From the IMG/VR virus record IMGVR_UViG_3300029288_007068: a DNA stretch of 64,000 bases; one strand, 5' to 3'. Position numbers and translations under genes: made by a program. Each line of letters opens with the position of its first letter. The first letter of the stretch is position 1. This document shows, piece after piece, positions 1 through 64,000 of this stretch. The stretch comes from a virus (taxonomy: Duplodnaviria; Heunggongvirae; Uroviricota; Caudoviricetes). The notes below the pieces were generated by a model. It made no database searches and had not been told where the DNA came from. It saw only the letters and a list, made by a program, of their open reading frames with translations.

Positions 1-254
1 AAAACGTGTTAGCGACAAACGATAACTTGAGTTTGAGCGTATAAAAGCATATTGCCATGACATATAAGCCAACCATAGTTAAAGATGAAGATAGTATGTT
101 TACTTTGTTCCCATTAAGACTATCCATAATCATTGGAATGAGTAGAAAGCCGAATAAGAAACTAACAAGCATGATTGCTTTATCTTGCCAAGTTTTCATT
201 CTCTCCACCACATTACTCAGGTATCCTTTATATAGTATGATTTATACCTTAGTA

Positions 255-1232
255 TTATTTTTTGAAACTGCATGATTCACATTTTGGATATCGTTCCCGC
301 AGATACGAACACTTTGGGAAGCGGGGTTTGATGGATGTAAGAATAGTCATCGTCTTTCCCACATTGAAGTTTTGCCATTTGCATTCACGAAAGAACGCTG
401 TGATAGCCATATCTCTGTAACCTTGTAGTTTTAGCCAAGACGCGAGTTCAAGCCTATCAGCATAACAGGGGTCTGATGACTTTGCCACTTCTTTAAGACA
501 AGGCAACCCTATTGATTCTAAAGTTGGAGTGAGGACGCCACCGGGATTGAGGTCTATGTTTAAGGAGCCATCTTTCTTATCTCGAAATTTATATTCAGGA
601 GTGAGTTGGACAATCTCATCAAGGGTTCTGGTAGTTGTAGAGTGTGGTGGCATCTCACCCGGTTCTTTTATGAGTTGTTCAATATGGTCAAGTCCTTTTT
701 CGAAGTCTTCTGGAGAAAGATATCGACAATAGTTTCCATTGTCTTCAAAGAGGTTGGTCTTCTTATTAAGGGCAACGTGTTTGGTTGTTGGGATGCGAAT
801 GAGCAAACCTTTTTTGGCGAATAGAGGCTCATCGGTTGATTGGAGATTGAAGTATTTTTTTAGGGAATGTTGGACGCTATAGACTTTGCTGTTAGAAAGG
901 TCAGTCATCGGTTCTTCTTTGAACATGATGTAGAAATGGAATCCTTTTCCACCACTACAAACCACTCTATAATCGATTTCTTTTTCCTTACAGAAATCTT
1001 GGAGTTTCTTCACTTCTTTGTAAGGAATCCGCCATCCAAGGTCCGAATCAAAGTCAAAGACAATTCTATCCATCAATGGCGTATTTCTGTCGACAAATCG
1101 GTGAACCGATTTAAAGCACGGTCGCTTCCCATTGTAATACGATATCAAGCTCTGGAGGGTAAATTCACTTTCGCAATATATTCTTTCCGGGAATCCCAAC
1201 CAGGCATTTAGGGAAGCGAACATTGGTGCCAC
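255..1232 (-). CDS. Archaeo-eukaryotic primase (AEP) / primase-polymerase small-subunit-like protein
   Basis: Catalytic DxD motif in VFDFDSD and the PriS/PrimPol signature VVCSGGKGFHFYIMF (SGxxGxHxH-type). Confidence 0.6.
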   Translation of the reverse strand: MAPMFASLNAWLGFPERIYCESEFTLQSLISYYNGKRPCFKSVHRFVDRNTPLMDRIVFDFDSDLGWRIPYKEVKKLQDFCKEKEIDYRVVCSGGKGFHFYIMFKEEPMTDLSNSKVYSVQHSLKKYFNLQSTDEPLFAKKGLLIRIPTTKHVALNKKTNLFEDNGNYCRYLSPEDFEKGLDHIEQLIKEPGEMPPHSTTTRTLDEIVQLTPEYKFRDKKDGSLNIDLNPGGVLTPTLESIGLPCLKEVAKSSDPCYADRLELASWLKLQGYRDMAITAFFRECKWQNFNVGKTMTILTSIKPRFPKCSYLRERYPKCESCSFKK

Positions 1233-1234
1233 AA

Positions 1235-2017
1235 CTACTCATCCTTCTTAAGATACGGTGATAGCATCACTCCAAATCGGTGACTCTGACTGACTTCACT
1301 GAACCACGCTGGCATATTTGAACGCATACAAATATCTACATCATGACTAAAGACTTTTGTTATCTGTTTGATTCCTTTAGTGAATGTAACATCGAGCTCT
1401 TCATTGACTGCGAGAACCTGACAAGTTGGCTCAAGAAGCGAACTATCTTCAACTTCATGGATGTCACCAACAAGGACTTTGAGTTTCCTTTCTTTCCCTA
1501 TTTGATATCTATAAAACTCTGTTCCATGTTTGGACGCCCAAGCATCGATGTCTCGGAACGACTTAAGACCAATGACCACATGAGTATCAAGGGCGACTTC
1601 ACCTTTTTGGATGTATGGGACTTTATCTTTCATGACAAAGGGAACACCCATTTTGATTTCGTCTTGGCTTACTTTCGCCAGAGTGATATTGTCTTTTGCT
1701 CCACCACCACTGAGTTGCAGTTTGTTTTTGGCTGAGGGCGAAGGATATTCAAGTGTTATGATATCATCTGGTTTACGAAGGCTGGCAAAGCCTTTGACTT
1801 TTTCAACATCTATCTTTATGGATTCTTGCTCTGTAGAAATCTCTTTGAAGTTGTCGGGAAGAAACTGGACATATCTATAAGAGAAGTCATCTTTATCTGA
1901 CTGGGCGGAAATGAGTTTCCCTTCTTTGGTTGTTATAATGGAAAAGGGAAAGAGACCATCGACGTAGAGGTAGTTGAGGATTTCAAGGAGTTTGGATTGC
2001 TGGACAACTATCTTCAT
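1235..2017 (-). CDS. Hypothetical protein; possibly a PCNA-like sliding clamp
   Basis: About 260 aa, the size of a PCNA monomer. Sits between the primase and the recombinase ATPase. Loose resemblance to PCNA in the LQLSGGGAKDNITLAKV region. No strict motif. Confidence 0.25.
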   Translation of the reverse strand: MKIVVQQSKLLEILNYLYVDGLFPFSIITTKEGKLISAQSDKDDFSYRYVQFLPDNFKEISTEQESIKIDVEKVKGFASLRKPDDIITLEYPSPSAKNKLQLSGGGAKDNITLAKVSQDEIKMGVPFVMKDKVPYIQKGEVALDTHVVIGLKSFRDIDAWASKHGTEFYRYQIGKERKLKVLVGDIHEVEDSSLLEPTCQVLAVNEELDVTFTKGIKQITKVFSHDVDICMRSNMPAWFSEVSQSHRFGVMLSPYLKKDE

Positions 2018-2150
2018 GGTGCCACGTTTTCCTTTATCTCTTGTAACAAAATTTCATAAGCATTGATTGCACAACTATCTTCGTACGTCTCTGACCACCA
2101 CTGGCATTTTTCTCTTATACATTCTTCTTTCATTATTGGACAAAACATTT

Positions 2151-3299
2151 CTACACACTCCAGTTAAAATCTTCTTCTGTTTTCTTTTCTACTTTCTTTG
2201 GAGGAGCAACTACTTCTTCTTTTGATATCTTTGTTTCTCCTTCTTTATTGACAACTGTTACTGTCTTCTCTTCCTTCTTTGGTTCCGGTTTCGGCTCTTC
2301 TTTTTTCACTTGAGGTGTGGGTGTTTCCGCTTTCGGAGTTGGCTTTGGAGGACTTGGAATTCCCGCTTCCAATTCGAGTTCTTCTATGGCTGACGACCGG
2401 TATCCTTTGTCTTCGAATTGCTTTAAGATTTTCTTGTGCACCGCATAACTATTTTTATCCGTGATATCTACTTCTGAATAAAGGCGACTATACCCTGTTA
2501 GCTTAAAGCATTGTTGATAGAACTTGTCACCACGATGTGCCTTGTATATAACTGTGTCAAATCTGTGAACGTTATCTTTTTCTCCGGCGGGGCGCACTTT
2601 AATGGAATAAAAAATTGAATCTTTGTTTGACTCTTCTTTTATCTCAGAGGTTGCACCGACGTTGAAAGGCATCTTTTTAATTCTGTCAATCCAATTGAAA
2701 TTGTGGAAGAACTTAATAACTGTCCAATCCTTCCAGCCTTCAAGAGCTTGATATGCTGTATCTTTTGCATCCTTCGCTTCCATGAGTTCCTGAACTTGTT
2801 GTCTTTTTGCCGCCATGAGGTCTGCGAGGGTTTCACCAAATGCCTTTCGAGAGTAATAGTCTTGTGACATCCGCCATGCTTCCTCAAGTAATTCCACTAT
2901 AAGCCATCCATGCGTTCCTGTTTGCTTATGATGTTCAAGGAGTTTCTTTTCTGCATCAGCTGTCGCGGAAACCATATCTTCGTAGCAATTCACCGTATAA
3001 ATAAACACTCTATCTACATATTCTTTGGGAATTAGATTATAGAGTTTCGTAATGCCTGTCGCCCGGTCGGAAAAAATGATACACATTAACACTTTTTCTT
3101 TTGGAACTTTGTTAGCCTTCAAAAAACCCAAGATGTCGAGATACCCTTTTGTCTTCCCGGAATTCGACTCACCATACCAAAGAATCTTTTCTGTCTCTGC
3201 TGTTTCTTTAGCAAACTGAGTCATAGGAATTGCAATCGCTGGGACATTCCACAAATCTTTGGGTTGTTCTTGTCCTATCACTTGCTTTTTTACTACCAT
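2151..3299 (-). CDS. RecA-family P-loop ATPase (Sak4 / AAA_24-like) with low-complexity Lys/Pro/Glu-rich C-terminal tail
   Basis: Walker A in WYGESNSGKTKGYLDILGF near the N-terminus, as in phage Sak4-type annealing ATPases. C-terminal PKPTPKAETPTPQVKKEEPKPEPKKEEK repeat region. Confidence 0.5.
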   Translation of the reverse strand: MVVKKQVIGQEQPKDLWNVPAIAIPMTQFAKETAETEKILWYGESNSGKTKGYLDILGFLKANKVPKEKVLMCIIFSDRATGITKLYNLIPKEYVDRVFIYTVNCYEDMVSATADAEKKLLEHHKQTGTHGWLIVELLEEAWRMSQDYYSRKAFGETLADLMAAKRQQVQELMEAKDAKDTAYQALEGWKDWTVIKFFHNFNWIDRIKKMPFNVGATSEIKEESNKDSIFYSIKVRPAGEKDNVHRFDTVIYKAHRGDKFYQQCFKLTGYSRLYSEVDITDKNSYAVHKKILKQFEDKGYRSSAIEELELEAGIPSPPKPTPKAETPTPQVKKEEPKPEPKKEEKTVTVVNKEGETKISKEEVVAPPKKVEKKTEEDFNWSV

Positions 3300-3307
3300 T
3301 TAATCAC

Positions 3308-4336
3308 CTATATTGCAAAGTCTTCATCGGACTTCGGTTTTGTTATATCATCTTCTGAATCTTCCAACTCATCGGGATTTATGGTTTCAGTTTTCTTTTC
3401 CGGTTGTTTGGACTCTATTTTTCTCTTTACTCCAACGCCTACCGGAATACTAAAGAAGTAATCCCATCGAGCAATGTTTTTATTTTTATCGTAGTTGACC
3501 GCACCGACGCATTTGAGAGTTACGCCCTTTTCATGGATAACATCTTCCGGGTGAATCCAAAACGTATATGAGCCGGGTTTTCCACCTTCACCGCCACCCA
3601 ACATTGAATCATCTGTAACCACATACTGTCCATATTCAGTTTTATCAGCCCTTTCGCCAGTCCTGTAATCAATAATCATTGCCTTAATTACTCTTATATC
3701 TATTCGGTTAGCTCTATTGTGCAAGTCCATCTCATCGAGTTGTATGAGAAGGTTCTTCTCTTTCGGCTCCAAATACTCTTTATAGAATTCTTCATTGGTC
3801 GGCATAGCAACTTCTGTTGTTTCTATAAAGGTTGCATCGTTACCACCCAACTCAATTCCTTCTATAGTTGTTGCACCACCATCCGGCGTTGCTTTTACTT
3901 CTTTTGTTGACAATGAAACTTTGTAAACTTTGCCAGTTGATATCTTTGTTGCCGCCTCTCCAGCCTTTTCCCAAAGTGTTCCAGCCGCGAGTTCTGGTTT
4001 TCCTGGAATTGGGTTTCCCTCATCGTCATTTGTTATTCTTTTAATAACAGCAAACACATCAGCCCGCATTTTCCCAGCTTTGGTTTTCCCACCTCTGGGT
4101 TTCGAAAATGGACGCAAGAACATTTGACTGGTTTGTCCTGTCATCGTATGACGCCGACATAACAATGCCCAAGCATATCTTATTTTGAATTCAGCTTGTT
4201 CAGCTGGCATGGCTTTGATTGTGTCGTCATTTGCCATTATCTGCTTTAATTCTTCCACCAAAACTTTTGGTTCAACCTTTGAGGAAGTTGCTAAATTTTT
4301 TAGACCACTTTTTATGTCTTCCGGTATTTCTGCCAT
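3308..4336 (-). CDS. Putative single-stranded DNA-binding protein
   Basis: Strongly acidic C-terminal tail ending in an aromatic residue (DELEDSEDDITKPKSDEDFAI), as in SSB, T7 gp2.5 and T4 gp32 tails. Lies next to the recombinase ATPase. The fold cannot be verified from sequence. Confidence 0.3.
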   Translation of the reverse strand: MAEIPEDIKSGLKNLATSSKVEPKVLVEELKQIMANDDTIKAMPAEQAEFKIRYAWALLCRRHTMTGQTSQMFLRPFSKPRGGKTKAGKMRADVFAVIKRITNDDEGNPIPGKPELAAGTLWEKAGEAATKISTGKVYKVSLSTKEVKATPDGGATTIEGIELGGNDATFIETTEVAMPTNEEFYKEYLEPKEKNLLIQLDEMDLHNRANRIDIRVIKAMIIDYRTGERADKTEYGQYVVTDDSMLGGGEGGKPGSYTFWIHPEDVIHEKGVTLKCVGAVNYDKNKNIARWDYFFSIPVGVGVKRKIESKQPEKKTETINPDELEDSEDDITKPKSDEDFAI

Positions 4337-4417
4337 AAATTATTTCTCCTTCATATTATGTAAATCTCATGTAATAAATATTATTGGATATTATTATCAG
4401 TCATAATATGTTAGCAT

Positions 4418-4438
4418 AGGGAGAACGCATCTCCCTAC
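4418..4438 (-). terminator. 8-bp perfect hairpin (TAGGGAGA-ACGCA-TCTCCCTA) downstream of gene 4458..4811
   Basis: The inverted repeat is visible in the sequence. It is followed by A/U-rich sequence but not a clean U-run. Confidence 0.25.
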
Positions 4439-4457
4439 CCAACATACTCTCTTGTCA

Positions 4458-4811
4458 TTAGACCACTGAAACTACTGAGTCGCCTTCTTCGAGGTTCACT
4501 AATCGAACACCTGATTTTCCCCGACCCATGAGTTTGATTTCGTCGACGCCTACGATAGCACCTTGTCCAAATTTGGTTAAGACAAAGACGACTCCACCAT
4601 CTTGGACTTTTACAACCGCAATGGTATTGCCCTTCTCTTTATCTTCCGCCAAAAACATTGCGCGGGTGCCTTTTGTTCCACGGTGTGATACGCGGAATTC
4701 GGCAAGAGTTGTTCGTGTCGCATACCCTTTGTCAGTCACAATGAGAACTTGCTCATCGGGACCGCGTTGGGTAGTTTCCTCTCCAGCTTCGATATTTTCT
4801 TCTTCTGCCAT
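4458..4811 (-). CDS. Hypothetical protein (acidic N-terminus)
   Basis: ORF with an upstream SD. No recognisable motif. Confidence 0.4.
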   Translation of the reverse strand: MAEEENIEAGEETTQRGPDEQVLIVTDKGYATRTTLAEFRVSHRGTKGTRAMFLAEDKEKGNTIAVVKVQDGGVVFVLTKFGQGAIVGVDEIKLMGRGKSGVRLVNLEEGDSVVSVV

Positions 4812-4850
4812 ATTTACGTTCTCCTATAGATTTTTGTTTTTTTCTTAAGA

Positions 4851-6380
4851 CTAAAGTATATCCTGAATTAGTTTTACATAAACAGTATTCCCAAACTTCT
4901 TCTTTAAGAACCACTTGTTTTTATTCGTATCATCTTCTTCTTCTGTTTCCAATTTCAGCGCCCGATTGTTTGCTGTAACTCTGGAACAATTATCCCAAGC
5001 AAACTGTAAATCCCTAATCCATTTTGACCTTCTAACCCAAACTTTATCTTTGACATTTCCTTTTGCGTTCTCTTTCAACAAACGCTTATAAGTATCTATC
5101 GACCTGTGAATCATATAAGTCATTTTTACTTTTTGTTCACTTGTTGGAATTAATAAATCTTCTATGTTATAAATTAGATTTCGCCACATTGGCTCAAAAA
5201 CTCTTTTAGCATAAAGAATATCTTCCGACTCAACGCTATTCCTCAAACATATAATGGCATGGTGAATCGCAAATCTAACCAATATCTCATAAATTCTATG
5301 GACAAATTCCGCCAACTTCTCTTGCGCAATTGAAGTAGTATCTTTAATCATCTCAACCAATTCATGGACAACATGCTTCAATTCTCCTTTTGATGTTTCG
5401 CTTATGTTAAAACAATATCCCTTCCAAATCGGCTTATCCAATCTATTGACTTCTGATTTAATCCAATTACAAAGCATATCTATCTGGGATTGATTGAACG
5501 TTGGCATAATCCTTTTTGCTATTCTCACAAGTTTCTCATCATCAATTCTAAACTTCTTTTCAGTTTCTATACCACCCAACTTTTGATACTTATCAATTAT
5601 AGTTTTAAGTCTATCTAATATCTCTTTATACTCTTTATCATAACTCTCTTCTGTCAGAGCATTCAACTTTTCAATAGCTTTATCTACCACTTTCATTCTT
5701 TCTTCGAGAGTTGGATTCTTCATGTTTGTAGTAAACCTTTGTATCACACCACGCTTCACCAGAGCCTCGATGAACTTGTCGGGAATATAAGTAGTAAAGA
5801 GGAATGAACAATGGGGCTTAAATCGAATTGCATCGGGTATAGAGCCAAGCTTCTTTGTTATCTCACAAGACGCATCATCCAAAGGATTCATGGCAACTTG
5901 AGCATAAGTTAAATTCTTTTTACTGAACTCAGTTTGATAATCAAACATTGGCGACGCCTCTTCCATTGATATCATATCTGCGTCTTCCATTAGTCCATGT
6001 ATAATTTCAAAACTCCCATCTGGCAACCGTTGTCCAGTCCCAACCAATCCCGCATCTGTTGCCTCTGTCAATTGCTCATCATGGAGTCCAACATCTTTTG
6101 CCAATCTCCGATAAAATCCATAACCGGAACCCTTACCTGTACCGGCGGGCATGATTAACAATAGGTGCATCCTAATATCTATCTTTCTTGCGCCGGCTCT
6201 GAAATAAATGTTTTTCAGGGCTTGTCCAAGAATAACATGGAGAATCATAACTCCATATTCTTTATTACTAATGGAGTATTCGTTAAAATGCTTTAAGAAG
6301 TCATGAATGAAATTATCGCCATATTTAGAGGAATCAAACTCTTCTTTAGTTGGTTTTTTAGTCATTTTAGTTCCACTCAT
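4851..6380 (-). CDS. Hypothetical 509-aa protein with glycine-rich loop (IMPAGTGKGSGYG); overlaps the start of the transglycosylase gene
   Basis: Long uninterrupted ORF whose start overlaps the downstream TGT-family gene by 14 nt. The glycine-rich motif resembles a nucleotide-binding loop but is not a canonical Walker A. Confidence 0.45.
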   Translation of the reverse strand: MSGTKMTKKPTKEEFDSSKYGDNFIHDFLKHFNEYSISNKEYGVMILHVILGQALKNIYFRAGARKIDIRMHLLLIMPAGTGKGSGYGFYRRLAKDVGLHDEQLTEATDAGLVGTGQRLPDGSFEIIHGLMEDADMISMEEASPMFDYQTEFSKKNLTYAQVAMNPLDDASCEITKKLGSIPDAIRFKPHCSFLFTTYIPDKFIEALVKRGVIQRFTTNMKNPTLEERMKVVDKAIEKLNALTEESYDKEYKEILDRLKTIIDKYQKLGGIETEKKFRIDDEKLVRIAKRIMPTFNQSQIDMLCNWIKSEVNRLDKPIWKGYCFNISETSKGELKHVVHELVEMIKDTTSIAQEKLAEFVHRIYEILVRFAIHHAIICLRNSVESEDILYAKRVFEPMWRNLIYNIEDLLIPTSEQKVKMTYMIHRSIDTYKRLLKENAKGNVKDKVWVRRSKWIRDLQFAWDNCSRVTANNRALKLETEEEDDTNKNKWFLKKKFGNTVYVKLIQDIL

Positions 6381-7497
6381 TATCTGTATCTATATCGCCG
6401 AGCCCATCTTGCCTCTTTGGCTCTCCATAGATAAGGTGATTGATTCCATCTTTGTATGTTTCTTTGTTCTTTCGATAAACCGGCTGTAATCTCAAAATCT
6501 TGTTAATGATGTCATCGAAACACTCATCATCTTGAACCATGACATTGACATAATCATTCCATCTCTTTCTGACATAGACGTTATGTAAAAGCATGGGATA
6601 ATAATTATTAATCATTTCATTAACTGTGTGCTTTGAACAAACCGGACAATCACATGGATTTGGACCATCCATATCAAACTTAACTTGTGCTTCTAAATTC
6701 TTTTTGGTATAAGAAAGCGAACTCAAGTAATATGGGTCGTGATACTTACCCATCATCAAACCCATGGCGGCACTTGATGTATCATATGTGTAAAATCTTT
6801 TAAACTTGTGAGCCATCTTTGCAAATATTACAACAAGCAATGGCTCACACTTACCAAGAAAATGGAAATTAGTCCCAATCTCTTTCGCAAATTGCAATTG
6901 AGAAAGCCAGTTTTGTTGATACGCGGGATTAAATGAAGACCACATTGGAAACGTATAACCGGGAAACTCACCATAAGTTTTCGTTAGGTGCTCGTGCCAC
7001 TTCATCATATCGTTATAATTTCCACCTTGAATGACCGCCCATATTTGAGTATCTTTATAACCTTCTGACTTATATTCTTCTAACTTAGATGCGGCAGTCC
7101 AAGCATTAGCATTTGATATCTCCATGTATTTTTTAAAGTCATCTTCTGGGTAATATTTTAAGTTATCTACTTCTGAACGATAAGCGTATGCTGGAACATC
7201 TACAGTAAAAGCAACGTTGGCTTTGATTTTCTTTACTTGCCATTCCAAGACATCTAAACAAGAAACCTTTTTACCCAACTTACTAATTTGAAACCCACCT
7301 GAATCAGCAACTATATAATCAGCTTCTGGGAAATCTGCGTCTCGAGTTTTATTCATTCCCGTAACGAAAGGTGACGCAAAGACATATGGATAATAAAAAT
7401 AGGGATTATCTTTATACCAATGCATTGCCCGCCGCCATTCTTCACGCTTGAATGTAATGCTGACAGGCATATAAATTGTGCCTTTTCTCTCTGCCAC
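6367..7497 (-). CDS. tRNA-guanine transglycosylase family protein (phage DpdA-like DNA 7-deazaguanine transglycosylase)
   Basis: Catalytic-aspartate motif ADSGGFQ and C-terminal zinc site CDCPVCSKH (CxCxxC...H), both typical of the TGT superfamily. Adjacent to folE and queE. Confidence 0.6.
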   Translation of the reverse strand: MAERKGTIYMPVSITFKREEWRRAMHWYKDNPYFYYPYVFASPFVTGMNKTRDADFPEADYIVADSGGFQISKLGKKVSCLDVLEWQVKKIKANVAFTVDVPAYAYRSEVDNLKYYPEDDFKKYMEISNANAWTAASKLEEYKSEGYKDTQIWAVIQGGNYNDMMKWHEHLTKTYGEFPGYTFPMWSSFNPAYQQNWLSQLQFAKEIGTNFHFLGKCEPLLVVIFAKMAHKFKRFYTYDTSSAAMGLMMGKYHDPYYLSSLSYTKKNLEAQVKFDMDGPNPCDCPVCSKHTVNEMINNYYPMLLHNVYVRKRWNDYVNVMVQDDECFDDIINKILRLQPVYRKNKETYKDGINHLIYGEPKRQDGLGDIDTDNEWN

Positions 7498-7499
7498 TT

Positions 7500-7883
7500 T
7501 TATTCCTCTTCTTCAACTAATTGTGTAGAGTCTATTTCATGTTGGTCGCGGAGATAATCGCCCACACAAGCTTCGCACACATGTGCCGACCCATTATCTA
7601 TACAACATATATCATCATCAACAGTCAGTGACGACCGACATTGGTCGCATTTTTCCACATATTCTTTACATAAGGGACATATCACGTGTTCTTCCATTGA
7701 TATCCACTCCTCTATTATTTTATCCATTCTCTCGGCTTTTGTATTTTTCATTTTTTGTTGGTAATTTTTTATTCTTCGTTTAAATGGCGCGGGATTCTGC
7801 GCATACTTCTTATTGTTATACTTATTTTGTGACTTTCTTATCTGTGGTTTATGAGTTAAATAATATTCTCTCGAATACGGCAC
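7500..7883 (-). CDS. Cys-rich basic zinc-binding protein
   Basis: Several CxxC pairs (CPLCKEY, CDQC, CEAC) and a basic N-terminus. Confidence 0.4.
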   Translation of the reverse strand: MPYSREYYLTHKPQIRKSQNKYNNKKYAQNPAPFKRRIKNYQQKMKNTKAERMDKIIEEWISMEEHVICPLCKEYVEKCDQCRSSLTVDDDICCIDNGSAHVCEACVGDYLRDQHEIDSTQLVEEEE

Positions 7884-8495
7884 TCACTCACGCTCACATA
7901 TTGATATCAAGTTCAATACTTCTTGACGAGCACCATTGTTTGTTTTAAATGCACCCCGAACTTCTGATGTAATGGTTCTTGTTGTATCATTTTTGGTTTC
8001 CCTTGATGACACACAAAGATGTTTTGCATCCACCACAACCATAACTCCTCTACATTCTAATGTTTTATATAAGCCGTCGGCTATCTGTTGTGTCATGCGT
8101 TCTTGAATTTGGAGTCTTCTGGCATAAATCTCAACAAGCTTAACTAATTTATCAAGACCAGTTACATATTTTGATGGGATATAAGCAATATACGCTTTTC
8201 CAAAGAAAGGCGCCATATGATGTTCACAAAATGAATAAAAAGAAATTGGTCCTTCTACCACTATTCCACAAGTTTCAGTAAACTGACGATTTAAAACATC
8301 TGCTGGTTTAAAATCATATCCACCAAACCACTCTTCGTATGCTTTAGCGACACGATATGGAGTTGCTTTAAGTCCTTCCCTATCTGGGTTTTCTCCTATT
8401 TCTCTTAAAAGAGTTTTGACAGCAGAATGAATATATTTGTTATTACGTAAATTTTGACGACACTCTTTGATTTCCATTAAACAACCTCTCGCCAC
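7884..8495 (-). CDS. folE: GTP cyclohydrolase I
   Basis: FolE signatures CEHHMAPF and QERMTQQIA. Length 203 aa. Confidence 0.8.
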   Translation of the reverse strand: MARGCLMEIKECRQNLRNNKYIHSAVKTLLREIGENPDREGLKATPYRVAKAYEEWFGGYDFKPADVLNRQFTETCGIVVEGPISFYSFCEHHMAPFFGKAYIAYIPSKYVTGLDKLVKLVEIYARRLQIQERMTQQIADGLYKTLECRGVMVVVDAKHLCVSSRETKNDTTRTITSEVRGAFKTNNGARQEVLNLISICERE

Positions 8496-8579
8496 CGATG
8501 GATAGATACCCCTATCTGAATAACTTCTCTAAACCAATAATGATAATATAAGATATGTCTTTATAAAATTTTTGGTAAG

Positions 8580-8729
8580 TTAATCATCACTTGTTTTCTT
8601 TATCTGTCGAAGCACGAAAACATATTTGCCTTTTGTTGCGCTCATTCTCTCCGACCACCGATATTGTTTAAGGTCAACTTCATTTGCTTCCTCTACATTG
8701 TCCTTTTCTATAAAATTTACTTGTGCCAT
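8580..8729 (-). CDS. Small hypothetical protein (49 aa), absent from the ORF track
   Basis: Hand-translated: MAQVNFIEKDNVEEANEVDLKQYRWSERMSATKGKYVFVLRQIKKTSDD. SD AAGAGGAAT upstream and a class-1 promoter motif at 8762..8794. Confidence 0.3.
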   Translation of the reverse strand: MAQVNFIEKDNVEEANEVDLKQYRWSERMSATKGKYVFVLRQIKKTSDD

Positions 8730-8791
8730 ATTTATTCCTCTTAATTTCCAAATATGTTGGTAATATATAAATTTTTAGATTGTCTTAATAG

Positions 8792-8923
8792 TTTAAAATT
8801 CTTCTGAATACATCTTTCTATACTTCTTATAGTGTTCTCGACAACAGAAGTTATGCTTTGTATGATAAACCGATTCCCGGCTTTTCTCAAATTTCTTTAG
8901 ACAATAATCACAATTGACTTTCA
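8792..8923 (-). CDS. Small zinc-finger protein (43 aa), absent from the ORF track
   Basis: Hand-translated: MKVNCDYCLKKFEKSRESVYHTKHNFCCREHYKKYRKMYSEEF. SD GGAGAAAA upstream. Confidence 0.3.
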
Positions 8924-9189
8924 TTTTTCTCCTTCTTCCTTTTACGCCACCGGGTAACTCTCTCAACATTTTTCTTTCTATTCATCTCATTGGCGCATTC
9001 TTCCGAACAATACCTTGTAACTTTTGTTCCATAATAATAGAAATCACAATCGGGATTAAGACACTTTTTGAGTTTTACCCTCTTCATCCTTCCTACTCGA
9101 TACTTTTTCTTTTTTATACACTCAGAACATTGCTTGTTATGACATGACTTCCCACAAGTCAAACATCTAATTACTTTTTTATACACCAC
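8908..9189 (-). CDS. Cys-rich basic zinc-ribbon protein
   Basis: CLTCGKSCHNKQCSECIKKKK and CLNPDCDF...CSEECANE motifs. Confidence 0.4.
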   Translation of the reverse strand: MVYKKVIRCLTCGKSCHNKQCSECIKKKKYRVGRMKRVKLKKCLNPDCDFYYYGTKVTRYCSEECANEMNRKKNVERVTRWRKRKKEKNESQL

Positions 9190-9841
9190 GTTTATTCCCC
9201 CACAATGTAATTTGCAGGCGCGGCGTTATTCTTCCATATCCAATTTCTTTAACCCACTCGACAATTTGAAGCATCTTAGAATTGATATCTTGTTCGTTTG
9301 TTCCTTCCGGCATAAAGTAGATGTTATCTTTGACATTTATGAGTGCACATATTCGTAGCACTTCATCGAAATCCTTCCGGTCACGAATGACGAATTTAAA
9401 TGCGTCAGCTTGCAGTGACCATTTACGAAGGACATCCAAATAGCGAGGATTGAGAAAGTCCGGTTTTGGGCTGACGATAAAGGTACAAAAGCCTATGATG
9501 AGAGGGCGGTAGATAGTACCGTTAGTTTCAATGTAAATGGTTTTACCGGTCTTGAAGAGTTCTTTAACAAGGTCTTCAATTTGAGGTTGAAGGAGAGGCT
9601 CACCACCGGTGATAACTATGTTCTGACATCTATCATCGATAAGGTCTATGATTTCACTTATCTGGAGGTCTTGTCCATCTTTCGCATATTTGCTGTCACA
9701 GAAATCACAAGTAAGGTTACAACCAGACAAACGAATGAACCAAGCTGGCATTCCTATTTGTGAACCTTCGCCCTGGATAGAATAAAAAGTTTCTGAAATT
9801 TTCATATCAACCCTTCCTATCTGGTGCCCAACCCTCAACAA
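9179..9841 (-). CDS. queE: 7-carboxy-7-deazaguanine synthase (radical SAM)
   Basis: Radical-SAM cluster motif in FIRLSGCNLTCDFCDSKY (CxxxCxxC in a QueE-like context). Length 220 aa. Confidence 0.7.
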   Translation of the reverse strand: MLRVGHQIGRVDMKISETFYSIQGEGSQIGMPAWFIRLSGCNLTCDFCDSKYAKDGQDLQISEIIDLIDDRCQNIVITGGEPLLQPQIEDLVKELFKTGKTIYIETNGTIYRPLIIGFCTFIVSPKPDFLNPRYLDVLRKWSLQADAFKFVIRDRKDFDEVLRICALINVKDNIYFMPEGTNEQDINSKMLQIVEWVKEIGYGRITPRLQITLWGNKRGV

Positions 9842-10400
9842 AAGATTTAATCTCTACCCTATCAGCTTCAGTAAATGGTATATTAAGGTAGTGTTGTAAA
9901 GATATAATTTGAGTGTGACCCTGAGACAAAGTTATCATAGCAATATACTCAGGATAGAAAAAGAGCAACCACGATTCCCATGTCTTCCTGGTAGTCTTTA
10001 CTGATAACCCCTCTGGAGATAGTCCAACCTTTTCTGCCCAAGATTTAAGATTCATCCCCCAACTTTGTGTTGTTGGGACGTGGGTATTGATATTTTGAAA
10101 AAACTGAACTATCATTTTCCCTTGGTTATTCAATCTCACCCAACGTTCTTGTTGTGTTCTTGCTTTTTTAAGACACGCCTCTTTTGGAAGATGAACGAAA
10201 TCCCCATCAAACCACTCTCTATGCACTTGAAATCGTTGCATCTCTACATATCTCATACCGGTGTAAAGCATGGTTTGTAAAATTATTTTATAGTCCATTT
10301 TTTGACAACCATTCAATAAAGCTCGAAACTCTTTTGGCCGTAAAATGCGGGTTCCATTCTTTATGATGGGTCTCCTAAACTCTTCTTCTGTTGGAAACAT
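9807..10400 (-). CDS. Small tyrosine recombinase / integrase (catalytic domain only)
   Basis: Box I-like LQTMLYTGMRYVEMQRF with a conserved Arg. C-terminal LSQGHTQIISLQHYLN fits the LGH-x-x-x-T-x-x-Y tyrosine-recombinase box II pattern. Confidence 0.45.
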   Translation of the reverse strand: MFPTEEEFRRPIIKNGTRILRPKEFRALLNGCQKMDYKIILQTMLYTGMRYVEMQRFQVHREWFDGDFVHLPKEACLKKARTQQERWVRLNNQGKMIVQFFQNINTHVPTTQSWGMNLKSWAEKVGLSPEGLSVKTTRKTWESWLLFFYPEYIAMITLSQGHTQIISLQHYLNIPFTEADRVEIKSFVEGWAPDRKG

Positions 10401-10531
10401 ACTACCTCCAAGAAACTATAAAAGTCAAAGGAATTTGACCATTTTATTTATAAACAACATATGCTAACCCAAAGGTAAAGAGGTTTTGATATCTTTATGA
10501 TTACTTATCTTTTAATTTACAACGACAACAT

Positions 10532-10738
10532 TTACCATTGTTTTTTCCTTCGTTTTACAAAGGAACGTGACTCTATGTAAATACCTGCTTTAGTATCTGC
10601 GTAAGAACCAGGGCTGAATCTTTTTAATTTCAATTCATAATCCATGTGTTCTGCTTGTTTTCTTGCTTTTGCATAGGTGTCGAAATATTTGTTATCGAAA
10701 TCACCTGTTGCGGATAATCTCCATTTTTTATTTTTCAT
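10532..10738 (-). CDS. Small basic hypothetical protein
   Basis: ORF preceded by the class-2 leader cassette. Confidence 0.35.
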   Translation of the reverse strand: MKNKKWRLSATGDFDNKYFDTYAKARKQAEHMDYELKLKRFSPGSYADTKAGIYIESRSFVKRRKKQW

Positions 10739-11169
10739 AGTTTTCCTCCTAATTATAATTGAAAGGCATCTTCAAGAAGTATCATCACTCCTGAATAAAG
10801 CATAGCAAGTGCAAATGCACCAATTCCGATAAAGACCCAATAGATTTTATCGACTGTTGATGATTTCATTTCTTCTCCTGAACTAATTCTTTATAACAAT
10901 CATCGCAAACAAAACAAGCATAATCACCAACAATCGAATGGATTATTACCTTGTTTGTTCTTTTTGCTCCCTGTTTCCAGCACTCATGACACTTCATTAG
11001 TCATCCTCCATAAGTAAAAAATTACCCTTTCCATATTTTTTCACCCCATTTTCATCAACCATAGTACCGCATAAGTTACAGTAATAAGCATGAAATTGGT
11101 CATTCCATCCTAGCACGTTATTGCATTTAGGACATACTTTCATGGTTTTGCTCCTAATTAAAAGTGTAA

Positions 11170-11361
11170 TTAATCTTCATTATACTCAACCCATCGGACA
11201 ACATCTATCCATAGTTTTCCACAAGTCGAACATTTCATTGGATGATAATAGATTGATTGCAAAAGCATACCATCGCATTTCTGGTCTGGGCAATGTATTA
11301 CTTCACTTTGATGCCAATCTGGTTGTATATCGTTTCCTTCATGGTCTTTAGAGAGTTTCAT
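11170..11361 (-). CDS. Small zinc-ribbon protein
   Basis: CPDQKCDG ... CSTCGK motif pairs. Confidence 0.4.
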   Translation of the reverse strand: MKLSKDHEGNDIQPDWHQSEVIHCPDQKCDGMLLQSIYYHPMKCSTCGKLWIDVVRWVEYNED

Positions 11362-11555
11362 CGTTTCTCTCCTGTTAATTTAGAACAACAACTTTTTCCA
11401 TGCTTGTAACCATGTTTCATTGCTTGAATATAATGAAATTTTATCTTCCCGATAATCTTCAGTTCTTCACCATGAACAGTTAATAACTTTTCAATATATT
11501 CCCAATGTCGCTCAGCCAGTTTCATTCCTTCTTCTGATATCTCATTATCGGACAT
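11358..11555 (-). CDS. Small hypothetical protein
   Basis: ORF with the leader cassette and an SD. Confidence 0.35.
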   Translation of the reverse strand: MSDNEISEEGMKLAERHWEYIEKLLTVHGEELKIIGKIKFHYIQAMKHGYKHGKSCCSKLTGEKR

Positions 11556-12064
11556 ATTTTCTCACCCACACATTCCTTATAAAACTTCGTTAAGACATTA
11601 TATTGTATTTGGCAATGCCGACCATCCTCTTTAAAAAAACATTTTTTCATTACGTTCTATCTCCACATCTTTTACAATAAAAGTCCCCTTCATTACAATC
11701 ATAAACAATAGAATCTACTGCTCCACAATTTTTACAAATATTTTTAGATTTCATTTCTTCTCCTTTGATTGAACTCATTTAAAACCGCAAATTCGACATA
11801 CCCACCCTTTATCTATTTTCCATAATGGAACAGCACCACACTTTGGACAAATATCTCTTTTATCAACCATTTTAATCACCTATAATTTATAAGTTCAACT
11901 TTTTATTCAATTCTTTCTCCCTTCGTTCTAGTTCTTTCTTCGTTGGAACTAAATCATACTTTTTAAGCCAATGATTCAACCAAAGAAATCCTATCACAAT
12001 TGTTCCACCTATTCCAATTACAATTCCGTAAAGTATCCAATACCCTGTTCCATATAATTCCATT

Positions 12065-12868
12065 CTATTTCACCTCTGATAATTTAGAATCTAAAGGTTT
12101 TACCTCTGCTTTTTCTTCTTTTTCAGTATATTGTTCTTTCATCTCATCTGGGCAATACGGACATTCAAGCCAATGAAAACTCTGTTCACCTCTTGCCATA
12201 TCAAAAAGATACCAACGATGGTCTTTTCCATAAGCGAAATCAACAGACCAATATCCATCAAAAATCTTTCCAACAATCTCCGATAATTTTGTAAGTTTCT
12301 TTATCTCTGCTTCTCGTTCATAATTAAGATAGGAAAGCAAACCCTGAAAATCATCGGTGCTTGGCTGCATTATCGCAGGAGGATACCAATATGGATGATG
12401 ACATTGAAGCATCCCGTTCTTTATAAAATATCTTCGTTCTTTATTCACAGGGAATTTCCCATAGAACGCAGTAAACTTTGTCACCAATGGAATAAACTCT
12501 CTTACAAAAATCCCATTGTCATTATAAGACATCCATCCTTGCATAGCAGAATTAGATAACAATTCCATTACATGACTACTTAATTCATTTACTGACGGGA
12601 CATAACAAGTCTTATTCCAGAAATGCTTACAGCTTGAATTATCTGTCCTCATAAACAATGGATATCCTATTTCATCGGCAAGAGGTCGTATTTTTTCAGC
12701 GATTGAACTTGGATATTGATCGTTCGCAAGAAACTCCTTTTCATCATCAGTAAATCTATAAGATAATGTTTTTGGCTGTGGAATCGGTAAATCCTTTATT
12801 TTTGGATACCAATAGAACATCGTGCTTTGTTCATTAAGATTTATTTGTTCCATCAAGTCTCTTATCAT
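12065..12868 (-). CDS. Hypothetical protein, possibly ATP-grasp-like enzyme
   Basis: C-terminal WSVDFAYGKDHRWYLFDMARGEQSFHW resembles ATP-grasp C-domain signatures. Weak. Confidence 0.3.
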   Translation of the reverse strand: MIRDLMEQINLNEQSTMFYWYPKIKDLPIPQPKTLSYRFTDDEKEFLANDQYPSSIAEKIRPLADEIGYPLFMRTDNSSCKHFWNKTCYVPSVNELSSHVMELLSNSAMQGWMSYNDNGIFVREFIPLVTKFTAFYGKFPVNKERRYFIKNGMLQCHHPYWYPPAIMQPSTDDFQGLLSYLNYEREAEIKKLTKLSEIVGKIFDGYWSVDFAYGKDHRWYLFDMARGEQSFHWLECPYCPDEMKEQYTEKEEKAEVKPLDSKLSEVK

Positions 12869-13038
12869 TTCTTCTCCTTTACTCCTGTTTCCTGAACTAA
12901 TTTACAATAGGAAGGTTTATGGGGTGAAACGCAAAGAGAAGTATCTGCTTCACGCCCGATAGCAGCATTCAGCGACTTATACTGGTCCTCTGCCTTCATG
13001 CCAATATCCATGTGGTTCACCTGTCCACCCTTCCTAAT

Positions 13039-13467
13039 TTATAATGACAACTTTTTTGTGTCATAAGATTTAAACGGATACTCCAATCTATTCAATAATC
13101 CTTCAATGGTAGAAAATCGAGAAATAGGATAATACATCGCACTTCGTTCCAGAACACCATAGCACAAAACCGTCTTGCCTTTTGCTATCGCATACCCCAA
13201 CTCGATATTAGCACCATTAAACTTTTTTGGATTCTTTTCAGGTGCAACAATGACAACAACCTCTGAATTGTCGATACCGTTGAAATTACGTTCACATACC
13301 ATTTTTACTTGTGGTAAGTGATACCATTCCGAATCGGGACAGTTTATCATTTTATAGTCATGTTCCCACCATTTAATAGGGATACTGATTCCTTTTTCTT
13401 CGATTGCTTTCTCCACAACTTTAATTCTATCAAGCAAATCGAAACTACTCGCTATATAGATATTCAT
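13039..13467 (-). CDS. Nucleoside 2-deoxyribosyltransferase-like protein
   Basis: N-terminal MNIYIASSF and the VVVIVAPEKN...NIELGYAIAKGKTV pattern characteristic of the NDT / Rcl family. Confidence 0.45.
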   Translation of the reverse strand: MNIYIASSFDLLDRIKVVEKAIEEKGISIPIKWWEHDYKMINCPDSEWYHLPQVKMVCERNFNGIDNSEVVVIVAPEKNPKKFNGANIELGYAIAKGKTVLCYGVLERSAMYYPISRFSTIEGLLNRLEYPFKSYDTKKLSL

Positions 13468-13501
13468 CGTCTTTCTCCTTGTAATTTAAAAGTGCAATGT
13501 T

Positions 13502-13699
13502 TCATCGTTTTCCCTTGTAAGTTTTCTTTCCGATAAATCCTGCAATATAATCGTTTTCCCATTTTTTGAGCTTACCTGCTTTATCGAGTTTGTTTATCTC
13601 ATCAAGCATTGTTGTATTATTTTTCATCGCTTTTGTTCTCATCTCGTAGAATACTGCATCTGACATTTTTGGTAGTTTTTTATAGACCATTTTTTTCAT
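13502..13699 (-). CDS. Small basic hypothetical protein
   Basis: ORF preceded by the leader cassette. Confidence 0.35.
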   Translation of the reverse strand: MKKMVYKKLPKMSDAVFYEMRTKAMKNNTTMLDEINKLDKAGKLKKWENDYIAGFIGKKTYKGKR

Positions 13700-13916
13700 C
13701 TCCTTGTAATTTATTATCGAAAGGTTTTTCTTCTAAACCAACTACTTTATCAAATTTATAATAAACCTTGTATAATTTGTCACAATTTCCACATTCAATA
13801 AGAACCTCACGATTGTGTCGCATTGTATAATCATTCACTACTAAACCTTCTTTATGACCACAGAAAGGACATTCTGTTTCATCTACATCCATATCACTAA
13901 ATTTTATCATTTTCAA
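13680..13916 (-). CDS. Small zinc-ribbon protein
   Basis: CPFCGH ... CGNCD motif pairs. Confidence 0.4.
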   Translation of the reverse strand: MKMIKFSDMDVDETECPFCGHKEGLVVNDYTMRHNREVLIECGNCDKLYKVYYKFDKVVGLEEKPFDNKLQGDEKNGL

Positions 13917-14270
13917 TCACTTCTCCGATGATAATTTAGAATCGCAATGTTTTCTTATCAATCCATAGATTAATACACCATAACAAATCGAAAGATAAAC
14001 AAGTGGAATCACCCATTCAAACATCTCATAACCTCATTTGCTATGATTCCTGTTATCGTAAAGAATCCAATTACACCCCATGCAATCAAAATCGCTTTTA
14101 TGGTTTCGTTTAATCGTTTTTCCATATTTAATTCTTCAATCATTCTTTTTTCTCCTCTTTTGTTCTCCATGAACAATATTAAGAATAGAATCAAGTTCGT
14201 AATCAGAATATTCAGGAAGATGACCTCCAATACTAAGCAATGATGGTCTTATATTTGGTTTAAACAAACT

Positions 14271-14312
14271 CATTCTTTCTTCTCCTTACATGATGATAAT
14301 TTAAAATCGAAA
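14271..14312 (-). repeat. 42-bp perfect direct repeat, copy 1 (second copy at 14666..14707)
   Basis: The string cattctttcttctccttacatgatgataatttaaaatcgaaa occurs identically at both positions, spanning the start codon, SD and leader of two neighbouring tiny genes. Confidence 0.8.
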
Positions 14313-14665
14313 GGTTTGTGGGATGAAATAGGCAACCGACTTCTTTGTCTATACTCGTCAGTATAAACTCCATCGAAATGACCACTAGCCATTCTTCTAT
14401 TCCTATTCATCTGTCCACCCTTCCTGATTTACATCAACTAATTTATGATAGTATTTCCCTATCAATATCGGAGGGATACCAAATATCAAACCTAGAATCA
14501 ACAGTTCTAACATCAATAATTCAAATCCAGTCATTCTTTCTTCTCCTGAGATAACAACGATAAAAACCAATCCAAAGATTTAGAAACACCCAACCTAAAA
14601 TCTTCTGGTGTGTCTCTCTCAGTATCATTCATTGCTTTTTCCCATTTTATTTGTTCTTTTTGGTT

Positions 14666-14707
14666 CATTCTTTCTTCTCCTTACATGATGATAATTTAAA
14701 ATCGAAA
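14666..14707 (-). repeat. 42-bp perfect direct repeat, copy 2
   Basis: Identical to 14271..14312. Confidence 0.8.
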
Positions 14708-14811
14708 TTAAAACGCATCGGAAATCAACCCTATTCCACCACAAACACCACAAACCATTTCGTGTCCTGTTTCATATGTATATCCGCTTCCATTACATGT
14801 ATGACATATTT

Positions 14812-15045
14812 TCATGGTCTTACCTCTGATAATTTAAAAGTGGGAGGTTCCCCCATCCTTTTCACCTTTTTACTACCAATTTTACTAATCATAATCCTAT
14901 CTCCCAATTTTAACTTTTTCAACATATTAAAAAGATGTTCAGCATCATCATTAGGACAAATAAAAGCACCATAAAAACTGCCCCAAGCATGAAATGAAAT
15001 ATAAAATCCTCCGAAATTAGATTTTTCTAATTCAATACCTTTCAT
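14812..15045 (-). CDS. Small hypothetical protein
   Basis: ORF with leader cassette. Confidence 0.35.
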   Translation of the reverse strand: MKGIELEKSNFGGFYISFHAWGSFYGAFICPNDDAEHLFNMLKKLKLGDRIMISKIGSKKVKRMGEPPTFKLSEVRP

Positions 15046-15353
15046 TCTTTCTTCTCCTTTACACCTGATAATTTATAATAGATACAACTATAACAATATT
15101 CACTATGTTCAATACTTCCACTAAGACACATTCCTAATGGCTGTTCTTCATCGTGATATGTACATCGTTTCATTTCCGATTCATTGAATCTTTTAATCCA
15201 ATCCGATACAAATCTTAGTAAATCTCGACCATCGAATCCTGACCAATCCATACGAATATCTTCCGCATAACTATAAAGTTCATTAAGCAGTTTAATCTGA
15301 AATTCGTTCATTCCTTCTCCTTCATAGGATAAGCATAACCACAATCTGGACAT
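15042..15353 (-). CDS. Small Cys-containing hypothetical protein
   Basis: ORF with leader cassette. Start overlaps the next gene by 4 nt (ATGA). Confidence 0.4.
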   Translation of the reverse strand: MSRLWLCLSYEGEGMNEFQIKLLNELYSYAEDIRMDWSGFDGRDLLRFVSDWIKRFNESEMKRCTYHDEEQPLGMCLSGSIEHSEYCYSCIYYKLSGVKEKKE

Positions 15354-15997
15354 CTAAAGTTATTCATGGTTTCTCTCCTTGTAATTTAAAAATGTAATTT
15401 TCACACCAACCTCGTTCATCAATCAATTCCTGATTACCATTATTTTCAATCAAATCATAGATGCATGTTTTAGTATGCCCCTCAAAACGGAAATATCTAC
15501 AATCTTCACATTTGTTCATTCTTTCTTCTCCTTTGATTGAAGTAATTTAAAACTGTAAAATTGCATTTATTATGCTCCATTCCATAAAGAACTCAAATAC
15601 ACCAACAACACCAAGCATCAGCATAAACTCACCTTTGTCTATCGCTTTGTTTTTAAGAAGATAAGAACCGCATATCATGGATACAAACATCATTTGACTC
15701 CTTGTAATTTAGAATCACAAGTTTTTATATGAATTGTATCAACCATCTTGTACCACACTCAACACATAAATATTGGTAATCTTGAAATAATTTATTCATC
15801 TTTGATTTGCATTTCGGACAATACATCGTTTTCATCGTTTTTCTCCTTGTAATTTAAATCATCAAGGTCTATGGGCATGATGGTAGCCAGTTTTACTTCA
15901 CCCGAGTTTCGACAACCATAGATTGTTTTGTCCTTCACCCTCGTCAGAGTCCGAGTTACTTCCTGGCTATCCATCTACGCTATCCATCCTTTGTAAT

Positions 15998-16423
15998 TTA
16001 TTTATGAAAGGTTTCATTCATTAAATCTATAAAGAACTCCGGCGTTTTATATTCTCCATAATACCGATACCACATTGGTCGCTCATTGATTCTTTGTGTT
16101 ATCCTTTCTTTTATTTGGTGGACTTGTTCCTTATTTGGCTCAAAGTCCTGAAGGCGACCATTGTGCATCGTGTGCCGGCAATATATGATATCTTTAGTTG
16201 GCTTAAAGCCCCGATAAATCATTTCCTGTTTTAAGTCAAAGAAGCGCTTTATGAGATATTTAATTTTATCTTGGTAAAATCGCATTGGTTGGAGATGGTT
16301 TTCACTCGGGCGAATGTTTGGACATTTTCGGTAATAGCCAAAAAGGAGCAAGATTTCCCTATACTCAGCAATGAGATGCTGGTCGGAGAGCTGCCTCGGT
16401 TCTATCAAATTTATTCTCACCAT
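15998..16423 (-). CDS. Hypothetical protein
   Basis: ORF with a class-1 promoter at 16444..16476. Confidence 0.4.
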   Translation of the reverse strand: MVRINLIEPRQLSDQHLIAEYREILLLFGYYRKCPNIRPSENHLQPMRFYQDKIKYLIKRFFDLKQEMIYRGFKPTKDIIYCRHTMHNGRLQDFEPNKEQVHQIKERITQRINERPMWYRYYGEYKTPEFFIDLMNETFHK

Positions 16424-16443
16424 ACTATCCCTATTGAATTCTA

Positions 16444-16476
16444 ATTATATAAAGTTTGTTAAAGAGTTAATAGTAT
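16444..16476 (-). promoter_or_regulatory. Class-1 bipartite promoter motif (minus strand ACTATTAAC, 14 nt, TTATATAAT)
   Basis: Motif seen directly in the sequence, 20 nt upstream of the ATG at 16423. Confidence 0.5.
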
Positions 16477-16699
16477 CATCCTTTGGATTTTTCTTTCTCA
16501 AGTCCTTTCCACAGGTGATACAAAAGTTTTGGTCTTCCCAAGTTGGTTCGCCACATTCTGGGCAGGTAGTAACCATCTATACACCTTTGAATTTAAATGA
16601 GATTTGCTCAATCCCTTTTATCTTCCTAATCTCCTGCGCCTTTTCCAACAAATCCACTTCGTCGGAAAACCATATGATTACTTTCTTTTTTCCTTTCAT

Positions 16700-17065
16700 T
16701 TACTTACACTCTCCACATAATCCATCTCTAAACAGAAACCCCCACTTGTTACACTTTTTACAATGCCCAGCAACCATAAAGGCGTCACCATAATCCGGGT
16801 GGTCTTTATCAAACTCCTTTTCCTCATGCTTCAATGGGATTTGTACGGGCGCCTTACTCATTGGAGTAAGATAATGCACATTATATCCCTTGCTGGTCAG
16901 CTCATCGTACAAGTCCGTCCTTTTGGCTTCCGGAAATACCCATGACTTATCTGCCCGAAAGAAATACCCTTTATGGGAACGCATTATATCCACAAGGTCT
17001 GTATTATACATAAAATGAAGTTTTATTTTATTTCCATCTTTCCTAAAATTAACGGTCTGTGTCAT
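16700..17065 (-). CDS. Zinc-ribbon protein
   Basis: C-terminal CKKCNKWGFLFRDGLCGEC. Confidence 0.4.
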   Translation of the reverse strand: MTQTVNFRKDGNKIKLHFMYNTDLVDIMRSHKGYFFRADKSWVFPEAKRTDLYDELTSKGYNVHYLTPMSKAPVQIPLKHEEKEFDKDHPDYGDAFMVAGHCKKCNKWGFLFRDGLCGECK

Positions 17066-17094
17066 ATCAACCCAAAAACAATATTATTTGATAG

Positions 17095-17126
17095 ATATAT
17101 AAGGATTTTGGTTAGTTTAATAGTTA
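17095..17126 (-). promoter_or_regulatory. Class-1 bipartite promoter motif
   Basis: Minus strand AACTATTAA, 14 nt, CCTTATATA, upstream of 17065. Confidence 0.5.
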
Positions 17127-17543
17127 AGTCAAAACTCTTGGATTGACGCTTATTTTATCATAGCTCCATTCCGCTATAAAAGGTTTTAACAACTGCGGCT
17201 CTATATGAATGAGATGTCCAAAAAAGTATACTCCAACCCAGCTGTGATATCTGTTGGTCTTAATATCACGACCAACTACTTGATGGGATGCTATTCCCAA
17301 TTTATAAAAAACACTACCCATCTCAGCCGTGAAATCAACACAATTAAAGTCTTTGATGTCATACCTCAAGCCCTGACAAGACGCTAAATAAGTATGAATA
17401 ATTACCCATATCGCTATGATGTGTAATAACTTTATTACGCTTTGCTCTATTTTCTTTTTATGTTTTATTTTCCATAGCGAAAAACCGGATATGGTTTTTG
17501 GGGCAACTTCCATCTTTTCCATCTTGGCTTCCTTCCTTTCCAT
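17124..17543 (-). CDS. Transglutaminase-like cysteine peptidase domain protein with N-terminal hydrophobic segment (possible cell-wall-degrading lysis enzyme)
   Basis: FNCVDFTAEMGSVFYKLGIASHQV...YHSWVGVYF fits the transglutaminase-like core pattern (C-x-x-FA...LGI...H-x-W-x-x-V-Y). The true start is probably an internal Met, because the N-terminus overlaps the Hjc gene. Confidence 0.4.
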   Translation of the reverse strand: MERKEAKMEKMEVAPKTISGFSLWKIKHKKKIEQSVIKLLHIIAIWVIIHTYLASCQGLRYDIKDFNCVDFTAEMGSVFYKLGIASHQVVGRDIKTNRYHSWVGVYFFGHLIHIEPQLLKPFIAEWSYDKISVNPRVLT

Positions 17544-17782
17544 CTAACATAATAATAAACGTTAAATCCCTGTTGAGCGTATGCGTTCATTAAATCGTAT
17601 TGTTCTTTGTCAGATGAAGTATAGAACTTGTCGGCTTTCGTTGACTTAACTTCTATAATCTGGTGGTCATCCGGCTTAAGCGCAATTAAGTCGGCATTAT
17701 GACTTCCCGCGCTACGAAAGATAACCCAGCCACTACGTCGAAGGACGTCTCTTAATTCGCGTTCGTAATCTGCCCCAGCCAT
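17465..17782 (-). CDS. hjc: Hjc-type Holliday junction resolvase (PD-(D/E)xK)
   Basis: YERELRDVLRRSGWVIFRSAGSHNADLIALKPDDHQIIEVKSTKADKFY matches the Hjc catalytic motifs E ... RSAGS ... DLIA ... EVK. Confidence 0.55.
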   Translation of the reverse strand: MAGADYERELRDVLRRSGWVIFRSAGSHNADLIALKPDDHQIIEVKSTKADKFYTSSDKEQYDLMNAYAQQGFNVYYYVRWKGRKPRWKRWKLPQKPYPVFRYGK

Positions 17783-18465
17783 GCTTTTGCTTCTCCATTG
17801 TTTTTTGTTCTAAAAAAGTTATACCCGCTTGAATCTGCAACCGCTTTTGCTATATCAACGAAGTCCTCGCCATCACTAAATATTGATACATCTTTACCTT
17901 TTACTCTTACAGTTGTCTCTATGATACTTCCAACAAATCTACCTATATCGTTATCTAATGAAAGTAATTCGGCTTCGAGTTTTTTACACTTTGCTTCCAA
18001 CCGAGTTTTCTTTGCTCCATTTTCTTCTTCATCTATTAACTTCTTTTGTGCTTTTATACTTCTAATCTTTTCTTCCCTCTGCCCTTTAATGCTCTTTTCA
18101 AAGCTTGAAATGGTTTTTAGAAAACCGGCTAATATCTTAACGTAAGCATCACACTCATCAAAGTCCGGTAAGTGATTGCTTCTCATTGATTCCGGCGCAA
18201 GCAATTCTATTCCAGCAAACGACTTACGCTGGATTATTATGTTCTTTGATAACTCAATAGAACGCCCTATTTGGAAAAGCAACCAGTTGGCGTTTTTTGG
18301 TGTAATCTCCTGATTCTTGTAAGTGAACTGAATATCCCCACAAGCATCCATTCGTGGATTCTTTTTAAACTTATGCCAGTAGCATGAATTTAAACGCTTA
18401 CATTCTTCACATCTATGTGTTACTCGCGAATTACTGAACGAGTCATGGAACTTGTATATTAACAT
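17752..18465 (-). CDS. Hypothetical coiled-coil protein
   Basis: Charged heptad-like segment (AQKKLIDEEENGAKKTRLEAKCKKLEAELLSL). Promoter motif upstream. Confidence 0.4.
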   Translation of the reverse strand: MLIYKFHDSFSNSRVTHRCEECKRLNSCYWHKFKKNPRMDACGDIQFTYKNQEITPKNANWLLFQIGRSIELSKNIIIQRKSFAGIELLAPESMRSNHLPDFDECDAYVKILAGFLKTISSFEKSIKGQREEKIRSIKAQKKLIDEEENGAKKTRLEAKCKKLEAELLSLDNDIGRFVGSIIETTVRVKGKDVSIFSDGEDFVDIAKAVADSSGYNFFRTKNNGEAKAWLGQITNAN

Positions 18466-18514
18466 TTGCCTACCCCATATTCTATCTTATATATAAATAT
18501 TTATGTATTCCTCA

Positions 18515-18546
18515 TATATAAAGGTTTATGACGCCTTAATAGTTTC
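18515..18546 (-). promoter_or_regulatory. Class-1 bipartite promoter motif
   Basis: Minus strand AACTATTAAG, 14 nt, TTATATATG. A second TTTATATATAAG lies closer to the ATG at 18465. Confidence 0.5.
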
Positions 18547-18548
18547 CC

Positions 18549-19250
18549 TTATATACGTATACCCTTTATTAAGACATAACCACAGAAAGGCTTAAAAGTC
18601 TTATATTTTAATAAGACGTTATCCAATCTAACTATGAGTTTCAATACCTTCCTTACAATTGGTTTTATGGCGTTTGGAAGGCGGGATATTACATGAGGCA
18701 TCGAATAAGATATTAGCCAATAGTATTTAAGCTCTGTTATGGTAAAATATTCCTTTATTTTACCTTCAAGGACAGAGGGCTTAAACGGGCGTTCACTTTC
18801 CTCATGACTCATAGTCGGGAATGCCTTTCTTATTATGTAAGCGATGGGGTTTAGGCTCCCAGGTTCTTCTACTAATATTTGTCCACCAGGCTTTAAGATA
18901 CGATGTATCTCCTTTAACGCCAAATCCAAATTGTCAGGCACATGATGTAATATCGCCCTCGCCAAGACAACATCAAAGGTTTCATCTTTAAAAGGCATAT
19001 TGAGTATGTTGCCTTGTATTGGCGTTATTCCTGGTAAGTGCATCCCATCCGCTCCTACCATTATACTCCGGTCTATGTCGATTGATACAATTGTTGTGGT
19101 TTCGCTTTTTAATTGCTTAGCGAACTTTCCATTATTTCCTCCTAAATCAATTATATAACTTTTGGCTGGTAGTTGTAACTCTAATGGTTTAGTCCAAAGT
19201 TCATTTCCCAAAATCCGGACTGATTCTTTATCAACCTTATACTGTAACAT
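18549..19250 (-). CDS. Class I SAM-dependent methyltransferase
   Basis: Motif I IIDLGGNNGKF, VLARAILHHVPD, and post-I LKPGGQILVEE. Overlaps the OST gene end by 14 nt, so same operon. Confidence 0.55.
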   Translation of the reverse strand: MLQYKVDKESVRILGNELWTKPLELQLPAKSYIIDLGGNNGKFAKQLKSETTTIVSIDIDRSIMVGADGMHLPGITPIQGNILNMPFKDETFDVVLARAILHHVPDNLDLALKEIHRILKPGGQILVEEPGSLNPIAYIIRKAFPTMSHEESERPFKPSVLEGKIKEYFTITELKYYWLISYSMPHVISRLPNAIKPIVRKVLKLIVRLDNVLLKYKTFKPFCGYVLIKGIRI

Positions 19251-22200
19251 TGTGGGTATTCAACCCCGGCTTTGTAAAGATGGTTGTATCATATATTGAT
19301 GTTTCATTAACACCAAGTATTGATATCTTATAGTTTTGGGGTATCAGTTCAGTAAATTGGAAAGTATTGTTTCCCATAATCGGATATGTTTGTGATTGGT
19401 AATACTCTTTGCCCTCTATCATTAACGTTAATCCAGTTTGGTTTGTGTTAATGTTTACATCTAACGTCGACCAGTTAACGTCAAACGATACTGATTTATT
19501 ACAGGGAATATCTCTTCTTCCTTCTTCTTCTGTAACAATAATTGGTTGACTCATATCTAAAGTATTATCGGTAGTAAAGAGTCTTATCGTCAAGTTGCCA
19601 GCCGGCGCTATAAGACTAAACGTTCCATTTTCGTCAGTCATCCCATATCCATGTGGAATCCCAAAGTCATCAAAGACGTAAGCAAAGACGTATGGAAATG
19701 GTTGGTCACCAACTTTTACTGTTCCTGTGATTGTTGCGCCTTCATAGTATTTTGAGATAACAACAACCGGCGAATAGTATACTAATCTAAAATGTGTAAG
19801 CAGATACGTTGGCATCCTATTATCTGGGAACTCACCATAGCCCCAGTAAGTCTTATACCACAGAGTTTCGTAGAGAAGAGATTTAATTTTTACGTCTTGT
19901 TGCAAATCCATTTTATCTAACTCTTCTTGGGAAAGTTTTTGTAATTGTTGTAAAGTATAAAACTCATTCGTCTTGGCATCTCGCCACCACAAATAGTAAT
20001 AATCATCTTCTATGTAGTCCTGCGCAAAGCCCTGATATCCCCTGTCTGTAAGAAAAGTAAACACACCGAATATTTGAGTATCATATTGTTCTGTCCCATA
20101 ATAGCGGATAGAGTAACCGGTTGCATTTTGGATTGCCTTGTAAAACAACGTCATTTGTTCATCGGTCATATTTTGCATGAGTTTCCAAGAATCGTGATAC
20201 ATTGCGTTATCAGCCCGCTTTCTAAAGATAGTATTTCCATACTCCGGTGAATCCAGCGTATTGTAAGATGGACAGGTTGTCGGGTCTTCAATATACTGGA
20301 CTAAGATATCAGCGGATTGGATAGTTGACAAATTATAAAACGTAGCATTAGTTGGAAGATATGAACTTCGATAGATGGTTGGGTCTGATTGGTTAATTCT
20401 ATATTCATAGATTGGTGGTATATAAGTATTGAAAACTTCTTTTACTGTGTTTGAGAGTTTTCCGCCATTGTGGGATTTGGCGCCTTCACAACATCTAACT
20501 ATAAGAACTGACACTGCTTCTGTCTCAGTAGTAGAAAGTTTGAAGTTCCCTGATGCATACATTCCCACTTGATAGTTATCTGCCACGGTTGGATGCTTTC
20601 CCATAGCGGCTTCATAGAACCCGTAATCCCACCAGGATATAAATGCGGGTTTATCTTCATCTAAAGGTATTTCGGTATCTTGTAGTGATAACCAATAAAA
20701 AGCATCCGCCCAATAGATTTCTTTAGAAAGGGACGCACCGAAAGCGCCTTGCCATCCAGCACCAAAGTAATCTTCTTTCGACTCTGCTGGGATTGAAGCA
20801 TCTAACGCCAAAAGCGAGTTTGGTAAAATGAGTCCAACTATGATAAACAAAATCCCAAGAACTTGATATATCTTTATCGCCTTTCTCTTTCTCCAACCAC
20901 TCATTGACTTAAAGTTTTTAATTGTTTGTTTTAAGTTTAACTTATCAACTATAAGCATTATAAAGAAACCAGCTGCCACAGTAAACGCGGGAATGAGGTC
21001 ATTTAAGAATCGACCGGAAGTTGTTGTCAGGTAAAAAGTCAGGACAAATATATATAAGAAAAATATGCTCTCCGCTTTGAATTTCTCTTTATAAGACTTT
21101 ACAGCGTAAAGAACAAATCCACCAAGACCAATCCAATATAAAGCCGGACCGAAAGACATAATATTCTGACTCATTCCAAACGTATGCGCCTCTGCCACCG
21201 TCATTGATACTTTGCTCCCATAAATTCCTTCGCCAAACATCGTAATGGCAAGCTGAAGGAGAAACCCTTGTAACTTTATGATTCCTTGTGTGCCCAAGTA
21301 AAGGATTAACATCCCAACTGAACCTATTGATATCATAGATGGTATTGATATAATCCATGGAATATTTAGTTTGTTTATAACAAGGTATATTCCCAAGATG
21401 GCTATTGATATCAACATTGTTATAAAAGGCAAGTCAAATATTTGTCCTTGAATTAAAGCGTATGGGAAAGCAATTAAGTAAGCAACCAGGAAGAGCGCAA
21501 CAAAAGAATACATATTTTTGGTTGGAGTTTTCGACTTGAGAATATCAAAAATCATTATCACAAACATGGCAACCAAAGGCATCATAAAGGCAAGCTGGGA
21601 AGCCGCCCAAGTTAGATAAAGAGCACCAACGAATACGCCTGAAAGGGTGCCGTATAAAAGTGATGTAATCTGCTTCGGCTCTTTAAGCATTTTTATTATG
21701 AAGAAATAAAGACAGGCAAAGAGCAATAACACAAAGGAATCGTGGTCAAACAAGGCGAGGGAAGCGCCATGAGAACCTCCTATGTGTATGGGAATAAGGG
21801 CAACAAGGAAGGCAGCTATGAGACCAACCTTTCGGTTGAAAAGGTTTTTGGCTATTCCGTAAATTGGGAATATAAGTAGAGCCCCGTAGATGGCAGGAAG
21901 GAAAAGCATTGCCCATCCCATCGCATCTGTTGTAGTAGTGAAGGCACTAAGAGCTTGTGCAGTTGCAACTGCGACTAATGTAAACAGAGGCGGTCTGGAA
22001 CCTCTCTCACCTACGGGGTAGTTTAACAATGGGTCTGCGTCTCCGGAATGTGGTTGTGTAAAAGGATATGCTCCGGTTTGCATTGTAAGTTCAACTTGAC
22101 GCATATTCAGATATGGGTCGGGTCCTCCCAAGAAGAATCGTGTTCCCAGCGTCTCACCACTTGGATTAAAAGCGGCTCCCGACGTAAAGTTGAAGTAAGT

Positions 22201-22353
22201 TGTTAGAAACAATACCAAAGCAAATATACCTAAAAGCGTTATGGCGGTTATAATTGGTTTTCGGCTCTTTGATGTCTTTGGTTGTTCTTTTTTTGGTTGA
22301 ATAGATGTCTTAAATTTACCAGCTCTCTTTCTGCGCATGTTGTCTCTCCGCAT
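19237..22353 (-). CDS. aglB: Oligosaccharyltransferase of the AglB/STT3 family (1038 aa) with basic N-terminal extension and sequon-rich C-terminal domain
   Basis: First external loop GGPDPYLNMRQ (the DPYxNxR form typical of archaeal and eukaryotic STT3, coding around 22095..22125). About 13 hydrophobic helices. Universal catalytic motif SWWDYGFYEAAMG (coding 20617..20634). DK-like motif ADNYQVGMYASGNFK downstream. Confidence 0.7.
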   Translation of the reverse strand: MRRDNMRRKRAGKFKTSIQPKKEQPKTSKSRKPIITAITLLGIFALVLFLTTYFNFTSGAAFNPSGETLGTRFFLGGPDPYLNMRQVELTMQTGAYPFTQPHSGDADPLLNYPVGERGSRPPLFTLVAVATAQALSAFTTTTDAMGWAMLFLPAIYGALLIFPIYGIAKNLFNRKVGLIAAFLVALIPIHIGGSHGASLALFDHDSFVLLLFACLYFFIIKMLKEPKQITSLLYGTLSGVFVGALYLTWAASQLAFMMPLVAMFVIMIFDILKSKTPTKNMYSFVALFLVAYLIAFPYALIQGQIFDLPFITMLISIAILGIYLVINKLNIPWIISIPSMISIGSVGMLILYLGTQGIIKLQGFLLQLAITMFGEGIYGSKVSMTVAEAHTFGMSQNIMSFGPALYWIGLGGFVLYAVKSYKEKFKAESIFFLYIFVLTFYLTTTSGRFLNDLIPAFTVAAGFFIMLIVDKLNLKQTIKNFKSMSGWRKRKAIKIYQVLGILFIIVGLILPNSLLALDASIPAESKEDYFGAGWQGAFGASLSKEIYWADAFYWLSLQDTEIPLDEDKPAFISWWDYGFYEAAMGKHPTVADNYQVGMYASGNFKLSTTETEAVSVLIVRCCEGAKSHNGGKLSNTVKEVFNTYIPPIYEYRINQSDPTIYRSSYLPTNATFYNLSTIQSADILVQYIEDPTTCPSYNTLDSPEYGNTIFRKRADNAMYHDSWKLMQNMTDEQMTLFYKAIQNATGYSIRYYGTEQYDTQIFGVFTFLTDRGYQGFAQDYIEDDYYYLWWRDAKTNEFYTLQQLQKLSQEELDKMDLQQDVKIKSLLYETLWYKTYWGYGEFPDNRMPTYLLTHFRLVYYSPVVVISKYYEGATITGTVKVGDQPFPYVFAYVFDDFGIPHGYGMTDENGTFSLIAPAGNLTIRLFTTDNTLDMSQPIIVTEEEGRRDIPCNKSVSFDVNWSTLDVNINTNQTGLTLMIEGKEYYQSQTYPIMGNNTFQFTELIPQNYKISILGVNETSIYDTTIFTKPGLNTHNVTV

Positions 22354-22564
22354 ACTTCTTCCAATAATACTTCATTGTTGATTTTAAAAGGACTGGAGTT
22401 GCGTAGGCGGCAAACACTCCCCCCAAGAACATGCCACCAAGCAAACTCAGCAGTAATGCTTCTTTGTTTAGCGTAAACAAACCAACAATACATGGTGTTC
22501 CTAAAAGTATAGCTGTTGATATCAATATTATTAAGATAAGTTTCAATATTGTTACTATCCGCAT
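22316..22564 (-). CDS. Small two-helix membrane protein, first gene of the OST operon
   Basis: 82 aa, two hydrophobic helices. Its end overlaps the OST start. Promoter motif at 22598..22630. Confidence 0.4.
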   Translation of the reverse strand: MRIVTILKLILIILISTAILLGTPCIVGLFTLNKEALLLSLLGGMFLGGVFAAYATPVLLKSTMKYYWKKYAERQHAQKESW

Positions 22565-22597
22565 TCTTTAAAACCCTAATTACCTTTATGGCGCAAC

Positions 22598-22630
22598 TTA
22601 TATTAATAATTTTAGTTTGATTTAATAGTT
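22598..22630 (-). promoter_or_regulatory. Class-1 bipartite promoter motif driving the OST operon
   Basis: Minus strand AACTATTAAA, 14 nt, TTAATATAAG, about 33 nt before the ATG at 22564. Confidence 0.5.
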
Positions 22631-22634
22631 ATTG

Positions 22635-22714
22635 TTAAAAAGTAAAAATAGATTCGGGGGCGAAGTCAAAAAGTTGGTGATATGTGATGGAATGAGGAAA
22701 CGATTGACTTCGCC
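22635..22714 (-). terminator. Candidate intrinsic terminator after the exonuclease gene (11-bp stem GGCGAAGTCAA / TTGACTTCGCC, 34-nt loop, then U-run)
   Basis: Perfect inverted repeat at 22659..22669 and 22704..22714, followed on the transcribed strand by UCUAUUUUUACUUUUU. The long loop lowers confidence. Confidence 0.35.
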
Positions 22715-22724
22715 TATCCCTCTA

Positions 22725-23570
22725 TTACAGGAAGTCACTCAGAGAAGAGTTCCTTCCCATCTTCCCATACTCTTTGATATCTACTTTCATCTTTTTTAAT
22801 TCGTATTTATCCAAAATTGCTTCGATGGTTGTTGTTGCCTCTGGAACGATGGGCTTGAGTTCACATTGTTTGTTTAGTAGTGTTAACTTCTTGTTTTTAA
22901 GGACTATGTATTGGCTCAAGTTAATTTTTGTGTAAGAGCAAATTGGAAAAGGAATGTTTTCAACACAACCATATTCCTTAACTATCTGAGCGGCCTTCTT
23001 AAGTCCAATGCCTTCGATGCCTTCGATGTTATCAGCTTTATCGCCAGCAAGGGCAAGGATGTCTGGAATCTTATCAGGTAATACATCAAACTTCGCCATG
23101 ACAGCGGCTTCATCATAAATGGTATGACCATCGTAGACATGAGTAGTTCCGTTAACAAGCTGCATGATATCTTTGTCTACCGTGAAGATGAGAATGTTTT
23201 TAGATGGATTGGTAGCCACATAAGTAGCAATAACATCGTCAGCCTCATTGTTATTGGCTGTATATTGCGTGATTCCGAGCAAGTGCAGGAGTATTTGGAG
23301 GTCTTTGATTTCTTGTATGAAGGCTCCATCTAGGGGCTTCCCAGGCTTGTAGGTTGTAAGCATCTCACGACGCCAACTGGGTGTTCCATGCGATTCCCAT
23401 GCGATGATGACTTCCTTGGTTGGGAACTTCTTTCTGATGGCGTTCAGTGAACGCATAAAGGAATGAATCATGGTGGAATCTAAACCAGCTTTGGTTGTCA
23501 GATGGTAGGGTGCGGAATAGGACCGATGGGCAAGATACGGGCCATCGACTATAAGAGTGTCATAATTCAT
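22725..23570 (-). CDS. 5'-3' exonuclease / flap endonuclease (bacterial and phage T5 D15 / T4 RNase H type)
   Basis: N-terminal LIVDGPYLAHRSY (Pol I 5'-nuclease motif). Acidic metal-binding residues. Helix-3-turn-helix motif GIEGIGLKKAAQIVKEYG. Confidence 0.6.
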   Translation of the reverse strand: MNYDTLIVDGPYLAHRSYSAPYHLTTKAGLDSTMIHSFMRSLNAIRKKFPTKEVIIAWESHGTPSWRREMLTTYKPGKPLDGAFIQEIKDLQILLHLLGITQYTANNNEADDVIATYVATNPSKNILIFTVDKDIMQLVNGTTHVYDGHTIYDEAAVMAKFDVLPDKIPDILALAGDKADNIEGIEGIGLKKAAQIVKEYGCVENIPFPICSYTKINLSQYIVLKNKKLTLLNKQCELKPIVPEATTTIEAILDKYELKKMKVDIKEYGKMGRNSSLSDFL

Positions 23571-23727
23571 GTTTTAACCCCAACATTCCTCTTTTGCTTT
23601 TTGCAGTTTTGATATAAACTCATCTACTTCTTCTAGTGTTCTAAAATATTGAACATAGAAATCATCAGCGTTGTTATACATCATTACTACACCATCTTGA
23701 ACTACTACTTCATGAGAAACCATCTTA

Positions 23728-23970
23728 TCACTCCAAAAAATTCTTTTTCCCTAACTCTTTTACTTTGTCAATCATGTTGACATCATTCTCCAAATCGAAG
23801 TCAATAAAAGGTTCTACTTGTATTTTCTTTCGTCTCCGGTAAGGACTATGACGTTCAATCCATTCTTTCTCCTCTTTTGATACCATAATGGTTTCGTAAT
23901 TTGGAAAGAACTCCTCTTGAATCTCACTCATGTTGTGATAAACTTTTTCTTTCTTTTTCATTTTAATCAC
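23728..23970 (-). CDS. Small hypothetical protein
   Basis: ORF only. Confidence 0.3.
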   Translation of the reverse strand: MIKMKKKEKVYHNMSEIQEEFFPNYETIMVSKEEKEWIERHSPYRRRKKIQVEPFIDFDLENDVNMIDKVKELGKKNFLE

Positions 23971-24618
23971 TCACCCATAACTTCTTACAATCTTCACAGA
24001 GCATAAAGTTAAATCCGGTCTCAACAACCAACTCCGTTTCTTGTTTGTAATTCTTTGAACCACAATAAGGACATTCAGCTTTCTCACCACATAGTAAATC
24101 ATAACCAAGAGTTTCTTTAAAAGTTTTCATTTTTTACACCACACTATAAGTTGTTTTCGGTCACCATCTACATAACCCTGATTGTGTTTTAAGATGTTTT
24201 CCATTTCGGCTATTGATATCATATCAAGTTCAATAGTCAATGCTTTCGGGACTACGCTGATTATAGGCATCATATTTTAGCCTCACATTTATCTGAATGT
24301 CTACACCACAAACTATGAACGTGCCTTCCTTCTGGGTCTTCACATGCAAAACAACCAAAACCATCTGCTTTTCTTTCTTTTCCGCAAACTGGACATTTTT
24401 TCATTTTAAAATACCATCCTCTATGAGATTATAAAAATTATATTTGATTATCAATTGTCTACAAAAGTTTGGACTCTGTTTATAGTAATTTGTTTGTTTA
24501 ATTTTCTCTATAACGATTCTTGCTTCTTTATCAATCTTTTTATCGCTATCTCCAAACTTAGCGTCACCAAGAGTTTTCAACCTCTCAAATAACTTATACT
24601 CTTTCTGATTCATTTCCA

Positions 24619-25062
24619 TTACCTCAATTCACTCAAATTCAATAAATATTTTTTATCAATTCCCATCATTATCATATCTTCTGGAGATAAAGCATCTCTG
24701 CACTCATCTTTAAATTCAGGGTCTAATATTGTATACACTTCTCCATAAACTTTATCATAAGCCAATATATCAACAAGTTGCTTTGGAGTATAAATGAGTC
24801 TAACTGCAAACAGTCCTCCCGTTTTTGCGCTTACACCAACTTCCACACCAAAAAGAGAAAAACCAAAAGGAGAACTCCCAAATAGCTGTTTTCTAGCAAA
24901 TGCTAAACCAAGATTCCTTTGTGCTAATTTGTATACTTCTGATATAACACCTTCCCATAAGATTCTTTCCCCTTTTGGAAATGGTTCATTTCTTCCTATA
25001 TATTGGGGACACCAAGAGTAGTGTTCACATTCATTTCCCTTTCCACAGAATTTACATTCCAT
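24619..25062 (-). CDS. Hypothetical Cys-containing protein
   Basis: N-terminal CKFCGKGNECEHYSWC. Promoter motif at 25097..25128. Confidence 0.4.
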   Translation of the reverse strand: MECKFCGKGNECEHYSWCPQYIGRNEPFPKGERILWEGVISEVYKLAQRNLGLAFARKQLFGSSPFGFSLFGVEVGVSAKTGGLFAVRLIYTPKQLVDILAYDKVYGEVYTILDPEFKDECRDALSPEDMIMMGIDKKYLLNLSELR

Positions 25063-25096
25063 AACTTCATATCACCAATTCCCTATTACTTTAGCC

Positions 25097-25128
25097 ATAT
25101 ATAAAGACTTTGTTTACTTTAATAGTAA
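25097..25128 (-). promoter_or_regulatory. Class-1 bipartite promoter motif
   Basis: Minus strand ACTATTAA, 14 nt, TTATATATG. Confidence 0.5.
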
Positions 25129-25130
25129 TC

Positions 25131-25451
25131 CTAAAAGAGCCCTATAAAGGATTCCCAGATTTCCACGAGCCGCACGAGTAGCCCCGCAGGATTGGTAATT
25201 AGTATATATCCTATACCGGCAACGCAACCAAGAATAAAGACATAGATGACAAGCTTAATTGCTTCGATGTTTCCAAGCTGGCGGTCTTTGATGACTAATG
25301 GGATTTCTTCTTTCGGAGCTTTAGAGGCAAGCCCTTTGATATCTATGAATAGTTGGTGCAAGCCTTCGCTAGATTGTTTTGGTAGTTCTAACATTCTAAC
25401 CTCCAAAGATTGTATCACTTTGATATAAATTATCCGACCCATCATAGCCAC
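25131..25451 (-). CDS. Small membrane protein
   Basis: C-terminal hydrophobic helix (LVIYVFILGCVAGIGYILI). Confidence 0.35.
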   Translation of the reverse strand: MAMMGRIIYIKVIQSLEVRMLELPKQSSEGLHQLFIDIKGLASKAPKEEIPLVIKDRQLGNIEAIKLVIYVFILGCVAGIGYILITNPAGLLVRLVEIWESFIGLF

Positions 25452-26206
25452 AGATTGTACAGAAGAGTGGTTCTCCCAGGTTATGGTGATTTAGTAACGT
25501 GCCACATTGGGGACACTTGACTTGTTCCATTCTACTCACTTCCTCGTTCAATTATCATAAAAACTTCGTAGGTTCCACAATTCAACTCAAGACCATGCAT
25601 TTTAAACTCTTTCTCGAGAAATGTAAATGCTTCACTTACCGAATCAGCCTTGATGACTTCAATATCGTTTCCACCATTTATTCTTATTCCAAATTTCATG
25701 TTACTCACTCCAACTGAAATCAAAGAGTTGTTGTTTTCCACTTCGAAGTTTTATTGCTTCTAACTTGACAGGACCATCACTTCCAGTTTCAAAACTCGAA
25801 GTTGATTCTACTAACTCTCTAGCCATCCTTCTGGACTTAGCAATTACTATACCTTGTCCTCTTCCATACGACATCCTAAATGAATACACATATATTGGCA
25901 TTCTCAATCACCCCTGTTATCCCTATCCGTAACGCAGTTTGAGTATGGGATAATACCGGAGGAATTAAGGAACTTTCGAATCTGTTCCAGTTGGTCGTAA
26001 TTGAGCTTATCGAGGTTTATAATACAAAGGTTATATCCCAAATCGTGTTGAGTCATTATTCATCAACTCTCCTAATTTCTTTTACTCTTTTTCCCCAGTT
26101 TGGCGAATCGGCATCAATACCCGATTCCAATGTTTCTTCATCGGGTTCATCATCATCCTCTATGTAGTCTATCGAACCATCACTCCATTCTACTTCCCAC
26201 ATCATT

Positions 26207-26647
26207 TTAATCACCTCTCGTATCCGGACCTACATGAACTTTTGGGTCATAACATTTGTTGCAAACAAATCCCGCCCATGAGTAGTGATGTCCATCTTCT
26301 TCCTTGACCCAAGCATCACATTCATTGCACTTCACAAGGTCGTCTTCTATCTTTCGAATCCACTCTCGAATGCGGTCGTAATCTTCTTGGGAGAACGTTC
26401 CAACAAACGAGCCCATGGTCGAACCTGTCTTCTCATTCCAAAAACTAATTTCGTTTTCCGTGAACAAGACCGTAAGCGCAACGTGACCACAGCCATCATC
26501 AATAAAGAACTGCGAATTATCCCAAGTGTAACCGGAAGCCTTCTTGACCGCAATGCGGAGTTTTTCCATTTCTTCATAGAGTTGCTTGGTTGACTTTCCA
26601 ATCCATTCACGCGGGTCGGAATCACTAAAATGGATTTGTGGTTCCAT
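26207..26647 (-). CDS. Hypothetical protein with C-terminal zinc ribbon
   Basis: CNECDAW ... CNKC motif pairs. Confidence 0.4.
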   Translation of the reverse strand: MEPQIHFSDSDPREWIGKSTKQLYEEMEKLRIAVKKASGYTWDNSQFFIDDGCGHVALTVLFTENEISFWNEKTGSTMGSFVGTFSQEDYDRIREWIRKIEDDLVKCNECDAWVKEEDGHHYSWAGFVCNKCYDPKVHVGPDTRGD

Positions 26648-26850
26648 CTTTAAGCCTCCTCATCGTAAACAGGTTTTTCATCAACGTTACATCCAATAGA
26701 CGCTGGTCTATCATCTAGTAATTGCTTTAAGTTGTGTGCTAAGTCTTCTGGTTCTGTATAATTATGAACATTGCATATCTTTTTCAGTTTACTTAAAGGT
26801 TCATCTGAAAGAACTTCTATTGATATCAAATAATGTCTTTCTCTTGGCAT

Positions 26851-27171
26851 TTACTCATCATCTCCCATCTTTCTCGTGTCTTCTCTTTCCTTTTTGTACC
26901 ATCCACTCACAGTATCACCCGATTTGTAAATAGCATCATACTCAGAGCCTTCTCGGACCCAAACTTTGACTTCCTGTGGATACACAATTGTTCGACGGTT
27001 GTAATTCTTTTTACAATCCCAACAAACTTCAATGGTAGTAAAGGGAGACACTTGAGTTACTTCCAAGTTTTCAACTTCACATTCTTTTTTACAATCGTGA
27101 CAAAGTCGGGTGGTCATCTTAAACGACCTCCTTTTCTTTTCCAACTGCTTTTGCAACTCGAATCCTTGCAC
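26851..27171 (-). CDS. Small zinc-ribbon protein
   Basis: CHDCKKECE ... CWDCKK motif pairs. Confidence 0.4.
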   Translation of the reverse strand: MQGFELQKQLEKKRRSFKMTTRLCHDCKKECEVENLEVTQVSPFTTIEVCWDCKKNYNRRTIVYPQEVKVWVREGSEYDAIYKSGDTVSGWYKKEREDTRKMGDDE

Positions 27172-27400
27172 CCATTGATATCATTGGTAACTCATCCCTC
27201 CATTCACCTGATAACATTTCACTATCTATAATCTCATCGGTCTCATCGAGCCCCAGAGCCTCTCTGTACTTGGCGTCCGTATAACCGAATACTAGGATAC
27301 ACCCAGCGGCGCCCATATGAACACGGGCCAGTCTACGGGCTTCTTCAAGGGAATCCACAGCCTTTTCATAACCACATTGCCAACAGCGACAGATAGGCAT
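27119..27400 (-). CDS. Small hypothetical protein
   Basis: ORF. N-terminal CRCWQCGYE motif. Confidence 0.35.
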   Translation of the reverse strand: MPICRCWQCGYEKAVDSLEEARRLARVHMGAAGCILVFGYTDAKYREALGLDETDEIIDSEMLSGEWRDELPMISMGARIRVAKAVGKEKEVV

Positions 27401-27564
27401 TACTTTTCACTCTCCTTGTATTTCTCCAATTCAACCAAATCGCCAACTACGGTTCTCAATATCCATTTAGTGTAGTCTTTACTTTGAACCAGCTCAACTT
27501 TGAAACTCTCAAAGGGTTTCACGGGCATGAGATTTGTTACATCGACTTCGTGGATTCGCATCTT

Positions 27565-28317
27565 CTACTCCTCCTTCTGCAATGGTCTTGGCAAATGATA
27601 CTTGCTTAGGTAGATTTCGAGGTCATGCGCTTCTTTCTCCGATTCCATTCTAACCTTTTCCTGCGCATACTCAAGTTCCAACTTCTTGGGTTTGTTGGCG
27701 AAGTAACAATTCTTCATTGGAAAGACTTGCTTTGACAACGTGTGTATATTAGTCCCATGAAGCAACTCACATTGTTTGACTGGGTCGCCAATATAGGATT
27801 TCCGGACTGGACAATGGTAGCGGAAGAAACTAACAACCAACTTTCCTTTCTTACAGGCTTTGCACTTTCCGCCCAGTGATTCTTTGTTCTCCGTTTTCAC
27901 ATAAGTATAAGTATCACACTTTGGACAATGAACTTCATATTCGGACTCGAGTGCCTTACAAACCACAGGGTGATACTTCCCAGAGTTTTTATCTATTGTC
28001 CAATGACCGCGTTTCCGCTGGCGGATGAGACCTTTCTTTTTGAGCTGATACAGCGCTTGGTCGACCTTTCGAACTATTTGGGAATTCTTATCATTGGTAT
28101 GGTGTTTATCGACGAACGTAGTCAATGATGTTTTCTTGGCTTCTTCTACTATGCCAGTTTTGGTTATATATGGAAGCCGATTTTTGTGTGACGTCTTTAT
28201 AATATCCAATACTAATTTCTGAACGCCTTGCATTTTAATCCAGCCTCCCTGTTCTGACTTCTCTACAAACAGGACATAGTTCTTCTCCACTTCCGCCTTC
28301 ATCAATATATCGCCCAC
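27565..28317 (-). CDS. Cys-rich putative DNA-binding protein (winged-helix-like segment)
   Basis: LKKKGLIRQRKRGHWTIDK segment. Several CxxC pairs (CPKCDT, CKACKK, CPVRK). Confidence 0.35.
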   Translation of the reverse strand: MGDILMKAEVEKNYVLFVEKSEQGGWIKMQGVQKLVLDIIKTSHKNRLPYITKTGIVEEAKKTSLTTFVDKHHTNDKNSQIVRKVDQALYQLKKKGLIRQRKRGHWTIDKNSGKYHPVVCKALESEYEVHCPKCDTYTYVKTENKESLGGKCKACKKGKLVVSFFRYHCPVRKSYIGDPVKQCELLHGTNIHTLSKQVFPMKNCYFANKPKKLELEYAQEKVRMESEKEAHDLEIYLSKYHLPRPLQKEE

Positions 28318-28486
28318 ATAAAATACAGTTTGTTTTCATTTTTAGTCCTCCATCACTTCTTTTATCTTTACGATTGGTTCCTGTTCTTGGATTATCCTAT
28401 ACGATTTGTCCTCCGCATCAGCCTCATCTCTGGCATAAACTCTTGCCTCATAGATATAGGTCACATCATATAACTTTTTTGGCATC

Positions 28487-28801
28487 TTAATCCTTCTCCT
28501 GCAGTATTTGATATGCCTCTTTCAGAGCTTCTAACTTCCGCTTTGCTCCATGAAGATACCAAAGACTAATCATGTTAACCGATTCATTAACTTGCCATTT
28601 CCTATCTTCTGGGTCAGCGTCATAATCAAAACTAACGCCTTCACAACCACCACCACGAATCAGGTAAGCCATATCTCGGAATTCTCGACTCTTATTCATA
28701 CTCACTTCGAGACCACCGAACTTAACAACAACATGGTCTTCCCTGTCATACTGAGTAATGGTTAACTGCCTTTCCTTATCTTCAAATAATACTTTACTCA
28801 T
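28487..28801 (-). CDS. Hypothetical protein
   Basis: ORF. Confidence 0.35.
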   Translation of the reverse strand: MSKVLFEDKERQLTITQYDREDHVVVKFGGLEVSMNKSREFRDMAYLIRGGGCEGVSFDYDADPEDRKWQVNESVNMISLWYLHGAKRKLEALKEAYQILQEKD

Positions 28802-28804
28802 TCT

Positions 28805-29017
28805 TCACTCCTCCAAAAACTCTTCAATTTCCCAACCGGGATAATTCTCAGCGCCACATTTTGGACAAGTATAAAACTTATATTCTATCTTCCCAATTCC
28901 AACTGGGATTTTGTGACCACAGGAGCCACAGTCCATTGCATAACTGATTGTCGGTTTCTTAAAGACAGGCATTCCAGCTTCTGATTCCTCATATCCAAAA
29001 TTGTCTCGAACGTTCAT
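28805..29017 (-). CDS. Small zinc-ribbon protein
   Basis: CGSCGHK ... CPKCGAEN motif pairs. Confidence 0.4.
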   Translation of the reverse strand: MNVRDNFGYEESEAGMPVFKKPTISYAMDCGSCGHKIPVGIGKIEYKFYTCPKCGAENYPGWEIEEFLEE

Positions 29018-29020
29018 CCT

Positions 29021-29266
29021 TTAGACCTCCTGTGGGTACGGGTCTGAACAACCACATGGCATCTCATTCCCACAAAAGCCACAAAAGTGGTGACCGACTT
29101 CTTTTAAAGCCATTCCTTTGGCGAGCATTCCACCAGCCTTCCCAAAGTTATCGGCTCCATGAACCATGACCGCTGGGTGGCGTTCCAACTTCTCAACTGA
29201 CCACTCACTGGCATCAGTAATGGTACGACCGACGAGCGTAATATAATAGACGTTCATTTTTTTCAC
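29021..29266 (-). CDS. Small Cys-rich protein
   Basis: CGFCGNEMPCGC motif. Confidence 0.35.
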   Translation of the reverse strand: MKKMNVYYITLVGRTITDASEWSVEKLERHPAVMVHGADNFGKAGGMLAKGMALKEVGHHFCGFCGNEMPCGCSDPYPQEV

Positions 29267-29267
29267 C

Positions 29268-29507
29268 TCACATCATTAAGTCGTAAGCCGGATTTCCTTT
29301 CAAGCCCCGCATTGGTTGCCAAGACTGACTACCATCCGAATGGGTTTTTGCTTCTGGACTAAACTTCCCATAGCAAAGAGCGAACTCAGCATTCGTGTCT
29401 TTATATCGAACAAAGTGGTCATAGCCATATCGCTTTAAGAGCCGAATTGCGCGCTCTCGGTCAACGGGCGTTTTATAGCCACGAGTTATGGACGTTATTT
29501 GAATCAT
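29268..29507 (-). CDS. Small hypothetical protein
   Basis: ORF. Confidence 0.3.
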   Translation of the reverse strand: MIQITSITRGYKTPVDRERAIRLLKRYGYDHFVRYKDTNAEFALCYGKFSPEAKTHSDGSQSWQPMRGLKGNPAYDLMM

Positions 29508-29790
29508 TCTTCACACCTTCCCTGTCAATAAAGCATCCATCTCTTCAAAGGACATTCCTGCTGACTTCTCAATAGCGGTTTTTAATCGAGCCAGTACTTC
29601 ATCCCAATCGGTCACATCATTGAGCATATCATAATAAATCCCAACGACCGTATTATGGAGATTTAAATAATCTTCGTGCTCACTCATTTAGCACCCCTCC
29701 ATCATTACGATTGGTATGGTCTTCGGGACTTGCCTTCCTTCAACTTTACTTCCTTTCAACATATCACCAATAACTAAAATAGAGTTAGAG

Positions 29791-29821
29791 TATATAAAGG
29801 TTTGGTTGAAGTTAATAGTTC
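29791..29821 (-). promoter_or_regulatory. Class-1 bipartite promoter motif
   Basis: Minus strand AACTATTAAC, 14 nt, TTTATATAC, upstream of a 58-aa ORF (about 29526..29688) that is absent from the track. Confidence 0.45.
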
Positions 29822-29900
29822 ATAAAATAAGGGTTGTAACCCACTGTATGGGACGTCCTTTAAAACCAATATAAAAGGAAGAGTAGAATACCTAATTCGG

Positions 29901-30167
29901 CTACGGCTCTTCTTTTTGGGTCTTACGCTCTTTCTCCTTTATCTCCCTTATGGCTATCCTATTGTTCACAAAGGTAAACCATATTATAATTAGAAATATA
30001 ACTAATAAGGGCAGAATAAGGAGTTTATAGCTATCCCATAAAATATACATGACTCCACCCAACATGAGCAAAGCCATCCAAAAAAAGAAGTCCCACGATT
30101 GGCGGGTTTCAAGCGGTGTGGGTTTTTTGAGCCATCCCATTAAGGATACCATAAGCCTCCAATACAA
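29901..30167 (-). CDS. Small membrane protein (2 TM)
   Basis: Two hydrophobic helices. Confidence 0.35.
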   Translation of the reverse strand: MYWRLMVSLMGWLKKPTPLETRQSWDFFFWMALLMLGGVMYILWDSYKLLILPLLVIFLIIIWFTFVNNRIAIREIKEKERKTQKEEP

Positions 30168-30366
30168 TGGTTATAGCAATAAAGGGAATTGCTATTATGA
30201 AAAACACTAATTCAAATAAACCTTCACCCCAAAAATCGAAATAGACATAGACAAAAAACTTGGAATTAGTGGCGGCGGTTATGAGATGATTATAAAAGAG
30301 AATAGTAGAAATAACCATAAAAATGAATCCTGGATACTTCAGAAGATTAATGGTTGTTTGTTTCAT
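30109..30366 (-). CDS. Small membrane protein (2-3 TM)
   Basis: Hydrophobic helices throughout. Confidence 0.35.
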   Translation of the reverse strand: MKQTTINLLKYPGFIFMVISTILFYNHLITAATNSKFFVYVYFDFWGEGLFELVFFIIAIPFIAITIVLEAYGILNGMAQKTHTA

Positions 30367-30551
30367 TTCCTTATCCCAATTTCGTATACCTTTCGCATAT
30401 TGATTATCCTCTCAGCACCATCTTCCTGATGAACCGTTAAAAGAGAATCACTTCTAATTCCTTTTCTTATCTGTTGTACAAGTTCATCGGCTTGCTTACC
30501 TTCAAACTTATCTGAACCGTAACTACCATAACCAATAGATACTCTCATTTT

Positions 30552-31220
30552 CTAACCTCCACTATTATTCGTTCCATAGTGTCTTTTCCTTGCTATACAA
30601 TCATTACATATTTTGAATCCATCTGGGTGAGTAAATACTTCTTCTCTTTCCTTTTCCAATCCACAAACATCGCATATGATATCTTCATCATAAGATAAGG
30701 ACTTGGGTGAAGATTGCCGGGAAGACTGAGTTCTCATAATAGGTTGTGTCTTCCAATAGTTTGGCATATCCAATTCAAACTTCGCTTTCTTACCCTTTGG
30801 CTTTTCCGGCGGAATAAACTCTATTCTCTTGTTGACTATTCCATGCGCTATGTATAAGAATAATCCACCGACAATTATAATCAATCCACCACCGGTTAGA
30901 AATCGAGACCAATTAGTGATTCCCATTTCCAAGAAAGACCAAACACCATAGAGGGCAAGAATGAGCGCTCCAATCATTATGATTTTATTCCATAGCTTGA
31001 CGTTTGTCTCTCTGTGTGTTGGCGGATGTTCCTTTCGCCAAGTAACAAAACACTCATTGCAGATACGCCGGCGTTGCTTTGTGCCATCTAACGATACATC
31101 CCGCCATCCAATTCCACTGAATGGACTAAAGGGAAGTGGTCGCTGACAGAGTGCACATTGGTGTTTCGAAGCAAATTTCGCCTCCTGCGATTGACTTGGT
31201 GGATATTCTACATCTTGCAT
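30552..31220 (-). CDS. Double zinc-ribbon membrane protein
   Basis: N-terminal CALCQRP...CNECF and C-terminal CDVCGLE...CNDC ribbons flank two hydrophobic helices. Sits directly downstream of the SPFH gene. Confidence 0.4.
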   Translation of the reverse strand: MQDVEYPPSQSQEAKFASKHQCALCQRPLPFSPFSGIGWRDVSLDGTKQRRRICNECFVTWRKEHPPTHRETNVKLWNKIIMIGALILALYGVWSFLEMGITNWSRFLTGGGLIIIVGGLFLYIAHGIVNKRIEFIPPEKPKGKKAKFELDMPNYWKTQPIMRTQSSRQSSPKSLSYDEDIICDVCGLEKEREEVFTHPDGFKICNDCIARKRHYGTNNSGG

Positions 31221-31432
31221 GGTTTTTTCTCTTCCTATGATTCTATCTAATCACTCCGGTTTGTTGTAAATCACTTCCAACACGTTATTTGCTTCTGGCA
31301 TAAAGATAAAAGTTCCATCATCGTCCTCTATAAAATAACCCCCATCTCCAACAGATAATAAAGTTCCTTCTATATCATGAACATCTTTCGAGACTATAGT
31401 AACTCGCTTTCCAAGAAGGTCTAAAAGTTGCT

Positions 31433-32551
31433 TCACTCTCTCACCCGCAATTTTCTTGACCGAGAAGTTGTTGGAGGAATAGCTGAATTTAGTATATCCG
31501 CAAAGGGAGGCTCAGAAACGGTCTCCCGCTTTGGTGGTATTGGAACTACTCCAGCCATTTTCTCGGTAATAATGTTTGTGATGTTTGTGTTTGGGTCTAT
31601 GACGTATTTGGTATTATTTTCTAAGGATGCTTGTATGGTCTCTAATTTTTTCAAAACCTGGGCATTATCTATAAACGATTTATTAATTAGATTAAATGCC
31701 TCTGCTTGACCTTGTGCTATTAAGATTTGTGATTGTTTCTTCCCTTCAGCTTCAAGAATCCATGCCTGTTTTGTTCCCTCAGCGTTTTTAATTGATGCTC
31801 TTCTTTCTCCATCCGCCTGTGTTTCTGCCGCTGTCGCAAAATCAACCGCTGACCTTTTTTCATTTTCAGCCTTCAAAACCTTGTTCATCGTATCCTGAAC
31901 ATCTTGAGGCGGAGTAATTTCTTTCATTTCAACTCGAACAATCTTAACTCCCCAAGCATCTGATTCCTTATCTAATACTTCAGCAAGCGCAACATTTAAC
32001 TTGTTCCTTTGACTATTAACATCTTTAAAGGGCATAGTACCAATAACATTACGAGCTGTTGTTTGTGCTAACTTAATTATCTGAGCCTCAAAGTCCTGAA
32101 CATTATATAAAGATTTTTTGACGCTTTCATCTTCGCTTCTCACTTGGTAGTAAACCACTAAATCTACTTTCGCATTAAGGTTATCTTCAGTAATAATCTC
32201 TTGTGGCTCGACATCCATCATCTTCTCTGTCAAATTAACTTTATACATTTTATCGACCACCGGAATAATAAGGTGAAAACCCTGACTGGCAACATTTCTG
32301 AACTTTCCAAAACGTTCAATTACACCCTTTTCCATAGGTCTTATTATTCTTATTCCCATTGATATTATCCATAAAGGGATAACTATCGCAAAAAACCAGC
32401 CTACATATACCAATACTTGTCCTAACATATTTCCTACTCCTTCTATATTTATATTTGGGAATTTTACTCCCATTATAGATAAACCTGTAACTAACATTCC
32501 TCCAAGAATTAAATAAATTATCATGCCTCCCCAAAATCCATTTTTAGTCAT
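31433..32551 (-). CDS. SPFH / band-7 (stomatin-prohibitin-like) membrane protein
   Basis: N-terminal TM helices followed by the PHB-domain consensus HLIIPVVDKMYKVNLTEKMMDVEPQEIITEDNLNAKVDLVVYYQV, then a long coiled-coil. Confidence 0.7.
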   Translation of the reverse strand: MTKNGFWGGMIIYLILGGMLVTGLSIMGVKFPNINIEGVGNMLGQVLVYVGWFFAIVIPLWIISMGIRIIRPMEKGVIERFGKFRNVASQGFHLIIPVVDKMYKVNLTEKMMDVEPQEIITEDNLNAKVDLVVYYQVRSEDESVKKSLYNVQDFEAQIIKLAQTTARNVIGTMPFKDVNSQRNKLNVALAEVLDKESDAWGVKIVRVEMKEITPPQDVQDTMNKVLKAENEKRSAVDFATAAETQADGERRASIKNAEGTKQAWILEAEGKKQSQILIAQGQAEAFNLINKSFIDNAQVLKKLETIQASLENNTKYVIDPNTNITNIITEKMAGVVPIPPKRETVSEPPFADILNSAIPPTTSRSRKLRVRE

Positions 32552-32573
32552 AAGGTTACATCTCCTTCATTTT

Positions 32574-32924
32574 TCATGCTATCTCTTGTATATGCGTTGC
32601 CCGCACTCTACTCATTCCATTGATTTCATATGTGATTTTTACTTGATTGGTTGGGTCTATAGTGTGTAACTGGGAGTATGTCCAGAAATAGTTTACATTG
32701 ACAAAGAGGAAGTCGCCATCCATGAACATAATGTAAACTCCTTCATTGGGAAACGTAGTAATGAGTTGGACGTCGCGAAGATACCCTATAATCTCTTTTT
32801 CCTTCCACGTAGTTTCTTTTGAAATGACATCAACAGCAACCCACAACGCCAATCCAATAAAGATTAAAGAAAACAATACCGCCGCTATCCATTTTACGTG
32901 CACTTTAGTTAATTTTATTTCCAT
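32574..32924 (-). CDS. NfeD-like small membrane protein (N-terminal TM + beta-rich C-terminal domain), upstream partner of the SPFH protein
   Basis: 116 aa, single N-terminal TM. Position immediately 5' of the SPFH gene, as in canonical nfeD-stomatin operons. Confidence 0.35.
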   Translation of the reverse strand: MEIKLTKVHVKWIAAVLFSLIFIGLALWVAVDVISKETTWKEKEIIGYLRDVQLITTFPNEGVYIMFMDGDFLFVNVNYFWTYSQLHTIDPTNQVKITYEINGMSRVRATHIQEIA

Positions 32925-33147
32925 TCTTTTTCACCTTCCTAATCGCTTCTTTCATAGCTTTACTACAACAACCATCGCAACCATGAACATTGAATCCAAA
33001 TTTGTTATCTGGGTCGTTTCTGGCAAGCCACTCGGCGTTTGGATGACCGATGCCATGCTTACATATATCTTCTACTAAGCCAGTCTCGCGTATGAATTGC
33101 TGAACAGCCCATCGTGGTTTTTTGTATTCTACCATAAATTGTAACAC
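32905..33147 (-). CDS. Small Cys/His-rich protein
   Basis: CKHGIGHPN ... HGCDGCC motif. Confidence 0.3.
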   Translation of the reverse strand: MLQFMVEYKKPRWAVQQFIRETGLVEDICKHGIGHPNAEWLARNDPDNKFGFNVHGCDGCCSKAMKEAIRKVKKNGNKIN

Positions 33148-34133
33148 CTCAATACTCCTTCTGTTTCCTGTGTCCTTTTGATATCATATTCGCCATCTTT
33201 AAATCGCTTGACGTAGTTGGGAATCTCTTTCCATTCGCGCGGGTCGTTTTCAAACCAACCATAAGACACTATTCCACATGATTCCAAAGCAACCCATTTG
33301 CGGAAGCAAGCCGGACAATGACCACAACTTCCAAGAGTGTTTTCATCATAACAACTGACTGACGCTTCGAGAACTCTTAAAACATAATTCATAGGATAGT
33401 TATCAATAAACCACTGAATGATGTCTGTCTTCGTCATCTCCCAAAAAGGCGACTCTATTGATATCTTTGGTTCATCTTTCTTTTTTATGAAGTTCATGGC
33501 ATGTGACATAACATCAAAGGCTTCTGGAGTCTTGTCTTCTACGTGGTCGCCTTTGACGCCACACATATAAATCTTATTACCATAGTAAGATGCGAGCGTA
33601 GCCAAGAGCAAATTCCGGTTGGGTATATATGCTTTATCTCCAACTTCAAACTCATGTAGGCTTGGTCCTTCAATGAATTTGAGCTTCATGTTTGGGATTA
33701 CTCTACATAACTCGTAGAGGCAATGAATTTCTTTATAGGCATACTTATGACTCAAATCAATGTAAATCGCTTGTGGGAAGTTTAGGTAGTGAAGTCCTAT
33801 AATGCTATCAACCCCACCAGAAAGCAATAGGACTTCCCTATCTAATTGGTGACATGCTTTATCGTCTACGTACAATTCTGCTTGTGGTTTCCCAAGAATG
33901 AGTTCATCATAGGGAACATTGTTTTTCTTAAGCCATGCTTCGGTCACTTCTCTATCCTCTTCGTATCTGGCTGAATGGAGAACTATAGTATACCCGCGTT
34001 GTTTTAAGTCAAAGAGCGTATCTATATTATAGGAATTTGGCGTCCTACTTGAGTAATAGGAATCGCCAAAGCCCTGAGTCTCTTTCGTAATGATTCCATC
34101 TATGTCTACGACTTTTATCTTCATGCGTAACAC
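33129..34133 (-). CDS. queC: HAD-like phosphatase domain fused to 7-cyano-7-deazaguanine synthase
   Basis: N-terminal roughly 95 aa carry HAD motif I VVDIDGIIT and LGKPQAELYVDDKA. The remainder has the QueC PP-loop LLLSGGVDS, IPNRNLLLATLASYY, and the zinc site CGHCPAC. Confidence 0.7.
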   Translation of the reverse strand: MLRMKIKVVDIDGIITKETQGFGDSYYSSRTPNSYNIDTLFDLKQRGYTIVLHSARYEEDREVTEAWLKKNNVPYDELILGKPQAELYVDDKACHQLDREVLLLSGGVDSIIGLHYLNFPQAIYIDLSHKYAYKEIHCLYELCRVIPNMKLKFIEGPSLHEFEVGDKAYIPNRNLLLATLASYYGNKIYMCGVKGDHVEDKTPEAFDVMSHAMNFIKKKDEPKISIESPFWEMTKTDIIQWFIDNYPMNYVLRVLEASVSCYDENTLGSCGHCPACFRKWVALESCGIVSYGWFENDPREWKEIPNYVKRFKDGEYDIKRTQETEGVLRCYNLW

Positions 34134-34696
34134 ATTACTGTATACTCGTATTGCTCAAACGAGATATCACTACCATCCCACACTTCAACAAGCCAATACA
34201 TAGTTTTATGACCACTGTATTGAGAAACTGTATAATTCCCATCACCACCGTAGACTATGCTATGTTGAATCCAACTTCCATTGAAGAAAGCATAATAAAA
34301 AGTAATTTTTAAATCACTATCATCAACGTCTTCCACAAGGACACTCAAATTATGTTTGTAACCATAATATTTATGATATCCTGTCACGTTTATTAGAGTT
34401 ATCGTCGGTGGAACGTTTATCGGAGCATCTTGTCCATCTTCACCATCTACGCCAGCGGGTCCTTGTGGTCCGGTTTCTCCTTGTCTTCCTTTTGAGCCTG
34501 TTTCTCCTTTTATTCCTGGGTCACCCGGTCTTCCCTGTAGTCCTTGAATTCCCTGTTCGCCTTGAATTCCTCTCTGACCTTGAGGACCGACAAATGCGTC
34601 TGTTTGTTGCCAATAATATAGCACACCAGCATCAAGCAATAAGGCGGCGATTGCCACTACAATTATTGCTACAGCCCCTTTTCTACTTCCTACCAT
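34121..34696 (-). CDS. Collagen-like (Gly-X-Y repeat) protein with N-terminal membrane / signal segment; probable fibre component
   Basis: About 20 uninterrupted GXY triplets (GPQGQRGIQGEQGIQGLQGRPGDPGIKGETGSKGRQGETGPQGPAGVDGEDG). The C-terminal globular domain has NxS/T sequons. Confidence 0.65.
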   Translation of the reverse strand: MVGSRKGAVAIIVVAIAALLLDAGVLYYWQQTDAFVGPQGQRGIQGEQGIQGLQGRPGDPGIKGETGSKGRQGETGPQGPAGVDGEDGQDAPINVPPTITLINVTGYHKYYGYKHNLSVLVEDVDDSDLKITFYYAFFNGSWIQHSIVYGGDGNYTVSQYSGHKTMYWLVEVWDGSDISFEQYEYTVMCYA

Positions 34697-34727
34697 TTAA
34701 TTACCTATACAATAATATAATGTGATA

Positions 34728-34759
34728 CTATATAAGGTTTTAGTATACTTTAATAGTTC
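34728..34759 (-). promoter_or_regulatory. Class-1 bipartite promoter motif
   Basis: Minus strand AACTATTAAA, 14 nt, CCTTATATAG, upstream of the collagen-like gene. Confidence 0.5.
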
Positions 34760-35954
34760 ACCTTTTATGGTTGTTGCCATTCTTTAATGGCTTTTTATAG
34801 AAGCCTTGCCGGTCTACTTCATCCATGAGGTCTACGTTAAATTGCCAAGTTATTGGGCGCTTGCGGGAAACACCAAATATGATTTGCTCTGGGTAAGTCA
34901 AGTCGCCATAGTTCTCCCACGCATAATTCGACTTTGGAATCCAACATCCATTGACGAGAGTTCGCTTTACTGAACCGATTGGGATTTCCATTCGACGATG
35001 GAAGTGCCCCATGATTTCTATATTGAAGGGAACTTCCAATCGACGTTCTCTTGACTGGCGGACTACGCCATAATAAGGCAATCCCATCCAGCTCTTAATC
35101 GAGCTCCCATGATGAAGGTAGTATTTCCATCCCCGAATTTCTTGCAACCAATAATAACTATCTGGGCAAGTAAAATCAATTCTATCGTTATTTTGAAACG
35201 CCAACTCAAGCATCTTTCCAAACAGATAATCGAAGTTCCTGGTTGCGGGTGACGCCTCTCGTGCGCGCTGTGTTCTTCCGTGGTTGCCAGGAATGTTGAC
35301 AACATGGACTTTCTTAAATATCTTTAAGAAATGTTTCATCATATCAGAGAAGACCCGCATTCCAGTAATGATTTGCTTTCCCACATCCATATCGATAAAA
35401 AAGCGTTGACCCGCATAGATGACATCATTCTCTACTATGTCACCAAGCAGAAAGACCCACAAGTTATCTATCTTATAAGCCGGCGCGAGATTAGTCTTGA
35501 TTAGCTCATTGATGTTTCTTGTGTAGTTATTCGCAAACTTGACGAAGGTTGGTGAATCATATGTTGTCTCTTTGTTTCCTGTGTCGAAGTCTATGAACGT
35601 GTTTTTGTTGCCTATGTGAACATCTGAAATGACGGCGATTGCGTCTTCTGATTGTGGACCTTTAAAGACGTTGTTATATGGGACGTTAACAATGGGCTTG
35701 GTTGACTGCATTGTATCTGTCAGTTGGTCACAAAGTTCTTTAAAAAGGTCTTGCATGACAACGTCTTTGATGCCTTTAGTCACCGCTTGCCTCATTATAT
35801 CAGATGGATTGCATCCATAGTATTCTCGCCATCTCCGACGAAATGTGTCTCGATTGATGTTGAGCATGTCAGCCGCCTTCTGCATGTTGTAGCCTGACCT
35901 CTCAAATGATGTCTTCAGTTGCTCTTTAGATAGTTGGATTTTATTCCATACCAT
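34758..35954 (-). CDS. Calcineurin-like metallophosphoesterase with N-terminal helix-turn-helix
   Basis: MPP motifs ISDVHIGNK, LLGDIVEND, IPGNHGR, GHFHRR. N-terminal MQKAADMLNINRDTFRRRWREY is HTH-like. Confidence 0.55.
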   Translation of the reverse strand: MVWNKIQLSKEQLKTSFERSGYNMQKAADMLNINRDTFRRRWREYYGCNPSDIMRQAVTKGIKDVVMQDLFKELCDQLTDTMQSTKPIVNVPYNNVFKGPQSEDAIAVISDVHIGNKNTFIDFDTGNKETTYDSPTFVKFANNYTRNINELIKTNLAPAYKIDNLWVFLLGDIVENDVIYAGQRFFIDMDVGKQIITGMRVFSDMMKHFLKIFKKVHVVNIPGNHGRTQRAREASPATRNFDYLFGKMLELAFQNNDRIDFTCPDSYYWLQEIRGWKYYLHHGSSIKSWMGLPYYGVVRQSRERRLEVPFNIEIMGHFHRRMEIPIGSVKRTLVNGCWIPKSNYAWENYGDLTYPEQIIFGVSRKRPITWQFNVDLMDEVDRQGFYKKPLKNGNNHKR

Positions 35955-36754
35955 TTATTTTGTCTCCTTTCATAAAAGTCTTGGACTATTCTATGACATT
36001 TGATGTAGATAAGTATTTTGTGAAGCTCATATCGTTTTTCAATTGGTGCATGAACTCCGGTTTGCCGAGAGAACCACCGAAACCCCAGAATTTAGTGTCG
36101 CATTCCGGGCAATAAAGAAGTTGTGTCATCGGGCGTTCATACTCGGGTTCAGAATGCCACAGAATCTTGAATTGATGTTTGTGTGTTACCATTTTATTCG
36201 CCTACAAAGTTTTCTCATAATGTTTTGCGCAAGTAAACGCTGTTTTGGACGTTCTTGTTGCCACATATCTAAATCTACTTGTGCAAAGTCTTCTATACAA
36301 GTTGCCTCTGCGAGAGTAAGGGTTTGTTTTCTGGGTTTAAACTTAATGAAGCGTCGACAGTGAAAACAATCGCGGGCTTTGCAAGTGTCTTCATAACCAC
36401 ATTGGAGTTTCATAGTTCACCTCTAACTCTTTTTGATGTAATGATTCCTTTGCCTTGCCATGAGTAATGGTATCAATTATCCTAAACTCTACATCGCGTC
36501 TCTTTTTAAGTTTTCGTATCATAGTTCGATAGTAGCGATATTTGTAGATATGTCGTTCAAGTTGATGTTGTGTTCGAAGTTTCATTCTCTAAACCTCTTG
36601 TTGATAACTTTTGTAATCTCGCTCATAAGAAGACCTTCGCCACAAAGGTGTGTGATATCATTAAGTATTGTTTCTTTTAGTTCTTCAAGGTAGTTATCCA
36701 TTTCGTCTTGGTCATAATACTCGAGATGGATTTCGTCGAATTGTGGTTTGGGTT

Positions 36755-37159
36755 TCATTTCAACTTCTCCACTATAAAATCAAAAACATCTGAGTTATAA
36801 TAACGATAGTGATATGCGATATTAACATAACTATTATCTCCCAACATATAGGAAATCGCCATAGCAACTGCTGGTGAGCGTGATATCCCAGCATCACAAC
36901 CAACTATGACAAGACTGGCGTTTTGTACATCAAGAAGAATGGACTTAATTTTCTGAACGTCGGTTTCCTGTATGAACATAGGATGCTTTTTATCAACATC
37001 AAAAAATCGAAGTTGAAGTGTTGGTTTGAAAGGAAAATGATATTTCCTAAAACCATCGGTAATGATTACTGTAACAATTTTTGTGTGTATTTTAGAAAAC
37101 TCTTTATAAGAAGCTATGATGTCTTCTATGGGAAGAATCTTATACTTACCTAAATTCAT
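36755..37159 (-). CDS. Dual-specificity / protein-tyrosine phosphatase
   Basis: C(X)5R(S/T) active-site loop VIVGCDAGISRSPAVAMA. Confidence 0.6.
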   Translation of the reverse strand: MNLGKYKILPIEDIIASYKEFSKIHTKIVTVIITDGFRKYHFPFKPTLQLRFFDVDKKHPMFIQETDVQKIKSILLDVQNASLVIVGCDAGISRSPAVAMAISYMLGDNSYVNIAYHYRYYNSDVFDFIVEKLK

Positions 37160-37161
37160 GT

Positions 37162-37701
37162 CTACTTCTCCAGATATTGAGTTGATATGTCATCGGCAAA
37201 GTAAACTAACTTGCACTCGGGATAATATTTTATAATATATTTTTCACCACGATTATATGATTCATCATATGGACCCATGTGCCATCGAATCATTGCTATC
37301 TCTTGGTCAGTTAGGTTAATGAACTTTTGTATAACCATTACACTCTTGTCACCATGACCGATTGGGAATGAGTCTTCGTGAATATATTTTTGTTGTGATT
37401 CACTCCATATATAAATACCAACTTTACAAACGTCGTGAAGTAATCCAACTATAGCCTGCGTTTCATATGTTATTGGTTTTCCATTCCAAAAGTATGCAAC
37501 TAACTTTTGTAGTGTCTTAAAAACGCTAAGACTATGTTGTGCAAGACCGCCATGGCACGCTAAGTGAAATTTGGATGATGCTGGAGCGGTGAAGAAGTCA
37601 GTTAACTTTAACCATTCTATCAAAGCGCTCATTCCTTTTCGGTCGACACCTTCGAGGAGAGTGATTATCATTTCTTTATTTTTTTCAATATCTATATTCA
37701 T
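37162..37701 (-). CDS. HD-domain phosphohydrolase
   Basis: H...H in HLACHGGLAQH, HD in GLLHDVCK, and a downstream HGD motif. Confidence 0.5.
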   Translation of the reverse strand: MNIDIEKNKEMIITLLEGVDRKGMSALIEWLKLTDFFTAPASSKFHLACHGGLAQHSLSVFKTLQKLVAYFWNGKPITYETQAIVGLLHDVCKVGIYIWSESQQKYIHEDSFPIGHGDKSVMVIQKFINLTDQEIAMIRWHMGPYDESYNRGEKYIIKYYPECKLVYFADDISTQYLEK

Positions 37702-37894
37702 TCTATAACCTCAATTTCACTAATACCTTTTTTGAGTATAATTATCTCTGATATCTTGCCAATCTCTTCAATTTTCGCTTCTAACTCTTTAAATGCTGTC
37801 TCTTTACGGAGATGAAGGGATTGTTTATAAGTAGCATATTCACCATCACTTCCACCCACATCAATCCAAGGTTGATATATTATCATACTTCCAC

Positions 37895-38314
37895 CTAATA
37901 AGAAAAACTCTCTTTCTCTAAAATTAGAATAGTCTCAACTCTTCTATCAGAACCTTCTCCAGTCCATGACAAATATTTAAACTTCCCTCTAATCCAATGG
38001 TCGCCCTCCGGACTATCTATGGTTTGAATGTTGAACTCGTAAGCCTTCTCATCGGGTAGATATTTTATACTATCACCATTAAGGTTGTCGTAATAGTATT
38101 GCTCTCTTTCTTTTTCATTATCTTTACTATTCCTGTAATAGGGTCTTTCTCCCTCTGCTTTCCACTGCCAATACTTATGGAGCAAAGTAAGAATATCATT
38201 TGTCAAACTATCTTTCTTTTCCAAATAAAACTCAATAGCATTTCCCGTATGTGAATTTATCTTCATTCTAATTTCCGCTTGACATAAAGGACATATTAAA
38301 TTTTCTTTCTTCAT
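37895..38314 (-). CDS. Hypothetical protein with N-terminal zinc-ribbon-like CPLCQAE motif
   Basis: ORF. Only a partial CxxC motif. Confidence 0.35.
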   Translation of the reverse strand: MKKENLICPLCQAEIRMKINSHTGNAIEFYLEKKDSLTNDILTLLHKYWQWKAEGERPYYRNSKDNEKEREQYYYDNLNGDSIKYLPDEKAYEFNIQTIDSPEGDHWIRGKFKYLSWTGEGSDRRVETILILEKESFSY

Positions 38315-38547
38315 TCTTTTTTCTCCTTATGTAGTTTTGTAGCAGTTTGGATGAACTCGGCGATATCACGAAGACAGTCCTGCTCGAAAACTGTATCTTC
38401 ATCTGGGAAGAAACAATATTTCCGCCAAGTGCCATACCATTTGATGAAACCGATAACGGTTTGAGTATCTTTTGAAACGACCTCCCAAGTAGCAGTCTTA
38501 CGATTCAGGTCTTGGGTCAATCGAACAAATTCAATCCATTTAGTCAT
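38311..38547 (-). CDS. Small hypothetical protein
   Basis: ORF. Confidence 0.3.
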   Translation of the reverse strand: MTKWIEFVRLTQDLNRKTATWEVVSKDTQTVIGFIKWYGTWRKYCFFPDEDTVFEQDCLRDIAEFIQTATKLHKEKKE

Positions 38548-38616
38548 CAGAGTTCACCATAACATTTGCTTCTTCAAAATATGTAATATCACAATCTTTA
38601 AGGAATTGTTTTTTCT

Positions 38617-39393
38617 TCATAGTTCACCTGTCTTTGATATTCTTGTTTGTAATTTGCGTGTGACGTTATACCAGTCACGTGGTTGGGCAGTTGAAGGGAA
38701 GTGATAACATAAAGCATTTGTTAGAAGATGCCCTTTAAGGCGCGAATCTGTAAGCCAATATTCTAACATTATATCTTCACATGGCATGCCGTGGAGATGG
38801 CGCAGTTTGTATATAACCTTTGTAAACTTGTCGGGACTAATTCGATTCATAGCAATCATATAATGGAAGCCACCAGTGACACATTTGATTTCTTTATGCT
38901 TCTCCATATTATAGTAGTAGTGAGGGATGCCCCATTCAGACAACCCCGCGAAGGAGTTTTTTGTGTCGAGCGAATAATCGGAGTGAGCAAGAGCGTTATT
39001 GACATCAATGGCTACGCCGGCGACATAGATGACTTTAGAATGGGAACGAATGTGGTCGTAAAGAGTTTTGACGAATCCGGGCGTAAGCATTACGTCATCG
39101 TCTAACATAAGGAGATATCGGTAATGACGCTCACGGGCGTAGCGAAGGAGAAAGACGCGCGCGAGGGCAAGACTTCTATCTTTCATTGAGCGAATGTGTT
39201 TGACGTCGACGCCTTTGTGGAGTTGGAGCAAGTCTATCATTTGACGGACTATGTAGTTATCGGTGACTGGGGCGTCAGAGGAATCATATATAACTAAATC
39301 GAAGTGGATGGCTTGTTGCGACAAGGAGTAAAGAGGGAGAGGCAGAATATCGGAACGGTTTTTGGTGGGGATTGCTATAAGGATTTCATTCAT
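38617..39393 (-). CDS. Family-2 glycosyltransferase (GT-A fold)
   Basis: N-terminal IAIPTKNRSDIL and a DxD-containing LLMLDDDVMLTPGF motif. Confidence 0.55.
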   Translation of the reverse strand: MNEILIAIPTKNRSDILPLPLYSLSQQAIHFDLVIYDSSDAPVTDNYIVRQMIDLLQLHKGVDVKHIRSMKDRSLALARVFLLRYARERHYRYLLMLDDDVMLTPGFVKTLYDHIRSHSKVIYVAGVAIDVNNALAHSDYSLDTKNSFAGLSEWGIPHYYYNMEKHKEIKCVTGGFHYMIAMNRISPDKFTKVIYKLRHLHGMPCEDIMLEYWLTDSRLKGHLLTNALCYHFPSTAQPRDWYNVTRKLQTRISKTGEL

Positions 39394-39745
39394 TAGAACA
39401 ACTTTCCTTATGAACTAAAATCTTTTTAATTTTACAAAGACATAACGCTACTTCTTGGTATTGCTCGTCGGTTACACAATTATTAATTCTTTCTACTTCA
39501 GCAATTCTTCTTAACCATTCCAAAGGAGTTTCAGTTCGTACACAAACATCAATAGAAACCTTTTTACATAAATCTTCTTTTTCCTGTTGTGTATATAGTT
39601 GTTTCTTTTGGAGTTTCGTAAGAGAAACGTTTGATGCTTTGGGATTTAAAACAACAATGAATTTCACTTTACCATTTTTGAATCTACCGGATGTATCGCA
39701 GTAAAAGTCAGCCTCACTTATTTTGTTAAGTGTTTGTTCGTTCAT
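39386..39745 (-). CDS. Hypothetical protein
   Basis: ORF. Promoter motif variant at 39781..39812. Confidence 0.35.
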   Translation of the reverse strand: MNEQTLNKISEADFYCDTSGRFKNGKVKFIVVLNPKASNVSLTKLQKKQLYTQQEKEDLCKKVSIDVCVRTETPLEWLRRIAEVERINNCVTDEQYQEVALCLCKIKKILVHKESCSNE

Positions 39746-39780
39746 CTCATTCTCTCCTTTAATGACTTTATATGTTCTAC

Positions 39781-39812
39781 CTTTATAAGGGTTTAGGAAG
39801 GGTTAATAGTTT
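39781..39812 (-). promoter_or_regulatory. Class-1 bipartite promoter motif (variant TTATAAAGG)
   Basis: Minus strand AACTATTAAC, 14 nt, CCTTATAAAGG. Confidence 0.4.
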
Positions 39813-40561
39813 TAAAGAAAAGAATCGAGTTTTTGTATTCCGTTATCAACTTCTTTTTTTATGCCAAAAGTTATCCCTGTAGCATAAGCCTTTTTAATTG
39901 CCGTCTTTACCAAATACCACTCTAAATTATACTTCTTAACGAACTCGAACCACGCATTGCTGGAACCAACATCGTGGCTTATAATAAGACCGCCTTGTTT
40001 AACTCTTCCAATAGCCCATCTATATTCATCCCACATATTCTTATAAGTATGTGCAGAATCGTGACAAAAGAAATCAATTAACTCCCAATTTAAGTTTGGC
40101 AAAATATCCATTGATTTTCCTATTTTCAATTCCCATCTGGTTGATATATCTTTTGTAACGTAACAACCACATTCTTCACTATCCCAATTGTCTATACTAA
40201 TAAGTTTTCCCTGTTGATTCAATTTCATAGCATATAAAAATACAGCTGTTGACAAACCGAAATGAACTCCTGTCTCAACTAAAAGTTTTGGTTTATACTT
40301 TCGAATAAGACTAAAGAGAATCTGTAAAGTAGCAGAATACATCCCAAGGTCTCTTCCATACTTTTTATATTTTTCCTTTCTCATCTCTTGAAGATTCTGC
40401 CAAAACTTTGAGTTAAAAAGTTCGTTAGTATAATCTATCAACTCAGCTGTAGTTAGATATTTATCCAAAAAAGAAATATAAAGATTCTTTCTTTCTTCTT
40501 CAGTCATTTGATAAAGAATACGGTCTTTTTTCCAGGATTGCATTACTTCCACCAATACCAT
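39812..40561 (-). CDS. SAM-dependent O-methyltransferase of the TylF / CmcI (macrocin-O-MT) type
   Basis: LVETGVHFGLSTAVF (glycine-rich SAM loop as in TylF) and the DFFCHDSAHTY motif. Confidence 0.45.
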   Translation of the reverse strand: MVLVEVMQSWKKDRILYQMTEEERKNLYISFLDKYLTTAELIDYTNELFNSKFWQNLQEMRKEKYKKYGRDLGMYSATLQILFSLIRKYKPKLLVETGVHFGLSTAVFLYAMKLNQQGKLISIDNWDSEECGCYVTKDISTRWELKIGKSMDILPNLNWELIDFFCHDSAHTYKNMWDEYRWAIGRVKQGGLIISHDVGSSNAWFEFVKKYNLEWYLVKTAIKKAYATGITFGIKKEVDNGIQKLDSFL

Positions 40562-41220
40562 TTCCCTTTTATCATTGCATTAATAACTTTTTGTCTATCA
40601 TCAATATTAAACATTGGCTTGTTAACGGCTCCTGGTGTTCCATATCTTCCAAATGTTGCAGTCAATATTCCTTTCGCTCCACTCCTTGTTGATATTCTGT
40701 AGATTTCACCATTTAACAACTGAACTCCCAACTTATCTTTACCAGGATGTTTTGGACAATCCTCCCATTTAACATAATCCTTAGTTCCTTCTATAATCTT
40801 CTTTGCATATTCAATTGAGGCTTTAGTTACACTATATGTTTTATTTCCTTCTGGGTTATCTCGCTTTGTAATCGTCTCTTCAATAGCTAATCTATCTATT
40901 GTTCTATTATTTGGAAGAAAAGAAATATATTTAAATTTTCCCAACTTAAATGTATCTTTTAAATGACCTTTATCTCTTTTGTATGCTGAAGCTCCACTTA
41001 TACCATCGTAAAAATACATTTCCGAATCTATTTCCGGCCATAAAAAATAATTACCTTGTGAAATAGGTTTAGTTAAAAAATTTTCAAGTTTAACTCCATC
41101 GGTAACTTTCCTCTTTGGTAGTTCTCTTATTTCATCTAATGTTGGTGGAGTAACTGTTATATACTTCGAAAGTTTTACAGCTTTTCTATCTCTATCCATT
41201 TTTTCCATATCTATCACCAA
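40543..41220 (-). CDS. Hypothetical protein (glycan cluster)
   Basis: ORF overlapping its neighbours. No motif. Confidence 0.4.
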   Translation of the reverse strand: MVIDMEKMDRDRKAVKLSKYITVTPPTLDEIRELPKRKVTDGVKLENFLTKPISQGNYFLWPEIDSEMYFYDGISGASAYKRDKGHLKDTFKLGKFKYISFLPNNRTIDRLAIEETITKRDNPEGNKTYSVTKASIEYAKKIIEGTKDYVKWEDCPKHPGKDKLGVQLLNGEIYRISTRSGAKGILTATFGRYGTPGAVNKPMFNIDDRQKVINAMIKGKWYWWK

Positions 41221-41371
41221 ATATACCTATAAAGTCAACAATTTATATACCTTTTGGTTATGGGTCCTCAATCTACTTCCAACCTTCACCGAATACTTCA
41301 CAACCTCCGGTAGGTTGAAGAATGTGACATACAATCCAATCCAAAGGATGACGTCTAACATGTTTTCACTT

Positions 41372-41638
41372 TTATCTATAACAATGATACGGTTCTCTCA
41401 TCTCTCTAATAAAATAATCCACTGCTTCTAAAGCAGTTTCAAAATACAAAGGTTCACATTTTTCAAAAGGATATTTTCTAACGTTTCCAAATCCCTTTGT
41501 TGGTGTATACCTAAATAAATATAAGTCTTTTATACCTTCAAGTTTTACACTAACTTTGTTCTGACCTTTGTATGAAGTTACTCTTTCCATTCCTAACAAA
41601 TTTTTAAGAATCTCTTTAAACAAATCAAATTCTTTCAT
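41372..41638 (-). CDS. Small hypothetical protein
   Basis: ORF. Confidence 0.35.
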   Translation of the reverse strand: MKEFDLFKEILKNLLGMERVTSYKGQNKVSVKLEGIKDLYLFRYTPTKGFGNVRKYPFEKCEPLYFETALEAVDYFIREMREPYHCYR

Positions 41639-41649
41639 GCTCTTCCTCC

Positions 41650-42567
41650 TTAATGAACTAACTTCTTATCTTCTCGCTTGGAATTCGCCAATTGCAACAT
41701 ATGGTTGTACGCGCAACCTGGGTTACATCCTTTGATATCCATCTCCCAGTCTTTCTGTAGCCGCTCCAAATTGATATCAAATATCCTATGCTCTTGGCAT
41801 TTTAAACCCCTTACATCTGGGCACGTCATTATGCTACCATCTTCGTCTATTGTCAAATACTCTATCGAGCCACCACAATGCCAATCCAAATTCAAACCAT
41901 ACTTCGGAAGCAGTTCGAAGTATTCGCGAACGTTATGAAGCATAATACTTGGGTCATCTTTCAACGCAAGAAGCTCCTGTGATATCCATTCCAACTCTTT
42001 TTGGTTGAGCAACATCTCAGGGCAATTCTCCCTGAAGCGCCATATCTGACTCTTTCCAGAGTGGACATATCCAACAATCGACCAAATCCCAAGAGATGAC
42101 AAATGCCTAATCAACTCGGGAATGTATTTGTAACTCTTTTTATGAATAATCATATTTCCGCACACATCGGGAACTCCCTGTTGCTTTGCCCTAAGAAGAG
42201 ATTCATACCCTTTGTGGGATTTAAGGTCTATACTCTTGAGTGACGTAAAGTGGTTGTTAGGCAAAATATCTATGCTACAAGTTACATTCTTAAACTCGGA
42301 GTAACCATAGTCGATTGTTCCATTAGTTATGACAGCGTATGGGATGTCGAGCTCATTGGCGCGACGAAGGAGAACCATGAAATCTTGGCGGACAAGTGGC
42401 TCACCGCCAAAGAAGATTAAGATTTCCGGGTTGATTTCTTTGACCTTATCAAGGACTTTCAGCGCCCATTCAGTATTCAGAGTAGGACGACGCTCTTTGT
42501 AAACACGGCAGTAACTGCAAGACAAATTACATTGTCGTGTCGTAAACCAACAGACTTGTCTAATCAT
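41650..42567 (-). CDS. Radical SAM enzyme with C-terminal SPASM-like cysteine cluster
   Basis: N-terminal TRQCNLSCSYCRV (CxxxCxxC). C-terminal cysteine clusters (CGGSIEY...CPD, CNPGCAYNH). Confidence 0.6.
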   Translation of the reverse strand: MIRQVCWFTTRQCNLSCSYCRVYKERRPTLNTEWALKVLDKVKEINPEILIFFGGEPLVRQDFMVLLRRANELDIPYAVITNGTIDYGYSEFKNVTCSIDILPNNHFTSLKSIDLKSHKGYESLLRAKQQGVPDVCGNMIIHKKSYKYIPELIRHLSSLGIWSIVGYVHSGKSQIWRFRENCPEMLLNQKELEWISQELLALKDDPSIMLHNVREYFELLPKYGLNLDWHCGGSIEYLTIDEDGSIMTCPDVRGLKCQEHRIFDINLERLQKDWEMDIKGCNPGCAYNHMLQLANSKREDKKLVH

Positions 42568-42815
42568 TTGGCGCTCTCGTTATAAGCATTTACATTTTCA
42601 GTTTTTTCTTCTTTCTTCGGCTTTAAGTAATACCCACCACGCTTTTTAAGCATAGCCACAAAGCGCTCATACTTACTCATTCGAGCCCGACGCTTTTTCT
42701 CATACCTGGATATTCGGTCAACCGGGATGCCCGCCTTGTTGAGTTCTTGGCAATGCTGTTCCCAAGATAGTTTTTCTTTAGCGTCCTGTATTGATATCCT
42801 ATGCGACATAATCAT
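42564..42815 (-). CDS. Small basic protein, first gene after the structured leader
   Basis: ORF with SD AAGGAGAGA. Confidence 0.35.
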   Translation of the reverse strand: MIMSHRISIQDAKEKLSWEQHCQELNKAGIPVDRISRYEKKRRARMSKYERFVAMLKKRGGYYLKPKKEEKTENVNAYNESAK

Positions 42816-42933
42816 TCTCTCCTTATTCGAGGTGAGTGGACAGGCGGAACTCTATGAGAGACTTTCTTTTAAGGGAGGGGAGGAAAGGATTTCATTCGCC
42901 ACCTGTCCACAATTTTACAATATAGTCAGTCTA
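42816..42933 (-). ncRNA. Structured 5' leader: 11-bp stem (GTGGACAGGTG / CGCCTGTCCAC) enclosing a pyrimidine-rich CCUCCCCUCCC loop, between promoter and SD
   Basis: Inverted repeat at about 42833..42844 and 42896..42909. The loop sequence is complementary to the nearby SD. Confidence 0.35.
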
Positions 42934-42966
42934 TTATATAAATTTTATTGTTGTCTTAATAGTTGT
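42934..42966 (-). promoter_or_regulatory. Class-1 bipartite promoter motif
   Basis: Minus strand AACTATTAAG, 14 nt, TTATATAAT. Confidence 0.5.
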
Positions 42967-43079
42967 TTTTAAGTATTTTTGGAATAAAAAATTCATACCA
43001 AGATTGTTTAGTTCCTTTGAGTTTCAATAACTCATAGTATTCGTTAGTTGGCACTTGAAAAAGAATTGAAGTTTTGCCA

Positions 43080-43415
43080 TTATCCATATCCAAACATCCT
43101 ATCATATCTATGATGGTTCAAAACGTCTAAAATAGCTGTTAATATTTTTACTCTTCCTTGTGGCATAATAGTATAAATTAATCTCCAACCAGGACGTCTA
43201 TTTGAAAGTTCATATCTCCATAAGTTACTTATACCATAATGTTTATACTTGCTGGGCCACCGCGCTGGTGGAATTTTATTACCACACTGTGGATTTCTTT
43301 TTAAGTTATCGGTAGCAATATCAAATTCTCTTCCCAAGTTAAATTGCCTAACAATGTTCTTAACATCTCTTTTTACAGTATCACTATAAAAACCTATATA
43401 GTATTCCTTATTCAT
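43080..43415 (-). CDS. RelE/ParE-family type II toxin
   Basis: C-terminal NLWRYELSNRRPGWRLIYTIMPQGRVKILTAILDVLNHHRYDRMF matches the RelE/ParE core pattern (R-x-G-x-YR-x-I-Y ... HR-x-D). Confidence 0.5.
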   Translation of the reverse strand: MNKEYYIGFYSDTVKRDVKNIVRQFNLGREFDIATDNLKRNPQCGNKIPPARWPSKYKHYGISNLWRYELSNRRPGWRLIYTIMPQGRVKILTAILDVLNHHRYDRMFGYG

Positions 43416-43666
43416 AAAATCAAAAGACTCCTGTTAAACCATATTCTATTTGATGCTCTGGGATTTGAAATCCAAACAATTTGACCTTCATCAAACACAA
43501 TCATATTCTCATTTCTGAGATATTCTAAAATCGTTCCTAATTCAGCTTTTGTTTTAAACCTACCTTTCAATGTTTTCCACAGTTCATTTGGAGTAAGATA
43601 GTTCTTGGCTGATTTAATTTTATCTTTAACAACCAAAACATCCTTTGCCGTTACATACTGAGTCAA
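43412..43666 (-). CDS. Putative cognate antitoxin (overlaps toxin start by 4 nt; TTG start)
   Basis: 84-aa ORF immediately 5' of the toxin, overlapping it. Promoter motif variant at 43704..43738. Confidence 0.35.
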   Translation of the reverse strand: MTQYVTAKDVLVVKDKIKSAKNYLTPNELWKTLKGRFKTKAELGTILEYLRNENMIVFDEGQIVWISNPRASNRIWFNRSLLIL

Positions 43667-43703
43667 TTATATCAACCTTCCCATTATACCTATATACCAT
43701 TTG

Positions 43704-43738
43704 ATATTTAAATATTTTATGGTAAAGTTTAATAGTTT
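43704..43738 (-). promoter_or_regulatory. Class-1 bipartite promoter motif (variant ATTTAAATA)
   Basis: Minus strand AACTATTAAA, 14 nt, ATTTAAATATC. Confidence 0.4.
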
Positions 43739-44094
43739 AACTTACTCTGAGAAACAGATTCACTTGCCCAACTTGTAGCGCTTTCCCACACCTTTACCGA
43801 CACTGTTGTCTCCGGGTATCTCAACGAAATGGCATTCGCCAGATGATGTGCGATATTCTCAGCTGTTGGATTCTCAAAGTAATCATTGAGGTCGGTGTGG
43901 TCAAACTTATTTATGATATCTTTGACTTCTTTAAAATCAACCAGCATTCCTATCTCTTTATTTATGAGACCTATGATTTCCACTTCTATTTTAAAAGAAT
44001 GTCCATGAACATTTTTACAGAGACCATTGTAGCCAGGAAGGTGGTGTGCGGCTGATATTGTTGTTTCAGTATGAATCTTCATAACAACCACCAA
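43729..44094 (-). CDS. queD: 6-carboxy-5,6,7,8-tetrahydropterin synthase
   Basis: 121 aa. Zinc-binding CKNVHGHSF (Cx3HGH) and the HTETTIS N-terminal His typical of QueD/PTPS. Confidence 0.7.
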   Translation of the reverse strand: MVVVMKIHTETTISAAHHLPGYNGLCKNVHGHSFKIEVEIIGLINKEIGMLVDFKEVKDIINKFDHTDLNDYFENPTAENIAHHLANAISLRYPETTVSVKVWESATSWASESVSQSKLNY

Positions 44095-44195
44095 AGCGTT
44101 TCATAAACATTTCCGGTTTAAGGTTTTTTGTTTTTCCTGTTCGCATAATATAAACATTTAGCTTTTCTTTTTTCTTTCCAAACATATTCTGTCTC

Positions 44196-44717
44196 CTACA
44201 ACAAATTCCATCTTTCATCATATTCGTTATTCCAAAGTTCTTCCAACATACTATCAAAAGAATAAGACTGACAATAAACTTCTTTTTTCAACCTCTCCAA
44301 CCAATCGGGATACGACTTTTGGATAACATCTACCCAAGAAATCCAGTGGGCTGATATGTTCTTTATTTGTAAATCTTTTGCTTTAACTCCGAAAGTAATT
44401 GAATTGTCTATCATAAAGACATACCATCCGTTACCAGCAAGAAGTTGTTCTTGTTGATATCCGCTGAACTTAAATCGCCCGAGTTTGTATTTTGAATAGA
44501 GAATTGGATGATTTGGGATTCGGATGATGTTGTTTTTGACAATACGCCTACAGGTTTTGATTTCAATGGGAATGGTTTTGTTGTCGTGAGTGACGAAACA
44601 GTCGATGCCTTGGACGCCGTCGTATGTAACTTTGCAACCAGGGAATTGAGAAACAAGGAAACGGTATACCTTTTTATGTTTCATTTCGGATTGAATCTTT
44701 TGTTGTTTGCTCATCAA
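44196..44717 (-). CDS. Hypothetical protein, possibly PD-(D/E)xK nuclease-like
   Basis: GIDCFVTHDNKTIPIEIKT resembles a D...E-x-K triad. Weak. Confidence 0.3.
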   Translation of the reverse strand: MMSKQQKIQSEMKHKKVYRFLVSQFPGCKVTYDGVQGIDCFVTHDNKTIPIEIKTCRRIVKNNIIRIPNHPILYSKYKLGRFKFSGYQQEQLLAGNGWYVFMIDNSITFGVKAKDLQIKNISAHWISWVDVIQKSYPDWLERLKKEVYCQSYSFDSMLEELWNNEYDERWNLL

Positions 44718-45064
44718 CAGCCAACCATGCCCAATTTTGTTTCAATTAACTTTTCCCTTTCTTCTTTTGATAAATCTTTAACTTTATATTTTGGATAATC
44801 GTTTTTATCCAATTCGGTTATTTCAAAGATAACATGACCATCACCTTTCTTAAAAAGTGACCAACCAACTATTCCATGAATGTTTGTTTTTATCCATTCT
44901 AAATCAGAAGATTTATCGGTCCCAGGATAAACACCAATGGGCAACTCTCCCTTATCGAAATCTTCCAGTAGGATTCTTTTAACTTGTTCTATATCTTTTG
45001 CTTTAAAAGTTCTATTACCAAAACAGCCTACAATTCCCAAATGGGTTCCACCTTGAATTCTCAT
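44714..45064 (-). CDS. Hypothetical protein
   Basis: ORF. Confidence 0.35.
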   Translation of the reverse strand: MRIQGGTHLGIVGCFGNRTFKAKDIEQVKRILLEDFDKGELPIGVYPGTDKSSDLEWIKTNIHGIVGWSLFKKGDGHVIFEITELDKNDYPKYKVKDLSKEEREKLIETKLGMVGC

Positions 45065-45194
45065 AACTTCACCAATTCATTTTTCCATTCTCTTTGGTAT
45101 ATATTCTTCATGATATTCAGAACCGCAATTACATGGTTCACCTAATATTGATGGTTGTCCAACCGAACAGAACATCCAAGTTCTGTTACATTTC

Positions 45195-45407
45195 TTACAT
45201 CTTATATGAAACAGACCCATGACTCAACTTCTCCTTTACATATTCTTCTACTTCATCTCGTGTTGGTGGATTATAAGGATAATCATGAACAAAATCATAT
45301 GCCTCCTCTACAATTTCATCAACTGACCGTGCTAAATTATTAGTTTCACAACAAAATGTATAACCGCATATGAAACCATTCAATAATAACTTCATTAAAT
45401 CGTTCAT
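45195..45407 (-). CDS. Small hypothetical protein
   Basis: ORF. Confidence 0.3.
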   Translation of the reverse strand: MNDLMKLLLNGFICGYTFCCETNNLARSVDEIVEEAYDFVHDYPYNPPTRDEVEEYVKEKLSHGSVSYKM

Positions 45408-45408
45408 A

Positions 45409-45618
45409 CTAATCTTCCTCTTCAGTAATCGTTTCCAAATCTGGAAAATGATACATTAATCCGCAATGGGGACAATACCAATGGTCTATTCTGTAATTCG
45501 TATACATCTTATCACCATCTTTGAAACCACTCACTACACTAACTTTAGGAATAAGTTGTATACCATCTTTGCAATATCCTACTTGACAATACTTAACGGG
45601 AATCTTTTTAGGCATCAT
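45409..45618 (-). CDS. Small zinc-ribbon protein
   Basis: CQVGYC ... CPHCG motif pairs. Confidence 0.35.
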   Translation of the reverse strand: MMPKKIPVKYCQVGYCKDGIQLIPKVSVVSGFKDGDKMYTNYRIDHWYCPHCGLMYHFPDLETITEEED

Positions 45619-45878
45619 AATTCTACCAACTCATATTTTGGCATCTCACTTTCGTTTACTTCTCCAGAAAGAACTTTGTTAAACTCTTCGTATAGTTCGG
45701 GATACCATTCCGACAACCAAGCAAGAAATTGTGATTCCGGACTGCCTTTCTCTGCCCACATTTGATTTTCTTGTTTCCAATTACTTGCCAATAACTCTAT
45801 GAAAGCGGATATTAGATTCTTATCCAAACGTATAACTTTTGGCCATTCAGGATTATCCAAATAACTCATTACTTTCAC
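45615..45878 (-). CDS. Small hypothetical protein
   Basis: ORF. Confidence 0.3.
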   Translation of the reverse strand: MKVMSYLDNPEWPKVIRLDKNLISAFIELLASNWKQENQMWAEKGSPESQFLAWLSEWYPELYEEFNKVLSGEVNESEMPKYELVEL

Positions 45879-46093
45879 AACTCTCGTATAACGATTTCGT
45901 ATTCTTTATTTTCATCTAATTTCCATCTTAAATGTTTTGGATTTTTAATTCCATAATCATCTGAACCATCTCCAATGGCAACTATCTGTCCACCTATCCA
46001 CAACGCAGGAACATCATGGTCGTCGGAATAAAAACTTTTATCGAAGTCACACATAATAGGTTTTCCAACTACTTTCAATATTTCTTTGCTCAT
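45875..46093 (-). CDS. Small hypothetical protein
   Basis: ORF. Confidence 0.3.
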   Translation of the reverse strand: MSKEILKVVGKPIMCDFDKSFYSDDHDVPALWIGGQIVAIGDGSDDYGIKNPKHLRWKLDENKEYEIVIREL

Positions 46094-46235
46094 TCATCAC
46101 CAATCCTCTTCATGTATTCCTCTTCGGTCATCTTCATGGGTCGTTTTGTAAGTTCCATTAATTTTTCAAAAGCCTTTGGGTCTTTCTTTGGTTGTAATTC
46201 AAATGTTATTTGAAGTCTTCCTATGCTAACAATCC

Positions 46236-46673
46236 TCACGGCCTCACCAACTCGGGATGCGTCTTGATGTGACCAACAATTTCACACCTGAAGTAAACGT
46301 CTTCCAATGGGAATTCCTCATATGTTTCTGCAAAGATTTCTTTGCCATCGTTACCAATAGTCCAACACTTGTAATCTAACATATGATGTAAACATATGAA
46401 CTTACTTCCTGTGTTCACCACTTCGAAGAACCATTCCGCTTGGCCGTCAGCCTCTCGCAAGATGTGCCCATCAAATATATCATTGCCTTTGTTGTCTTTG
46501 AGTGTAGAAGAGAGAAATAGGTCGTAGGCGTCTTTGTTCCGGAAATTGGCGAAGGATAAATATTCTCCTTTAATTGAACCAAACATATCTTCTTGACGTA
46601 TATAATCATCGCTACTATCAAGAATGAACTCCTTTCTAATGTTTGACCACATGAGCCATTTGATTTGTTTCAT
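46236..46673 (-). CDS. YopX-family protein (paralogue 1)
   Basis: C-terminal CEIVGHIKTHPELV matches the YopX C-terminal signature (IGNIYENPELL). Confidence 0.45.
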   Translation of the reverse strand: MKQIKWLMWSNIRKEFILDSSDDYIRQEDMFGSIKGEYLSFANFRNKDAYDLFLSSTLKDNKGNDIFDGHILREADGQAEWFFEVVNTGSKFICLHHMLDYKCWTIGNDGKEIFAETYEEFPLEDVYFRCEIVGHIKTHPELVRP

Positions 46674-46852
46674 AACTGTTCCACCAACTCTTTTAACTTA
46701 TTATAATCTTCCCATGATATCTGAACATAGTCACAATGGGGAACACCTTTGTAAGTTTTACCATCAACTTTAATGGTTTGAGGTGAACACATAAAGATTG
46801 GTTTCTTACTCATCATATCAAAGAAGTGTTTCAATCTTTGTCTTTTATCCAT
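46670..46852 (-). CDS. Small hypothetical protein
   Basis: ORF. Confidence 0.3.
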   Translation of the reverse strand: MDKRQRLKHFFDMMSKKPIFMCSPQTIKVDGKTYKGVPHCDYVQISWEDYNKLKELVEQL

Positions 46853-46862
46853 ACTTCCCTCA

Positions 46863-46925
46863 AGCCACCCGCAGGATTTGAACCTGGAGTTTGAAACTCA
46901 CTCGGACTGAACCAAGCTCGGGTAG
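46863..46925 (-). other. tRNA-like element: 7-bp acceptor-stem pairing (GCTACCC / GGGTGGC) plus canonical T-arm (GGTTCAAATCC), but too short (about 64 nt) for a complete cloverleaf; possible tRNA 3'-fragment / attachment-site remnant
   Basis: The plus strand shows GGATTTGAACC, the reverse complement of the T-loop consensus GGTTCRAATCC. The flanking 7-mers pair with one G-U. D and anticodon arms could not be folded by eye. Confidence 0.35.
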
Positions 46926-46927
46926 CG

Positions 46928-47209
46928 TTACTGAATGTAGTTCTCGACTTTAAATTCTCCCTTTATTTTGTTGATGTCTTCAAGCGCTTCCGCGAAGTTG
47001 ATATCGTTATCTACAAGCATCGCTGACAGGTAGAAAGCCACCGATAAGATGCAAACATTTAACTTCTCACCTTTAAGCATAACAGCAAGCTTGTTCACAG
47101 TCTTCAGCATCTTCTTTCTTTCTTTGTTGTTTTTTGGAATTGTCTCCAAAAAGATTAGAAAGTCTTCGGAGAAAATCTTCCCCGAGACTTGCTGATATCT
47201 ATTGGACAA
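46928..47209 (-). CDS. Hypothetical protein
   Basis: ORF. Confidence 0.35.
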   Translation of the reverse strand: MSNRYQQVSGKIFSEDFLIFLETIPKNNKERKKMLKTVNKLAVMLKGEKLNVCILSVAFYLSAMLVDNDINFAEALEDINKIKGEFKVENYIQ

Positions 47210-47975
47210 CTTTCACCAGCTCAAGAATTTTATTTGCTTTCTTCTGAAGTGATATCAATCCCGCTGTTTGGACTTTCGGACCAATTTCGTGGGTGATGAC
47301 TTGTGTGTAAGCATTAAAGATGTTAAAGATTGTGTCCTGTTCTTCCAACTTATCCAAGACAAGCTCCATGTATTTTCTGGGCAAATGTGGAAGGCGCGGT
47401 TCTATATCTTTAATACTGACTTTGAATTCATTCGCCTTTTCGAACTTCTCAAGCAATATCGGGTCTTGCCATGCTTTGAAACTCGCGTTAATTTTTGTTT
47501 CCAACTCTGTATGAAATTCGCTGGTACCATAAGCAAGGACTTCTAATGGTTTCATCTTCTCCGGCGACGTCATCCCATTAGTGCAAACCAATCGGGTGGC
47601 AAACGCTTGGACTGACATACCACGAGACTTCCCATAATCATTATAGACGCGTGCGCCGACTTCTATGAAATCATCTGGGAGTAGAGCAACCTTCTTCGGT
47701 TCTCTTTCCACAAGCTCAATCATAATTTTGCGCCCACTGTTTGAAAGGATTGTCTTTTTGACTAAATAATCGGTGAGCTTATTTACTTCAGCGATGACGT
47801 GGTTGTGCTGAATTAATTGATAATCAATTGGAACAACACAAATAGTCTCCATAGTTGATTTATCTACAACAGCCTTTACTCCGGTCTCTCTGTCATGGGC
47901 TTGAAGGTTTACTTCTTCAACCTCCGGGACGAGGACTTCTGGAGTTACCAAAACTTCTTTTGATTTCATATCCAC
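47199..47975 (-). CDS. Hypothetical protein (true start probably the ATG at 47969, after SD AGGAGTGG)
   Basis: ORF. Promoter motif at 48003..48036. Confidence 0.4.
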   Translation of the reverse strand: MDMKSKEVLVTPEVLVPEVEEVNLQAHDRETGVKAVVDKSTMETICVVPIDYQLIQHNHVIAEVNKLTDYLVKKTILSNSGRKIMIELVEREPKKVALLPDDFIEVGARVYNDYGKSRGMSVQAFATRLVCTNGMTSPEKMKPLEVLAYGTSEFHTELETKINASFKAWQDPILLEKFEKANEFKVSIKDIEPRLPHLPRKYMELVLDKLEEQDTIFNIFNAYTQVITHEIGPKVQTAGLISLQKKANKILELVKVVQ

Positions 47976-48002
47976 TCCTCTTTTGTCCTAAATACATTTA
48001 TC

Positions 48003-48036
48003 TATATATAAAGTTTTTTAAGTTGTTAATAGATAT
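48003..48036 (-). promoter_or_regulatory. Class-1 bipartite promoter motif
   Basis: Minus strand ATCTATTAAC, 14 nt, TTATATATAG. Confidence 0.45.
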
Positions 48037-48184
48037 TCAAAATCGTAATCGTCTATCTCCCAAATTTCACCTTAGTTATTTGAAAATCTTTTTTCTCTGA
48101 AGCATATTCAATACATTGTTTCCCAGTTTTAAACCACCTTTTCTCGTTGTTATCTTCATCCACCATAACTCCAATATATTAGAA

Positions 48185-48217
48185 CTATATAAGGATTGTG
48201 TTCAATTTAATAGTTAC
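48185..48217 (-). promoter_or_regulatory. Class-1 bipartite promoter motif upstream of a 38-aa ORF (about 48041..48157)
   Basis: Minus strand AACTATTAAA, 14 nt, CCTTATATAG. Only 19 nt separate the motif from the ATG, with SD GGAG inside that gap. Confidence 0.45.
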
Positions 48218-49548
48218 TCCCTTAGTAATTCATCTAAATCAATCTTCTCTACAATGGGTTTGTCTATCGGGTTAAGAGTTATGAATCCCGGGTAGACTTG
48301 ATGAATCTTGCCATCTATCTTTGTATACACACCTTTATCGCTCACAGTAAATGAGCCGCCTTGTGGTTTTAACTTTCGCAGTGATTCTAATATCTTATGG
48401 TGCTTTACGTAGATGCGCCCATCCTTCGTTCCTTTCCAAATCTTATCACCACAGAAGCTATACTTGTCGCCGGAGTAATATGCCTCACGCAATTCGGGTG
48501 GGTCAGTGAGTGTAAGATTTCTAACTTCGAAGTCATAGTTGCCAGAGTAATCAAGGACTTTGAGGTCTGTGGTTTCATTGGCAAGCAAAATATAGATTTC
48601 GGCTTCCTTTCCTTCTTTGGCTCTGATTATACGACCTATGGCTTGGACGTTAAAAGACTTGGAGAGAGTTGTTGAAACTATAATGCCAACATCAGTATCC
48701 GGGTCATCGAATCCTTCTTTGAGCATACCGACTGAGATGCAGAGTTTGACTTTATTTTCTTTATATGCTTTGAGATTACCTTTGTGTCCCGAATGGTAAA
48801 CTATGTGAGGGATGCCACAGGACTTATACCAACTTGATATCATATTTGCTTGGTCTATTCGTTGGCATATAACGAGGACTTTATGTCCTTCTCCATGCTT
48901 GGTTGTAATGAGTCGAAGCGCTTGAGGTATCCTATTTTGAGCATTGTAAACTAATCGTCTGCGCTTTAAGATAAGGGCTTCTAATCGATGCTGGTCATCT
49001 GGCGTCTTGTAATCCAATTCAATGAGTTTTCCTATTGAATAACTGAGCGACTTATATTGTTGATATTCAAAGGGTGTAAGGTCAATACCACAGAAGATAA
49101 CTTTAAAATCTGCAACGTTAGCTTCATCGAAGTTGACCTTACAGAAGACCGGACCGCATTTGGCGATGCAAGCGTCGTTGGGAGTTGCGGTGAGCCCGAG
49201 AATGTATTTGTATTTGACGTTATCGTAGAGCTTGATGAACTCGGGACTGACTGAACGATGAGCCTCATCGACGATAAGAAGTTTACAGGTAGCGGGATGC
49301 TTACAAAGAGTTTGGAATGTAAAGTATTGGACGTTTGGGTCGTTGCGAAGGATGACTTTCCACTGTTCGAGAATGGGAAGAGATGGAGCGGCGACTATCT
49401 TTGAGCCACCGAGTTTGTTGGCGATTTCTTTACCAACAAGGGATTTCCCGGAACCGGTGACGGCTTCGATGGTGCCACGACCTTTGTATGTTGCAAGTGC
49501 TTTCTTTTGCCAATCGTAAAGTTCTAAGATATCACATCCTCCAACCAA
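48214..49548 (-). CDS. Superfamily-2 DEAH-box helicase
   Basis: Motif I VTGSGKS, motif II LLIVDEAH, motif III LGLTATP, motif VI QAIGRIIR. Confidence 0.65.
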   Translation of the reverse strand: MVGGCDILELYDWQKKALATYKGRGTIEAVTGSGKSLVGKEIANKLGGSKIVAAPSLPILEQWKVILRNDPNVQYFTFQTLCKHPATCKLLIVDEAHRSVSPEFIKLYDNVKYKYILGLTATPNDACIAKCGPVFCKVNFDEANVADFKVIFCGIDLTPFEYQQYKSLSYSIGKLIELDYKTPDDQHRLEALILKRRRLVYNAQNRIPQALRLITTKHGEGHKVLVICQRIDQANMISSWYKSCGIPHIVYHSGHKGNLKAYKENKVKLCISVGMLKEGFDDPDTDVGIIVSTTLSKSFNVQAIGRIIRAKEGKEAEIYILLANETTDLKVLDYSGNYDFEVRNLTLTDPPELREAYYSGDKYSFCGDKIWKGTKDGRIYVKHHKILESLRKLKPQGGSFTVSDKGVYTKIDGKIHQVYPGFITLNPIDKPIVEKIDLDELLRE

Positions 49549-49790
49549 TGTTCGATTGCCATGATGGATTCGAAATGAAAATTAATTTCCGACCACATTT
49601 CATCTGATTGACCCCAAGTTAATTGATTGTCTTTAATACCAATCTTTATAGTTTCTAATTTGTATATCAACTCTTCAATCCTGTCCTCGTGGAACTTGAT
49701 GAGACCTTCTACTGCGGATTTGATTTGTTCTTTTGTATAAGAGTTTGGTTCAAATCCTGGTAATTTCCCTTTCAATGGTTCTGGAATCAT
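49524..49790 (-). CDS. Small hypothetical protein
   Basis: ORF. Confidence 0.3.
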   Translation of the reverse strand: MIPEPLKGKLPGFEPNSYTKEQIKSAVEGLIKFHEDRIEELIYKLETIKIGIKDNQLTWGQSDEMWSEINFHFESIMAIEHWLEDVIS

Positions 49791-50410
49791 TCCTTTTCAC
49801 CTTCTAATCCAGTTTCTTTTCTGAATCTTTCTATTTTCTTTCTACCAGAAATAACATGAAGTTTATGTTGGGTTTCCCAGATACCAAATATTCTACCAAG
49901 ATATAATCCAATGACTATTCCTACACCAAATCCTGCAATTACAAACCACATTTACTTCACCTGTTCTTGCAAAACATCACCCAATGTTTTATCATATCCG
50001 CATTTTCCACAAATAAAGTGTGCCCTTCCCTTCCTGATACTGTAAGTCATACAATGACAACCATTACAGTAAGAGATTTCTTGTTTCATTTACTCCATCC
50101 CATCAAAACAGAAGTTCTGTATTATATCTACCAATTCTCATTTTGAATCACCTAACTTTCAGAACCATAATTAAGACTGTCAAGCATCCTATCCAATTCT
50201 TCGAGACAATCATAGCAAATCTCCTTTTTTCCAAGTTTGTGTGGATAACCATCGACAAATTTGTTTTTGCCACAAAACATACATTCTTTCGTTTTAATCG
50301 ATTTTTCTGCTTTTAACATTTTAAATCACCATTACCTTATGATGAGACATATGAGTTTGATATTCAGAAATGCTTACAGTTTTAAATCCACAATATTTAC
50401 ATTCTAACAT

Positions 50411-50809
50411 TCACTTCTCACCTTCCAATAACTCTGGGTTCTCATAGATGTTGCCGATTACTTCACATTGAAACACTAATAAGTTTGTCCATCCTATCTT
50501 ATCCCATTTAACTTCAAATACATGATATTTTTGATTTGGTCTAAATCTTGTTTCTTGTGGATATTCAATTCTACATATATCTCCCTCGTAAATCTCCTTG
50601 CCGTTCTTGTCGTGAAGACCTGTGAATTGCATAAGTTCTACACGTTCTGGTATGTCTCTAAATATTGGGTAAGGCGGATATTCTTCAAGTTCTTTGAAAT
50701 CGAATTCAATGAACACTAATTCCCAAGTATCATTTCTCCATATTAATCTATGTGGTCTTAACATCTTCTTATAATGCTTTTCCCATGCTCTGAATTTGAT
50801 TTCTCTCAT
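50411..50809 (-). CDS. YopX-family protein (paralogue 2)
   Basis: C-terminal CEVIGNIYENPELLE is an exact YopX signature. Confidence 0.5.
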   Translation of the reverse strand: MREIKFRAWEKHYKKMLRPHRLIWRNDTWELVFIEFDFKELEEYPPYPIFRDIPERVELMQFTGLHDKNGKEIYEGDICRIEYPQETRFRPNQKYHVFEVKWDKIGWTNLLVFQCEVIGNIYENPELLEGEK

Positions 50810-51353
50810 AGAATCACCATTAAGAATATTAATAACAACACTACAATATCTAAGATTATTACTTGATATACCATTATTGGAGAATTCACATTATATAAAT
50901 CTACACTCTTCATTTACTTCACCTATGTCTCTGGGTCGTATTGCCCTGGTTCTTTAATCTTACCCGATTTCACAAACCTATCATAGTGATAGGAACAATA
51001 TAACTTATAATCGTATTCCATAAGCGTTGGTCATTTACATCCCTTTACACAGCATCTACCAGGAGTATGTTCTCTTCTATACTCATCTCTACCTATTAAT
51101 GAATCAAACATTCCATCTGTCATAAAATCACTCTTCTAAATTCATTTCATAACAAGAATATCCTTTAGTCCATCTCCACCAACAAATTACTTTATCCAAC
51201 TTAATCTTGGAAAAGAACCACCAAATTGAAATTTTAATCCATAGTTGATGTATCTTCACACAATCACCTCTTGGATGTTAAAGAAGTGAAAGAACGCAAT
51301 CCAAGAGTGGGTTTCGGTGTTTCCATAGCCATCTCTCACTTCTGTAACTCGAA

Positions 51354-51632
51354 TCATATGATAACTTCCTGTATATGTTTCCAACCTTCTTGGAGTGGAG
51401 ATTCATCAAGCCAACCAAATTGAGTATGACTACATCCATCATCTGTTCTAAACCATATCTTACCTTCATTATCTTTTGATTTATAAAAATATCCAAGATT
51501 AATAGTATCGTTGTATACAATAACGTAATAATGTGTCTTCCCCCGTTTCAAATCAGGATGTGTCCAGTGGTCTTTGTCGTAGAAGCATTTGGAGAGGTCT
51601 AAGGTCTTGCCGAGTTTCATTAAAACCACCAT
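51354..51632 (-). CDS. Small hypothetical protein
   Basis: ORF. Preferred over the overlapping 51278..51520 ORF. Confidence 0.3.
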   Translation of the reverse strand: MVVLMKLGKTLDLSKCFYDKDHWTHPDLKRGKTHYYVIVYNDTINLGYFYKSKDNEGKIWFRTDDGCSHTQFGWLDESPLQEGWKHIQEVII

Positions 51633-51934
51633 TCTGGGATATTGGATTTTGTCGGAGGATGTGATTTCTTTTTATATTCTTTAGCAACCAAAAGCATGTC
51701 TTTCTTCGCTTGTTCTAAACCAGATTTATTAGTCTCTTTGGTAAATAAATAAGATTTTCGTGTATACGGGACTTCACCGTTCCTGCTAATGTCCCAACAT
51801 TGACATACAATTTTCTTTTTCTTTGCAATATAGTATGCAAGTTTTTTATTGTTTACATCATCTGGCTCTGGAATTATTGATATGCAAAGAAAATATCTAT
51901 CTTTGTCTATTTTGCTAACTGCTAAATCTTCCAC
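51620..51934 (-). CDS. Small hypothetical protein
   Basis: ORF. Confidence 0.3.
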   Translation of the reverse strand: MEDLAVSKIDKDRYFLCISIIPEPDDVNNKKLAYYIAKKKKIVCQCWDISRNGEVPYTRKSYLFTKETNKSGLEQAKKDMLLVAKEYKKKSHPPTKSNIPEWWF

Positions 51935-52031
51935 TTACTTCACCCTTTCCATTTAAAAATTTTGGTACCACCCCAACTCAATATTTCCATGTGTTTTATC
52001 AATTTTATTAACTTCTTCTTCTCTTTTCGAT

Positions 52032-52340
52032 TCATTTCAATCCATCCTTGAAGCAGTAGTTGAAGAGCCAATAGTGCCAATCATTTACTAAACTTGTTTC
52101 TCCTCTTTCGAATAATGATTGACTTTTTCTATATTTAAGAAATTTCTTCCAAACCTCATGATTAGTCTTTTTTAATTCCCAATGATTATCACAATAGATA
52201 TCATAGAACTCCATGACTTGCTGGAATTTGGAGTAATCAAGTTTCTTAATATCTTTCGGTCTTGTCTTATCTTGTGCTTGTAACTTAAATATTTCATATT
52301 CAGTTATCACATCATCTTTTGTGAGTTGCATTTTAATCAA
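52032..52340 (-). CDS. Small hypothetical protein
   Basis: ORF with promoter motif at 52368..52399. Confidence 0.35.
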   Translation of the reverse strand: MIKMQLTKDDVITEYEIFKLQAQDKTRPKDIKKLDYSKFQQVMEFYDIYCDNHWELKKTNHEVWKKFLKYRKSQSLFERGETSLVNDWHYWLFNYCFKDGLK

Positions 52341-52367
52341 CCTCTACAAACTCCTATTTATTACGAA

Positions 52368-52399
52368 CTATATAAGGGTTGTTAAGACTTTAATAGTTT
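52368..52399 (-). promoter_or_regulatory. Class-1 bipartite promoter motif
   Basis: Minus strand AACTATTAAA, 14 nt, CCTTATATAG. Confidence 0.5.
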
Positions 52400-52906
52400 C
52401 TACCTTTTCCCATGTAGAATGTTATTTGCCCTTTTTCTCACTTCTTCAAATGTTAGCGGTGTATAGTTAGTAACATCCACACAGACGTTTAAGTATTTGC
52501 CATACGATGGTTTATCATGGATGTGCCCATGAACGTTAACCATCGAACCGGGAACATTAAGAAGCGGGCGATGGGAGAATATCATATTCTCTTTAATGAT
52601 GTTTACGCCTTCGGAGTAAAGTGAATCCAAGACGAAGATATTAAAGTTTTGTAAGCGACTCGGGTGGTCGTGGTTGCCGGGAATGAGAATAATATCGCCT
52701 TTGAGTTGGTCTCGAATACTTCGTAGATGCTGGCGACTGGTAAGCGCAAAGTCACCCAAATGAAGAACAACATCGTTTTCAGAAACAACGGAATTCCACA
52801 TTGATATCATGTGCTCATTCATTTCGTTTACAGTCTTGAACGGGCGGTGGCAGTATTGAATAATGTTTTTGTGACCGAAATGGGAATCTGAAGTTACATA
52901 TAACAT
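52400..52906 (-). CDS. Calcineurin-like metallophosphoesterase (Ser/Thr phosphatase type)
   Basis: DSHFGH, HLGDFA, IPGNHDH, HGHIH motif set. Confidence 0.6.
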   Translation of the reverse strand: MLYVTSDSHFGHKNIIQYCHRPFKTVNEMNEHMISMWNSVVSENDVVLHLGDFALTSRQHLRSIRDQLKGDIILIPGNHDHPSRLQNFNIFVLDSLYSEGVNIIKENMIFSHRPLLNVPGSMVNVHGHIHDKPSYGKYLNVCVDVTNYTPLTFEEVRKRANNILHGKR

Positions 52907-53355
52907 TAAGGATTCTCCTGCATGAAGCGGTCTACTACGGATTTCGCTTCTTCGAAGGTAGCGCGGGAAGTCTTTGTATTATTATTCAAATCTATATCCC
53001 ATTGGTTGCGACGAAAGATAGTTAGTTGTTGTCCTTTGTCGTTAGCCCAACACCAGCCACCCATGATGAAGTATTCTTGCCACATTCTAATACCAATTCT
53101 GACTGAGTTGTGTAATTTCTTCACTCAGTGGTATGTAAACGTAGTAACCACCACACTCATCGAAACACTCACATTCAGATTGGATTCGTCTGATGTCTTC
53201 ATTTGCTTTGGTTGTGTGAGTGAACTTTATAGCGAGTTGCCACTTCTTCTCACCATCTATGAGTTGATATTGTTTTTGGATGTCTTCGATGGTTGTTGGG
53301 TTTTTACAACAAGGACAGATGTGTATGTTTTCAATTTCTTGTATCCAATTTCCGC

Positions 53356-53730
53356 TCATTTCTTTTTTACCTCTTCATCTTTACTTTCTCTATTCCAAAG
53401 CCAATGGTATTTTGTAAATATTTCTTTTTGTTTATCTATTCTTGCACACTCTCTTTCCTGGTCATCTGGATTATAAAATATCTTACATAATCCTTCCGGT
53501 TTCGTAACAATAATTACATCATGGGGTGTAACGTCTTCTGGATTCTCCAACTCTGGATTAGCTGTATATATTACCCAATAATCTACGTCTGGTAGTTTGC
53601 GTTCATATAGAGCCCAATCTGTAGCAGGCTCATTTGACACAAGGACTATTGCTCCTTCTTTCAGATAGAGCTCTGTCAGGTCGATTGTATGGGCTTTGAC
53701 TTGGAAAATATGGCTAATGTATGTGGTCAT
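53356..53730 (-). CDS. Hypothetical protein
   Basis: ORF. Confidence 0.3.
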   Translation of the reverse strand: MTTYISHIFQVKAHTIDLTELYLKEGAIVLVSNEPATDWALYERKLPDVDYWVIYTANPELENPEDVTPHDVIIVTKPEGLCKIFYNPDDQERECARIDKQKEIFTKYHWLWNRESKDEEVKKK

Positions 53731-54005
53731 GGTTCAACCTTTACTAAATCCCTATAAAACTCCTGTGCTCTTTCCCATAACTCTGCTAAACCAAAAATGA
53801 ATATTGATTTACATTTAGGACATTGCCATATGTCACAATCTAAACTTTTAAAAGCCGCTTTAACAAAACCCTTGTTATCCATCTTGTTAAGTGTTATACA
53901 TTGTCTACATTCCGGACAGTATTGGTTGGGTAAAGCATACTGAGAGTACGAACTTGGTAATTTTATCCCATATTGCGTAATTAAAATTTTATTTTTCTTT
54001 TGCAT
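53727..54005 (-). CDS. Small zinc-ribbon protein
   Basis: CPECRQC ... CPKCKS motif pairs. Confidence 0.35.
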   Translation of the reverse strand: MQKKNKILITQYGIKLPSSYSQYALPNQYCPECRQCITLNKMDNKGFVKAAFKSLDCDIWQCPKCKSIFIFGLAELWERAQEFYRDLVKVEP

Positions 54006-54243
54006 CTTGTTCAGCCCTCCTAACTAATCGTATTTCTTTTTGACCGATGCCCCAGAGATGATGACAGTTGACTTCATATTCAGTTTCAGATATCTTCTTG
54101 AAAGGTACTCCACATTCTGGACATTTTAAGATGGGATATTCATTTGACTTTCGTGCACAATCTTTACAAACATATCCACTGAGATAGACGAAATCGGATT
54201 CTTCATCCGACTCGTAATCACATCGGTCGCAACTATAACTCAT
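53989..54243 (-). CDS. Small zinc-ribbon protein
   Basis: CDRCDY...CKDC...CPECG motifs. Confidence 0.35.
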   Translation of the reverse strand: MSYSCDRCDYESDEESDFVYLSGYVCKDCARKSNEYPILKCPECGVPFKKISETEYEVNCHHLWGIGQKEIRLVRRAEQDAKEK

Positions 54244-54393
54244 TTGTTCACCTCACAACATAAACCGCGTGTGGTCTTTCGCAATCGGGGTTCTTACAAC
54301 GAACTCTGATAACTTTGTCCATATCCTGTTTTATGTCTTCTTCCATTTCTTGCTTACAATTGGCGCAAAGGAGTTTGATTCTGAATTCAAATT

Positions 54394-54831
54394 TCATTTT
54401 TTTATCTCCGGTAATATTTTTATTGAAGCCAAATCAGGTACAAAGGTATGAAACACCTTACCCTCCGCTTTATGATGTCGTAATTGTACAGATACAGCCC
54501 ATCCAAACTCTGTCAACTTAAATGCACGATTCAATCCCGTTCCTACATCGAAAAGCAATCCTTCTCTAACTGCATCATCAAGACAATCCCAATCATCGTG
54601 TCCTTCAACCTGTCCTTCTTTTAATCTTGTTGGGTATCCACTTCCATTAAATGCATCTGTCGTATAACCGATACTACCGATTAAATGGGGATGCGTCTTT
54701 TCGTTCGTTCGCATTTTACATTTATTTGGAATTGCAATACCTTCTTTCCCATCATCTACGGCTAATGTTTCTATATAGGCAAACGTAGACCAGTGGTCTT
54801 TGCCCCACTTATCCATAGGTATATGTTTCAT
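54394..54831 (-). CDS. Hypothetical protein
   Basis: ORF preceded by a class-2 leader (54835..54865). Confidence 0.35.
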   Translation of the reverse strand: MKHIPMDKWGKDHWSTFAYIETLAVDDGKEGIAIPNKCKMRTNEKTHPHLIGSIGYTTDAFNGSGYPTRLKEGQVEGHDDWDCLDDAVREGLLFDVGTGLNRAFKLTEFGWAVSVQLRHHKAEGKVFHTFVPDLASIKILPEIKK

Positions 54832-54985
54832 TTTTCCTCTCCTTGTAATTTATGGTATAAAGGACATTTATCTTTTCCAATACACAAACGATACCCAACA
54901 ACATCCCATCTATTGGTTTGATATTCAATTAAATTTACTTGAAGATGACAATACTGGATTCCTTCATCTGGACAGAACGGACAAG

Positions 54986-55240
54986 TCATTTTTTCTTCTC
55001 CTGAGATAATAACTCTAAAACGTCATCTATAACTCCAATCCTGTGGCTCATGATTTCGTAATCTCTTGGACTACCGAATTGTTGATTTCTTATTCTAACA
55101 AAAGAATCGTGCATCTTAGTGATTTCTTTGTGCAATTGCTTCTTGTAATCCTTAACAGCTTTCTTCTTTGAAAATGAACAAGCCCATTTTACATCTTCAA
55201 ATGTATATGATTTCTTTTTAGTCATGGTCTTTCCCTCCAT
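54986..55240 (-). CDS. Small basic hypothetical protein
   Basis: ORF. A 34-aa coiled-coil ORF lies just upstream (about 55245..55349). Confidence 0.3.
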   Translation of the reverse strand: MEGKTMTKKKSYTFEDVKWACSFSKKKAVKDYKKQLHKEITKMHDSFVRIRNQQFGSPRDYEIMSHRIGVIDDVLELLSQEKKK

Positions 55241-55366
55241 TCCAATCCTCGTATTCTTTTCTCGTGTTCCAGAATTATTTGCTTTAATCCATCTAATTCT
55301 ATTTTGAGTTCGCTTATCTTATCCATTCATTTCACCTCTTACGCCATACTATCTATGGTCTTCGTA

Positions 55367-55399
55367 GTATATAAGGTTTTTTATAACTTTAATAGTTTT
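55367..55399 (-). promoter_or_regulatory. Class-1 bipartite promoter motif
   Basis: Minus strand AACTATTAAA, 14 nt, CCTTATATAC. Confidence 0.5.
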
Positions 55400-55401
55400 A
55401 C

Positions 55402-55431
55402 TAAAAAATAAGAAGAGGTTTATGCCTCTTC
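55402..55431 (-). terminator. Rho-independent-type terminator (7-bp stem GAAGAGG / CCTCTTC, 6-nt loop, then UUAUUUUUU) overlapping the stop codon of 55420..55878
   Basis: Inverted repeat 55412..55418 and 55425..55431. The A-run 55403..55411 on the plus strand gives a U-run on the transcript. Confidence 0.5.
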
Positions 55432-55878
55432 CGTGGAGTTGCTTTTAACAAACTCTTGGACAAACGCGTAATGGGAGTCCTCGTCTTCTTGACTGGCTAC
55501 TCGGAATGCCTTTGCTTTATCTCCATCGGCACGCCATACTCCATACCAGCCTTTTCGGGGAAGCAACTTAATGACGTTTTTGTTTTTCAGTTTCAACTGA
55601 ACGCATCCATGACTATCAGTCTTTTCTACAAGACCAAAATCATTAGTGAGCTTTGTCTTAAAAGCGTCCAGATGCGCAGTATCGCGAATGGGGGCGTCTT
55701 TTTGTGGTTTCCCTTCTGGGACTGACTTATCTGCCTTAAAAGCCTTTACGGTTTCCTTTGCGGCTTCTTTTCTTTCTTGGAATTCTGCCATTTCTTCTAC
55801 CACCGATTTATTTGCTTCTTTAGCCATTTCGGCTTCACCTTCAACAATCTCCTCTTCTGTTTCTTCATGTCTTGACAT
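55420..55878 (-). CDS. Hypothetical protein with acidic N-terminus
   Basis: ORF with SD TTGGAGGA. Promoter variant at 55921..55950. Confidence 0.4.
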   Translation of the reverse strand: MSRHEETEEEIVEGEAEMAKEANKSVVEEMAEFQERKEAAKETVKAFKADKSVPEGKPQKDAPIRDTAHLDAFKTKLTNDFGLVEKTDSHGCVQLKLKNKNVIKLLPRKGWYGVWRADGDKAKAFRVASQEDEDSHYAFVQEFVKSNSTEEA

Positions 55879-55949
55879 ATTCTGTCCTCCAATTATCTTA
55901 ACTCAAAATTACTTTGGTCATTTATATAAGTTATGGTTGCTTTAATAGT

Positions 55950-56621
55950 TTACTCTGTCTTAAAGATTCCAAACTTCTTTTTAGGCGGTTGTGGAGTCGG
56001 ACGTGACTGGGGTATTGCCGCCATTCGTCTGATTTCTTCTGCTTCTGCTTTTGCCCGCGCTTCTTCCCGGAGTATCTCCTGTTCTTGTGACGTTGGTTGT
56101 CTCTTCTGAGGGAAGTTAGTTGGCTTTAGTGTTGGTGAGTGGATTGTTGGCTTTTGGACTACTGGTGGCGCGGGTTCTTCGACTGGCGCTGGTTCTGGTT
56201 GGCTCATCGTAACTTCTTCATTTGATTCTATCTCAGCGTATTCCGGGACTGAAAAGGGAATCATCTTAAAGGCGTTAAGTATGTTCATCATAGACTCAAG
56301 CATATCTTTACGATACGACCACTCTATATGATTTCTATAATATTCTTGAGTAATGCGCTGGGCGATTTCGTCTCCTTCAAGCATACCAACCTTTTGGGCG
56401 GCAAGCCGGAATGATTGTTCTGCTATCGATTGGTGATACTTCTTCCATTCAAGCAACTGAGCAAACATCTCGGGTTTGAGCTTGAAGAGCATTTCCAATT
56501 CATCTACTATCTCATCAAAGAAGTCTTGATTGGTATTGTCCATTGCCTCGAAGGCTTTGGCAATACGACCGATGAGTAGTTCTTCGTATGTTTTTGTTTT
56601 GATATCTTCCATTATTGGCAT
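55950..56621 (-). CDS. Hypothetical protein with Pro-rich C-terminal region
   Basis: ORF. PEPAPVEEPAPPVVQKPTIHSPTLKPT segment. Confidence 0.4.
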   Translation of the reverse strand: MPIMEDIKTKTYEELLIGRIAKAFEAMDNTNQDFFDEIVDELEMLFKLKPEMFAQLLEWKKYHQSIAEQSFRLAAQKVGMLEGDEIAQRITQEYYRNHIEWSYRKDMLESMMNILNAFKMIPFSVPEYAEIESNEEVTMSQPEPAPVEEPAPPVVQKPTIHSPTLKPTNFPQKRQPTSQEQEILREEARAKAEAEEIRRMAAIPQSRPTPQPPKKKFGIFKTE

Positions 56622-56622
56622 T

Positions 56623-56985
56623 TTAGTTCACCTTTTTCATTTTAGTTTCTGTTACTTTTTTAACTTTTAATACATCTGACTGGGTTATCCCAAACACTTC
56701 TTTAAAGTTATTGGTGTAACCAAATACTAAAAAGAGTTTCTTTTCAATTCGCAGGAGCTGTCCCAGAGCAACCATCATTAGAATAAGCCCGTAAACGAAA
56801 CACATAACGCCAGACAACATAACCCATATGTATGGCGTTAGTAAAAACAGAGGTATTCCAATTGCTATGAAGACAAATGCACCGGCGATAACAGTGACTC
56901 CATAGTTTTTTTCTATTGCAACATATTGTAAGAAAAGCGATAACTTTTCTCTTTCGGCTTTACTTAAGTTTTCGTATGTTTTCAT
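56623..56985 (-). CDS. Small membrane protein (2 TM), holin-like
   Basis: Two hydrophobic helices and a charged C-terminus. The function is a guess. Confidence 0.3.
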   Translation of the reverse strand: MKTYENLSKAEREKLSLFLQYVAIEKNYGVTVIAGAFVFIAIGIPLFLLTPYIWVMLSGVMCFVYGLILMMVALGQLLRIEKKLFLVFGYTNNFKEVFGITQSDVLKVKKVTETKMKKVN

Positions 56986-57232
56986 CTTTTACCATCTCCT
57001 TCTGGACAAAACACTCCTTACAAAGCTCGTGGTATTTCCATAGCCTACAAAAGATTGCGGCTAAGAGAGCATATGCCACGAGCATCACAACTCCTATTGA
57101 TAGGAACACATAATCATAATCTATATCTTTAAATTCCACCAGTTGGAAAAAATAAGAAAGGAAAAAGCTCAACCCAAGTAAAAACAGCGTTGCGCCAATT
57201 CCTATCTTTAATTTTCTAATGGGAGATATCAA
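56960..57232 (-). CDS. Small membrane protein (2 TM)
   Basis: Two hydrophobic helices. Confidence 0.3.
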   Translation of the reverse strand: MISPIRKLKIGIGATLFLLGLSFFLSYFFQLVEFKDIDYDYVFLSIGVVMLVAYALLAAIFCRLWKYHELCKECFVQKEMVKDENIRKLK

Positions 57233-57862
57233 TTACGCCATTCCTCCAAACATCCCAGTCATCCCTTGTATGATTTGAGGACCATACATAAGAAAGACTA
57301 CTCCAACGACAATCATAATGACTATAATGATAATCATCATAAGCAAGAATCCATATCCACCCTTCCGCTTTTTGACTATCGCATTCTTTCCATATCCCTG
57401 AACGTCTTCCATAGTTTTAACTTCATTGTACCGCATAAGTGTCGTATTAGTCTTTGGACTTATAGTGAAAACCAAGTAGTTCTCGAGTTTAAAGAGGTCA
57501 ATGGGTCGACCAACGAGCGTCATTGCAAACTTGCCTTTGGGAGAGCGATTGGCAACTACGTCTACATACTTTTCGTGTGGGTTGATTTCTTGGATTGCTT
57601 TCATCTCATTCTCTTCTTGAATTCGAGCTTGCCTTTGAGCTTCATTGTATTCTTGAACTAATTCCGAACGCATTTCCTCCATTTCCGGATTCGATTCCGG
57701 CGACGCTGGAGGCGCTTCAATGGGAATGTAGTTGTTTCGTTTTTGAGGCTCTTTCAAGTAAAGCTCTTTTTTCAATCTCTGTAATGTCTCTTCCAGTCGC
57801 GACATTTTCTTCACTCTCCACTTCTTTATAACGACCAATTCCAAACTTGCGCAAGACATCAT
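57233..57862 (-). CDS. Membrane-anchored protein (C-terminal TM; true start probably an internal Met)
   Basis: C-terminal LLMMIIIIVIMIVVGVVFLMY helix. The N-terminus overlaps the upstream ORF. Confidence 0.35.
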   Translation of the reverse strand: MMSCASLELVVIKKWRVKKMSRLEETLQRLKKELYLKEPQKRNNYIPIEAPPASPESNPEMEEMRSELVQEYNEAQRQARIQEENEMKAIQEINPHEKYVDVVANRSPKGKFAMTLVGRPIDLFKLENYLVFTISPKTNTTLMRYNEVKTMEDVQGYGKNAIVKKRKGGYGFLLMMIIIIVIMIVVGVVFLMYGPQIIQGMTGMFGGMA

Positions 57863-58340
57863 CTGCTGTTGAGTGTCTTGCCTCTTTTAAACTCTCAAGT
57901 CCATAGACTGACTCAAGAAGGTTAACATAAAGAACATAATCTACATCTACTCCATGACCTATGACTTCTGGGACGATGCAAAGATTATGGTCTGCGATTC
58001 TGTAAGTGCGGGCTGTGATGACTTGTGAGTCCATATCTTTATTGTAGAGTTGACTTTCACCAACTCGGATTGAAGGAGTAAATTGCGCTACACCATCCCG
58101 GTGGATGTAAAGCCACAAGTGGTGGTTGGGCTTACCGGGTTTAATGAGGTGAATTGCGCCGGTCTTTACGGCGCGGGTTCTCAACAATACCATTCCAATG
58201 AAACCTACTATTATTCCAACGAATAAAAGCATGAGTTTGATTTCTGCTGGCATCTGGAGATAGATGGTTTGTGGCAGAACACTACATATTCCAGCTAACA
58301 GGAATCCCACAATCATAAACAATATTGCTATACCAAACAT
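57717..58340 (-). CDS. Membrane protein (2 N-terminal TM)
   Basis: Hydrophobic N-terminal helices. Confidence 0.35.
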   Translation of the reverse strand: MFGIAILFMIVGFLLAGICSVLPQTIYLQMPAEIKLMLLFVGIIVGFIGMVLLRTRAVKTGAIHLIKPGKPNHHLWLYIHRDGVAQFTPSIRVGESQLYNKDMDSQVITARTYRIADHNLCIVPEVIGHGVDVDYVLYVNLLESVYGLESLKEARHSTADDVLRKFGIGRYKEVESEENVATGRDITEIEKRALLERASKTKQLHSH

Positions 58341-58344
58341 TTGA

Positions 58345-58794
58345 TTACATCTCCGGTTCTGTTACTGGCGCAGGTGCTTCTTGTTTTCCCCGTCCAAATA
58401 GGGCGCCACCTATTTTCGAACGTAATGAACCTTTGTTAGTCCGCGCAAGAATGCGTTGGACTTCTTCAGTGCGTTGAACTCCATGTTGACCATACAAAGT
58501 CCAAAATCCACCGACTGAACGTGTAAGCTGAAGCGTCATAAGAAACTCACCCATGAGCTCATGTGCATAATCATATATACCATTTTCAAGGAGAATGGCA
58601 ACCATCTTATATGTAACCTTAAATGCAAGGATGTCATCCCGGCGAATGTATCCAAGGGCAGATATCTTAGAGAACATAACGTAGAAGCGCATGAAGTATG
58701 CTTTCTCTTTAAGCGGGATATCTGGCTTCAGGACGAATTGAGCTACTGTAACTGAGACTTCTTTATCAATGTCGTCCTCATACGAACTTGGCAT
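58345..58794 (-). CDS. Hypothetical protein
   Basis: ORF. Confidence 0.35.
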   Translation of the reverse strand: MPSSYEDDIDKEVSVTVAQFVLKPDIPLKEKAYFMRFYVMFSKISALGYIRRDDILAFKVTYKMVAILLENGIYDYAHELMGEFLMTLQLTRSVGGFWTLYGQHGVQRTEEVQRILARTNKGSLRSKIGGALFGRGKQEAPAPVTEPEM

Positions 58795-58797
58795 TCT

Positions 58798-59184
58798 CTA
58801 TTCCTTTTGCTTTATCTTTGCAATCTTCCTTGCTCTCATAATCGTAAGGAATGAGCCGAGTGATAGTGCTAATCCCATGAAGATGAGACCAAAGAGAAAT
58901 ATAATATCTATCTTGCCTCCTGTCAGTCCTTGAAGGACAATCGCAAGAAGGGTTATTACAATTCCACCCACAACACCCATAAAGCAAAGAAGGGTGGTTG
59001 ATGGTGATAGTTTCTTTGCTTGAGGGTATTGTAAGGAGTTTACGGCGTCTTGAAATAGTTTCGACCGGTTGACTTTTGGATGGTTGTCCAACCATACTTT
59101 CATTTCGGCTGGAACGCTGACTGATACGATTTTTGATTGCTCATCGATTTGTGGTGTCATAACCTTTGATTCTCTCCTAACCAA
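58798..59184 (-). CDS. Membrane protein (2 C-terminal TM)
   Basis: Hydrophobic helices in the C-terminal half. Confidence 0.35.
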   Translation of the reverse strand: MVRRESKVMTPQIDEQSKIVSVSVPAEMKVWLDNHPKVNRSKLFQDAVNSLQYPQAKKLSPSTTLLCFMGVVGGIVITLLAIVLQGLTGGKIDIIFLFGLIFMGLALSLGSFLTIMRARKIAKIKQKE

Positions 59185-59229
59185 TAGTTATAAAATACGG
59201 GTATCCCTTTATATACTTTTGTATAGTTT

Positions 59230-59450
59230 GGGATAACGATTAATAATGATTAAAAAAGTTTATTTAATGGAATGATGCCGTGAGGATTTGGAGGGTGGCG
59301 GAGAGAATCCTAACAAAAAAAGAATCCCCACGGCTGTTGTTTAAATCCTAAGAAACCATCTTAACCAATTCCTTTTCTTAACGTAAAGTTGCGTCCCATC
59401 CACTCGCATGAATATCATTTCCCATCCCTCCTTATGCGAGTTTACCAATT
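59230..59450 (-). other. ORF-poor structured intergenic region with nested inverted repeats (CCGTGAGGATT ... AATCCCCACGG; ACTCGCAT ... ATGCGAGT) and a possible 26-aa ORF with strong SD
   Basis: Inverted repeats at 59278..59288 / 59323..59333 and 59400..59407 / 59432..59439. AAGGAGGG precedes a short ORF, MIFMRVDGTQLYVKKRNWLRWFLRI, on the minus strand. Confidence 0.3.
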
Positions 59451-59739
59451 ACTTTAATATATGAAAGGTGTGTATCTTTTTTCCTGTACCCAAATTTAGT
59501 TCACTAAATGTTGAAACACAAATGTGAGCCTGACCAGGTCTCATACTTTTACTCTGGGGAATAAATTTATAAGGTATTGTTTTCACATGGGTATTGATGA
59601 ATATTGTTCCATCTGGAAAACCTACTATTCCTATTTTTCCTTTTTCATAAAGTCGTTTCATTTTAATCATATCTCCTTTCTTGTAAACAATACTTTTATA
59701 CGAACTACTTCTGTCACTAAATTTGACATTTCTTACCAC
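59449..59739 (-). CDS. Hypothetical protein
   Basis: ORF. Confidence 0.35.
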   Translation of the reverse strand: MVRNVKFSDRSSSYKSIVYKKGDMIKMKRLYEKGKIGIVGFPDGTIFINTHVKTIPYKFIPQSKSMRPGQAHICVSTFSELNLGTGKKIHTFHILK

Positions 59740-59927
59740 CCACTAAACTTCGGTAATGTCTTTTCGTAATAGGGAAGATGTTGCTTCCAGAGTTTGCTAC
59801 CTTCTCGGTGACGTTTATGGCAAATCGGACAATCATATGAGAAGCCGAAGCCGAAGCCACCTTTAGTGTTTTTGTAGCCGCGCATCTTAGTCCTCCGTAT
59901 AGTAAATATCCACATATGGTTGAACAT
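59733..59927 (-). CDS. Small zinc-binding protein
   Basis: CPICHKRHREG motif. Confidence 0.3.
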   Translation of the reverse strand: MFNHMWIFTIRRTKMRGYKNTKGGFGFGFSYDCPICHKRHREGSKLWKQHLPYYEKTLPKFSGW

Positions 59928-60123
59928 AATCTGGCTCTGGCATAATTGAATGATATATTTTAGTTCTCATTTTACACTTTTTGCAATAGTATTCAGTATA
60001 TGTTAATGCACTAATATCTTTACCATAGCGATGGATGAGATTCTCAGTTCCACATCGATTGTGAACTAAATGAGCTGTATAACATTTATATGGGTTCAGT
60101 TGGGAAAATGTTAGTTTTTTCAT
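59887..60123 (-). CDS. Small zinc-ribbon protein
   Basis: CYTAHLVHNRCG ... CKKCKMR motif pairs. Confidence 0.35.
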   Translation of the reverse strand: MKKLTFSQLNPYKCYTAHLVHNRCGTENLIHRYGKDISALTYTEYYCKKCKMRTKIYHSIMPEPDYVQPYVDIYYTED

Positions 60124-60549
60124 TTACTTTCCTTCCCTGAAAAACACATACCATACATCTATATTCTTTCTTGGGTCTCTCCATTTAGAAACTGAGAAGC
60201 CTGATTGTTTCATTTCTTCCTTCTTTTCTCTCCACTCTCGCCAGAAGTCTTGAGAGGCAATTCCCATAAAAAAGGCTTTTCCTCCTTTCCTCTTCTCAGT
60301 GAAGTGCATTCCATACATATCAAATGAAGTTGAGCGCTTAAAGCGTGGTGCTTGGTCTATTCCTTCAAATGTTCCTCCATGTTCACGTGTGTATTCTTGG
60401 GCGGCTTTAACGGCTTTAGCTTCAGTCATCGCCAAAATCTTTACGAAACTGTAGTGTGAGATTCCCATAAAACCAGCAAAGGTCTCTCGCCACAATGTAT
60501 ACATGACTTGCTTTTTACCGGTTGAGAGGTAATATCTCACATCTGACAT
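60124..60549 (-). CDS. Hypothetical protein
   Basis: ORF. Confidence 0.35.
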   Translation of the reverse strand: MSDVRYYLSTGKKQVMYTLWRETFAGFMGISHYSFVKILAMTEAKAVKAAQEYTREHGGTFEGIDQAPRFKRSTSFDMYGMHFTEKRKGGKAFFMGIASQDFWREWREKKEEMKQSGFSVSKWRDPRKNIDVWYVFFREGK

Positions 60550-60646
60550 TCTTTACCATCCATGACCATTTTCTACCTTCCGTGACGAGCCATCTATTTG
60601 AGCATATATTTTTGTATTAAGACTGCGGGTTAACTTTTGTAGTTGG

Positions 60647-60898
60647 TTACAATCTAAATGTCACCCACCAATGTGGTGACTGCTTTACACTTGCTCCACC
60701 ACGAAATGGTTTTGCGTAATTCTTAACTCCAGAATCTATAATCTGAGCATTAGGATAAAGACTTTTCACTTTGTTCTCAAGGTCAACTTCTGACTGACCA
60801 AAAGTATAAAAGAAAGCTCTTCGCACAGTAACGGTGTTTCCCTTTATTGATACATCGTCAAAATTATCTTTTAACTCTTGAATTATTTCCTTTTTCAT
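60647..60898 (-). CDS. Small hypothetical protein
   Basis: ORF with SD AGGTGAAGTAA. Confidence 0.3.
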   Translation of the reverse strand: MKKEIIQELKDNFDDVSIKGNTVTVRRAFFYTFGQSEVDLENKVKSLYPNAQIIDSGVKNYAKPFRGGASVKQSPHWWVTFRL

Positions 60899-61110
60899 TT
60901 ACTTCACCTACTTATAGGAATACATACTTGTCTTCGGACTTGATATCTTTCTGAACTCAACCCAAATGTAGCGGGATTTTGGATAAGTTCTCATAAGGTT
61001 GGCAACCAGCTTTTTATTGAGCATGTTGACAATTCCAACATACATGGCTTGCTTCCCATCGCTCTTTCTTATGATTTTGTATCCGAGTAGTTCTAAGCCC
61101 ATTTTCTCAC

Positions 61111-61392
61111 CTACAACTTATTCATAGTTCTTAAATCTACGTTCTGACTAAATATAATGTCACCAGGTGATGTTTCGTCGTGTCTTCGCATAAAGTCCAA
61201 AGCATGTGCCATAGCTTTGGCTCTACTATCAAAGTAAGTTGCATTTATGTAATATAGAGGATGATTACTATCTACTACCCAAACTTTTTCTCCTCTCGTG
61301 TTTGTAGTAGATGATACATACACAAATCTGCCTGAGTCGTTTTCCCATTGTGAAAGACCGCGTCTGGTTTTCTTTTTCTTCCATATATTCAT
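61111..61392 (-). CDS. Small hypothetical protein
   Basis: ORF. Promoter variant at 61423..61456. Confidence 0.35.
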   Translation of the reverse strand: MNIWKKKKTRRGLSQWENDSGRFVYVSSTTNTRGEKVWVVDSNHPLYYINATYFDSRAKAMAHALDFMRRHDETSPGDIIFSQNVDLRTMNKL

Positions 61393-61422
61393 TTTCTCAC
61401 CATGATATCATATATTAATCCT

Positions 61423-61456
61423 AATATTTAAGGTTTTAGTTAACGTTAATAGTTTA
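61423..61456 (-). promoter_or_regulatory. Class-1 bipartite promoter motif (variant TTAAATATT)
   Basis: Minus strand AACTATTAAC, 14 nt, CTTAAATATT. Confidence 0.4.
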
Positions 61457-61505
61457 TATGGAGTAACCGGCTTACCCACTAAGGAGTAAGCCAGTCAGCC
61501 ATACA

Positions 61506-61595
61506 CTACTTTTTTCGTAAGTAGCCTTTGACTTTGTGTTTCTTGTAGCTACCGGGTTTCTTCTTCATGTGTGCCTTCACACGGATTTTTGCCAT
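61506..61595 (-). CDS. Tiny highly basic protein (29 aa), absent from the track
   Basis: Hand-translated: MAKIRVKAHMKKKPGSYKKHKVKGYLRKK. Extended SD GGAGGTGAACT upstream. A hairpin (GGCTTAC / GTAAGCC) follows. Confidence 0.35.
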   Translation of the reverse strand: MAKIRVKAHMKKKPGSYKKHKVKGYLRKK

Positions 61596-61633
61596 AGTTC
61601 ACCTCCTTCATTTTGCTTATGGTTGTTTTCTTT

Positions 61634-61768
61634 CTACTTTCTTTTAACACTAATCGCGTAACCCTTGTTTTTTATTTTGTATGGAGAAGAAACTTTATAA
61701 CCTTTCTTTCTCCAACGTTTCGCAATTGTCTTTGCCTTTACTTTATTTGGTGCCCATTTTCTTGTCAT
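61634..61768 (-). CDS. Tiny highly basic protein (44 aa), absent from the track
   Basis: Hand-translated: MTRKWAPNKVKAKTIAKRWRKKGYKVSSPYKIKNKGYAISVKRK. SD AGGAGGAATAGAA upstream. Confidence 0.35.
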   Translation of the reverse strand: MTRKWAPNKVKAKTIAKRWRKKGYKVSSPYKIKNKGYAISVKRK

Positions 61769-61784
61769 TTCTATTCCTCCTATT

Positions 61785-61982
61785 CTAACGCGCGCGACTC
61801 CAGATGATTACATCTGTGTCTGAAATGCGCTGAATCTTGAGATAGAATCCATGCTTAAACATCGTGTGCTTCAGGTCAGTGATGAGCTTCTTGCGCTTTG
61901 GATACTGACCACAGTATGTATAGCGCTTCCCATCGAATTCCCGAAACAGGGTTGGGATGACGAAATTGAATGTTGGTTGCAT
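61785..61982 (-). CDS. Small basic hypothetical protein
   Basis: ORF. Confidence 0.3.
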   Translation of the reverse strand: MQPTFNFVIPTLFREFDGKRYTYCGQYPKRKKLITDLKHTMFKHGFYLKIQRISDTDVIIWSRAR

Positions 61983-62007
61983 GTATTTCTCCCTAACTTA
62001 CTATGCT

Positions 62008-64000
62008 TTACCCACCTAATCCTTCAAACCAAACCCAACGAGCAAGTGTGGTTGAATAAATTCCAAGGTCACCCGTGGTGTCATTGAAATAGGAATACCC
62101 AGCGTTTGTTCCTCCACGGTCAACTGTATCGAAGAAGGTATAATATCCATAGTTATTATGGATGGATGTATTGGTATACATTGCTGTAATGGTATTTGCC
62201 GTGTTCCCATCAACCATATTGTTAGAAATAAAATTACTACCACAATTATCATCCTCTCGTATTGGTTGTACGGAACAACTGGTAACTGTATTTGAAGATA
62301 TCGTACTACTATACAAGTTTTGAAAGAACATTCCCGTGGTTGCTCGCATAATTGTGTTACCAACAAATGTGTTATACCTAAGAGGAGAAATGGCAGTTGT
62401 CACTATTCCATATGCATTAGTTCCTTGAATATGGTTATTATTAACTGAACAGTAACTTGCATCTATCAGTATACCATAATCGACTCCCATGATGTTGTTG
62501 CCCGAAATAGTCATGTTATTGTAATGATTATGAATACCGTAAACATCATCACCATTTGATGCATTACCGATGATGTTATTAGAAACTATACCACCACGGT
62601 TTCCTCTTTTCAATGCGGAACCAGCTTGTCTTAAGTAAATGGCGGTATTTCCCATTCCATAAATCTTGTTTCCAACTATAATTGGACTTTGGTCTACAGT
62701 AGCCGCATCAGAAGAATATACATAAATTCCATAATCTCTTGTATTAGTTATCTTATTATTTAAAATTGAAGCGTTAGCAGTATCTACTCGGATTCCAATG
62801 TATGCTGACTTATTGACAACACAATTTCTAACTATGTTTTCCCCAGCAATTCTAAATCCATATCCACCGTATGCGCCGCTTTCGTTGCCACATCTAAAGA
62901 CTGAACAAGAATCGAAAATGATGTTTTTCGCTTTTGCGGTTGCACCAAACCCTGTACATCCAGTTACAGCTGTATCGTTATATACTCTCCATCTGGTGGC
63001 ACTGATGACATGACAATCAACCACAAGAGTATTGTATGCGGCTTCTGTCCATATTCCACCACCACAATCTTCTATAATGCAGTGGCTGATGATGCCATCG
63101 CGTGGTATATAATTGTTAATCCCATGGAATTCAAATACTATTCCCCAACTGTGTATGTTCTTCATGTGACAATTATCCACAGTGAAATTAGTTGTGGAAC
63201 CAAGCCATATTCCCATAATCTCCCAAGTCTCATGGGTAAGTTGGTTGGACGTTTTGAACGCCATGAAGTTTGGACCAATATCTTCAAAATGACAATTTGT
63301 GATTCTTATGTGGTGGCTATTTCGCCAATAGATACCAGCTCCATTCGAGTTTTTGATTGTTACATGGTCTATTTCAGAATTGTTTACATAGACGAAGTTG
63401 ATGACGTGTCTGATTAGAGGACCATTCGCAGTTGTGTGATACATGGTTTGATGCATTGCATTGCCATTCAGAGTTAAATCAGAAATTCTTATGTTGTGTG
63501 CTTCATCGTAAACAAGTGGTGCAACGGTTCCAGAAACACCCCATCCATAGTTTCTAATCATTTGGATGTCAGCGCTGTCAGCAAGATATAAGACTGAGGC
63601 GTTGCCAGCTCCACGGAGCCACACACCGCTTGGGATACGTATAATTGTTGTGATGCTTATGTTACATTGTGGTAATTGAACCCATCCGCCGGCAGTAGCG
63701 TTCAAATCCCAGATTGCGGATTGAAGACCAGCGTTGGTAACAGGATAGTTGTATCCAAGGCTGTTATAGATGACGGTTGCGTTATTACCACCACCACCAC
63801 CAGCACCGGCTGGACCAGCGATGCCGCGACCAGACGAAATGTTCCAGACCATTTGATGTAGTTCCTGGGAATAAATTCCAAGCTTACCGGTTGTTTCGTT
63901 AAACCAAGCATATCCACCAACTGGATACATTGTCTCCGTTGTATCGAAGAAAGAATAGTTTCCAACATTGTCTTTGATTGAACAGTTGATTGGACTGAGG
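62008..64000 (-). CDS. Right-handed parallel beta-helix (pectate-lyase-fold-like) fibre / spike protein, 5'-truncated by the window edge
   Basis: Asn/Gly-rich repeats (NNxI, GNxI) typical of beta-helix tailspikes. The reading frame stays open upstream of the annotated Met at 63930 to the window end. Repeated terminal module FFDT...FNETTGKLGIYS at both ends. Many NxS/T sequons. Confidence 0.55.
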   Translation of the reverse strand, partial: LSPINCSIKDNVGNYSFFDTTETMYPVGGYAWFNETTGKLGIYSQELHQMVWNISSGRGIAGPAGAGGGGGNNATVIYNSLGYNYPVTNAGLQSAIWDLNATAGGWVQLPQCNISITTIIRIPSGVWLRGAGNASVLYLADSADIQMIRNYGWGVSGTVAPLVYDEAHNIRISDLTLNGNAMHQTMYHTTANGPLIRHVINFVYVNNSEIDHVTIKNSNGAGIYWRNSHHIRITNCHFEDIGPNFMAFKTSNQLTHETWEIMGIWLGSTTNFTVDNCHMKNIHSWGIVFEFHGINNYIPRDGIISHCIIEDCGGGIWTEAAYNTLVVDCHVISATRWRVYNDTAVTGCTGFGATAKAKNIIFDSCSVFRCGNESGAYGGYGFRIAGENIVRNCVVNKSAYIGIRVDTANASILNNKITNTRDYGIYVYSSDAATVDQSPIIVGNKIYGMGNTAIYLRQAGSALKRGNRGGIVSNNIIGNASNGDDVYGIHNHYNNMTISGNNIMGVDYGILIDASYCSVNNNHIQGTNAYGIVTTAISPLRYNTFVGNTIMRATTGMFFQNLYSSTISSNTVTSCSVQPIREDDNCGSNFISNNMVDGNTANTITAMYTNTSIHNNYGYYTFFDTVDRGGTNAGYSYFNDTTGDLGIYSTTLARWVWFEGLGG

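What the first reader, a model, noticed from the sequence alone, without database searches (positions are those of the whole stretch)
6367..9841. Complete 7-deazaguanine DNA hypermodification pathway, dispersed over three loci
A TGT-family transglycosylase (DSGGFQ catalytic motif and CxCxxC...H zinc site, DpdA-like), FolE and QueE lie together at 6.4-9.8 kb. QueC (33129..34133) and QueD (43729..44094) are elsewhere. FolE + QueD + QueE + QueC make preQ0. A DpdA-like enzyme exchanges guanine in DNA for the 7-deazaguanine base. So the virus most likely replaces part of its G with dPreQ0 or a derivative, a known anti-restriction strategy. The split arrangement, rather than a single cassette, and the absence of QueF or an amidotransferase (ArcS / Gat-QueC) suggest dPreQ0, or possibly an unknown derivative, as the end product.
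Basis: partly seen in the sequence, partly recalled or inferred. Interest (0 to 1): 0.65.

Follow-up and report, generated by a model that had tools for sequence, protein, structure and literature searches.

The report
Non-canonical viral 7-deazaguanine DNA pathway
This virus-like archaeal element carries the genes to make a 7-deazaguanine base and probably swap it for guanine in its own DNA, but three parts are unusual (a new transglycosylase clade, a phosphatase-fused QueC-like enzyme and an extra radical-SAM enzyme), so the final base may not be the expected preQ0.

Summary
All five ORFs exist at the stated coordinates, on the minus strand. FolE, QueD and QueE are solid, so synthesis of 7-carboxy-7-deazaguanine (CDG) is well supported.

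1. The "QueC" is a HAD-phosphatase::QueC-like fusion. It keeps the ATP loop, IPNRN and the zinc motif, but lacks two canonical substrate-pocket motifs (YxQxHxxE, YPDC).
2. A second radical-SAM gene (41650-42567) belongs to the pathway. In 79 IMG/VR loci holding this QueC-like family, 69 have the HAD, 60 have this radical-SAM and 51 have FolE+QueD+QueE, typically in the order QueD-QueE-FolE-rSAM-QueC-like-HAD.
3. The transglycosylase has the TGT fold, both catalytic Asp and the Zn site, but belongs to no described DpdA subfamily. Its closest solved sequence is the ArcTGT catalytic domain, and it lacks the tRNA-binding domains.

In those cassettes, 71 loci carry a DpdA1-type gene, 7 carry this type, and none carries both. 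This supports a DNA-insertase role.

No QueF, ArcS or glutamine amidotransferase is in the window, but the window is only 64 kb of a roughly 141 kb contig.

Verdict: a real DNA 7-deazaguanine system and a new variant of a known kind. The end product is unresolved.

The parts
6367..7497 (-). TGT-superfamily guanine transglycosylase, catalytic domain only (376 aa). A new clade, here called 'A1-type'; candidate DNA 7-deazaguanine insertase.
7884..8495 (-). FolE, GTP cyclohydrolase I (GTP -> H2NTP).
   Evidence: PF01227 E 8e-67; TIGR00063 196 bits against a cut-off of 181.6. Adjacent to the TGT in most relatives.
9179..9841 (-). QueE, radical-SAM CDG synthase. The likely true start is the ATG at 9805.
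   Evidence: The five best NCBIfam hits are QueE models (8.8e-31 to 4.4e-17). CxxxCxxC and the QGEG motif are present. Conserved upstream of FolE/TGT in relatives.
33849..34133 (-). N-terminal minimal HAD phosphatase domain (aa 1-95) of the fusion protein.
   Evidence: DIDG / SAR / GKP / DD motifs. PDB 1xpj E 1.8e-5; TIGR01689 9e-10; phage PNKP 3'-phosphatase domains E 1e-11. The domain is fused N-terminally, C-terminally, or encoded as an adjacent ORF in relatives.
33129..33839 (-). QueC-like PP-loop ATPase domain (non-canonical QueC, 'QueCL').
   Evidence: SGGVDS, IPNRN and SCY-x6-C-xx-C-xx-CFRKW are present. YxQxHxxE and YPDC are absent, judged against the signature in PMC13329287. PF06508 E 1.3e-14.
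41650..42567 (-). Second radical-SAM enzyme ('rSAM2', 305 aa, twitch/SPASM-type).
43729..44094 (-). QueD, 6-carboxytetrahydropterin synthase.
   Evidence: PF01242 E 9e-27; TIGR03367 86.8 bits (cut-off 89.25); CKNVHGH = CxxxHGH.

Best explanation
This is a six-gene 7-deazaguanine DNA-modification system in a virus-like element whose host is probably an archaeon. The host link to Thermoplasmatota rests on two MAG bins only.

Proposed steps:
1. FolE, QueD and QueE convert GTP to 7-carboxy-7-deazaguanine (CDG). This is shown at the family and motif level.
2. A non-canonical QueC-family ATP-dependent enzyme, physically fused to a HAD phosphatase, works with a dedicated twitch-type radical-SAM enzyme (41650-42567) to turn CDG into the base that is used. 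The linkage is shown; the chemistry is inferred.
3. A catalytic-domain-only TGT enzyme sits at the head of the replication gene block. It is related most closely in sequence to ArcTGT but lacks its tRNA-binding domains. It exchanges guanine in the element's DNA for that base after replication, as an anti-restriction measure. This step is inferred.

My estimate for the inserted base is about 55-60% for a known base (dPreQ0 or dADG) reached by a non-canonical route, and about 35-40% for a derivative not yet described.
For: Enzyme calls.

The TGT keeps both catalytic Asp (D65, D239), the base-binding D100 and Q157, and the Zn site.

The TGT is 376 aa against 582 aa for ArcTGT, with no PUA or C1-C3 domains.

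In all close relatives it lies directly next to FolE/QueE and to a conserved block ending in an AEP primase: a P-loop 509-aa protein, a GyrA-C-like protein, and 342-, 382- and 260-aa proteins.

In 79 IMG/VR loci with the same QueC-like family, 71 carry a DpdA1-type gene (the same profile scores phage VogelGryff DpdA at 250 bits), 7 carry this A1-type TGT, and none carries both. The same iterative profile also reaches the window's own clade at E 1e-7 to 1e-27.

Cassette statistics: HAD in 69 of 79 loci (9 fused, 27 upstream, 33 downstream); rSAM2 in 60 of 79, adjacent in 37; all six genes in 41, despite truncated contigs.

The HAD is fused at the opposite end in P0087, P0090, P0092, P0094, P0105 and P0109.

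Cassettes with a canonical QueC (L005/L006, phage VogelGryff) lack rSAM2 and HAD.

The motif that forms the amine pocket in QueC and RoyL (Y..H..E) is remodelled here.

All characterised virus-encoded TGT homologues found with preQ0 genes act on DNA (PMC6884629, PMC10516641).
Against: - No biochemical or mass-spectrometry data exist, so the DNA target is inferred.
- By sequence the TGT is nearer to tRNA-acting ArcTGT than to any DpdA. Structure comparison does not discriminate between them.
- Relatives L003 and L064 fill the QueC slot with a different QueC type, and L007 has Gat-QueC plus QueCL. This fits QueCL being simply an isofunctional preQ0 synthase.
- In the window itself, rSAM2 and QueCL are 8 kb apart, and 26-34 kb from the TGT.
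- No capsid, terminase or portal gene was found in the window, so 'virus' is not proven.
- 77 kb of the contig was not seen.
Confidence: 0.72

Rival explanations
1. Plain dPreQ0 pathway. The QueC-like domain is an ordinary preQ0 synthase, the TGT inserts preQ0 into DNA, and the HAD domain and second radical SAM have unrelated or merely auxiliary roles (for example, pyrophosphate or phosphate clearance).
For: - QueCL keeps the PP-loop, IPNRN, the Zn motif and the essential Tyr after the first Cys.
- It is the only QueC-family gene in the window.
- In L007 it coexists with Gat-QueC, just as QueC does in G+ phages.
- All base-contacting residues shared with the preQ0-specific ArcTGT are conserved.
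- No QueF, ArcS or GATase is in the window.
Against: - Y35 and Y131, shown essential in E. coli QueC, are not conserved.
- 87% HAD linkage and 76% rSAM2 linkage, with fusions in both orientations, are hard to explain for irrelevant genes.
- Canonical-QueC cassettes do without both genes.
Confidence: 0.3
2. tRNA modification. The enzyme is a virus-borne ArcTGT that loads preQ0 onto G15 of host tRNAs, to be matured to archaeosine by the host, and does not act on DNA.
For: - The best sequence match of the family profile is P. horikoshii ArcTGT (E 1.9e-12), and the best NCBIfam hit is TgtA.
- The likely hosts are archaea that use archaeosine: an archaeal-type AglB, Hjc in a relative, and hits in Thermoplasmatales MAGs.
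Against: - The three C-terminal domains, including PUA, that ArcTGT uses to hold tRNA are absent. This is true of all ~50 family members of 355-386 aa.
- There are no tRNA genes in the window.
- The gene is embedded in the replication module.
- It occupies the DpdA1 slot in homologous cassettes, mutually exclusively.
- The host would already have its own ArcTGT and preQ0 supply.
Confidence: 0.1
3. Small-molecule route. The QueCL-rSAM2-phosphatase module makes a free deazapurine metabolite or nucleoside (as in toyocamycin, huimycin or roseomycin-type clusters) that acts on the host rather than being installed in DNA.
For: - A cellular-looking contig (L093) has QueE-FolE2-rSAM-QueCL-rSAM2-GT4-PHP and no TGT.
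- Divergent QueC homologues (RoyL) make CDG amides in natural-product clusters.
- Glycosyltransferase and methyltransferase genes lie near rSAM2 in the window, L010 and L001.
Against: - 78 of 80 viral QueCL loci carry a DNA or TGT-type transglycosylase next to the module.
- The window's GT2, MT24 and p225 genes are not conserved with the cassette.
Confidence: 0.07

Closest known systems
DpdA1-type dPreQ0/dG+ cassettes of Queuovirinae phages (9g, CAjan, VogelGryff)
   Same: FolE + QueD + QueE + a QueC-family enzyme + a TGT-superfamily base-exchange enzyme in a viral genome. Expected result: post-replicative G -> 7-deazaguanine exchange that protects against restriction.
   Different: - The transglycosylase is not DpdA1 (hhalign probability 0.3%).
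- The QueC is non-canonical and fused to a HAD.
- There is an extra radical SAM.
- The genes are dispersed over 38 kb.
- The host is archaeal.
Archaeosine tRNA-guanine transglycosylase (ArcTGT/TgtA, PDB 1iq8)
   Same: Closest solved sequence (E 1.9e-12, 18% identity). Shares the catalytic Asp pair, the D130/Q169 equivalents, and the CxCxxC...H zinc site. ArcTGT is preQ0-specific.
   Different: Only the catalytic TIM-barrel is present. The C1, C2 and PUA tRNA-binding domains are missing. The GGVVP loop is GY(T/S)xP here. TIGR00432 scores 37.8 against a cut-off of 350.
DpdA4 (DUF6610) of haloarchaeal virus HVTV-1, and DpdA + ArcS of Sulfolobus viruses
   Same: Archaeal viruses with 7-deazaguanine in DNA and a divergent TGT homologue.
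   Different: No DUF6610 match. No QueF or ArcS in the window. No tblastn match to any GenBank virus.
RoyL-type deazapurine amide-bond synthetases (divergent QueC)
   Same: A QueC-fold enzyme in a CDG-producing cluster with altered specificity. This is a precedent for QueC homologues that couple CDG to amines other than ammonia.
   Different: RoyL keeps Tyr41/His45/Glu48, whereas the window protein has remodelled that motif. RoyL clusters lack a transglycosylase, a HAD and rSAM2.
ArcS-RaSEA (amine adduct, then radical-SAM cleavage) in archaeosine synthesis
   Same: Conceptual parallel only: a deazaguanine side-chain enzyme paired with a dedicated radical-SAM partner.

Membership tests
TGT superfamily (PF01702) | TIM-barrel TGT fold | tested here: met
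TGT superfamily (PF01702) | Two catalytic Asp (DSGGxQ and xxDSS) and the CxCxxC...H zinc site | tested here: met
   D65, D239, C282, C284, C287 and H305 are invariant in 29 sequences and align to ArcTGT D95, D249, C279, C281, C284 and H307.
TGT superfamily (PF01702) | Pfam gathering score | tested here: not met
   20.3 bits against a cut-off of 26.3 for the window protein. Most homologues do carry a precomputed PF01702 hit.
ArcTGT (TgtA, TIGR00432) | C-terminal C1-C2-PUA tRNA-binding domains; equivalog score | tested here: not met
   376 aa against 582 aa, with the match confined to chain residues 91-332. No PUA hit. 37.8 bits against a cut-off of 350.
DpdA1 (phage 9g/CAjan type) | Detectable profile similarity to a DpdA1 member | tested here: not met
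   hhalign A1 against VogelGryff DpdA: probability 0.3%. hmmsearch: -0.3 bits. A 4-round jackhmmer seeded on a DpdA1-like ORF does reach the A1 clade (E 1e-27 to 1e-5), so the relationship is distant homology, not membership.
DpdA2 (Vibrio phage nt-1/KVP40 type) | Profile similarity to a DpdA2 member | tested here: inconclusive
   hhalign against KVP40.0122 (my choice of DpdA2 candidate, made by position): probability 20%, E 1e-3. DSGGxQ and YDSS align.
DpdA3 (phiST/CP220 type) | Similarity to CGPG_00065-like proteins | not tested
   No reference sequence was fetched. Indirect evidence only: no tblastn hit in 50,697 GenBank phage records and no PHROG hit.
DpdA4 (DUF6610, PF20314) | Match to PF20314 | tested here: not met
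   The Pfam scan at E <= 0.01 returned only PF01702.
DpdA (functional class: DNA-guanine transglycosylase) | Acts on DNA | not testable with these tools
   Context only: the replication-module position and mutually exclusive replacement of DpdA1 (71 vs 7 vs 0).
FolE (GTP cyclohydrolase I) | Curated model cut-offs | tested here: met
   PF01227 224.6 bits; TIGR00063 196.4 bits against a cut-off of 181.6.
QueD (CPH4 synthase) | PTPS fold plus the CxxxHGH motif | tested here: met
   PF01242 93.9 bits (gathering score 22.4). CKNVHGH is present, so it is not the DpdL variant LxxxHRH. TIGR03367 86.8 bits, just under the 89.25 cut-off.
QueE (CDG synthase) | Radical-SAM CxxxCxxC and best match to QueE models | tested here: met
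   The five top NCBIfam hits are QueE families (8.8e-31 to 4.4e-17), all below their equivalog cut-offs. CNLTCDFC is present.
Canonical QueC (PF06508 cluster 1, Libby et al. 2026) | SGGxDS, VPxRN, and C-x8-CxxCxxC with Tyr after the first Cys | tested here: met
   SGGVDS, IPNRN, SCYDENTLGSCGHCPAC.
Canonical QueC (PF06508 cluster 1, Libby et al. 2026) | YxQxHxxE and YPDC motifs (Y35 and Y131 are essential) | tested here: not met
   DLSHKYAYKE and EDKTPE lie at the aligned positions. The family consensus is GxKGDxVxDKNPxAF. TIGR00364 scores 40.8 bits against a cut-off of 150.3.
HAD phosphatase superfamily | Motifs I-IV (DxD, S/T, K, DD) | tested here: met
   DIDG, HSAR, GKP and VDD are conserved in both N- and C-terminal fusions. 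1xpj E 1.8e-5; TIGR01689 9e-10.

The most novel reading that the evidence does not exclude
The QueC-like / HAD / radical-SAM trio makes a 7-deazaguanine derivative not yet described in DNA. Examples would be an N-substituted 7-amido base formed from CDG and a phosphorylated amine and then trimmed, or a radical-SAM-remodelled side chain. This uncharacterised cassette is widespread in uncultivated viruses. It is installed by DpdA1 in most of them and by a new ArcTGT-like DNA transglycosylase clade in archaeal viruses such as this one.
Probability: 0.35. Interest if true: 0.8.

Novelty: new variant of a known kind. Interest (0 to 1): 0.62.

Why it matters
7-deazaguanine DNA modifications are a major viral counter-defence, and eight derivatives are known. 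This locus adds three things:
- a candidate new DNA-transglycosylase clade derived from the ArcTGT side of the family, in archaeal viruses;
- a conserved three-part module (non-canonical QueC, HAD phosphatase, twitch radical SAM) seen in at least 120 viral contigs, with rSAM2 absent from every sequenced isolate (a weak QueC-like match occurs in a few, e.g. Bacteroides phage BS162P1), which implies either a new route to preQ0/ADG or a new base;
- a clean, testable case of transglycosylase displacement within one cassette.

The genes are small and could be expressed in E. coli queC/queF deletion strains with LC-MS/MS read-out, the assay already used in this field.

Tried and rejected
- **Megablast of 20 kb, and tblastn of the TGT, against 50,697 GenBank phage records:** no match.
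- **Recovering the source contig:** exact look-ups of window proteins (QueC P0056 and the 640-aa ORF) were not on record. The remaining ~77 kb could not be searched for queF, arcS or gat-queC.
- **IMG/VR scan with the rSAM2 alignment:** I approached it from the QueC-like side instead.
- **Structure comparison to separate DpdA from tRNA TGTs:** not discriminating.
- **Local hhalign parsing:** failed, so I redid it with the comparison tool.
- **Glycosylated base:** considered because GT genes lie near rSAM2 in the window, L010, L001 and L093. Rejected as a main claim because the window's GT2, MT24 and p225 have no counterparts in any related locus.
- **rSAM2 as a substitute QueE:** rejected. The window, L003, L007 and most cassettes carry both, and the A2 HMM separates the two families cleanly (over 100 bits against under 36 bits).
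- **RaSEA-like role:** no ArcS is present, and the fold and family hits are twitch/SPASM types.
- **PHROG and Pfam scans for capsid, terminase or portal genes in the window:** none found.
- **Literature search for a named DpdA5 or similar:** nothing.

Full report
**Observation**

The window (37.6% GC) is densely packed with minus-strand ORFs.

- **FolE (7884-8495)** is unambiguous: PF01227 E 8e-67, and above the TIGR00063 cut-off.
- **QueD (43729-44094)** hits PTPS at 9e-27. It carries the QueD signature CxxxHGH (CKNVHGH), not the LxxxHRH of the proposed decarboxylase DpdL.
- **QueE (9179-9841)** has CNLTCDFC, and its five best NCBIfam hits are QueE families (8.8e-31 to 4.4e-17), although below the equivalog cut-offs.

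Synthesis of 7-carboxy-7-deazaguanine (CDG) from GTP is therefore well supported.

**The transglycosylase (6367-7497)**

Sequence hits are weak. Pfam TGT is below the gathering score (E 3e-4), and NCBIfam TgtA matches only part of the protein (7.8e-10).

About 55 homologues were found. None carries an informative name, and all but two come only from metagenome sources; P0038 and P0053 are NCBI MAG records. A 29-sequence alignment shows these residues to be invariant: D65-S-G-G-x-Q70, D100, Q157/G158, D239, C282/C284/C287 and H305.

The family profile best matches the catalytic domain of P. horikoshii ArcTGT (1iq8, E 1.9e-12, chain residues 91-332). In that alignment the residues above line up with D95, D130, Q169, D249 and the zinc ligands.

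The protein belongs to no described viral DpdA subfamily:
- hhalign probability is 0.3% against VogelGryff DpdA1 and 20% against the KVP40 DpdA2 candidate.
- There is no DUF6610 (DpdA4) hit.
- There is no PHROG hit.
- There is no tblastn hit in 50,697 GenBank phage records.
- DpdA3 was not tested directly.

It lacks the C1, C2 and PUA domains with which ArcTGT binds tRNA. All close family members are 355-386 aa.

**Context of the transglycosylase**

In every close relative with enough flanking DNA, the order is QueE-(FolE)-TGT-(509-aa P-loop protein)-GyrA-C-like protein-342 aa-382 aa; where the flank extends further (the window and L003), a 260-aa protein and an AEP primase follow. The gene therefore sits at the head of the replication block.

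The host is probably archaeal:
- an AglB/STT3 gene is in the window;
- a 62.7 kb relative encodes Hjc, and L003 encodes RFC and XPF-like genes;
- two homologues lie in Thermoplasmatales MAGs.

No capsid, terminase or portal gene was found in the window. Calling it a 'virus' rests on gene content (YopX, DenV, FEN, AEP primase, an integrase-like gene, mostly ORFans, no tRNA genes).

**The 'QueC' is a fusion, and it is not canonical**

Residues 1-95 form a complete minimal HAD phosphatase, with motifs DIDG, SAR, GKP and DD. Its best matches are PDB 1xpj, TIGR01689 and phage PNKP 3'-phosphatase domains.

Residues ~99-334 form a PF06508 domain. I judged it against the experimentally defined QueC signature (PMC13329287).
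- Kept: SGGxDS, VPxRN (as IPNRN), and C-x8-CxxCxxC with the essential Tyr after the first Cys.
- Lost: YxQxHxxE (here DLSHKYAYKE) and YPDC (here EDKTPE), including the essential Y35 and Y131.

The first lost motif forms the amine pocket in QueC and RoyL. The family has its own signature: GxKGDxVxDKNPxAF, SPFWxMTK and CGxCPxCFRKW.

The HAD is N-terminal in the window's lineage. It is C-terminal in P0087, P0090, P0092, P0094, P0105 and P0109. It is a separate adjacent ORF in L008 and in most IMG/VR loci. This is a classic Rosetta-stone link between two proteins.

**A sixth gene**

Local tblastn of window ORFs against related loci showed a second radical SAM (41650-42567, CNLSCSYC, with conserved C-terminal Cys residues). 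It travels with the deazaguanine genes in L003, L007, L008, L010, L045, L061 and L064. It also does so in L093-L095.

An IMG/VR scan with the QueC-like alignment returned at least 120 relatives, of which 80 were kept. HMM tabulation of 79 loci gave:

| Feature within the locus | Loci (of 79) |
|---|---|
| HAD present | 69 (9 fused, 27 upstream, 33 downstream) |
| rSAM2 present | 60 (adjacent in 37) |
| FolE + QueD + QueE | 51 |
| All six genes | 41 |

The typical order is QueD-QueE-FolE-rSAM2-QueCL-HAD on one strand. Many contigs are truncated, so these counts are lower bounds.

Cassettes with a canonical QueC (L005/L006 and phage VogelGryff) have neither rSAM2 nor the HAD. No GenBank phage isolate carries rSAM2.

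**Evidence that the TGT acts on DNA**

In the QueC-like cassettes, the ORF next to QueCL/HAD belongs to the DpdA1 family. The same jackhmmer profile scores VogelGryff DpdA at 250 bits.

Of 80 loci, 71 carry that DpdA1-type gene and 7 carry the window's A1-type TGT. None carries both, and the 2 truncated loci carry neither. The A1-type enzyme therefore replaces a proven DNA insertase family in an otherwise homologous cassette.

The same profile reaches the window's own clade at E 1e-7 to 1e-27. The two families are distant homologues.

**What the product is**

The window has no QueF, ArcS, GATase or second T-fold protein among ORFs of 78 aa or more. The same holds for about 40 kb of annotated sequence from a 62.7 kb relative. 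However, the window is only 64 kb of a contig of about 141 kb.

Two points favour plain preQ0:
- L003 and L064 fill the QueC slot with another QueC type placed next to rSAM2.
- L007 has Gat-QueC together with QueCL, as G+ phages have QueC plus Gat-QueC.

Three points favour something else:
- the amine pocket is remodelled;
- the phosphatase and radical SAM are obligatory partners;
- RoyL shows that QueC homologues can couple CDG to other amines.

I therefore commit to DNA 7-deazaguanine modification at about 0.72. The identity of the base remains open: roughly 55-60% for a known base reached by a new route, and 35-40% for a new derivative.

One mechanistic guess, which is inference only: QueCL adenylates CDG and couples it to a phosphorylated amine donor. 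The HAD then removes the phosphate, and rSAM2 trims or remodels the adduct, by analogy with ArcS-RaSEA.

**Layout**

The dispersal over three (really four) sites is real and lineage-specific. The sites are TGT/FolE/QueE at 6.4-9.8 kb, HAD-QueCL at 33.1-34.1 kb, rSAM2 at 41.7-42.6 kb and QueD at 43.7-44.1 kb. A 62.7 kb relative shows the same dispersal. Bacterial-virus cassettes are contiguous.

**Rivals**

- A tRNA-modifying role (about 0.1) is disfavoured by the missing tRNA-binding domains, the replication context and the DpdA1 displacement.
- A free-metabolite role (about 0.07) is suggested by the TGT-less cellular cluster L093. It is contradicted by the transglycosylase present in 78 of 80 viral loci.

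**Novelty**

This is a new variant of a known kind. No named counterpart was found in the searchable literature.

Noticed in passing
window 4458-4811 (-): A 117-aa protein made only of GyrA C-terminal beta-pinwheel repeats (PF03989, E 9e-19). It lies directly downstream of the TGT/509-aa pair and is conserved in that position in nearly all relatives (L001, L034-L058). It could be a DNA-binding partner of the replication or modification machinery.
   Followed up: partly
window 19237-22353 (-): A 1038-aa AglB/STT3 oligosaccharyltransferase (PF02516 E 8e-14, AglB core). It is encoded by a virus-like element together with GT2 (38617-39393) and two SAM methyltransferases (18549-19250, 39812-40561). 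This suggests the element remodels N-glycosylation.
   Followed up: no
window 13039-13467 (-); L003 2845-3444: A nucleoside 2-deoxyribosyltransferase-like protein (PF05014; E 7e-6 in the window, clear in L003). In L003 it lies next to dUTPase and the QueD-QueE-FolE2-TGT run. It could be an accessory for nucleotide-pool handling linked to the modification.
   Followed up: partly
L093 6634-13027 (JGI 3300031578, cellular-looking contig): An operon of QueE-like rSAM, FolE2, a 417-aa rSAM, QueC-like, rSAM2, a GT4 glycosyltransferase and a PHP phosphoesterase, with no transglycosylase. This looks like a deazapurine natural-product cluster sharing the QueCL/rSAM2 pair, with PHP in place of the HAD.
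   Followed up: partly
L007 105-12252 (IMGVR_UViG_3300009553_000019, 152 kb): An expanded cluster: QueE, rSAM2 (403 aa), an FkbM methyltransferase, Gat-QueC (576 aa), QueC-like, a second methyltransferase-like gene, a 587-aa A1-type TGT with a long C-terminal extension, and FolE. It is likely a more elaborate hypermodification.
   Followed up: partly
L095 7380-8939 and 13813-17403: FolE is interrupted by a LAGLIDADG element and PolA by an intein/HNH element, inside a QueD-QueE-FolE-rSAM2-QueCL::HAD-DpdA1 cassette. UDG::PolA fusions sit next to the cassette in L008 and L094, and in L110 a UDG::3'-5' exonuclease ORF lies just upstream of a separate PolA ORF.
   Followed up: no
window 43080-43666 (-): An overlapping 84-aa + 111-aa gene pair between rSAM2 and QueD. 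It resembles a toxin-antitoxin pair and is conserved in L001 (45-57% identity) next to a GT1-like gene.
   Followed up: no
window 34121-34696 (-), 31433-32551 (-): A membrane-anchored collagen-repeat protein (GxY repeats, PF01391) whose stop overlaps the start of the HAD-QueC gene, and an SPFH/Band-7 protein. Both are unusual cargo. An SPFH homologue is also present in the 62.7 kb relative.
   Followed up: no
window 1-64000: No capsid, portal, terminase or tail gene was recognised by Pfam or PHROGs among about 90 ORFs scanned, and there are no tRNA genes. The viral nature of the element is inferred, not shown.
   Followed up: partly
L096 9001-10624 (Bacteroides phage BS162P1, OP172706.1): A cultured phage with an unannotated QueC-like gene (A4 HMM 121 bits) next to an unannotated DpdA1-like gene and QueE. 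It could serve as a culturable entry point for studying the QueC-like family, although rSAM2 and the HAD were not seen in the region fetched.
   Followed up: partly

What the first reader, a model, noticed from the sequence alone, without database searches (positions are those of the whole stretch)
8762..61456. Rigidly conserved bipartite promoter-like motif repeated at least 17 times (AACTATTAA, 14 nt, TTATATA)
Upstream of many genes and operons the minus strand reads AACTATTAA(A/C/G), then a 14-nt spacer ending in A-rich AAAAYY, then TTATATA(G/T/A), typically 19-35 nt before the start codon. Copies lie at 8762, 16444, 17095, 18515, 22598, 25097, 29791, 34728, 39781, 42934, 43704, 48003, 48185, 52368, 55367, 55921 and 61423. 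The invariance of both boxes and of the spacing indicates a single dedicated transcription specificity. The geometry is compatible with a sigma-70-like -35/-10 pair (CTATTA, 17 nt, TATATA). It is equally compatible with an archaeal BRE/TATA (AACT + ATTAAA) followed by a conserved initiator region. Deciding between these would reveal the host domain and whether the virus uses its own initiation factor.
Basis: seen in the sequence. Interest (0 to 1): 0.6.

Follow-up and report, generated by a model that had tools for sequence, protein, structure and literature searches.

The report
Archaeal virus promoter with upstream box
The repeated motif is real and is best read as the standard promoter of a large, uncultivated archaeal virus: an ordinary archaeal TATA box and factor-B site, preceded by an invariant virus-specific 9-base box that probably binds a dedicated regulator.

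Summary
AACTATTAA-N14-TTATATA occurs 9 times exactly (0 expected). All 17 listed copies exist within 0-3 nt of the stated coordinates. All lie on the gene strand, in the about 10% of DNA that is non-coding.

The interpretation needs correcting. The host is archaeal, not bacterial. The window encodes an AglB whose 80 nearest cellular homologues are all archaeal, nearly all labelled Thermoplasmatota, and it encodes an Hjc resolvase. Sigma-70 promoters and intrinsic terminators are not enriched.

The second box, not the first, is the TATA box. It reads TTTA(T/A)ATA and is preceded by an unselected, invariant AA at the BRE position. An A/T-only patch follows 12-14 nt downstream. Start codons verified by orthology sit as close as 23-28 nt after it with no Shine-Dalgarno sequence.

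AACTATTAA is therefore an extra upstream element at about -52 to -44, two helical turns from the TATA centre. It is conserved at syntenic promoters in eight or more related metagenomic contigs (AglB identity 43-69%, GC 30-39%). It is absent from 642 kb of Thermoplasmatota DNA.

The most likely role is a binding site for a dedicated, probably virus-encoded, factor acting on TFB/TBP. A clade-restricted winged-helix/zinc-ribbon protein (27565-28317) is a speculative candidate. The closest known analogues are the halovirus HF2 intergenic promoter repeats. It is a new member of a known kind.

The parts
61425..61454 (-). Promoter copy: AACTATTAA-N14-TTAAATA. Start codon 61392, 32 nt after the TATA box, with GGTGA starting 23 nt after it.
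55921..55950 (-). Promoter copy: AACTATTAA, with the TATA variant TATATAAA in the same register. Upstream of gene 55420-55878.
55368..55397 (-). Promoter copy, exact. A T6 run lies 11 nt upstream. A short ORF starts about 41 nt after the TATA box.
52369..52398 (-). Promoter copy, exact. Upstream of gene 52032-52340.
48186..48215 (-). Promoter copy, exact. It overlaps the stop codon of the helicase gene. A short ORF starts 19-26 nt after the TATA box.
48005..48034 (-). Promoter copy: ATCTATTAA variant. Upstream of gene 47199-47975.
43705..43737 (-). Promoter copy with a 17-nt spacer: AACTATTAA...AAAATATTTAAATA. Upstream of gene 43412-43666.
42935..42964 (-). Promoter copy, exact. It has a long 119-nt leader before gene 42564-42815.
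39782..39811 (-). Promoter copy: TATA variant TTATAAA. Upstream of gene 39386-39745.
34729..34758 (-). Promoter copy, exact. Upstream of the collagen-like gene 34121-34696.
29791..29820 (-). Promoter copy, exact. It heads the operon that contains the winged-helix/zinc-ribbon gene 27565-28317.
25098..25127 (-). Promoter copy: TACTATTAA variant. GGTGAT starts 21 nt after the TATA box.
22601..22630 (-). Promoter copy: TATA variant TATTAATA in register. Upstream of the small gene 22316-22564 and AglB. The same promoter is present at the orthologous place in 8 related contigs.
18515..18544 (-). Promoter copy, exact. A second BRE/TATA-like site lies 25 nt downstream at 18490-18504. The same promoter is present after the methyltransferase gene in relatives.
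17096..17125 (-). Promoter copy, exact. Upstream of gene 16700-17065. In four relatives the orthologous start codon (MVQTVKIR...) lies 26-28 nt after the TATA box with no SD.
16446..16475 (-). Promoter copy: TACTATTAA variant. An ATG lies 22 nt after the TATA box, and GGTGA starts at 25.
8764..8793 (-). Promoter copy, exact. Start codon 8729, 34 nt after the TATA box.
38595..38624 (-). It is intergenic, upstream of gene 38311-38547.
8560..8575 (-). BRE/TATA-like promoter (CCAAAAATTTTATAAA) without an intact upstream box. It heads the FolE/DpdA/replication operon, which runs to about 255.
41242..41257 (-). BRE/TATA-like promoter (CCAAAAGGTATATAAA) without the upstream box. GGTGAT starts 24 nt after it, the same geometry as the motif-bearing promoters.
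59206..59221 (-). BRE/TATA-like promoter (CAAAAGTATATAAAGG) without the upstream box at the canonical distance. It is preceded by a T7 run.
27565..28317 (-). Speculative candidate for the factor that binds AACTATTAA. It is a protein with an N-terminal winged helix and a zinc ribbon. It is restricted to the motif-bearing clade.

Best explanation
The window is part of a large (about 141 kb) virus-like element of an archaeon, most likely a member of the Thermoplasmatota. It is transcribed by the host RNA polymerase. Each motif copy is a complete archaeal promoter.

In motif coordinates the parts are:
- Positions 16-22 (c-A-A-A-A-c-c) are the TFB recognition element (BRE).
- Positions 23-30, (T)TTA(T/A)ATA, are the TATA box bound by TBP.
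- Positions 42-44 (A/T only) are the promoter-proximal element in the region that melts.
- Transcription starts about 22-24 nt after the TATA box. This gives leaderless mRNAs, or mRNAs whose Shine-Dalgarno sequence (GGTGA) lies at the very 5' end.

The invariant, non-palindromic (A/T)ACTATTAA (positions 1-9, about -52 to -44) is not part of the basal promoter. It lies one short gap upstream of the BRE. Its centre is 21.5 bp, two helical turns, from the centre of the TATA box, so it is on the same face of the DNA.

I infer that it is the binding site of one sequence-specific protein. That protein binds in a fixed orientation and touches TFB/TBP, or the polymerase. It thereby marks nearly all strong promoters of this genome region as one class, most likely by activation or preferential recruitment.

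Shown: the motif, its placement, its conservation across relatives, the archaeal gene content and the BRE/TATA/PPE signature.

Inferred: the transcription start site, protein binding at the upstream box, the sign of regulation, and a viral origin of the factor.
For: Motif statistics and strand. All copies lie in the about 10% non-coding DNA.

Archaeal host:
- The window's AglB has the A. fulgidus AglB as its best solved-structure match.
- All 80 best cellular homologues are archaeal MAGs, nearly all labelled Thermoplasmatota, Thermoplasmata or Thermoplasmatales.
- Hjc lies at 17465-17782 with E=8e-14.
- Relatives encode Hjc, ERCC4 and CDC48_N.
- There is no excess of sigma-70 promoters or intrinsic terminators.

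TATA/BRE/PPE, from a logo of 45 sites from the window and 8 related contigs. Positions not used for selection are conserved:
- A19 in 44/45 and A20 in 43/45.
- C22 in 30/45, T23 in 29/45 and C16 in 22/45.
- A/T only at position 42 (45/45) and position 43 (44/45).
- T52 followed by purines.
- BRE positions -3 and -6 are the known specificity determinants (PMC5512572).

Start-site geometry:
- Start codons have a sharp lower bound 22-24 nt after the TATA box.
- Orthology-verified starts at 23 nt (L121 9585, L129 966) and at 26-28 nt (L121 14918, L123 9793, L129 5996, L132 5516) have no SD.
- SD starts cluster at 21-24 nt.
- Promoters without the upstream box keep the same geometry.

The upstream box is a separate, selected element:
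- It is invariant at 8 positions.
- It is conserved at syntenic promoters in contigs whose AglB is only 43-69% identical and whose GC is 30-39%, while the flanks are unalignable.
- It never occurs as AACTATTAA without a TATA box, and never on the other strand, in the window.
- It is present at the exact offset in 14 of 19 strong BRE/TATA matches on the gene strand.
- It is absent from 642 kb of Thermoplasmatota DNA.

Precedent: archaeal activators bind just upstream of the BRE and recruit TBP or TFB (PMC5512572, PMC5569661).
Against: - There are no transcript 5' ends, so the start site is inferred.
- Known archaeal activators (TFB-RF1, EarA, the ara-box factor, Ptr2) typically help weak BRE or TATA elements. 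Here BRE and TATA are near consensus, so a recruitment aid is not obviously needed. In halovirus HF2 the conserved block upstream of the BRE was dispensable for basal promoter activity.
- No binding protein is identified. The box is asymmetric, whereas most prokaryotic regulators bind palindromes as dimers.
- If the factor is viral and nearly all promoters need it, the first round of expression is unexplained.
- One copy has a 17-nt spacer, which breaks the strict helical phasing.
- No virion gene was recognised in the window, so 'virus' is itself an inference.
Confidence: 0.62

Rival explanations
1. The upstream box binds a repressor or a host factor rather than a viral activator. One example would be a genome-wide silencer that keeps the element quiet in a carrier or lysogenic state. 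Another would be a conserved host regulator that the element exploits.
For: - BRE and TATA are already near consensus, so activation is not obviously required.
- Most characterised archaeal-virus regulators are repressors (PMC5569661).
- In SIRV2 a conserved early-promoter block is thought to be bound by the repressor Aca8 (PMC11065993).
- In HF2 the alpha block is dispensable for basal activity.
Against: - Archaeal repressors normally overlap the BRE/TATA or the start site. A site at -52 to -44 with fixed phasing is the activator position.
- For a host factor, no copy of the full motif was found in 642 kb of Thermoplasmatota DNA. Those loci are only AglB neighbourhoods, however.
Confidence: 0.17
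2. One reading: AACTATTAA contains the real TATA box (CTATTAAA). TTATATA is then the melted region and initiator, so transcription starts about 3 nt after TTATATA and leaders are 20-45 nt long.
For: - The first box is A/T-rich.
- Leaders of 20-45 nt would contain the Shine-Dalgarno sequences comfortably.
Against: - CTATTAAA is a poor match to TTTAWATA, and its invariant C is not what TBP reads.
- No BRE-like conservation lies upstream of it: positions -7 to -1 have an information content of 0.19 bits or less.
- The second box is a perfect TTTAWATA with AA at the BRE position.
- Three promoters lacking the first box keep the second-box-to-start geometry.
- Orthology-verified start codons 23-28 nt after the second box carry no SD. 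That suits leaderless mRNAs better than 20-nt leaders without an SD.
Confidence: 0.07
3. It is a bacteriophage promoter. TATATA is a sigma-70-type -10 element. AACTATTAA at -32 is read by a phage sigma factor, or by a MotA/AsiA-like sigma-appropriation system as at phage T4 middle promoters.
For: - The spacing of the two boxes is sigma-70-like (16-17 nt).
- Leaders of 25-35 nt with an SD would be typical of bacteria.
- Some genes are of types common in phages: Pol I-type 5'-3' exonuclease, YopX and T4 endonuclease V.
Against: - AglB is 35-40% identical to archaeal proteins only, nearly all from Thermoplasmatota MAGs, among 80 cellular hits.
- Hjc is present in the window, and ERCC4 and CDC48_N in relatives.
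- There are no GenBank phage relatives.
- The -10 register has an invariant A at -7, and relatives use TAAATA.
- The conserved AA in the spacer has no bacterial role.
- Sigma-70 promoters and intrinsic terminators are at chance level.
- No sigma factor was found.
Confidence: 0.03
4. The conserved 30-bp cassette is maintained mainly as a recombination or module-shuffling repeat, or as an RNA-level signal at the 3' end of the upstream transcript. Promoter activity resides in the TATA part only.
For: - The box often overlaps the upstream stop codon.
- Gene content between cassettes differs among relatives.
Against: - The spacer is not conserved, so the identical stretches are only 9 and 7 nt long. 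That is too short for homologous recombination.
- The box keeps a fixed distance to the TATA box, not to the upstream stop codon.
- Archaeal termination uses oligo-T, which is present upstream of only some copies.
Confidence: 0.05

Closest known systems
Class I intergenic repeats of halovirus HF2 and other Haloferacalesvirus (Russ, Pfeiffer and Dyall-Smith 2021, PMC8707807)
   Same: Both are repeats in the intergenic DNA of a large archaeal virus that carry the promoters. Both have a conserved block upstream of the BRE (alpha), a block with the TATA box (beta) and a block at the start site (gamma). The sequence and the genomic position are conserved among related viruses. In HF2 the TATA box begins at -26 from the mapped start site.
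   Different: - There is no sequence similarity: HF2 alpha is CTAAAGACTTAGAA and beta contains TCTTTAAGTC.
- HF2 has 7 class I and 2 class II copies, against at least 17 in 53 kb here.
- The spacer here is free to vary.
- The hosts differ (haloarchaea against probable Thermoplasmatota).
- HF2 promoter activity and start sites were measured. Here nothing was measured.
Consensus regulatory sequence of early genes of Sulfolobus rudivirus SIRV2 and other crenarchaeal viruses (Bhoobalan-Chitty et al. 2024, PMC11065993)
   Same: It is a shared promoter cassette with a strong BRE and a TTTAWATA TATA box in front of many small viral genes whose coding sequences are unrelated. It is thought to be bound by a viral winged-helix protein, Aca8.
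   Different: The conserved extra sequence there is associated with repression after the early phase and marks anti-defence genes at the genome ends. Here the extra box is upstream at a fixed distance. It precedes replication, DNA-modification and glycosylation operons as well as small ORFs.
Archaeal activator sites upstream of the BRE: TFB-RF1 (P. furiosus), EarA (Methanococcus), the ara-box factor (Sulfolobus), Ptr2 (M. jannaschii)
   Same: The position is immediately upstream of BRE/TATA. The known mechanism is recruitment of TFB or TBP.
   Different: Those sites serve single operons or small regulons with weak BRE or TATA elements. They are often repeated or palindromic. Here a single asymmetric 9-mer accompanies near-consensus BRE/TATA at nearly every promoter of a mobile element.
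Phage T4 middle promoters (MotA box at -30 plus a sigma-70 -10 element)
   Same: This is a functional analogy only. A virus-specific upstream box at fixed distance from an otherwise host-type core element defines a viral promoter class (own knowledge).
   Different: T4 uses bacterial machinery. The defining features were tested here and not met.

Membership tests
Archaeal BRE/TATA core promoter | TATA box close to TTTAWATA | tested here: met
   Positions 23-30 read (T/C)TTA(T/A)ATA in 45/45 pooled sites. Positions 24-30 were part of the search pattern, but the T/A alternation and T23 were not.
Archaeal BRE/TATA core promoter | Purine/A-rich BRE directly upstream of the TATA box, with determinants at -3 and -6 | tested here: met
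   A20 (-3) in 43/45, A19 in 44/45, purine at position 17 (-6) in 32/45, C16 in 22/45. None of these was used for selection. The rule is taken from PMC5512572.
Archaeal BRE/TATA core promoter | A/T-rich promoter-proximal element around -10 | tested here: met
   Only A or T at position 42 (45/45) and position 43 (44/45), and no C at position 44. These lie 12-14 nt after the TATA box.
Archaeal BRE/TATA core promoter | Transcription start about 22-27 nt downstream of the TATA box | not testable with these tools
   No RNA data are available. Indirect support: start codons have a lower bound of 22-24 nt, several lack an SD, and SD starts cluster at 21-24 nt.
Archaeal BRE/TATA core promoter | The host is an archaeon | tested here: met
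   The nearest cellular AglB homologues are all archaeal, nearly all labelled Thermoplasmatota. Hjc is in the window. ERCC4 and CDC48_N are in relatives. This rests on gene content, with no CRISPR or provirus link.
Bacterial sigma-70 promoter | -35 element resembling TTGACA | tested here: not met
   ACTATT or CTATTA at the -35 position is invariant and unlike TTGACA.
Bacterial sigma-70 promoter | -10 element TATAAT with A at -11 and T at -7 | tested here: not met
   The best register is TATATA or TAAATA, with an invariant A at -7. A generic sigma-70 scan is not enriched: 79 against 69.8±8.7, and 73 against 63.7±7.0.
Archaeal activator site (TFB-RF1 / EarA / ara-box / Ptr2 type) | Site located just upstream of the BRE | tested here: met
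   The box occupies positions 1-9 and the BRE begins at position 16. The spacing is fixed in 44 of 45 sites to within ±1 nt.
Archaeal activator site (TFB-RF1 / EarA / ara-box / Ptr2 type) | Bound by a sequence-specific protein that recruits TFB or TBP | not testable with these tools
   There is only a speculative candidate, the winged-helix/zinc-ribbon protein at 27565-28317.
Archaeal activator site (TFB-RF1 / EarA / ara-box / Ptr2 type) | Accompanies a weak BRE or TATA box | tested here: not met
   BRE and TATA are near consensus at nearly all copies.
Virus intergenic promoter repeats (HF2 class I type) | Conserved blocks upstream of the BRE, at the TATA box and near the start site, repeated in intergenic DNA and conserved in position among related viruses | tested here: met
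   The block near the start site is weaker here: T52/R53 and GGTGA.
Virus intergenic promoter repeats (HF2 class I type) | Sequence homology to the HF2 repeats | tested here: not met
   The HF2 motifs quoted in PMC8707807 share nothing with AACTATTAA-N14-TTATATA beyond A/T richness.
Phage T4 middle promoter (MotA/AsiA) | MotA box (a/t)(a/t)TGCTT(t/c)A at -30 plus a sigma-70 -10 element, in a bacterial host | tested here: not met
   There is no such box, no valid -10 element, and the gene content is archaeal. The MotA consensus is from own knowledge.

The most novel reading that the evidence does not exclude
The upstream box is read by a virus-encoded promoter-specificity factor, possibly the clade-restricted winged-helix/zinc-ribbon protein at 27565-28317. 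This factor would redirect the host TBP/TFB/RNA polymerase to nearly all viral promoters. It would be the functional equivalent in archaea of a phage sigma factor or of T4 MotA. No such genome-wide viral promoter-class factor has been characterised for an archaeal virus.
Probability: 0.3. Interest if true: 0.65.

Novelty: new member of a known kind. Interest (0 to 1): 0.45.

Why it matters
The motif settles the host domain of an otherwise unplaceable 64-kb stretch of ORFans. The element uses archaeal BRE/TATA promoters and belongs to a large, apparently undescribed group of AglB-encoding virus-like elements of sediment Thermoplasmatota.

The motif is also a practical tool. The 30-nt signature delimits transcription units. 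It corrects start codons, showing leaderless genes and genes with a 5'-terminal SD. It can recruit further members of the clade from metagenomes.

If the upstream box is read by a viral factor, this would be a clean, computationally well-defined system for studying how an archaeal virus marks its own promoters. That area has very few characterised cases.

Tried and rejected
- Megablast of 20 kb, and tblastn of 1,935 aa of replication proteins, against GenBank phages found nothing useful. There were no hits, or only 5 weak hits to a GyrA-C-like domain.
- IMG/VR searches with two single proteins found nothing.
Loci L001-L120 are therefore junk.
- Look-ups of the window's own contig failed three times, so the flanks beyond the window could not be read.
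- No tRNA or Rfam family was found.
- A search for alternative upstream boxes in motif-less AglB elements by k-mer counting gave only codon-driven k-mers.
- The test of TATA-to-ATG distances in Thermoplasmatota MAG loci had too few cases to be informative: 12 of 46 at 18-27 nt.
- The PHROGs scan added no transcription factor.
- The Fis-type HTH hit in 34758-35954 belongs to an SbcD/Mre11-like exonuclease. It was not pursued as a regulator.
- The fold search for the winged-helix candidate gave only generic winged-helix matches with E>0.1. These include protein-binding winged helices (MCM, Rpa2, cullin), so it does not establish DNA binding and shows no TFE-like relationship.

Full report
**Observation**

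The pattern AACTATTAA-N14-TTATATA occurs 9 times exactly, always on the minus strand, against 0.00 expected from 100 dinucleotide-preserving shuffles. AACTATTAA alone occurs 14 times, all on the minus strand, against 1.48 expected. With up to 3 mismatches there are 17 minus-strand and 3 plus-strand matches, against 2.74 expected in total.

Two copies (55921-55950 and 22601-22630) keep the register with the variants TATATAAA and TATTAATA. One copy (43705-43737) has a 17-nt spacer. A possible eighteenth, degenerate copy lies at 38595-38624.

Nearly all ORFs are on the minus strand. With a lenient ORF set about 90% of the window is coding. Even so, every copy lies in a gap or overlaps only the stop codon of the upstream gene.

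**What kind of genome this is**

Pfam and PHROGs annotation of all minus-strand ORFs finds the following:
- A full-length STT3/AglB oligosaccharyltransferase (19237-22353).
- An archaeal Holliday-junction resolvase Hjc (17465-17782, E=8e-14).
- A 7-deazaguanine DNA-modification set (FolE, QueD, QueE, QueC, a DpdA-like TGT).
- A primase-polymerase, a helicase, a 5'-3' exonuclease, a T4 endonuclease V-like glycosylase and YopX.
- Glycosyl- and methyltransferases.
- Very many small proteins with CxxC pairs.

No sigma factor, TFB, TBP or RNA polymerase subunit was seen. There is no tRNA or Rfam family, and there are no relatives among GenBank phages.

The AglB resembles the Archaeoglobus AglB among solved structures. 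In a scan of one genome per prokaryotic species, all 80 best matches (34-40% identity, full length) are archaeal MAGs, nearly all labelled Thermoplasmatota, Thermoplasmata or Thermoplasmatales. Generic sigma-70-type promoters (79 against 69.8±8.7; 73 against 63.7±7.0) and intrinsic terminators (8 against 11.6; 14 against 13.1) are at chance level.

The element is therefore archaeal. It is called a virus here because of its gene repertoire, but no capsid, portal or terminase gene was recognised in the 64 kb.

**Relatives**

AglB homologues at 43-69% identity lie on metagenomic contigs with the same local gene order: exonuclease, small gene, AglB, methyltransferase, Hjc, QueE, FolE, DpdA. Eight such contigs carry (A/T)ACTATTAA-N14-TT(T)A(T/A)ATA repeatedly. 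They include L121 from a 127-kb contig, L123, L124, L128, L129, L132, L142 and L160, with GC of 30-39%. The copies are only on the gene strand, in intergenic gaps, and at the same places relative to orthologous genes.

An alignment of the orthologous promoter upstream of the small gene before AglB was made from nine genomes. The only invariant columns before the coding sequence are ACTATTA, the AA pair and T..ATA. Everything else has diverged.

More distant AglB-encoding elements, on contigs of 85-232 kb, lack the motif in the loci available. So do 642 kb of Thermoplasmatota MAG DNA, which hold 0 copies. The virus-like loci hold 21 pattern matches in 1.06 Mb, a few of which are chance hits inside coding DNA.

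**Which box is which**

A logo was built from 45 non-redundant sites. It shows conservation at positions that were not used to find the sites:
- C16 (22/45), A17 and A18 (28/45 each), A19 (44/45) and A20 (43/45).
- C22 (30/45) and T23 (29/45).
- A/T only at position 42 (45/45) and position 43 (44/45), and no C at position 44.
- T52 followed by purines.
- C-depletion as far as the start codon.

With the 8-mer TATA box at positions 23-30, A20 is BRE position -3 and position 17 is -6. These are the two positions known to determine TFB binding (PMC5512572). The A/T patch lies where the promoter-proximal element would be if transcription starts about 23 nt after the TATA box.

Start codons support this. 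Their distance from the end of the TATA box has a sharp lower bound at 22-24 nt.
- The gene before AglB (N-terminus M-R/K-L-I-T-x-L-K in all genomes) starts 23 nt after the box in L121 and L129, with no Shine-Dalgarno sequence. In the others it starts 30-37 nt after the box, with one.
- The gene after Hjc (MVQTVKIR...) starts 26-28 nt after the box in four relatives, with no Shine-Dalgarno sequence.

Where a Shine-Dalgarno sequence exists, it begins 21-24 nt after the box, often as (T)ATGGTGA. This is the pattern of archaeal leaderless mRNAs and mRNAs with very short leaders.

Three further intergenic promoters in the window have AAAA-NN-TATATAAA or TTTATAAA without the upstream box. They lie at 8560-8575, 41242-41257 and 59206-59221, and they keep the same distance to GGTGAT or the start codon.

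The first box has no BRE-like conservation upstream of it. It also contains an invariant C, which TBP would not select. I conclude that TT(T)A(T/A)ATA is the TATA box and that AACTATTAA is an additional element at about -52 to -44.

**How it most likely works**

The box is asymmetric and invariant over eight bases. It is separated from the BRE by a short variable gap, and its centre is 21.5 bp from the centre of the TATA box. In the window it accompanies 14 of the 19 strongest BRE/TATA matches on the gene strand at the exact offset. As the full 9-mer AACTATTAA it never occurs alone or on the other strand.

This is the position where archaeal activators bind to recruit TFB or TBP. The most economical reading is a single sequence-specific protein, bound in one orientation on the same face as TBP/TFB, which defines a promoter class for this element.

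Three points weigh against a simple recruitment model:
- BRE and TATA are already near consensus, whereas known activators compensate for weak elements.
- In halovirus HF2 the analogous alpha block was dispensable for basal activity.
- One copy has a spacer 3 nt longer.

A repressor or a host factor therefore remains a serious rival.

**Candidate factor (speculative)**

All window proteins were compared by tblastn with 86 related loci. The 250-aa protein at 27565-28317 has homologues in all four motif-bearing loci that reach far enough upstream (L121, L123, L128, L142; 42-65% identity). It has none in the 76 motif-less loci.

Other evidence on this protein:
- In 5.8 billion proteins it has only 10 homologous clusters. 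One is 100% identical and lies on a 141,209-bp contig.
- It has sub-threshold winged-helix hits (Mrr_N, DUF6293_C, DpnI_C) and zinc-ribbon hits.
- Its most conserved N-terminal stretch is the third helix and the wing: DQAL.QLKKKG...GHW.
- An AlphaFold model (pLDDT 75.5) shows an N-terminal winged helix followed by a beta-rich zinc domain.
- Foldseek returns only generic winged-helix matches with E>0.1, some DNA-binding and some not.

Any clade-specific ORF would show the same co-occurrence, so this is a lead and not a finding.

**Comparison with what is known**

- The closest described case is the class I intergenic repeat of halovirus HF2. It has a conserved alpha block upstream of the BRE, a beta block with the TATA box and a gamma block at the start site. 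It is repeated in intergenic DNA and conserved in position among related viruses, and its promoter activity has been measured (PMC8707807).
- The SIRV2 early-gene consensus is a second case (PMC11065993).
- The element here shares the architecture but not the sequence. It has more copies and lies in a different, uncultivated host lineage.
- A full-text search for AACTATTAA found no relevant paper.

**Verdict**

The promoter interpretation is right. The sigma-70 reading is rejected. In the archaeal reading the boxes must be swapped. This is a new member of a known kind, conserved promoter cassettes of archaeal viruses. Interest is moderate (0.45). It would be higher if the upstream box proves to be read by a virus-encoded specificity factor (probability about 0.3).

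Noticed in passing
window 19237-22353 (-); loci L121-L206: The element encodes a full-length AglB/STT3 oligosaccharyltransferase with the WWDYG motif. More than 400 metagenomic stretches encode relatives. Many are on 60-232 kb contigs that share the FolE/DpdA/replication genes. This looks like a large, apparently undescribed group of AglB-encoding virus-like elements of sediment Thermoplasmatota.
   Followed up: partly
window 6367-8495, 9179-9841, 33129-34133, 43729-44094 (-): A complete-looking gene set for 7-deazaguanine DNA modification is present: FolE, a DpdA-like TGT, a QueE-like radical SAM enzyme, QueC fused to a HAD phosphatase, and QueD. The same set occurs in the relatives.
   Followed up: no
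window promoters, 21-24 nt after each TATA box (for example 61396-61402, 25070-25077, 29763-29768): Many promoters have (T)ATGGTGA or GGTGAT exactly where transcription should start. The Shine-Dalgarno sequence would then lie at the extreme 5' end of the mRNA. Orthologous genes in relatives are leaderless instead.
   Followed up: partly
window 46853-46927 (-): This intergenic stretch contains GGTTCAAATCC, which resembles a tRNA T-arm. ARAGORN and Rfam find no tRNA there. It could be a tRNA fragment or an attachment-site remnant.
   Followed up: partly
window 34121-34696 (-): This gene encodes a collagen-like G-X-Y repeat protein. It is the only source of the 'tail fibre' hits in PHROGs. No capsid, portal or terminase gene was recognised anywhere in the 64 kb.
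   Followed up: no
whole window, gene strand: Runs of five or more T are rare on the gene strand (78) compared with runs of five or more A (258). This may reflect avoidance of oligo-T terminators of the archaeal polymerase, or simply purine-rich coding.
   Followed up: no
motif positions 1-30 at all copies: The promoter DNA has almost no G on the sense strand. The upstream box contains a single invariant C:G pair. Interplay with the deazaguanine modification of G is conceivable and was not tested.
   Followed up: no
L125 (contig k141_2424930, 232,221 bp, range 212110-232221): A distant AglB-encoding relative lies at the end of a 232-kb contig. It also encodes ThyX, CDC48_N, ERCC4 and sugar-nucleotide enzymes. 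It is either a very large archaeal virus-like element or one integrated in, or assembled with, host DNA.
   Followed up: no
window 58345-58794 (-): This protein has an N-terminal ribbon-helix-helix-like sequence (VSVSVPAEMKVWLDNHPKVNRSKLFQDAVNSL) followed by predicted membrane helices. It lies downstream of one of the promoters that lack the upstream box, and L142 encodes a protein 69% identical to it. Pfam has no hit.
   Followed up: partly

What the first reader, a model, noticed from the sequence alone, without database searches (positions are those of the whole stretch)
18549..22630. Virus-encoded AglB/STT3-type oligosaccharyltransferase in a three-gene operon driven by the virus-specific promoter
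The 1038-aa ORF has the full signature of the catalytic subunit of N-linked oligosaccharyltransferases: about 13 TM helices, a DPYxNxR first external loop, WWDYG, and a DK-like motif. The DPYLNMRQ loop is the archaeal/eukaryotic form, not the bacterial PglB form. The gene sits between a small two-helix membrane protein and a class I SAM methyltransferase. All three genes overlap, and they are preceded by the same AACTATTAA / TTATATA promoter used all over this viral genome, so this is a bona fide viral gene and not flanking host DNA. Viruses normally borrow the host OST. A virion-encoded AglB/STT3, with an N-terminal basic extension and an approximately 400-aa C-terminal domain that is itself studded with NxS/T sequons, would be an unusual, possibly new, viral glycosylation strategy.
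Basis: partly seen in the sequence, partly recalled or inferred. Interest (0 to 1): 0.9.

Follow-up and report, generated by a model that had tools for sequence, protein, structure and literature searches.

The report
AglB oligosaccharyltransferase operon in a virus-like archaeal element
A large virus-like genetic element of sediment archaea (Thermoplasmatota) carries its own, apparently active copy of the enzyme that attaches sugar chains to asparagine in proteins, which known viruses are thought to borrow from the host; I found no earlier report of a virus encoding it.

Summary
Three overlapping minus-strand ORFs lie between two copies of the window's recurrent promoter (AACTATTAA plus a TATA box):
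- an 82-aa two-helix membrane protein
- a 1038-aa AglB/STT3 oligosaccharyltransferase (true start probably Met6)
- a class I SAM methyltransferase

The large protein passes Pfam STT3. Its model matches Archaeoglobus AglB best, ahead of eukaryotic STT3 and bacterial PglB. All catalytic motifs are kept: GPDPY D79, D203-H-D205, TxxE388, R448 and WWDYG.

It belongs to a well-separated clade (99% NJ bootstrap) of about 70 proteins of roughly 1000 aa. In every context examined these sit on gene-dense, one-strand, virus-like contigs of up to 232 kb. A small 2-TM ORF always precedes the gene (8 of 8, against 0 of 65 cellular loci). In most relatives a large, variable glycan-synthesis island follows it.

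The nearest cellular proteins are Thermoplasmatota AglBs (34-40% identity), which points to the host and the gene's origin. The basic N-terminus and the sequon-rich C-terminus come from those cellular proteins and are not viral inventions.

Viral status is likely: two relatives are in IMG/VR, there are no cellular genes, and DNA-hypermodification genes are present. It is not proven, because no capsid or terminase gene was found. I found no published virus-encoded OST.

The parts
22598..22630 (-). Promoter of the unit: the element-specific upstream 9-mer AACTATTAA (22622-22630), followed after 12 nt by an AT-rich TATA-like box TTATTAATATAA (22598-22609). The start codon of the first ORF is at 22564.
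   Evidence: There are 14 exact 9-mers, all on the coding strand, against 1.5 expected. Ten of them have a canonical TATA box at fixed spacing, against 0 expected. Sequence read. The same 9-mer sits upstream of the orthologous operon in L001.
22316..22564 (-). Small membrane protein (82 aa) with two hydrophobic helices and a basic C-terminal tail. It overlaps the AglB start. It is a conserved companion of viral-type AglB and a candidate accessory subunit or insertion helper.
   Evidence: ORF and hydropathy. It has no Pfam, NCBIfam or PHROG hit. Positional counterparts of 78-139 aa sit directly upstream of AglB in all 8 viral-type loci and share a PxxFKDYIKxxWKKE-like tail at 15-28% identity. 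They are absent from 65 evaluable cellular loci.
19237..22353 (-). AglB/STT3-type oligosaccharyltransferase, 1038 aa as the longest ORF. The probable true start is Met6 at 22338.
   Evidence: Pfam STT3 and TIGR04154. PDB profile hit to AfAglB-L. Model and fold search. N-terminal alignment.
20788..22266 (-). Membrane domain of AglB (residues 30-522) with 13 predicted TM helices. It contains the catalytic residues: GPDPYLNMR (D79; 22099-22125), D203-H-D205 (21739-21747), TVAE388 in loop EL5 (21190-21201) and R448 (21010-21012).
   Evidence: Helices from the model. Residue correspondence with AfAglB D47, D161/H163, E360 and R426. The residues are invariant in 118 homologs. Translations checked.
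19240..20721 (-). Extracellular C-terminal domain of AglB (residues 545-1038). It holds WWDYG (20620-20634), a mixed alpha/beta core, and two C-terminal beta-sandwich domains (about 855-1037). It carries 13 N-x-S/T sequons.
   Evidence: The beta-sandwich part matches Ig-like and CarboxypepD_reg-like folds. Cellular relatives carry more such repeats (Pfam columns).
18549..19250 (-). Cytoplasmic class I SAM-dependent methyltransferase (233 aa, no TM helix). It overlaps the AglB stop by 14 nt. Inferred to be a glycan (sugar) methyltransferase.
   Evidence: Methyltransf_11/25/31/23. PDB relatives are generic and include a D-glucose O-methyltransferase. Its ortholog (45% identity) sits at the same position in L001.
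18515..18544 (-). The next promoter (AACTATTAA-N13-TTTATATA), starting 5 nt after the methyltransferase stop. It marks the 3' boundary of the three-gene unit.
   Evidence: The arrangement is the same in L001.
38617..40561 (-). Other glycan-related genes elsewhere in the window that may feed the same pathway: a GT2 glycosyltransferase (38617-39393) and a Methyltransf_24/CmcI-like methyltransferase (39812-40561).
   Evidence: The link to AglB is inferred only by analogy with relatives, where GT2 and methyltransferase genes lie next to AglB.
34121..34696 (-). Candidate substrate: a collagen-repeat protein with an N-terminal hydrophobic anchor or signal and 4 sequons.
   Evidence: Collagen Pfam hit. 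TM segment 1-30. It has 4 sequons against 0.48 +/- 0.66 expected. That it is glycosylated is inferred, not shown.

Best explanation
**What it is.** The 1038-aa gene encodes a catalytically competent AglB-type oligosaccharyltransferase.
- It is a long-standing, vertically kept gene of a family of large elements (contigs of about 120 to at least 230 kb) that are virus-like, one-strand and densely packed.
- These elements are associated with sediment and hot-spring Thermoplasmatota.
- The gene descends from a Thermoplasmatota-type AglB and has since diversified inside the element family.

**Expression.** It is transcribed from an element-specific promoter as one unit with a small 2-TM membrane protein and a cytoplasmic SAM methyltransferase.

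**Proposed mechanism.**
1. In the infected cell, element-encoded enzymes build or modify a dolichol-phosphate-linked glycan on the cytoplasmic face of the membrane. In this window these are the methyltransferase, a GT2 and a second methyltransferase. In relatives they are whole heptose, nonulosonic-acid, sulfation and LicD islands.
2. After flipping, the element's own AglB transfers that glycan to Asn in N-x-S/T sequons of proteins exposed on the outer face of the membrane.
3. The most likely targets are element-encoded membrane and secreted (virion surface or envelope) proteins, with host surface proteins modified as well.
4. A dedicated OST would be needed because the element's glycan donor differs from the host's.

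**Shown versus inferred.**
- Shown: homology, fold, intact catalytic residues, operon and promoter structure, clade structure, and gene neighbourhoods.
- Inferred: enzymatic activity, donor glycan, targets, the role of the small protein, and that the element is a virus.
For: **Enzyme identity.**
- Pfam STT3 above the gathering score and TIGR04154 at E=1.8e-46.
- The profile hits AfAglB-L at E=8e-28, with D47/D161-H163/E360/R426/WWDYG aligned to D79/D203-D205/E388/R448/574-578.
- The model has pLDDT 82 and 13 TM helices, and its best fold matches are the AfAglB structures.
- All catalytic positions are invariant in 68 viral-type proteins that are only 40-66% identical overall, which implies purifying selection.

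**Element-borne, not host.**
- The window holds 164 packed minus-strand ORFs (95% coding), with no tRNA and no Rfam hit.
- Its genes are for replication, recombination and 7-deazaguanine DNA modification: FolE, QueD, QueE, QueC, a TGT/DpdA-like protein, Hjc, a 5'-3' exonuclease, an Mre11-like protein (phrog_284, E=2e-42), helicases and a primase-polymerase.
- Viral-type AglB was found in similar contexts on contigs of 127, 232, 123, 48, 183 and 33.5 kb.
- Two relatives are IMG/VR viral contigs.
- The best GTDB genome hits are all Thermoplasmatota at 34-40% identity and lie in a housekeeping context.

**Clade.** Viral-type proteins separate from the rest with 99% NJ bootstrap, and divergence within the clade (0.83) is as large as among the cellular proteins (0.77).

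**Operon.** The promoter statistics and brackets are conserved in L001.

**Glycan pathway.** In relatives, epimerases, GHMP kinase + SIS + transaldolase, GT2, GT1, sulfotransferase, LicD, NeuB, CMP-NulO synthase and DegT lie immediately downstream of AglB.

**Small partner.** It is present in 8 of 8 viral-type loci and 0 of 65 cellular loci.
Against: - No major capsid protein, portal, terminase or other virion hallmark was detected by Pfam or PHROGs. This covers the 64-kb window, the whole 44.6-kb IMG/VR relative, and the flanks of six other relatives. The element could therefore be a non-viral extrachromosomal element.
- This window's subclade lacks the large glycan island next to AglB. Only a methyltransferase follows it, and the GT2 lies 16 kb away.
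- No initiating phosphoglycosyltransferase or flippase was identified in the window.
- The tree is unrooted, so the direction and number of transfers are not established.
- The score against TIGR04154 is below its curated cutoff, and AglB_core-like is below the Pfam gathering score.
- The DK/MI motif could not be assigned.
- Most window proteins have no signal or TM segment, and only one small secreted candidate shows clear sequon enrichment.
Confidence: 0.72

Rival explanations
1. The element is not a virus. It is a large plasmid-like or Borg-like extrachromosomal element of Thermoplasmatota that carries an aglB-based glycosylation island. That island remodels the host's own S-layer and surface glycans, and no virion is involved.
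For: - No capsid, portal or terminase gene was found anywhere examined.
- ParB-like, DUF932, integrase-like and TnsA-like genes occur in the family.
- AglB genes do occur on haloarchaeal megaplasmids.
- A related AglB (P0113) sits in a probably cellular glycan island with the same heptose genes.
Against: - Two relatives are classified as viral in IMG/VR.
- Every relative carries a complete 7-deazaguanine DNA-modification set with a DpdA-like transglycosylase, which established knowledge links mainly to viruses.
- There are phage-type recombination and repair genes, including phrog_284 at E=2e-42.
- About 164 tiny unidirectional ORFs fill 64 kb.
- Structural proteins of novel archaeal viruses commonly escape Pfam and PHROGs.
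Confidence: 0.18
2. The main biological role is host-surface conversion. The viral AglB decorates the host S-layer and receptors with a foreign or modified glycan, which blocks superinfection by the same or competing viruses. This would be analogous to phage-encoded O-antigen modification. Glycosylation of virion proteins would not be the main role.
For: - Glycan gene content next to AglB varies strongly between relatives, as expected for a surface antigen under diversifying selection.
- N-glycans on archaeal surfaces are used for virus recognition and evasion (PMC10384203, introduction).
- Few window proteins look like exported, sequon-rich substrates.
- AglB acts on any sequon exposed outside the membrane (established knowledge).
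Against: - This does not exclude virion glycosylation, since both would happen with the same enzyme.
- The element encodes a conserved membrane-protein module (56.6-59.2 kb) and a sequon-enriched anchored collagen-like protein that could be substrates.
- No lysogeny module was clearly identified. There is only a weak integrase-like hit.
Confidence: 0.35
3. The window is host chromosomal DNA, or an integrated genomic island, and the AglB is simply the host's own enzyme.
For: The closest cellular homologs are Thermoplasmatota AglBs, and the N-terminal MxRKR extension is shared with them. One viral-type protein is annotated in a MAG labelled Atribacterota, on a 5-kb contig.
Against: - There are no cellular housekeeping genes, tRNAs or rRNAs in 64 kb.
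- None of the 80 best hits among 185,579 GTDB species genomes exceeds 40% identity or has this context.
- The viral-type clade has 99% bootstrap support.
- Relatives of 123-232 kb keep the same one-strand architecture throughout the regions examined.
Confidence: 0.03
4. The protein keeps the fold but is not a transferase in vivo. For example, it might hydrolyse or sequester the host's lipid-linked glycans to shut down host glycosylation, or it might serve as a structural or adhesion protein through its beta-sandwich domains.
For: OSTs are known to hydrolyse lipid-linked donors when no acceptor is present (established knowledge). The C-terminal beta-sandwich domains resemble adhesin and tail-fibre modules.
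Against: Both the acceptor-binding motif (WWDYG) and all metal- and catalysis-related residues are invariant across a deeply diverged clade. Co-location with complete glycan-synthesis islands makes sense only if a glycan is transferred.
Confidence: 0.05

Closest known systems
Archaeoglobus fulgidus AglB-L (PDB 3WAJ/3WAK/5GMY/7E9S), the structurally characterised archaeal oligosaccharyltransferase
   Same: - It has the same overall fold: Foldseek E about 1e-22, with TM 0.60-0.66 normalised to the target.
- It has 13 TM helices plus an external C-terminal domain.
- All catalytic and acceptor-binding motifs align: D47/D79, D161-H163/D203-D205, TIxE E360/E388, R426/R448 and WWDYG.
   Different: - Sequence identity is only about 14-15%.
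- This protein has a basic N-terminal extension.
- The peripheral C-terminal domains differ, with two beta-sandwich domains here.
- The DK/DKi motif could not be located.
- This gene is carried by a virus-like element next to a small 2-TM ORF.
Cellular AglB of sediment and hot-spring Thermoplasmatota (Thermoplasmata/Thermoplasmatales MAGs, e.g. SM1-50; proteins P0071-P0120)
   Same: - These are the closest cellular relatives at 34-40% identity over the full length.
- They share the MxRKR N-terminal extension.
- The catalytic motifs are identical.
- Both have sequon-rich C-terminal domains.
   Different: - The cellular proteins are 1150-1400 aa, with extra CarboxypepD_reg-type repeats.
- They sit in a conserved housekeeping context and have no small upstream 2-TM ORF.
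- They are separated from the viral-type clade by a 99% bootstrap split.
aglB-based glycosylation gene islands of cellular archaea, including AglB on haloarchaeal megaplasmids (Haloferax lucentense NZ_CP104742, Halocatena salina NZ_CP096022)
   Same: An OST gene is clustered with glycosyltransferase, sugar-nucleotide and methyltransferase genes. As established knowledge, Haloferax AglP is a methyltransferase in such an island. Location on an extrachromosomal replicon is possible.
   Different: - The megaplasmid AglBs are only 22-23% identical.
- They sit on 365-578-kb non-mobilizable replicons of cultured haloarchaea.
- The element here has virus-like gene content and its own promoter motif.
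Virus-encoded glycosylation known so far: glycosyltransferases of archaeal viruses (e.g. STIV A197), the autonomous cytoplasmic machineries of chloroviruses and mimiviruses, and phage gtrABC-type O-antigen modification
   Same: In each case a virus brings its own enzymes to determine glycans on its particle or on the host surface. GtrC-type enzymes are also polytopic membrane transferases that use a lipid-linked sugar on the outer face of the membrane (established knowledge).
   Different: - None of these includes an STT3/AglB/PglB-family OST.
- A 2023 review-type introduction lists only 'putative glycosyltransferases' for archaeal viruses (PMC10384203).
- BFVD has no viral protein matching the catalytic domain.
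- The INPHARED phage and archaeal-virus records have no tblastn hit.

Membership tests
STT3/AglB/PglB oligosaccharyltransferase catalytic subunit (GT-C fold, CAZy GT66) | Significant match to the family profile (Pfam PF02516 STT3) above the curated threshold | tested here: met
   E=7.7e-14, 52.4 bits against a gathering score of 24.5, residues 78-467.
STT3/AglB/PglB oligosaccharyltransferase catalytic subunit (GT-C fold, CAZy GT66) | N-terminal domain of 13 TM helices followed by a soluble external C-terminal domain, with a fold superposable on solved OSTs | tested here: met
   The model has pLDDT 82 and 13 helices between residues 32 and 520. The top Foldseek hits are AfAglB, STT3A/B and PglB, all at probability 1.00.
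STT3/AglB/PglB oligosaccharyltransferase catalytic subunit (GT-C fold, CAZy GT66) | Catalytic acidic residues in external loop 1 and the second D-x-D/D-x-H motif (AfAglB D47, D161, H163) | tested here: met
   D79 (in GPDPY) and D203-H204-D205 align to them. They are invariant in 118 homologs.
STT3/AglB/PglB oligosaccharyltransferase catalytic subunit (GT-C fold, CAZy GT66) | WWDYG acceptor (+2 Ser/Thr) binding motif | tested here: met
   WWDYG at residues 574-578 (window 20620-20634), invariant in the family.
STT3/AglB/PglB oligosaccharyltransferase catalytic subunit (GT-C fold, CAZy GT66) | DK or MI motif completing the Ser/Thr pocket | tested here: inconclusive
   D721-S-W-K724 fits the DxxK pattern. 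D721 is nearly invariant (66 of 68), but K724 is present in only 19 of 68. Its position in the model could not be inspected because no coordinates were available.
STT3/AglB/PglB oligosaccharyltransferase catalytic subunit (GT-C fold, CAZy GT66) | Transfer of a lipid-linked glycan to Asn of N-x-S/T | not testable with these tools
   This needs an enzyme assay or genetic complementation.
Archaeal/eukaryotic type of OST (AglB/STT3) as opposed to bacterial PglB | T-I-x-E motif in external loop 5 (bacteria have S-V-S-E), and closer structural match to AglB/STT3 | tested here: met
   T385-V-A-E388. T and E are invariant and position 2 is I or V. It aligns to AfAglB TIAE. The fold ranking is AfAglB, then STT3, then PglB.
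NCBIfam TIGR04154 'oligosaccharyl transferase, archaeosortase A system-associated' subfamily | Score above the curated cutoff (450 bits) | tested here: not met
   159 bits, E=1.8e-46. It is homologous but outside this subfamily as curated, and no archaeosortase was seen in the window.
Pfam PF22627 AglB core domain | Score above the gathering threshold (27 bits) | tested here: not met
   20 bits at residues 566-617. Many relatives of the clade do carry the precomputed hit.
Virus (any realm) rather than another mobile element | Gene for a capsid or virion protein or a genome-packaging enzyme | tested here: inconclusive
   None was recognised by Pfam or PHROGs in the window, in the complete 44.6-kb IMG/VR relative, or in the flanks of other relatives. 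The most conserved unknown protein (149 aa) has no fold match.
Virus (any realm) rather than another mobile element | Independent classification as viral, and virus-typical gene content | tested here: met
   Two relatives are IMG/VR UViGs. The preQ0 pathway and a DpdA-like protein are present, as is a phage-type Mre11 exonuclease (phrog_284). There are no cellular markers.
aglB-based N-glycosylation gene cluster | OST gene adjacent to glycosyltransferase, sugar-activation or glycan-modifying genes | tested here: met
   In the window a methyltransferase overlaps AglB. In relatives, 6-12 glycan genes lie directly downstream.

The most novel reading that the evidence does not exclude
A whole family of large archaeal viruses carries a self-contained N-glycosylation system, which would be the first virus-encoded oligosaccharyltransferase. 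In this reading the conserved 2-TM mini-protein is an obligate second subunit. That would make it a heteromeric archaeal-type OST, reminiscent of the small Ost4-like subunits of eukaryotes. The virus would use it to write its own, rapidly diversifying glycan code onto virion and host surface proteins.
Probability: 0.2. Interest if true: 0.88.

Novelty: new variant of a known kind. Interest (0 to 1): 0.72.

Why it matters
- **State of the field.** N-glycosylation of archaeal virion proteins has so far been attributed to the host's AglB. Only soluble glycosyltransferases are known from archaeal viruses (PMC10384203).
- **What a viral OST would change.** An element-encoded OST, kept with intact catalytic residues across a deeply diverged clade and linked to variable sugar-synthesis islands, would mean some archaeal viruses control the final, protein-modifying step themselves. 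That bears on host range, immune-like evasion between viruses, particle stability, and the spread of glycosylation islands among archaea.
- **Experimental value.** It supplies about 70 compact (roughly 1000 aa), naturally diversified AglB variants, each with a candidate small partner protein. These can be tested directly for donor and acceptor specificity and are of interest for glyco-engineering.
- **Host marker.** It gives a marker linking an uncharacterised group of large virus-like elements to Thermoplasmatota hosts.

Tried and rejected
- **Known phages and archaeal viruses.** tblastn and megablast against 50,697 phage and archaeal-virus records found no match. Queries were AglB, 24 kb of the window, and two conserved core proteins.
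- **IMG/VR.** The single-protein search found nothing. Only the alignment-based search found two contigs.
- **Walking for structural genes.** I walked the whole 44.6-kb IMG/VR contig and scanned 20 of its proteins. They were helicases, a nuclease, membrane proteins and one Walker-A ATPase without a family; none was a capsid or terminase.
- **Beta-helix protein (62008-63930).** The homology search found nothing at 1e-10, and an exact look-up failed.
- **Exact look-ups of window proteins.** The look-up for AglB also failed. A 100%-identical 149-aa protein is recorded on a 141,209-bp contig that the tool does not display. That contig is probably the source, so the flanks of the window could not be read.
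- **The 149-aa protein as a capsid candidate.** It is the most conserved unknown protein. The model is all-alpha with pLDDT 71, and it has no PDB fold match with E below 2, so the idea is unsupported.
- **Beta-helix protein as a substrate.** Its 16 sequons are only marginally above what its Asn-rich composition predicts (10.8 +/- 2.8, P about 0.05), and it has no signal or TM segment.
- **N-terminal extension and sequon-rich C-terminus as viral novelties.** Rejected, because cellular homologs share both.
- **RNA genes and repeats.** There are no tRNAs, Rfam families or tandem repeats in the window.
- **Literature.** Eight full-text searches found no report of a virus- or phage-encoded OST/AglB/STT3. 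One 2026 archaeal-virus catalogue has no mention of it.

Full report
**1. What is in the sequence**

Between 22630 and 18544 on the minus strand lie three overlapping ORFs:
- 22316-22564, 82 aa
- 19237-22353, 1038 aa
- 18549-19250, 233 aa

The overlaps are 38 nt and 14 nt. Aligned homologs all begin at the position of Met6 (M-x-R-K-R...). The real start of the large gene is therefore probably 22338, which makes the first overlap 23 nt.

The 82-aa protein has two hydrophobic helices and a basic tail, and it matches no family. The 233-aa protein is a soluble class I SAM methyltransferase: Methyltransf_11 at E=2e-18. Its PDB relatives are generic and include a D-glucose O-methyltransferase.

**2. 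The large protein is an AglB/STT3 oligosaccharyltransferase**

- It passes Pfam STT3 at 52 bits against a gathering score of 24.5. It hits NCBIfam archaeo_STT3 at E=1.8e-46, but with 159 bits it is below that subfamily's curated cutoff of 450.
- A 28-sequence profile finds A. fulgidus AglB-L at E=8e-28. The alignment places D79, D203/H204/D205, T385-x-x-E388, R448 and WWDYG 574-578 on AfAglB D47, D161/H162/H163, the TIxE Glu360, R426 and WWDYG 550-554.
- These residues are invariant in 68 relatives of the same clade and in 50 cellular relatives. I confirmed them by direct translation.
- The AlphaFold model (pLDDT 82, pTM 0.75) has 13 membrane helices, a disordered EL5 loop, a mixed alpha/beta external core and two terminal beta-sandwich domains.
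- By Foldseek it matches the AfAglB structures first (E about 1e-22), then human, yeast and canine STT3, then C. lari PglB.
- The 'DK-like' motif is uncertain. D721-S-W-K724 exists, but the Lys is kept in only 19 of 68 relatives.

**3. The promoter and the operon**

AACTATTAA occurs 14 times in the window, always on the coding strand, against 1.5 expected. In ten cases a YTTATATA box follows 8-14 nt downstream, against 0 expected. An SD-like sequence and a start codon follow 25-45 nt later. This is the layout of an archaeal TATA promoter with an extra, element-specific upstream element.

One copy sits 58 nt upstream of the 82-aa ORF, where the TATA part is degenerate (TTATTAATATAA). The next copy begins 5 nt after the methyltransferase stop. 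The three genes therefore form one promoter-to-promoter unit.

In a relative whose AglB is 54% identical (L001, on a 127-kb contig) the same 9-mer occurs 8 times in 23 kb. It brackets the orthologous genes (small ORF, AglB, methyltransferase) in the same way. It is absent from cellular Thermoplasmatota loci.

**4. What kind of DNA this is**

- A greedy ORF call places 164 tightly packed ORFs on the minus strand, covering 95% of the window. There are no tRNAs, Rfam families or tandem repeats.
- Recognisable genes are for DNA transactions: a primase-polymerase-like protein, helicases, a 5'-3' exonuclease, the Hjc resolvase, an Mre11-like nuclease (phrog_284, E=2e-42) and a nucleoside deoxyribosyltransferase.
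- A full 7-deazaguanine pathway is present: FolE, QueD, QueE, QueC and a TGT/DpdA-like transglycosylase.
- There is also a GT2, further methyltransferases, an SPFH protein, a collagen-repeat protein and a beta-helix protein.
- Nothing matches the 50,697 GenBank phage and archaeal-virus records.
- Two contigs with a 43%-identical AglB are in IMG/VR.

Proteins of the same AglB clade were looked up on six further contigs of 127, 232, 123, 48, 183 and 33.5 kb. Each contig shows the same style of genome and a conserved block of genes:
- FolE
- a DpdA-like protein
- a GyrA-C-like protein
- four or five replication proteins, which match window 255-6380
- ERCC4
- the small 2-TM ORF
- AglB

A module of membrane proteins at 56.6-59.2 kb is also conserved. 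Its 149-aa member has 94 homologs at 43-100% identity. On one 123-kb contig it lies about 35 kb from AglB, as it does in the window.

I could not find a capsid, portal or terminase gene in any part that was accessible. The most conserved unknown protein has no fold match. I therefore treat 'virus' as likely (about 0.8) but not demonstrated. The alternative is a large non-viral extrachromosomal element.

**5. Where the gene comes from**

The database search returned about 70 proteins of 890-1160 aa at 40-66% identity. Next came Thermoplasmatota AglBs of 1150-1400 aa at 36-40% identity, which carry additional CarboxypepD_reg-type repeats.

Among one genome per GTDB species, the 80 best loci are nearly all labelled Thermoplasmatota or Thermoplasmata MAGs, at 34-40% identity. 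In them AglB sits between a PRPP-synthase-like gene and AMMECR1 and dihydroorotase-like genes, and no small ORF lies upstream.

An NJ tree separates the roughly 1000-aa clade from the rest with 99% bootstrap support. Divergence within the clade (0.83) is as large as among the cellular proteins (0.77). The tree is unrooted.

Cellular and element-borne proteins share the MxRKR N-terminal extension and the sequon-rich C-terminus. The most economical reading is an old capture from a Thermoplasmatota host, followed by long vertical history and trimming of the C-terminal repeats. The same evidence nominates Thermoplasmatota as the host.

**6. What it most likely does**

In four of the relatives' contexts (L087, L088, L093, L094) AglB heads a large glycan-synthesis island whose content varies between relatives:
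- NAD-dependent epimerases and dehydratases
- GHMP kinase, SIS isomerase, transaldolase and a nucleotidyltransferase (a heptose route)
- GT2 and GT1 transferases
- sulfotransferases
- LicD
- B12-radical-SAM enzymes
- in one case NeuB, CMP-NulO synthetase, DegT and a 2-epimerase (a nonulosonic-acid route)

A fifth context, L003, keeps only part of the heptose route (GHMP kinase, SIS, nucleotidyltransferase).

The window's own subclade keeps only the methyltransferase next to AglB, with a GT2 and a second methyltransferase 16-18 kb away.

From what is established about archaeal N-glycosylation, I infer the following sequence:
1. The glycan is built on dolichol phosphate at the cytoplasmic face. 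Methylation by AglP in Haloferax is a precedent for the methyltransferase step.
2. The glycan is flipped across the membrane.
3. AglB transfers it at the outer face.

On this basis I infer that the element specifies or modifies a lipid-linked glycan and uses its own OST to attach it to exported proteins. A private OST makes sense if the donor differs from the host's.

Substrates must be exposed outside the membrane. Candidates in the window are:
- the anchored collagen-like protein, with 4 sequons against 0.5 expected
- the conserved membrane-protein module
- AglB itself

Host surface proteins would be modified too, so superinfection exclusion is a plausible second effect or an alternative main one.

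The small 2-TM protein accompanies viral-type AglB in 8 of 8 loci and in 0 of 65 cellular loci. It may be an accessory subunit. This is speculative.

**7. Comparison with what is known, and novelty**

As an enzyme this is a clear member of the STT3/AglB family, though outside the curated TIGR04154 subfamily. As a viral function I found no precedent:
- Full-text searches returned no paper on a virus- or phage-encoded OST.
- A 2023 paper on archaeal virus glycosylation lists only putative glycosyltransferases for archaeal viruses.
- A 2026 catalogue of 3708 archaeal viral genomes does not mention it.
- BFVD contains no viral protein matching the catalytic domain. Its hits cover only the beta-sandwich tail, apart from one weak hit to a Nitrosopumilus spindle-shaped virus membrane protein.

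AglB genes do occur on haloarchaeal megaplasmids, at 22-23% identity.

I rate this a new variant of a known kind: a known enzyme and pathway in a new kind of carrier, with a new conserved partner gene. The literature check is limited to open-access text.

**8. Verdict**

The caveats are that virion genes were not found and that two of the features called unusual are inherited from cellular AglB.
- Interest is 0.72.

Noticed in passing
window 6367-7497, 7884-8495, 9179-9841, 33129-34133, 43729-44094 (all minus strand): A complete preQ0/7-deazaguanine pathway is present: a TGT/DpdA-like transglycosylase, FolE, QueE, QueC fused to a HAD/PNKP-like domain, and QueD. This implies hypermodified genomic DNA. 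The set is conserved in every relative examined.
   Followed up: partly
window 56623-59184 (minus strand); L215 4298-7531: A conserved module of small membrane proteins surrounds a 149-aa all-alpha protein (58345-58794). That protein has 94 homologs at 43-100% identity and is far better conserved than AglB. It has no Pfam hit and no PDB fold match. It may be a virion or morphogenesis core, but this is unproven.
   Followed up: partly
window 62008-63930 (minus strand): A 640-aa right-handed beta-helix protein (Beta_helix/NosD) has nearly the same FN(E/D)TTGxLGIYS...VW motif at both termini. It has no homolog at E<=1e-10 in 5.8 billion proteins and carries 16 sequons (10.8 expected). It looks like a fast-evolving receptor-binding or depolymerase protein.
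   Followed up: partly
window 34121-34696 (minus strand): A collagen triple-helix repeat protein has an N-terminal hydrophobic anchor and 4 N-x-S/T sequons against 0.5 expected. It is a candidate exported glycoprotein.
   Followed up: partly
window, 14 sites (e.g. 8785-8793, 17117-17125, 34750-34758, 55942-55950); L001, 8 sites: The promoter architecture AACTATTAA-N8-14-YTTATATA often starts within a few bases of the preceding stop codon. The 9-mer is conserved in the closest subclade (L001), is almost absent from more distant relatives (at most one copy each in L003-L006), and is absent from cellular loci. It is probably the site for an element-encoded transcription factor.
   Followed up: partly
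L087 13476-23021; L088 13043-23039; L093 13093-23093; L094 13072-23069; L003 13339-19765: Relatives carry large, mutually different glycan-biosynthesis islands directly downstream of AglB. They include heptose and nonulosonic-acid routes, sulfotransferases, LicD, B12-radical-SAM enzymes and even GAPDH- and transaldolase-like genes.
   Followed up: partly
P0121 (identical to window 58345-58794): An identical protein is recorded on a 141,209-bp contig, but the context tool returns only a 13-kb Logan contig (L216). Exact look-ups of AglB and the beta-helix protein fail. The 141-kb contig is probably the window's source, which implies a genome of at least 141 kb.
   Followed up: partly
P0064, P0202, P0203 (database names): Element-type proteins are annotated in MAGs labelled Atribacterota (AglB on a 5-kb contig), Thermoplasmatales, and Heimdallarchaeaceae (the 149-aa protein on 3.5- and 8.9-kb contigs). 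These are most likely binning artefacts of element contigs, but they leave the host assignment open.
   Followed up: no
window 31433-32551 and 9807-10400 (minus strand): There is an SPFH/Band-7 membrane-scaffold protein (E=2e-36) and a short ORF with a weak Phage_integrase hit (E=2e-4, below gathering). The second is a faint hint of integration ability.
   Followed up: no
BFVD entry A0A514K2W1 (Nitrosopumilus spindle-shaped virus, 326 aa): This is the only viral structure aligning to part of the AglB membrane domain (448 columns, TM 0.54 normalised to the target, E=9e-3). It could be a GT-C-like membrane protein in another archaeal virus, or a chance helical-bundle match.
   Followed up: no
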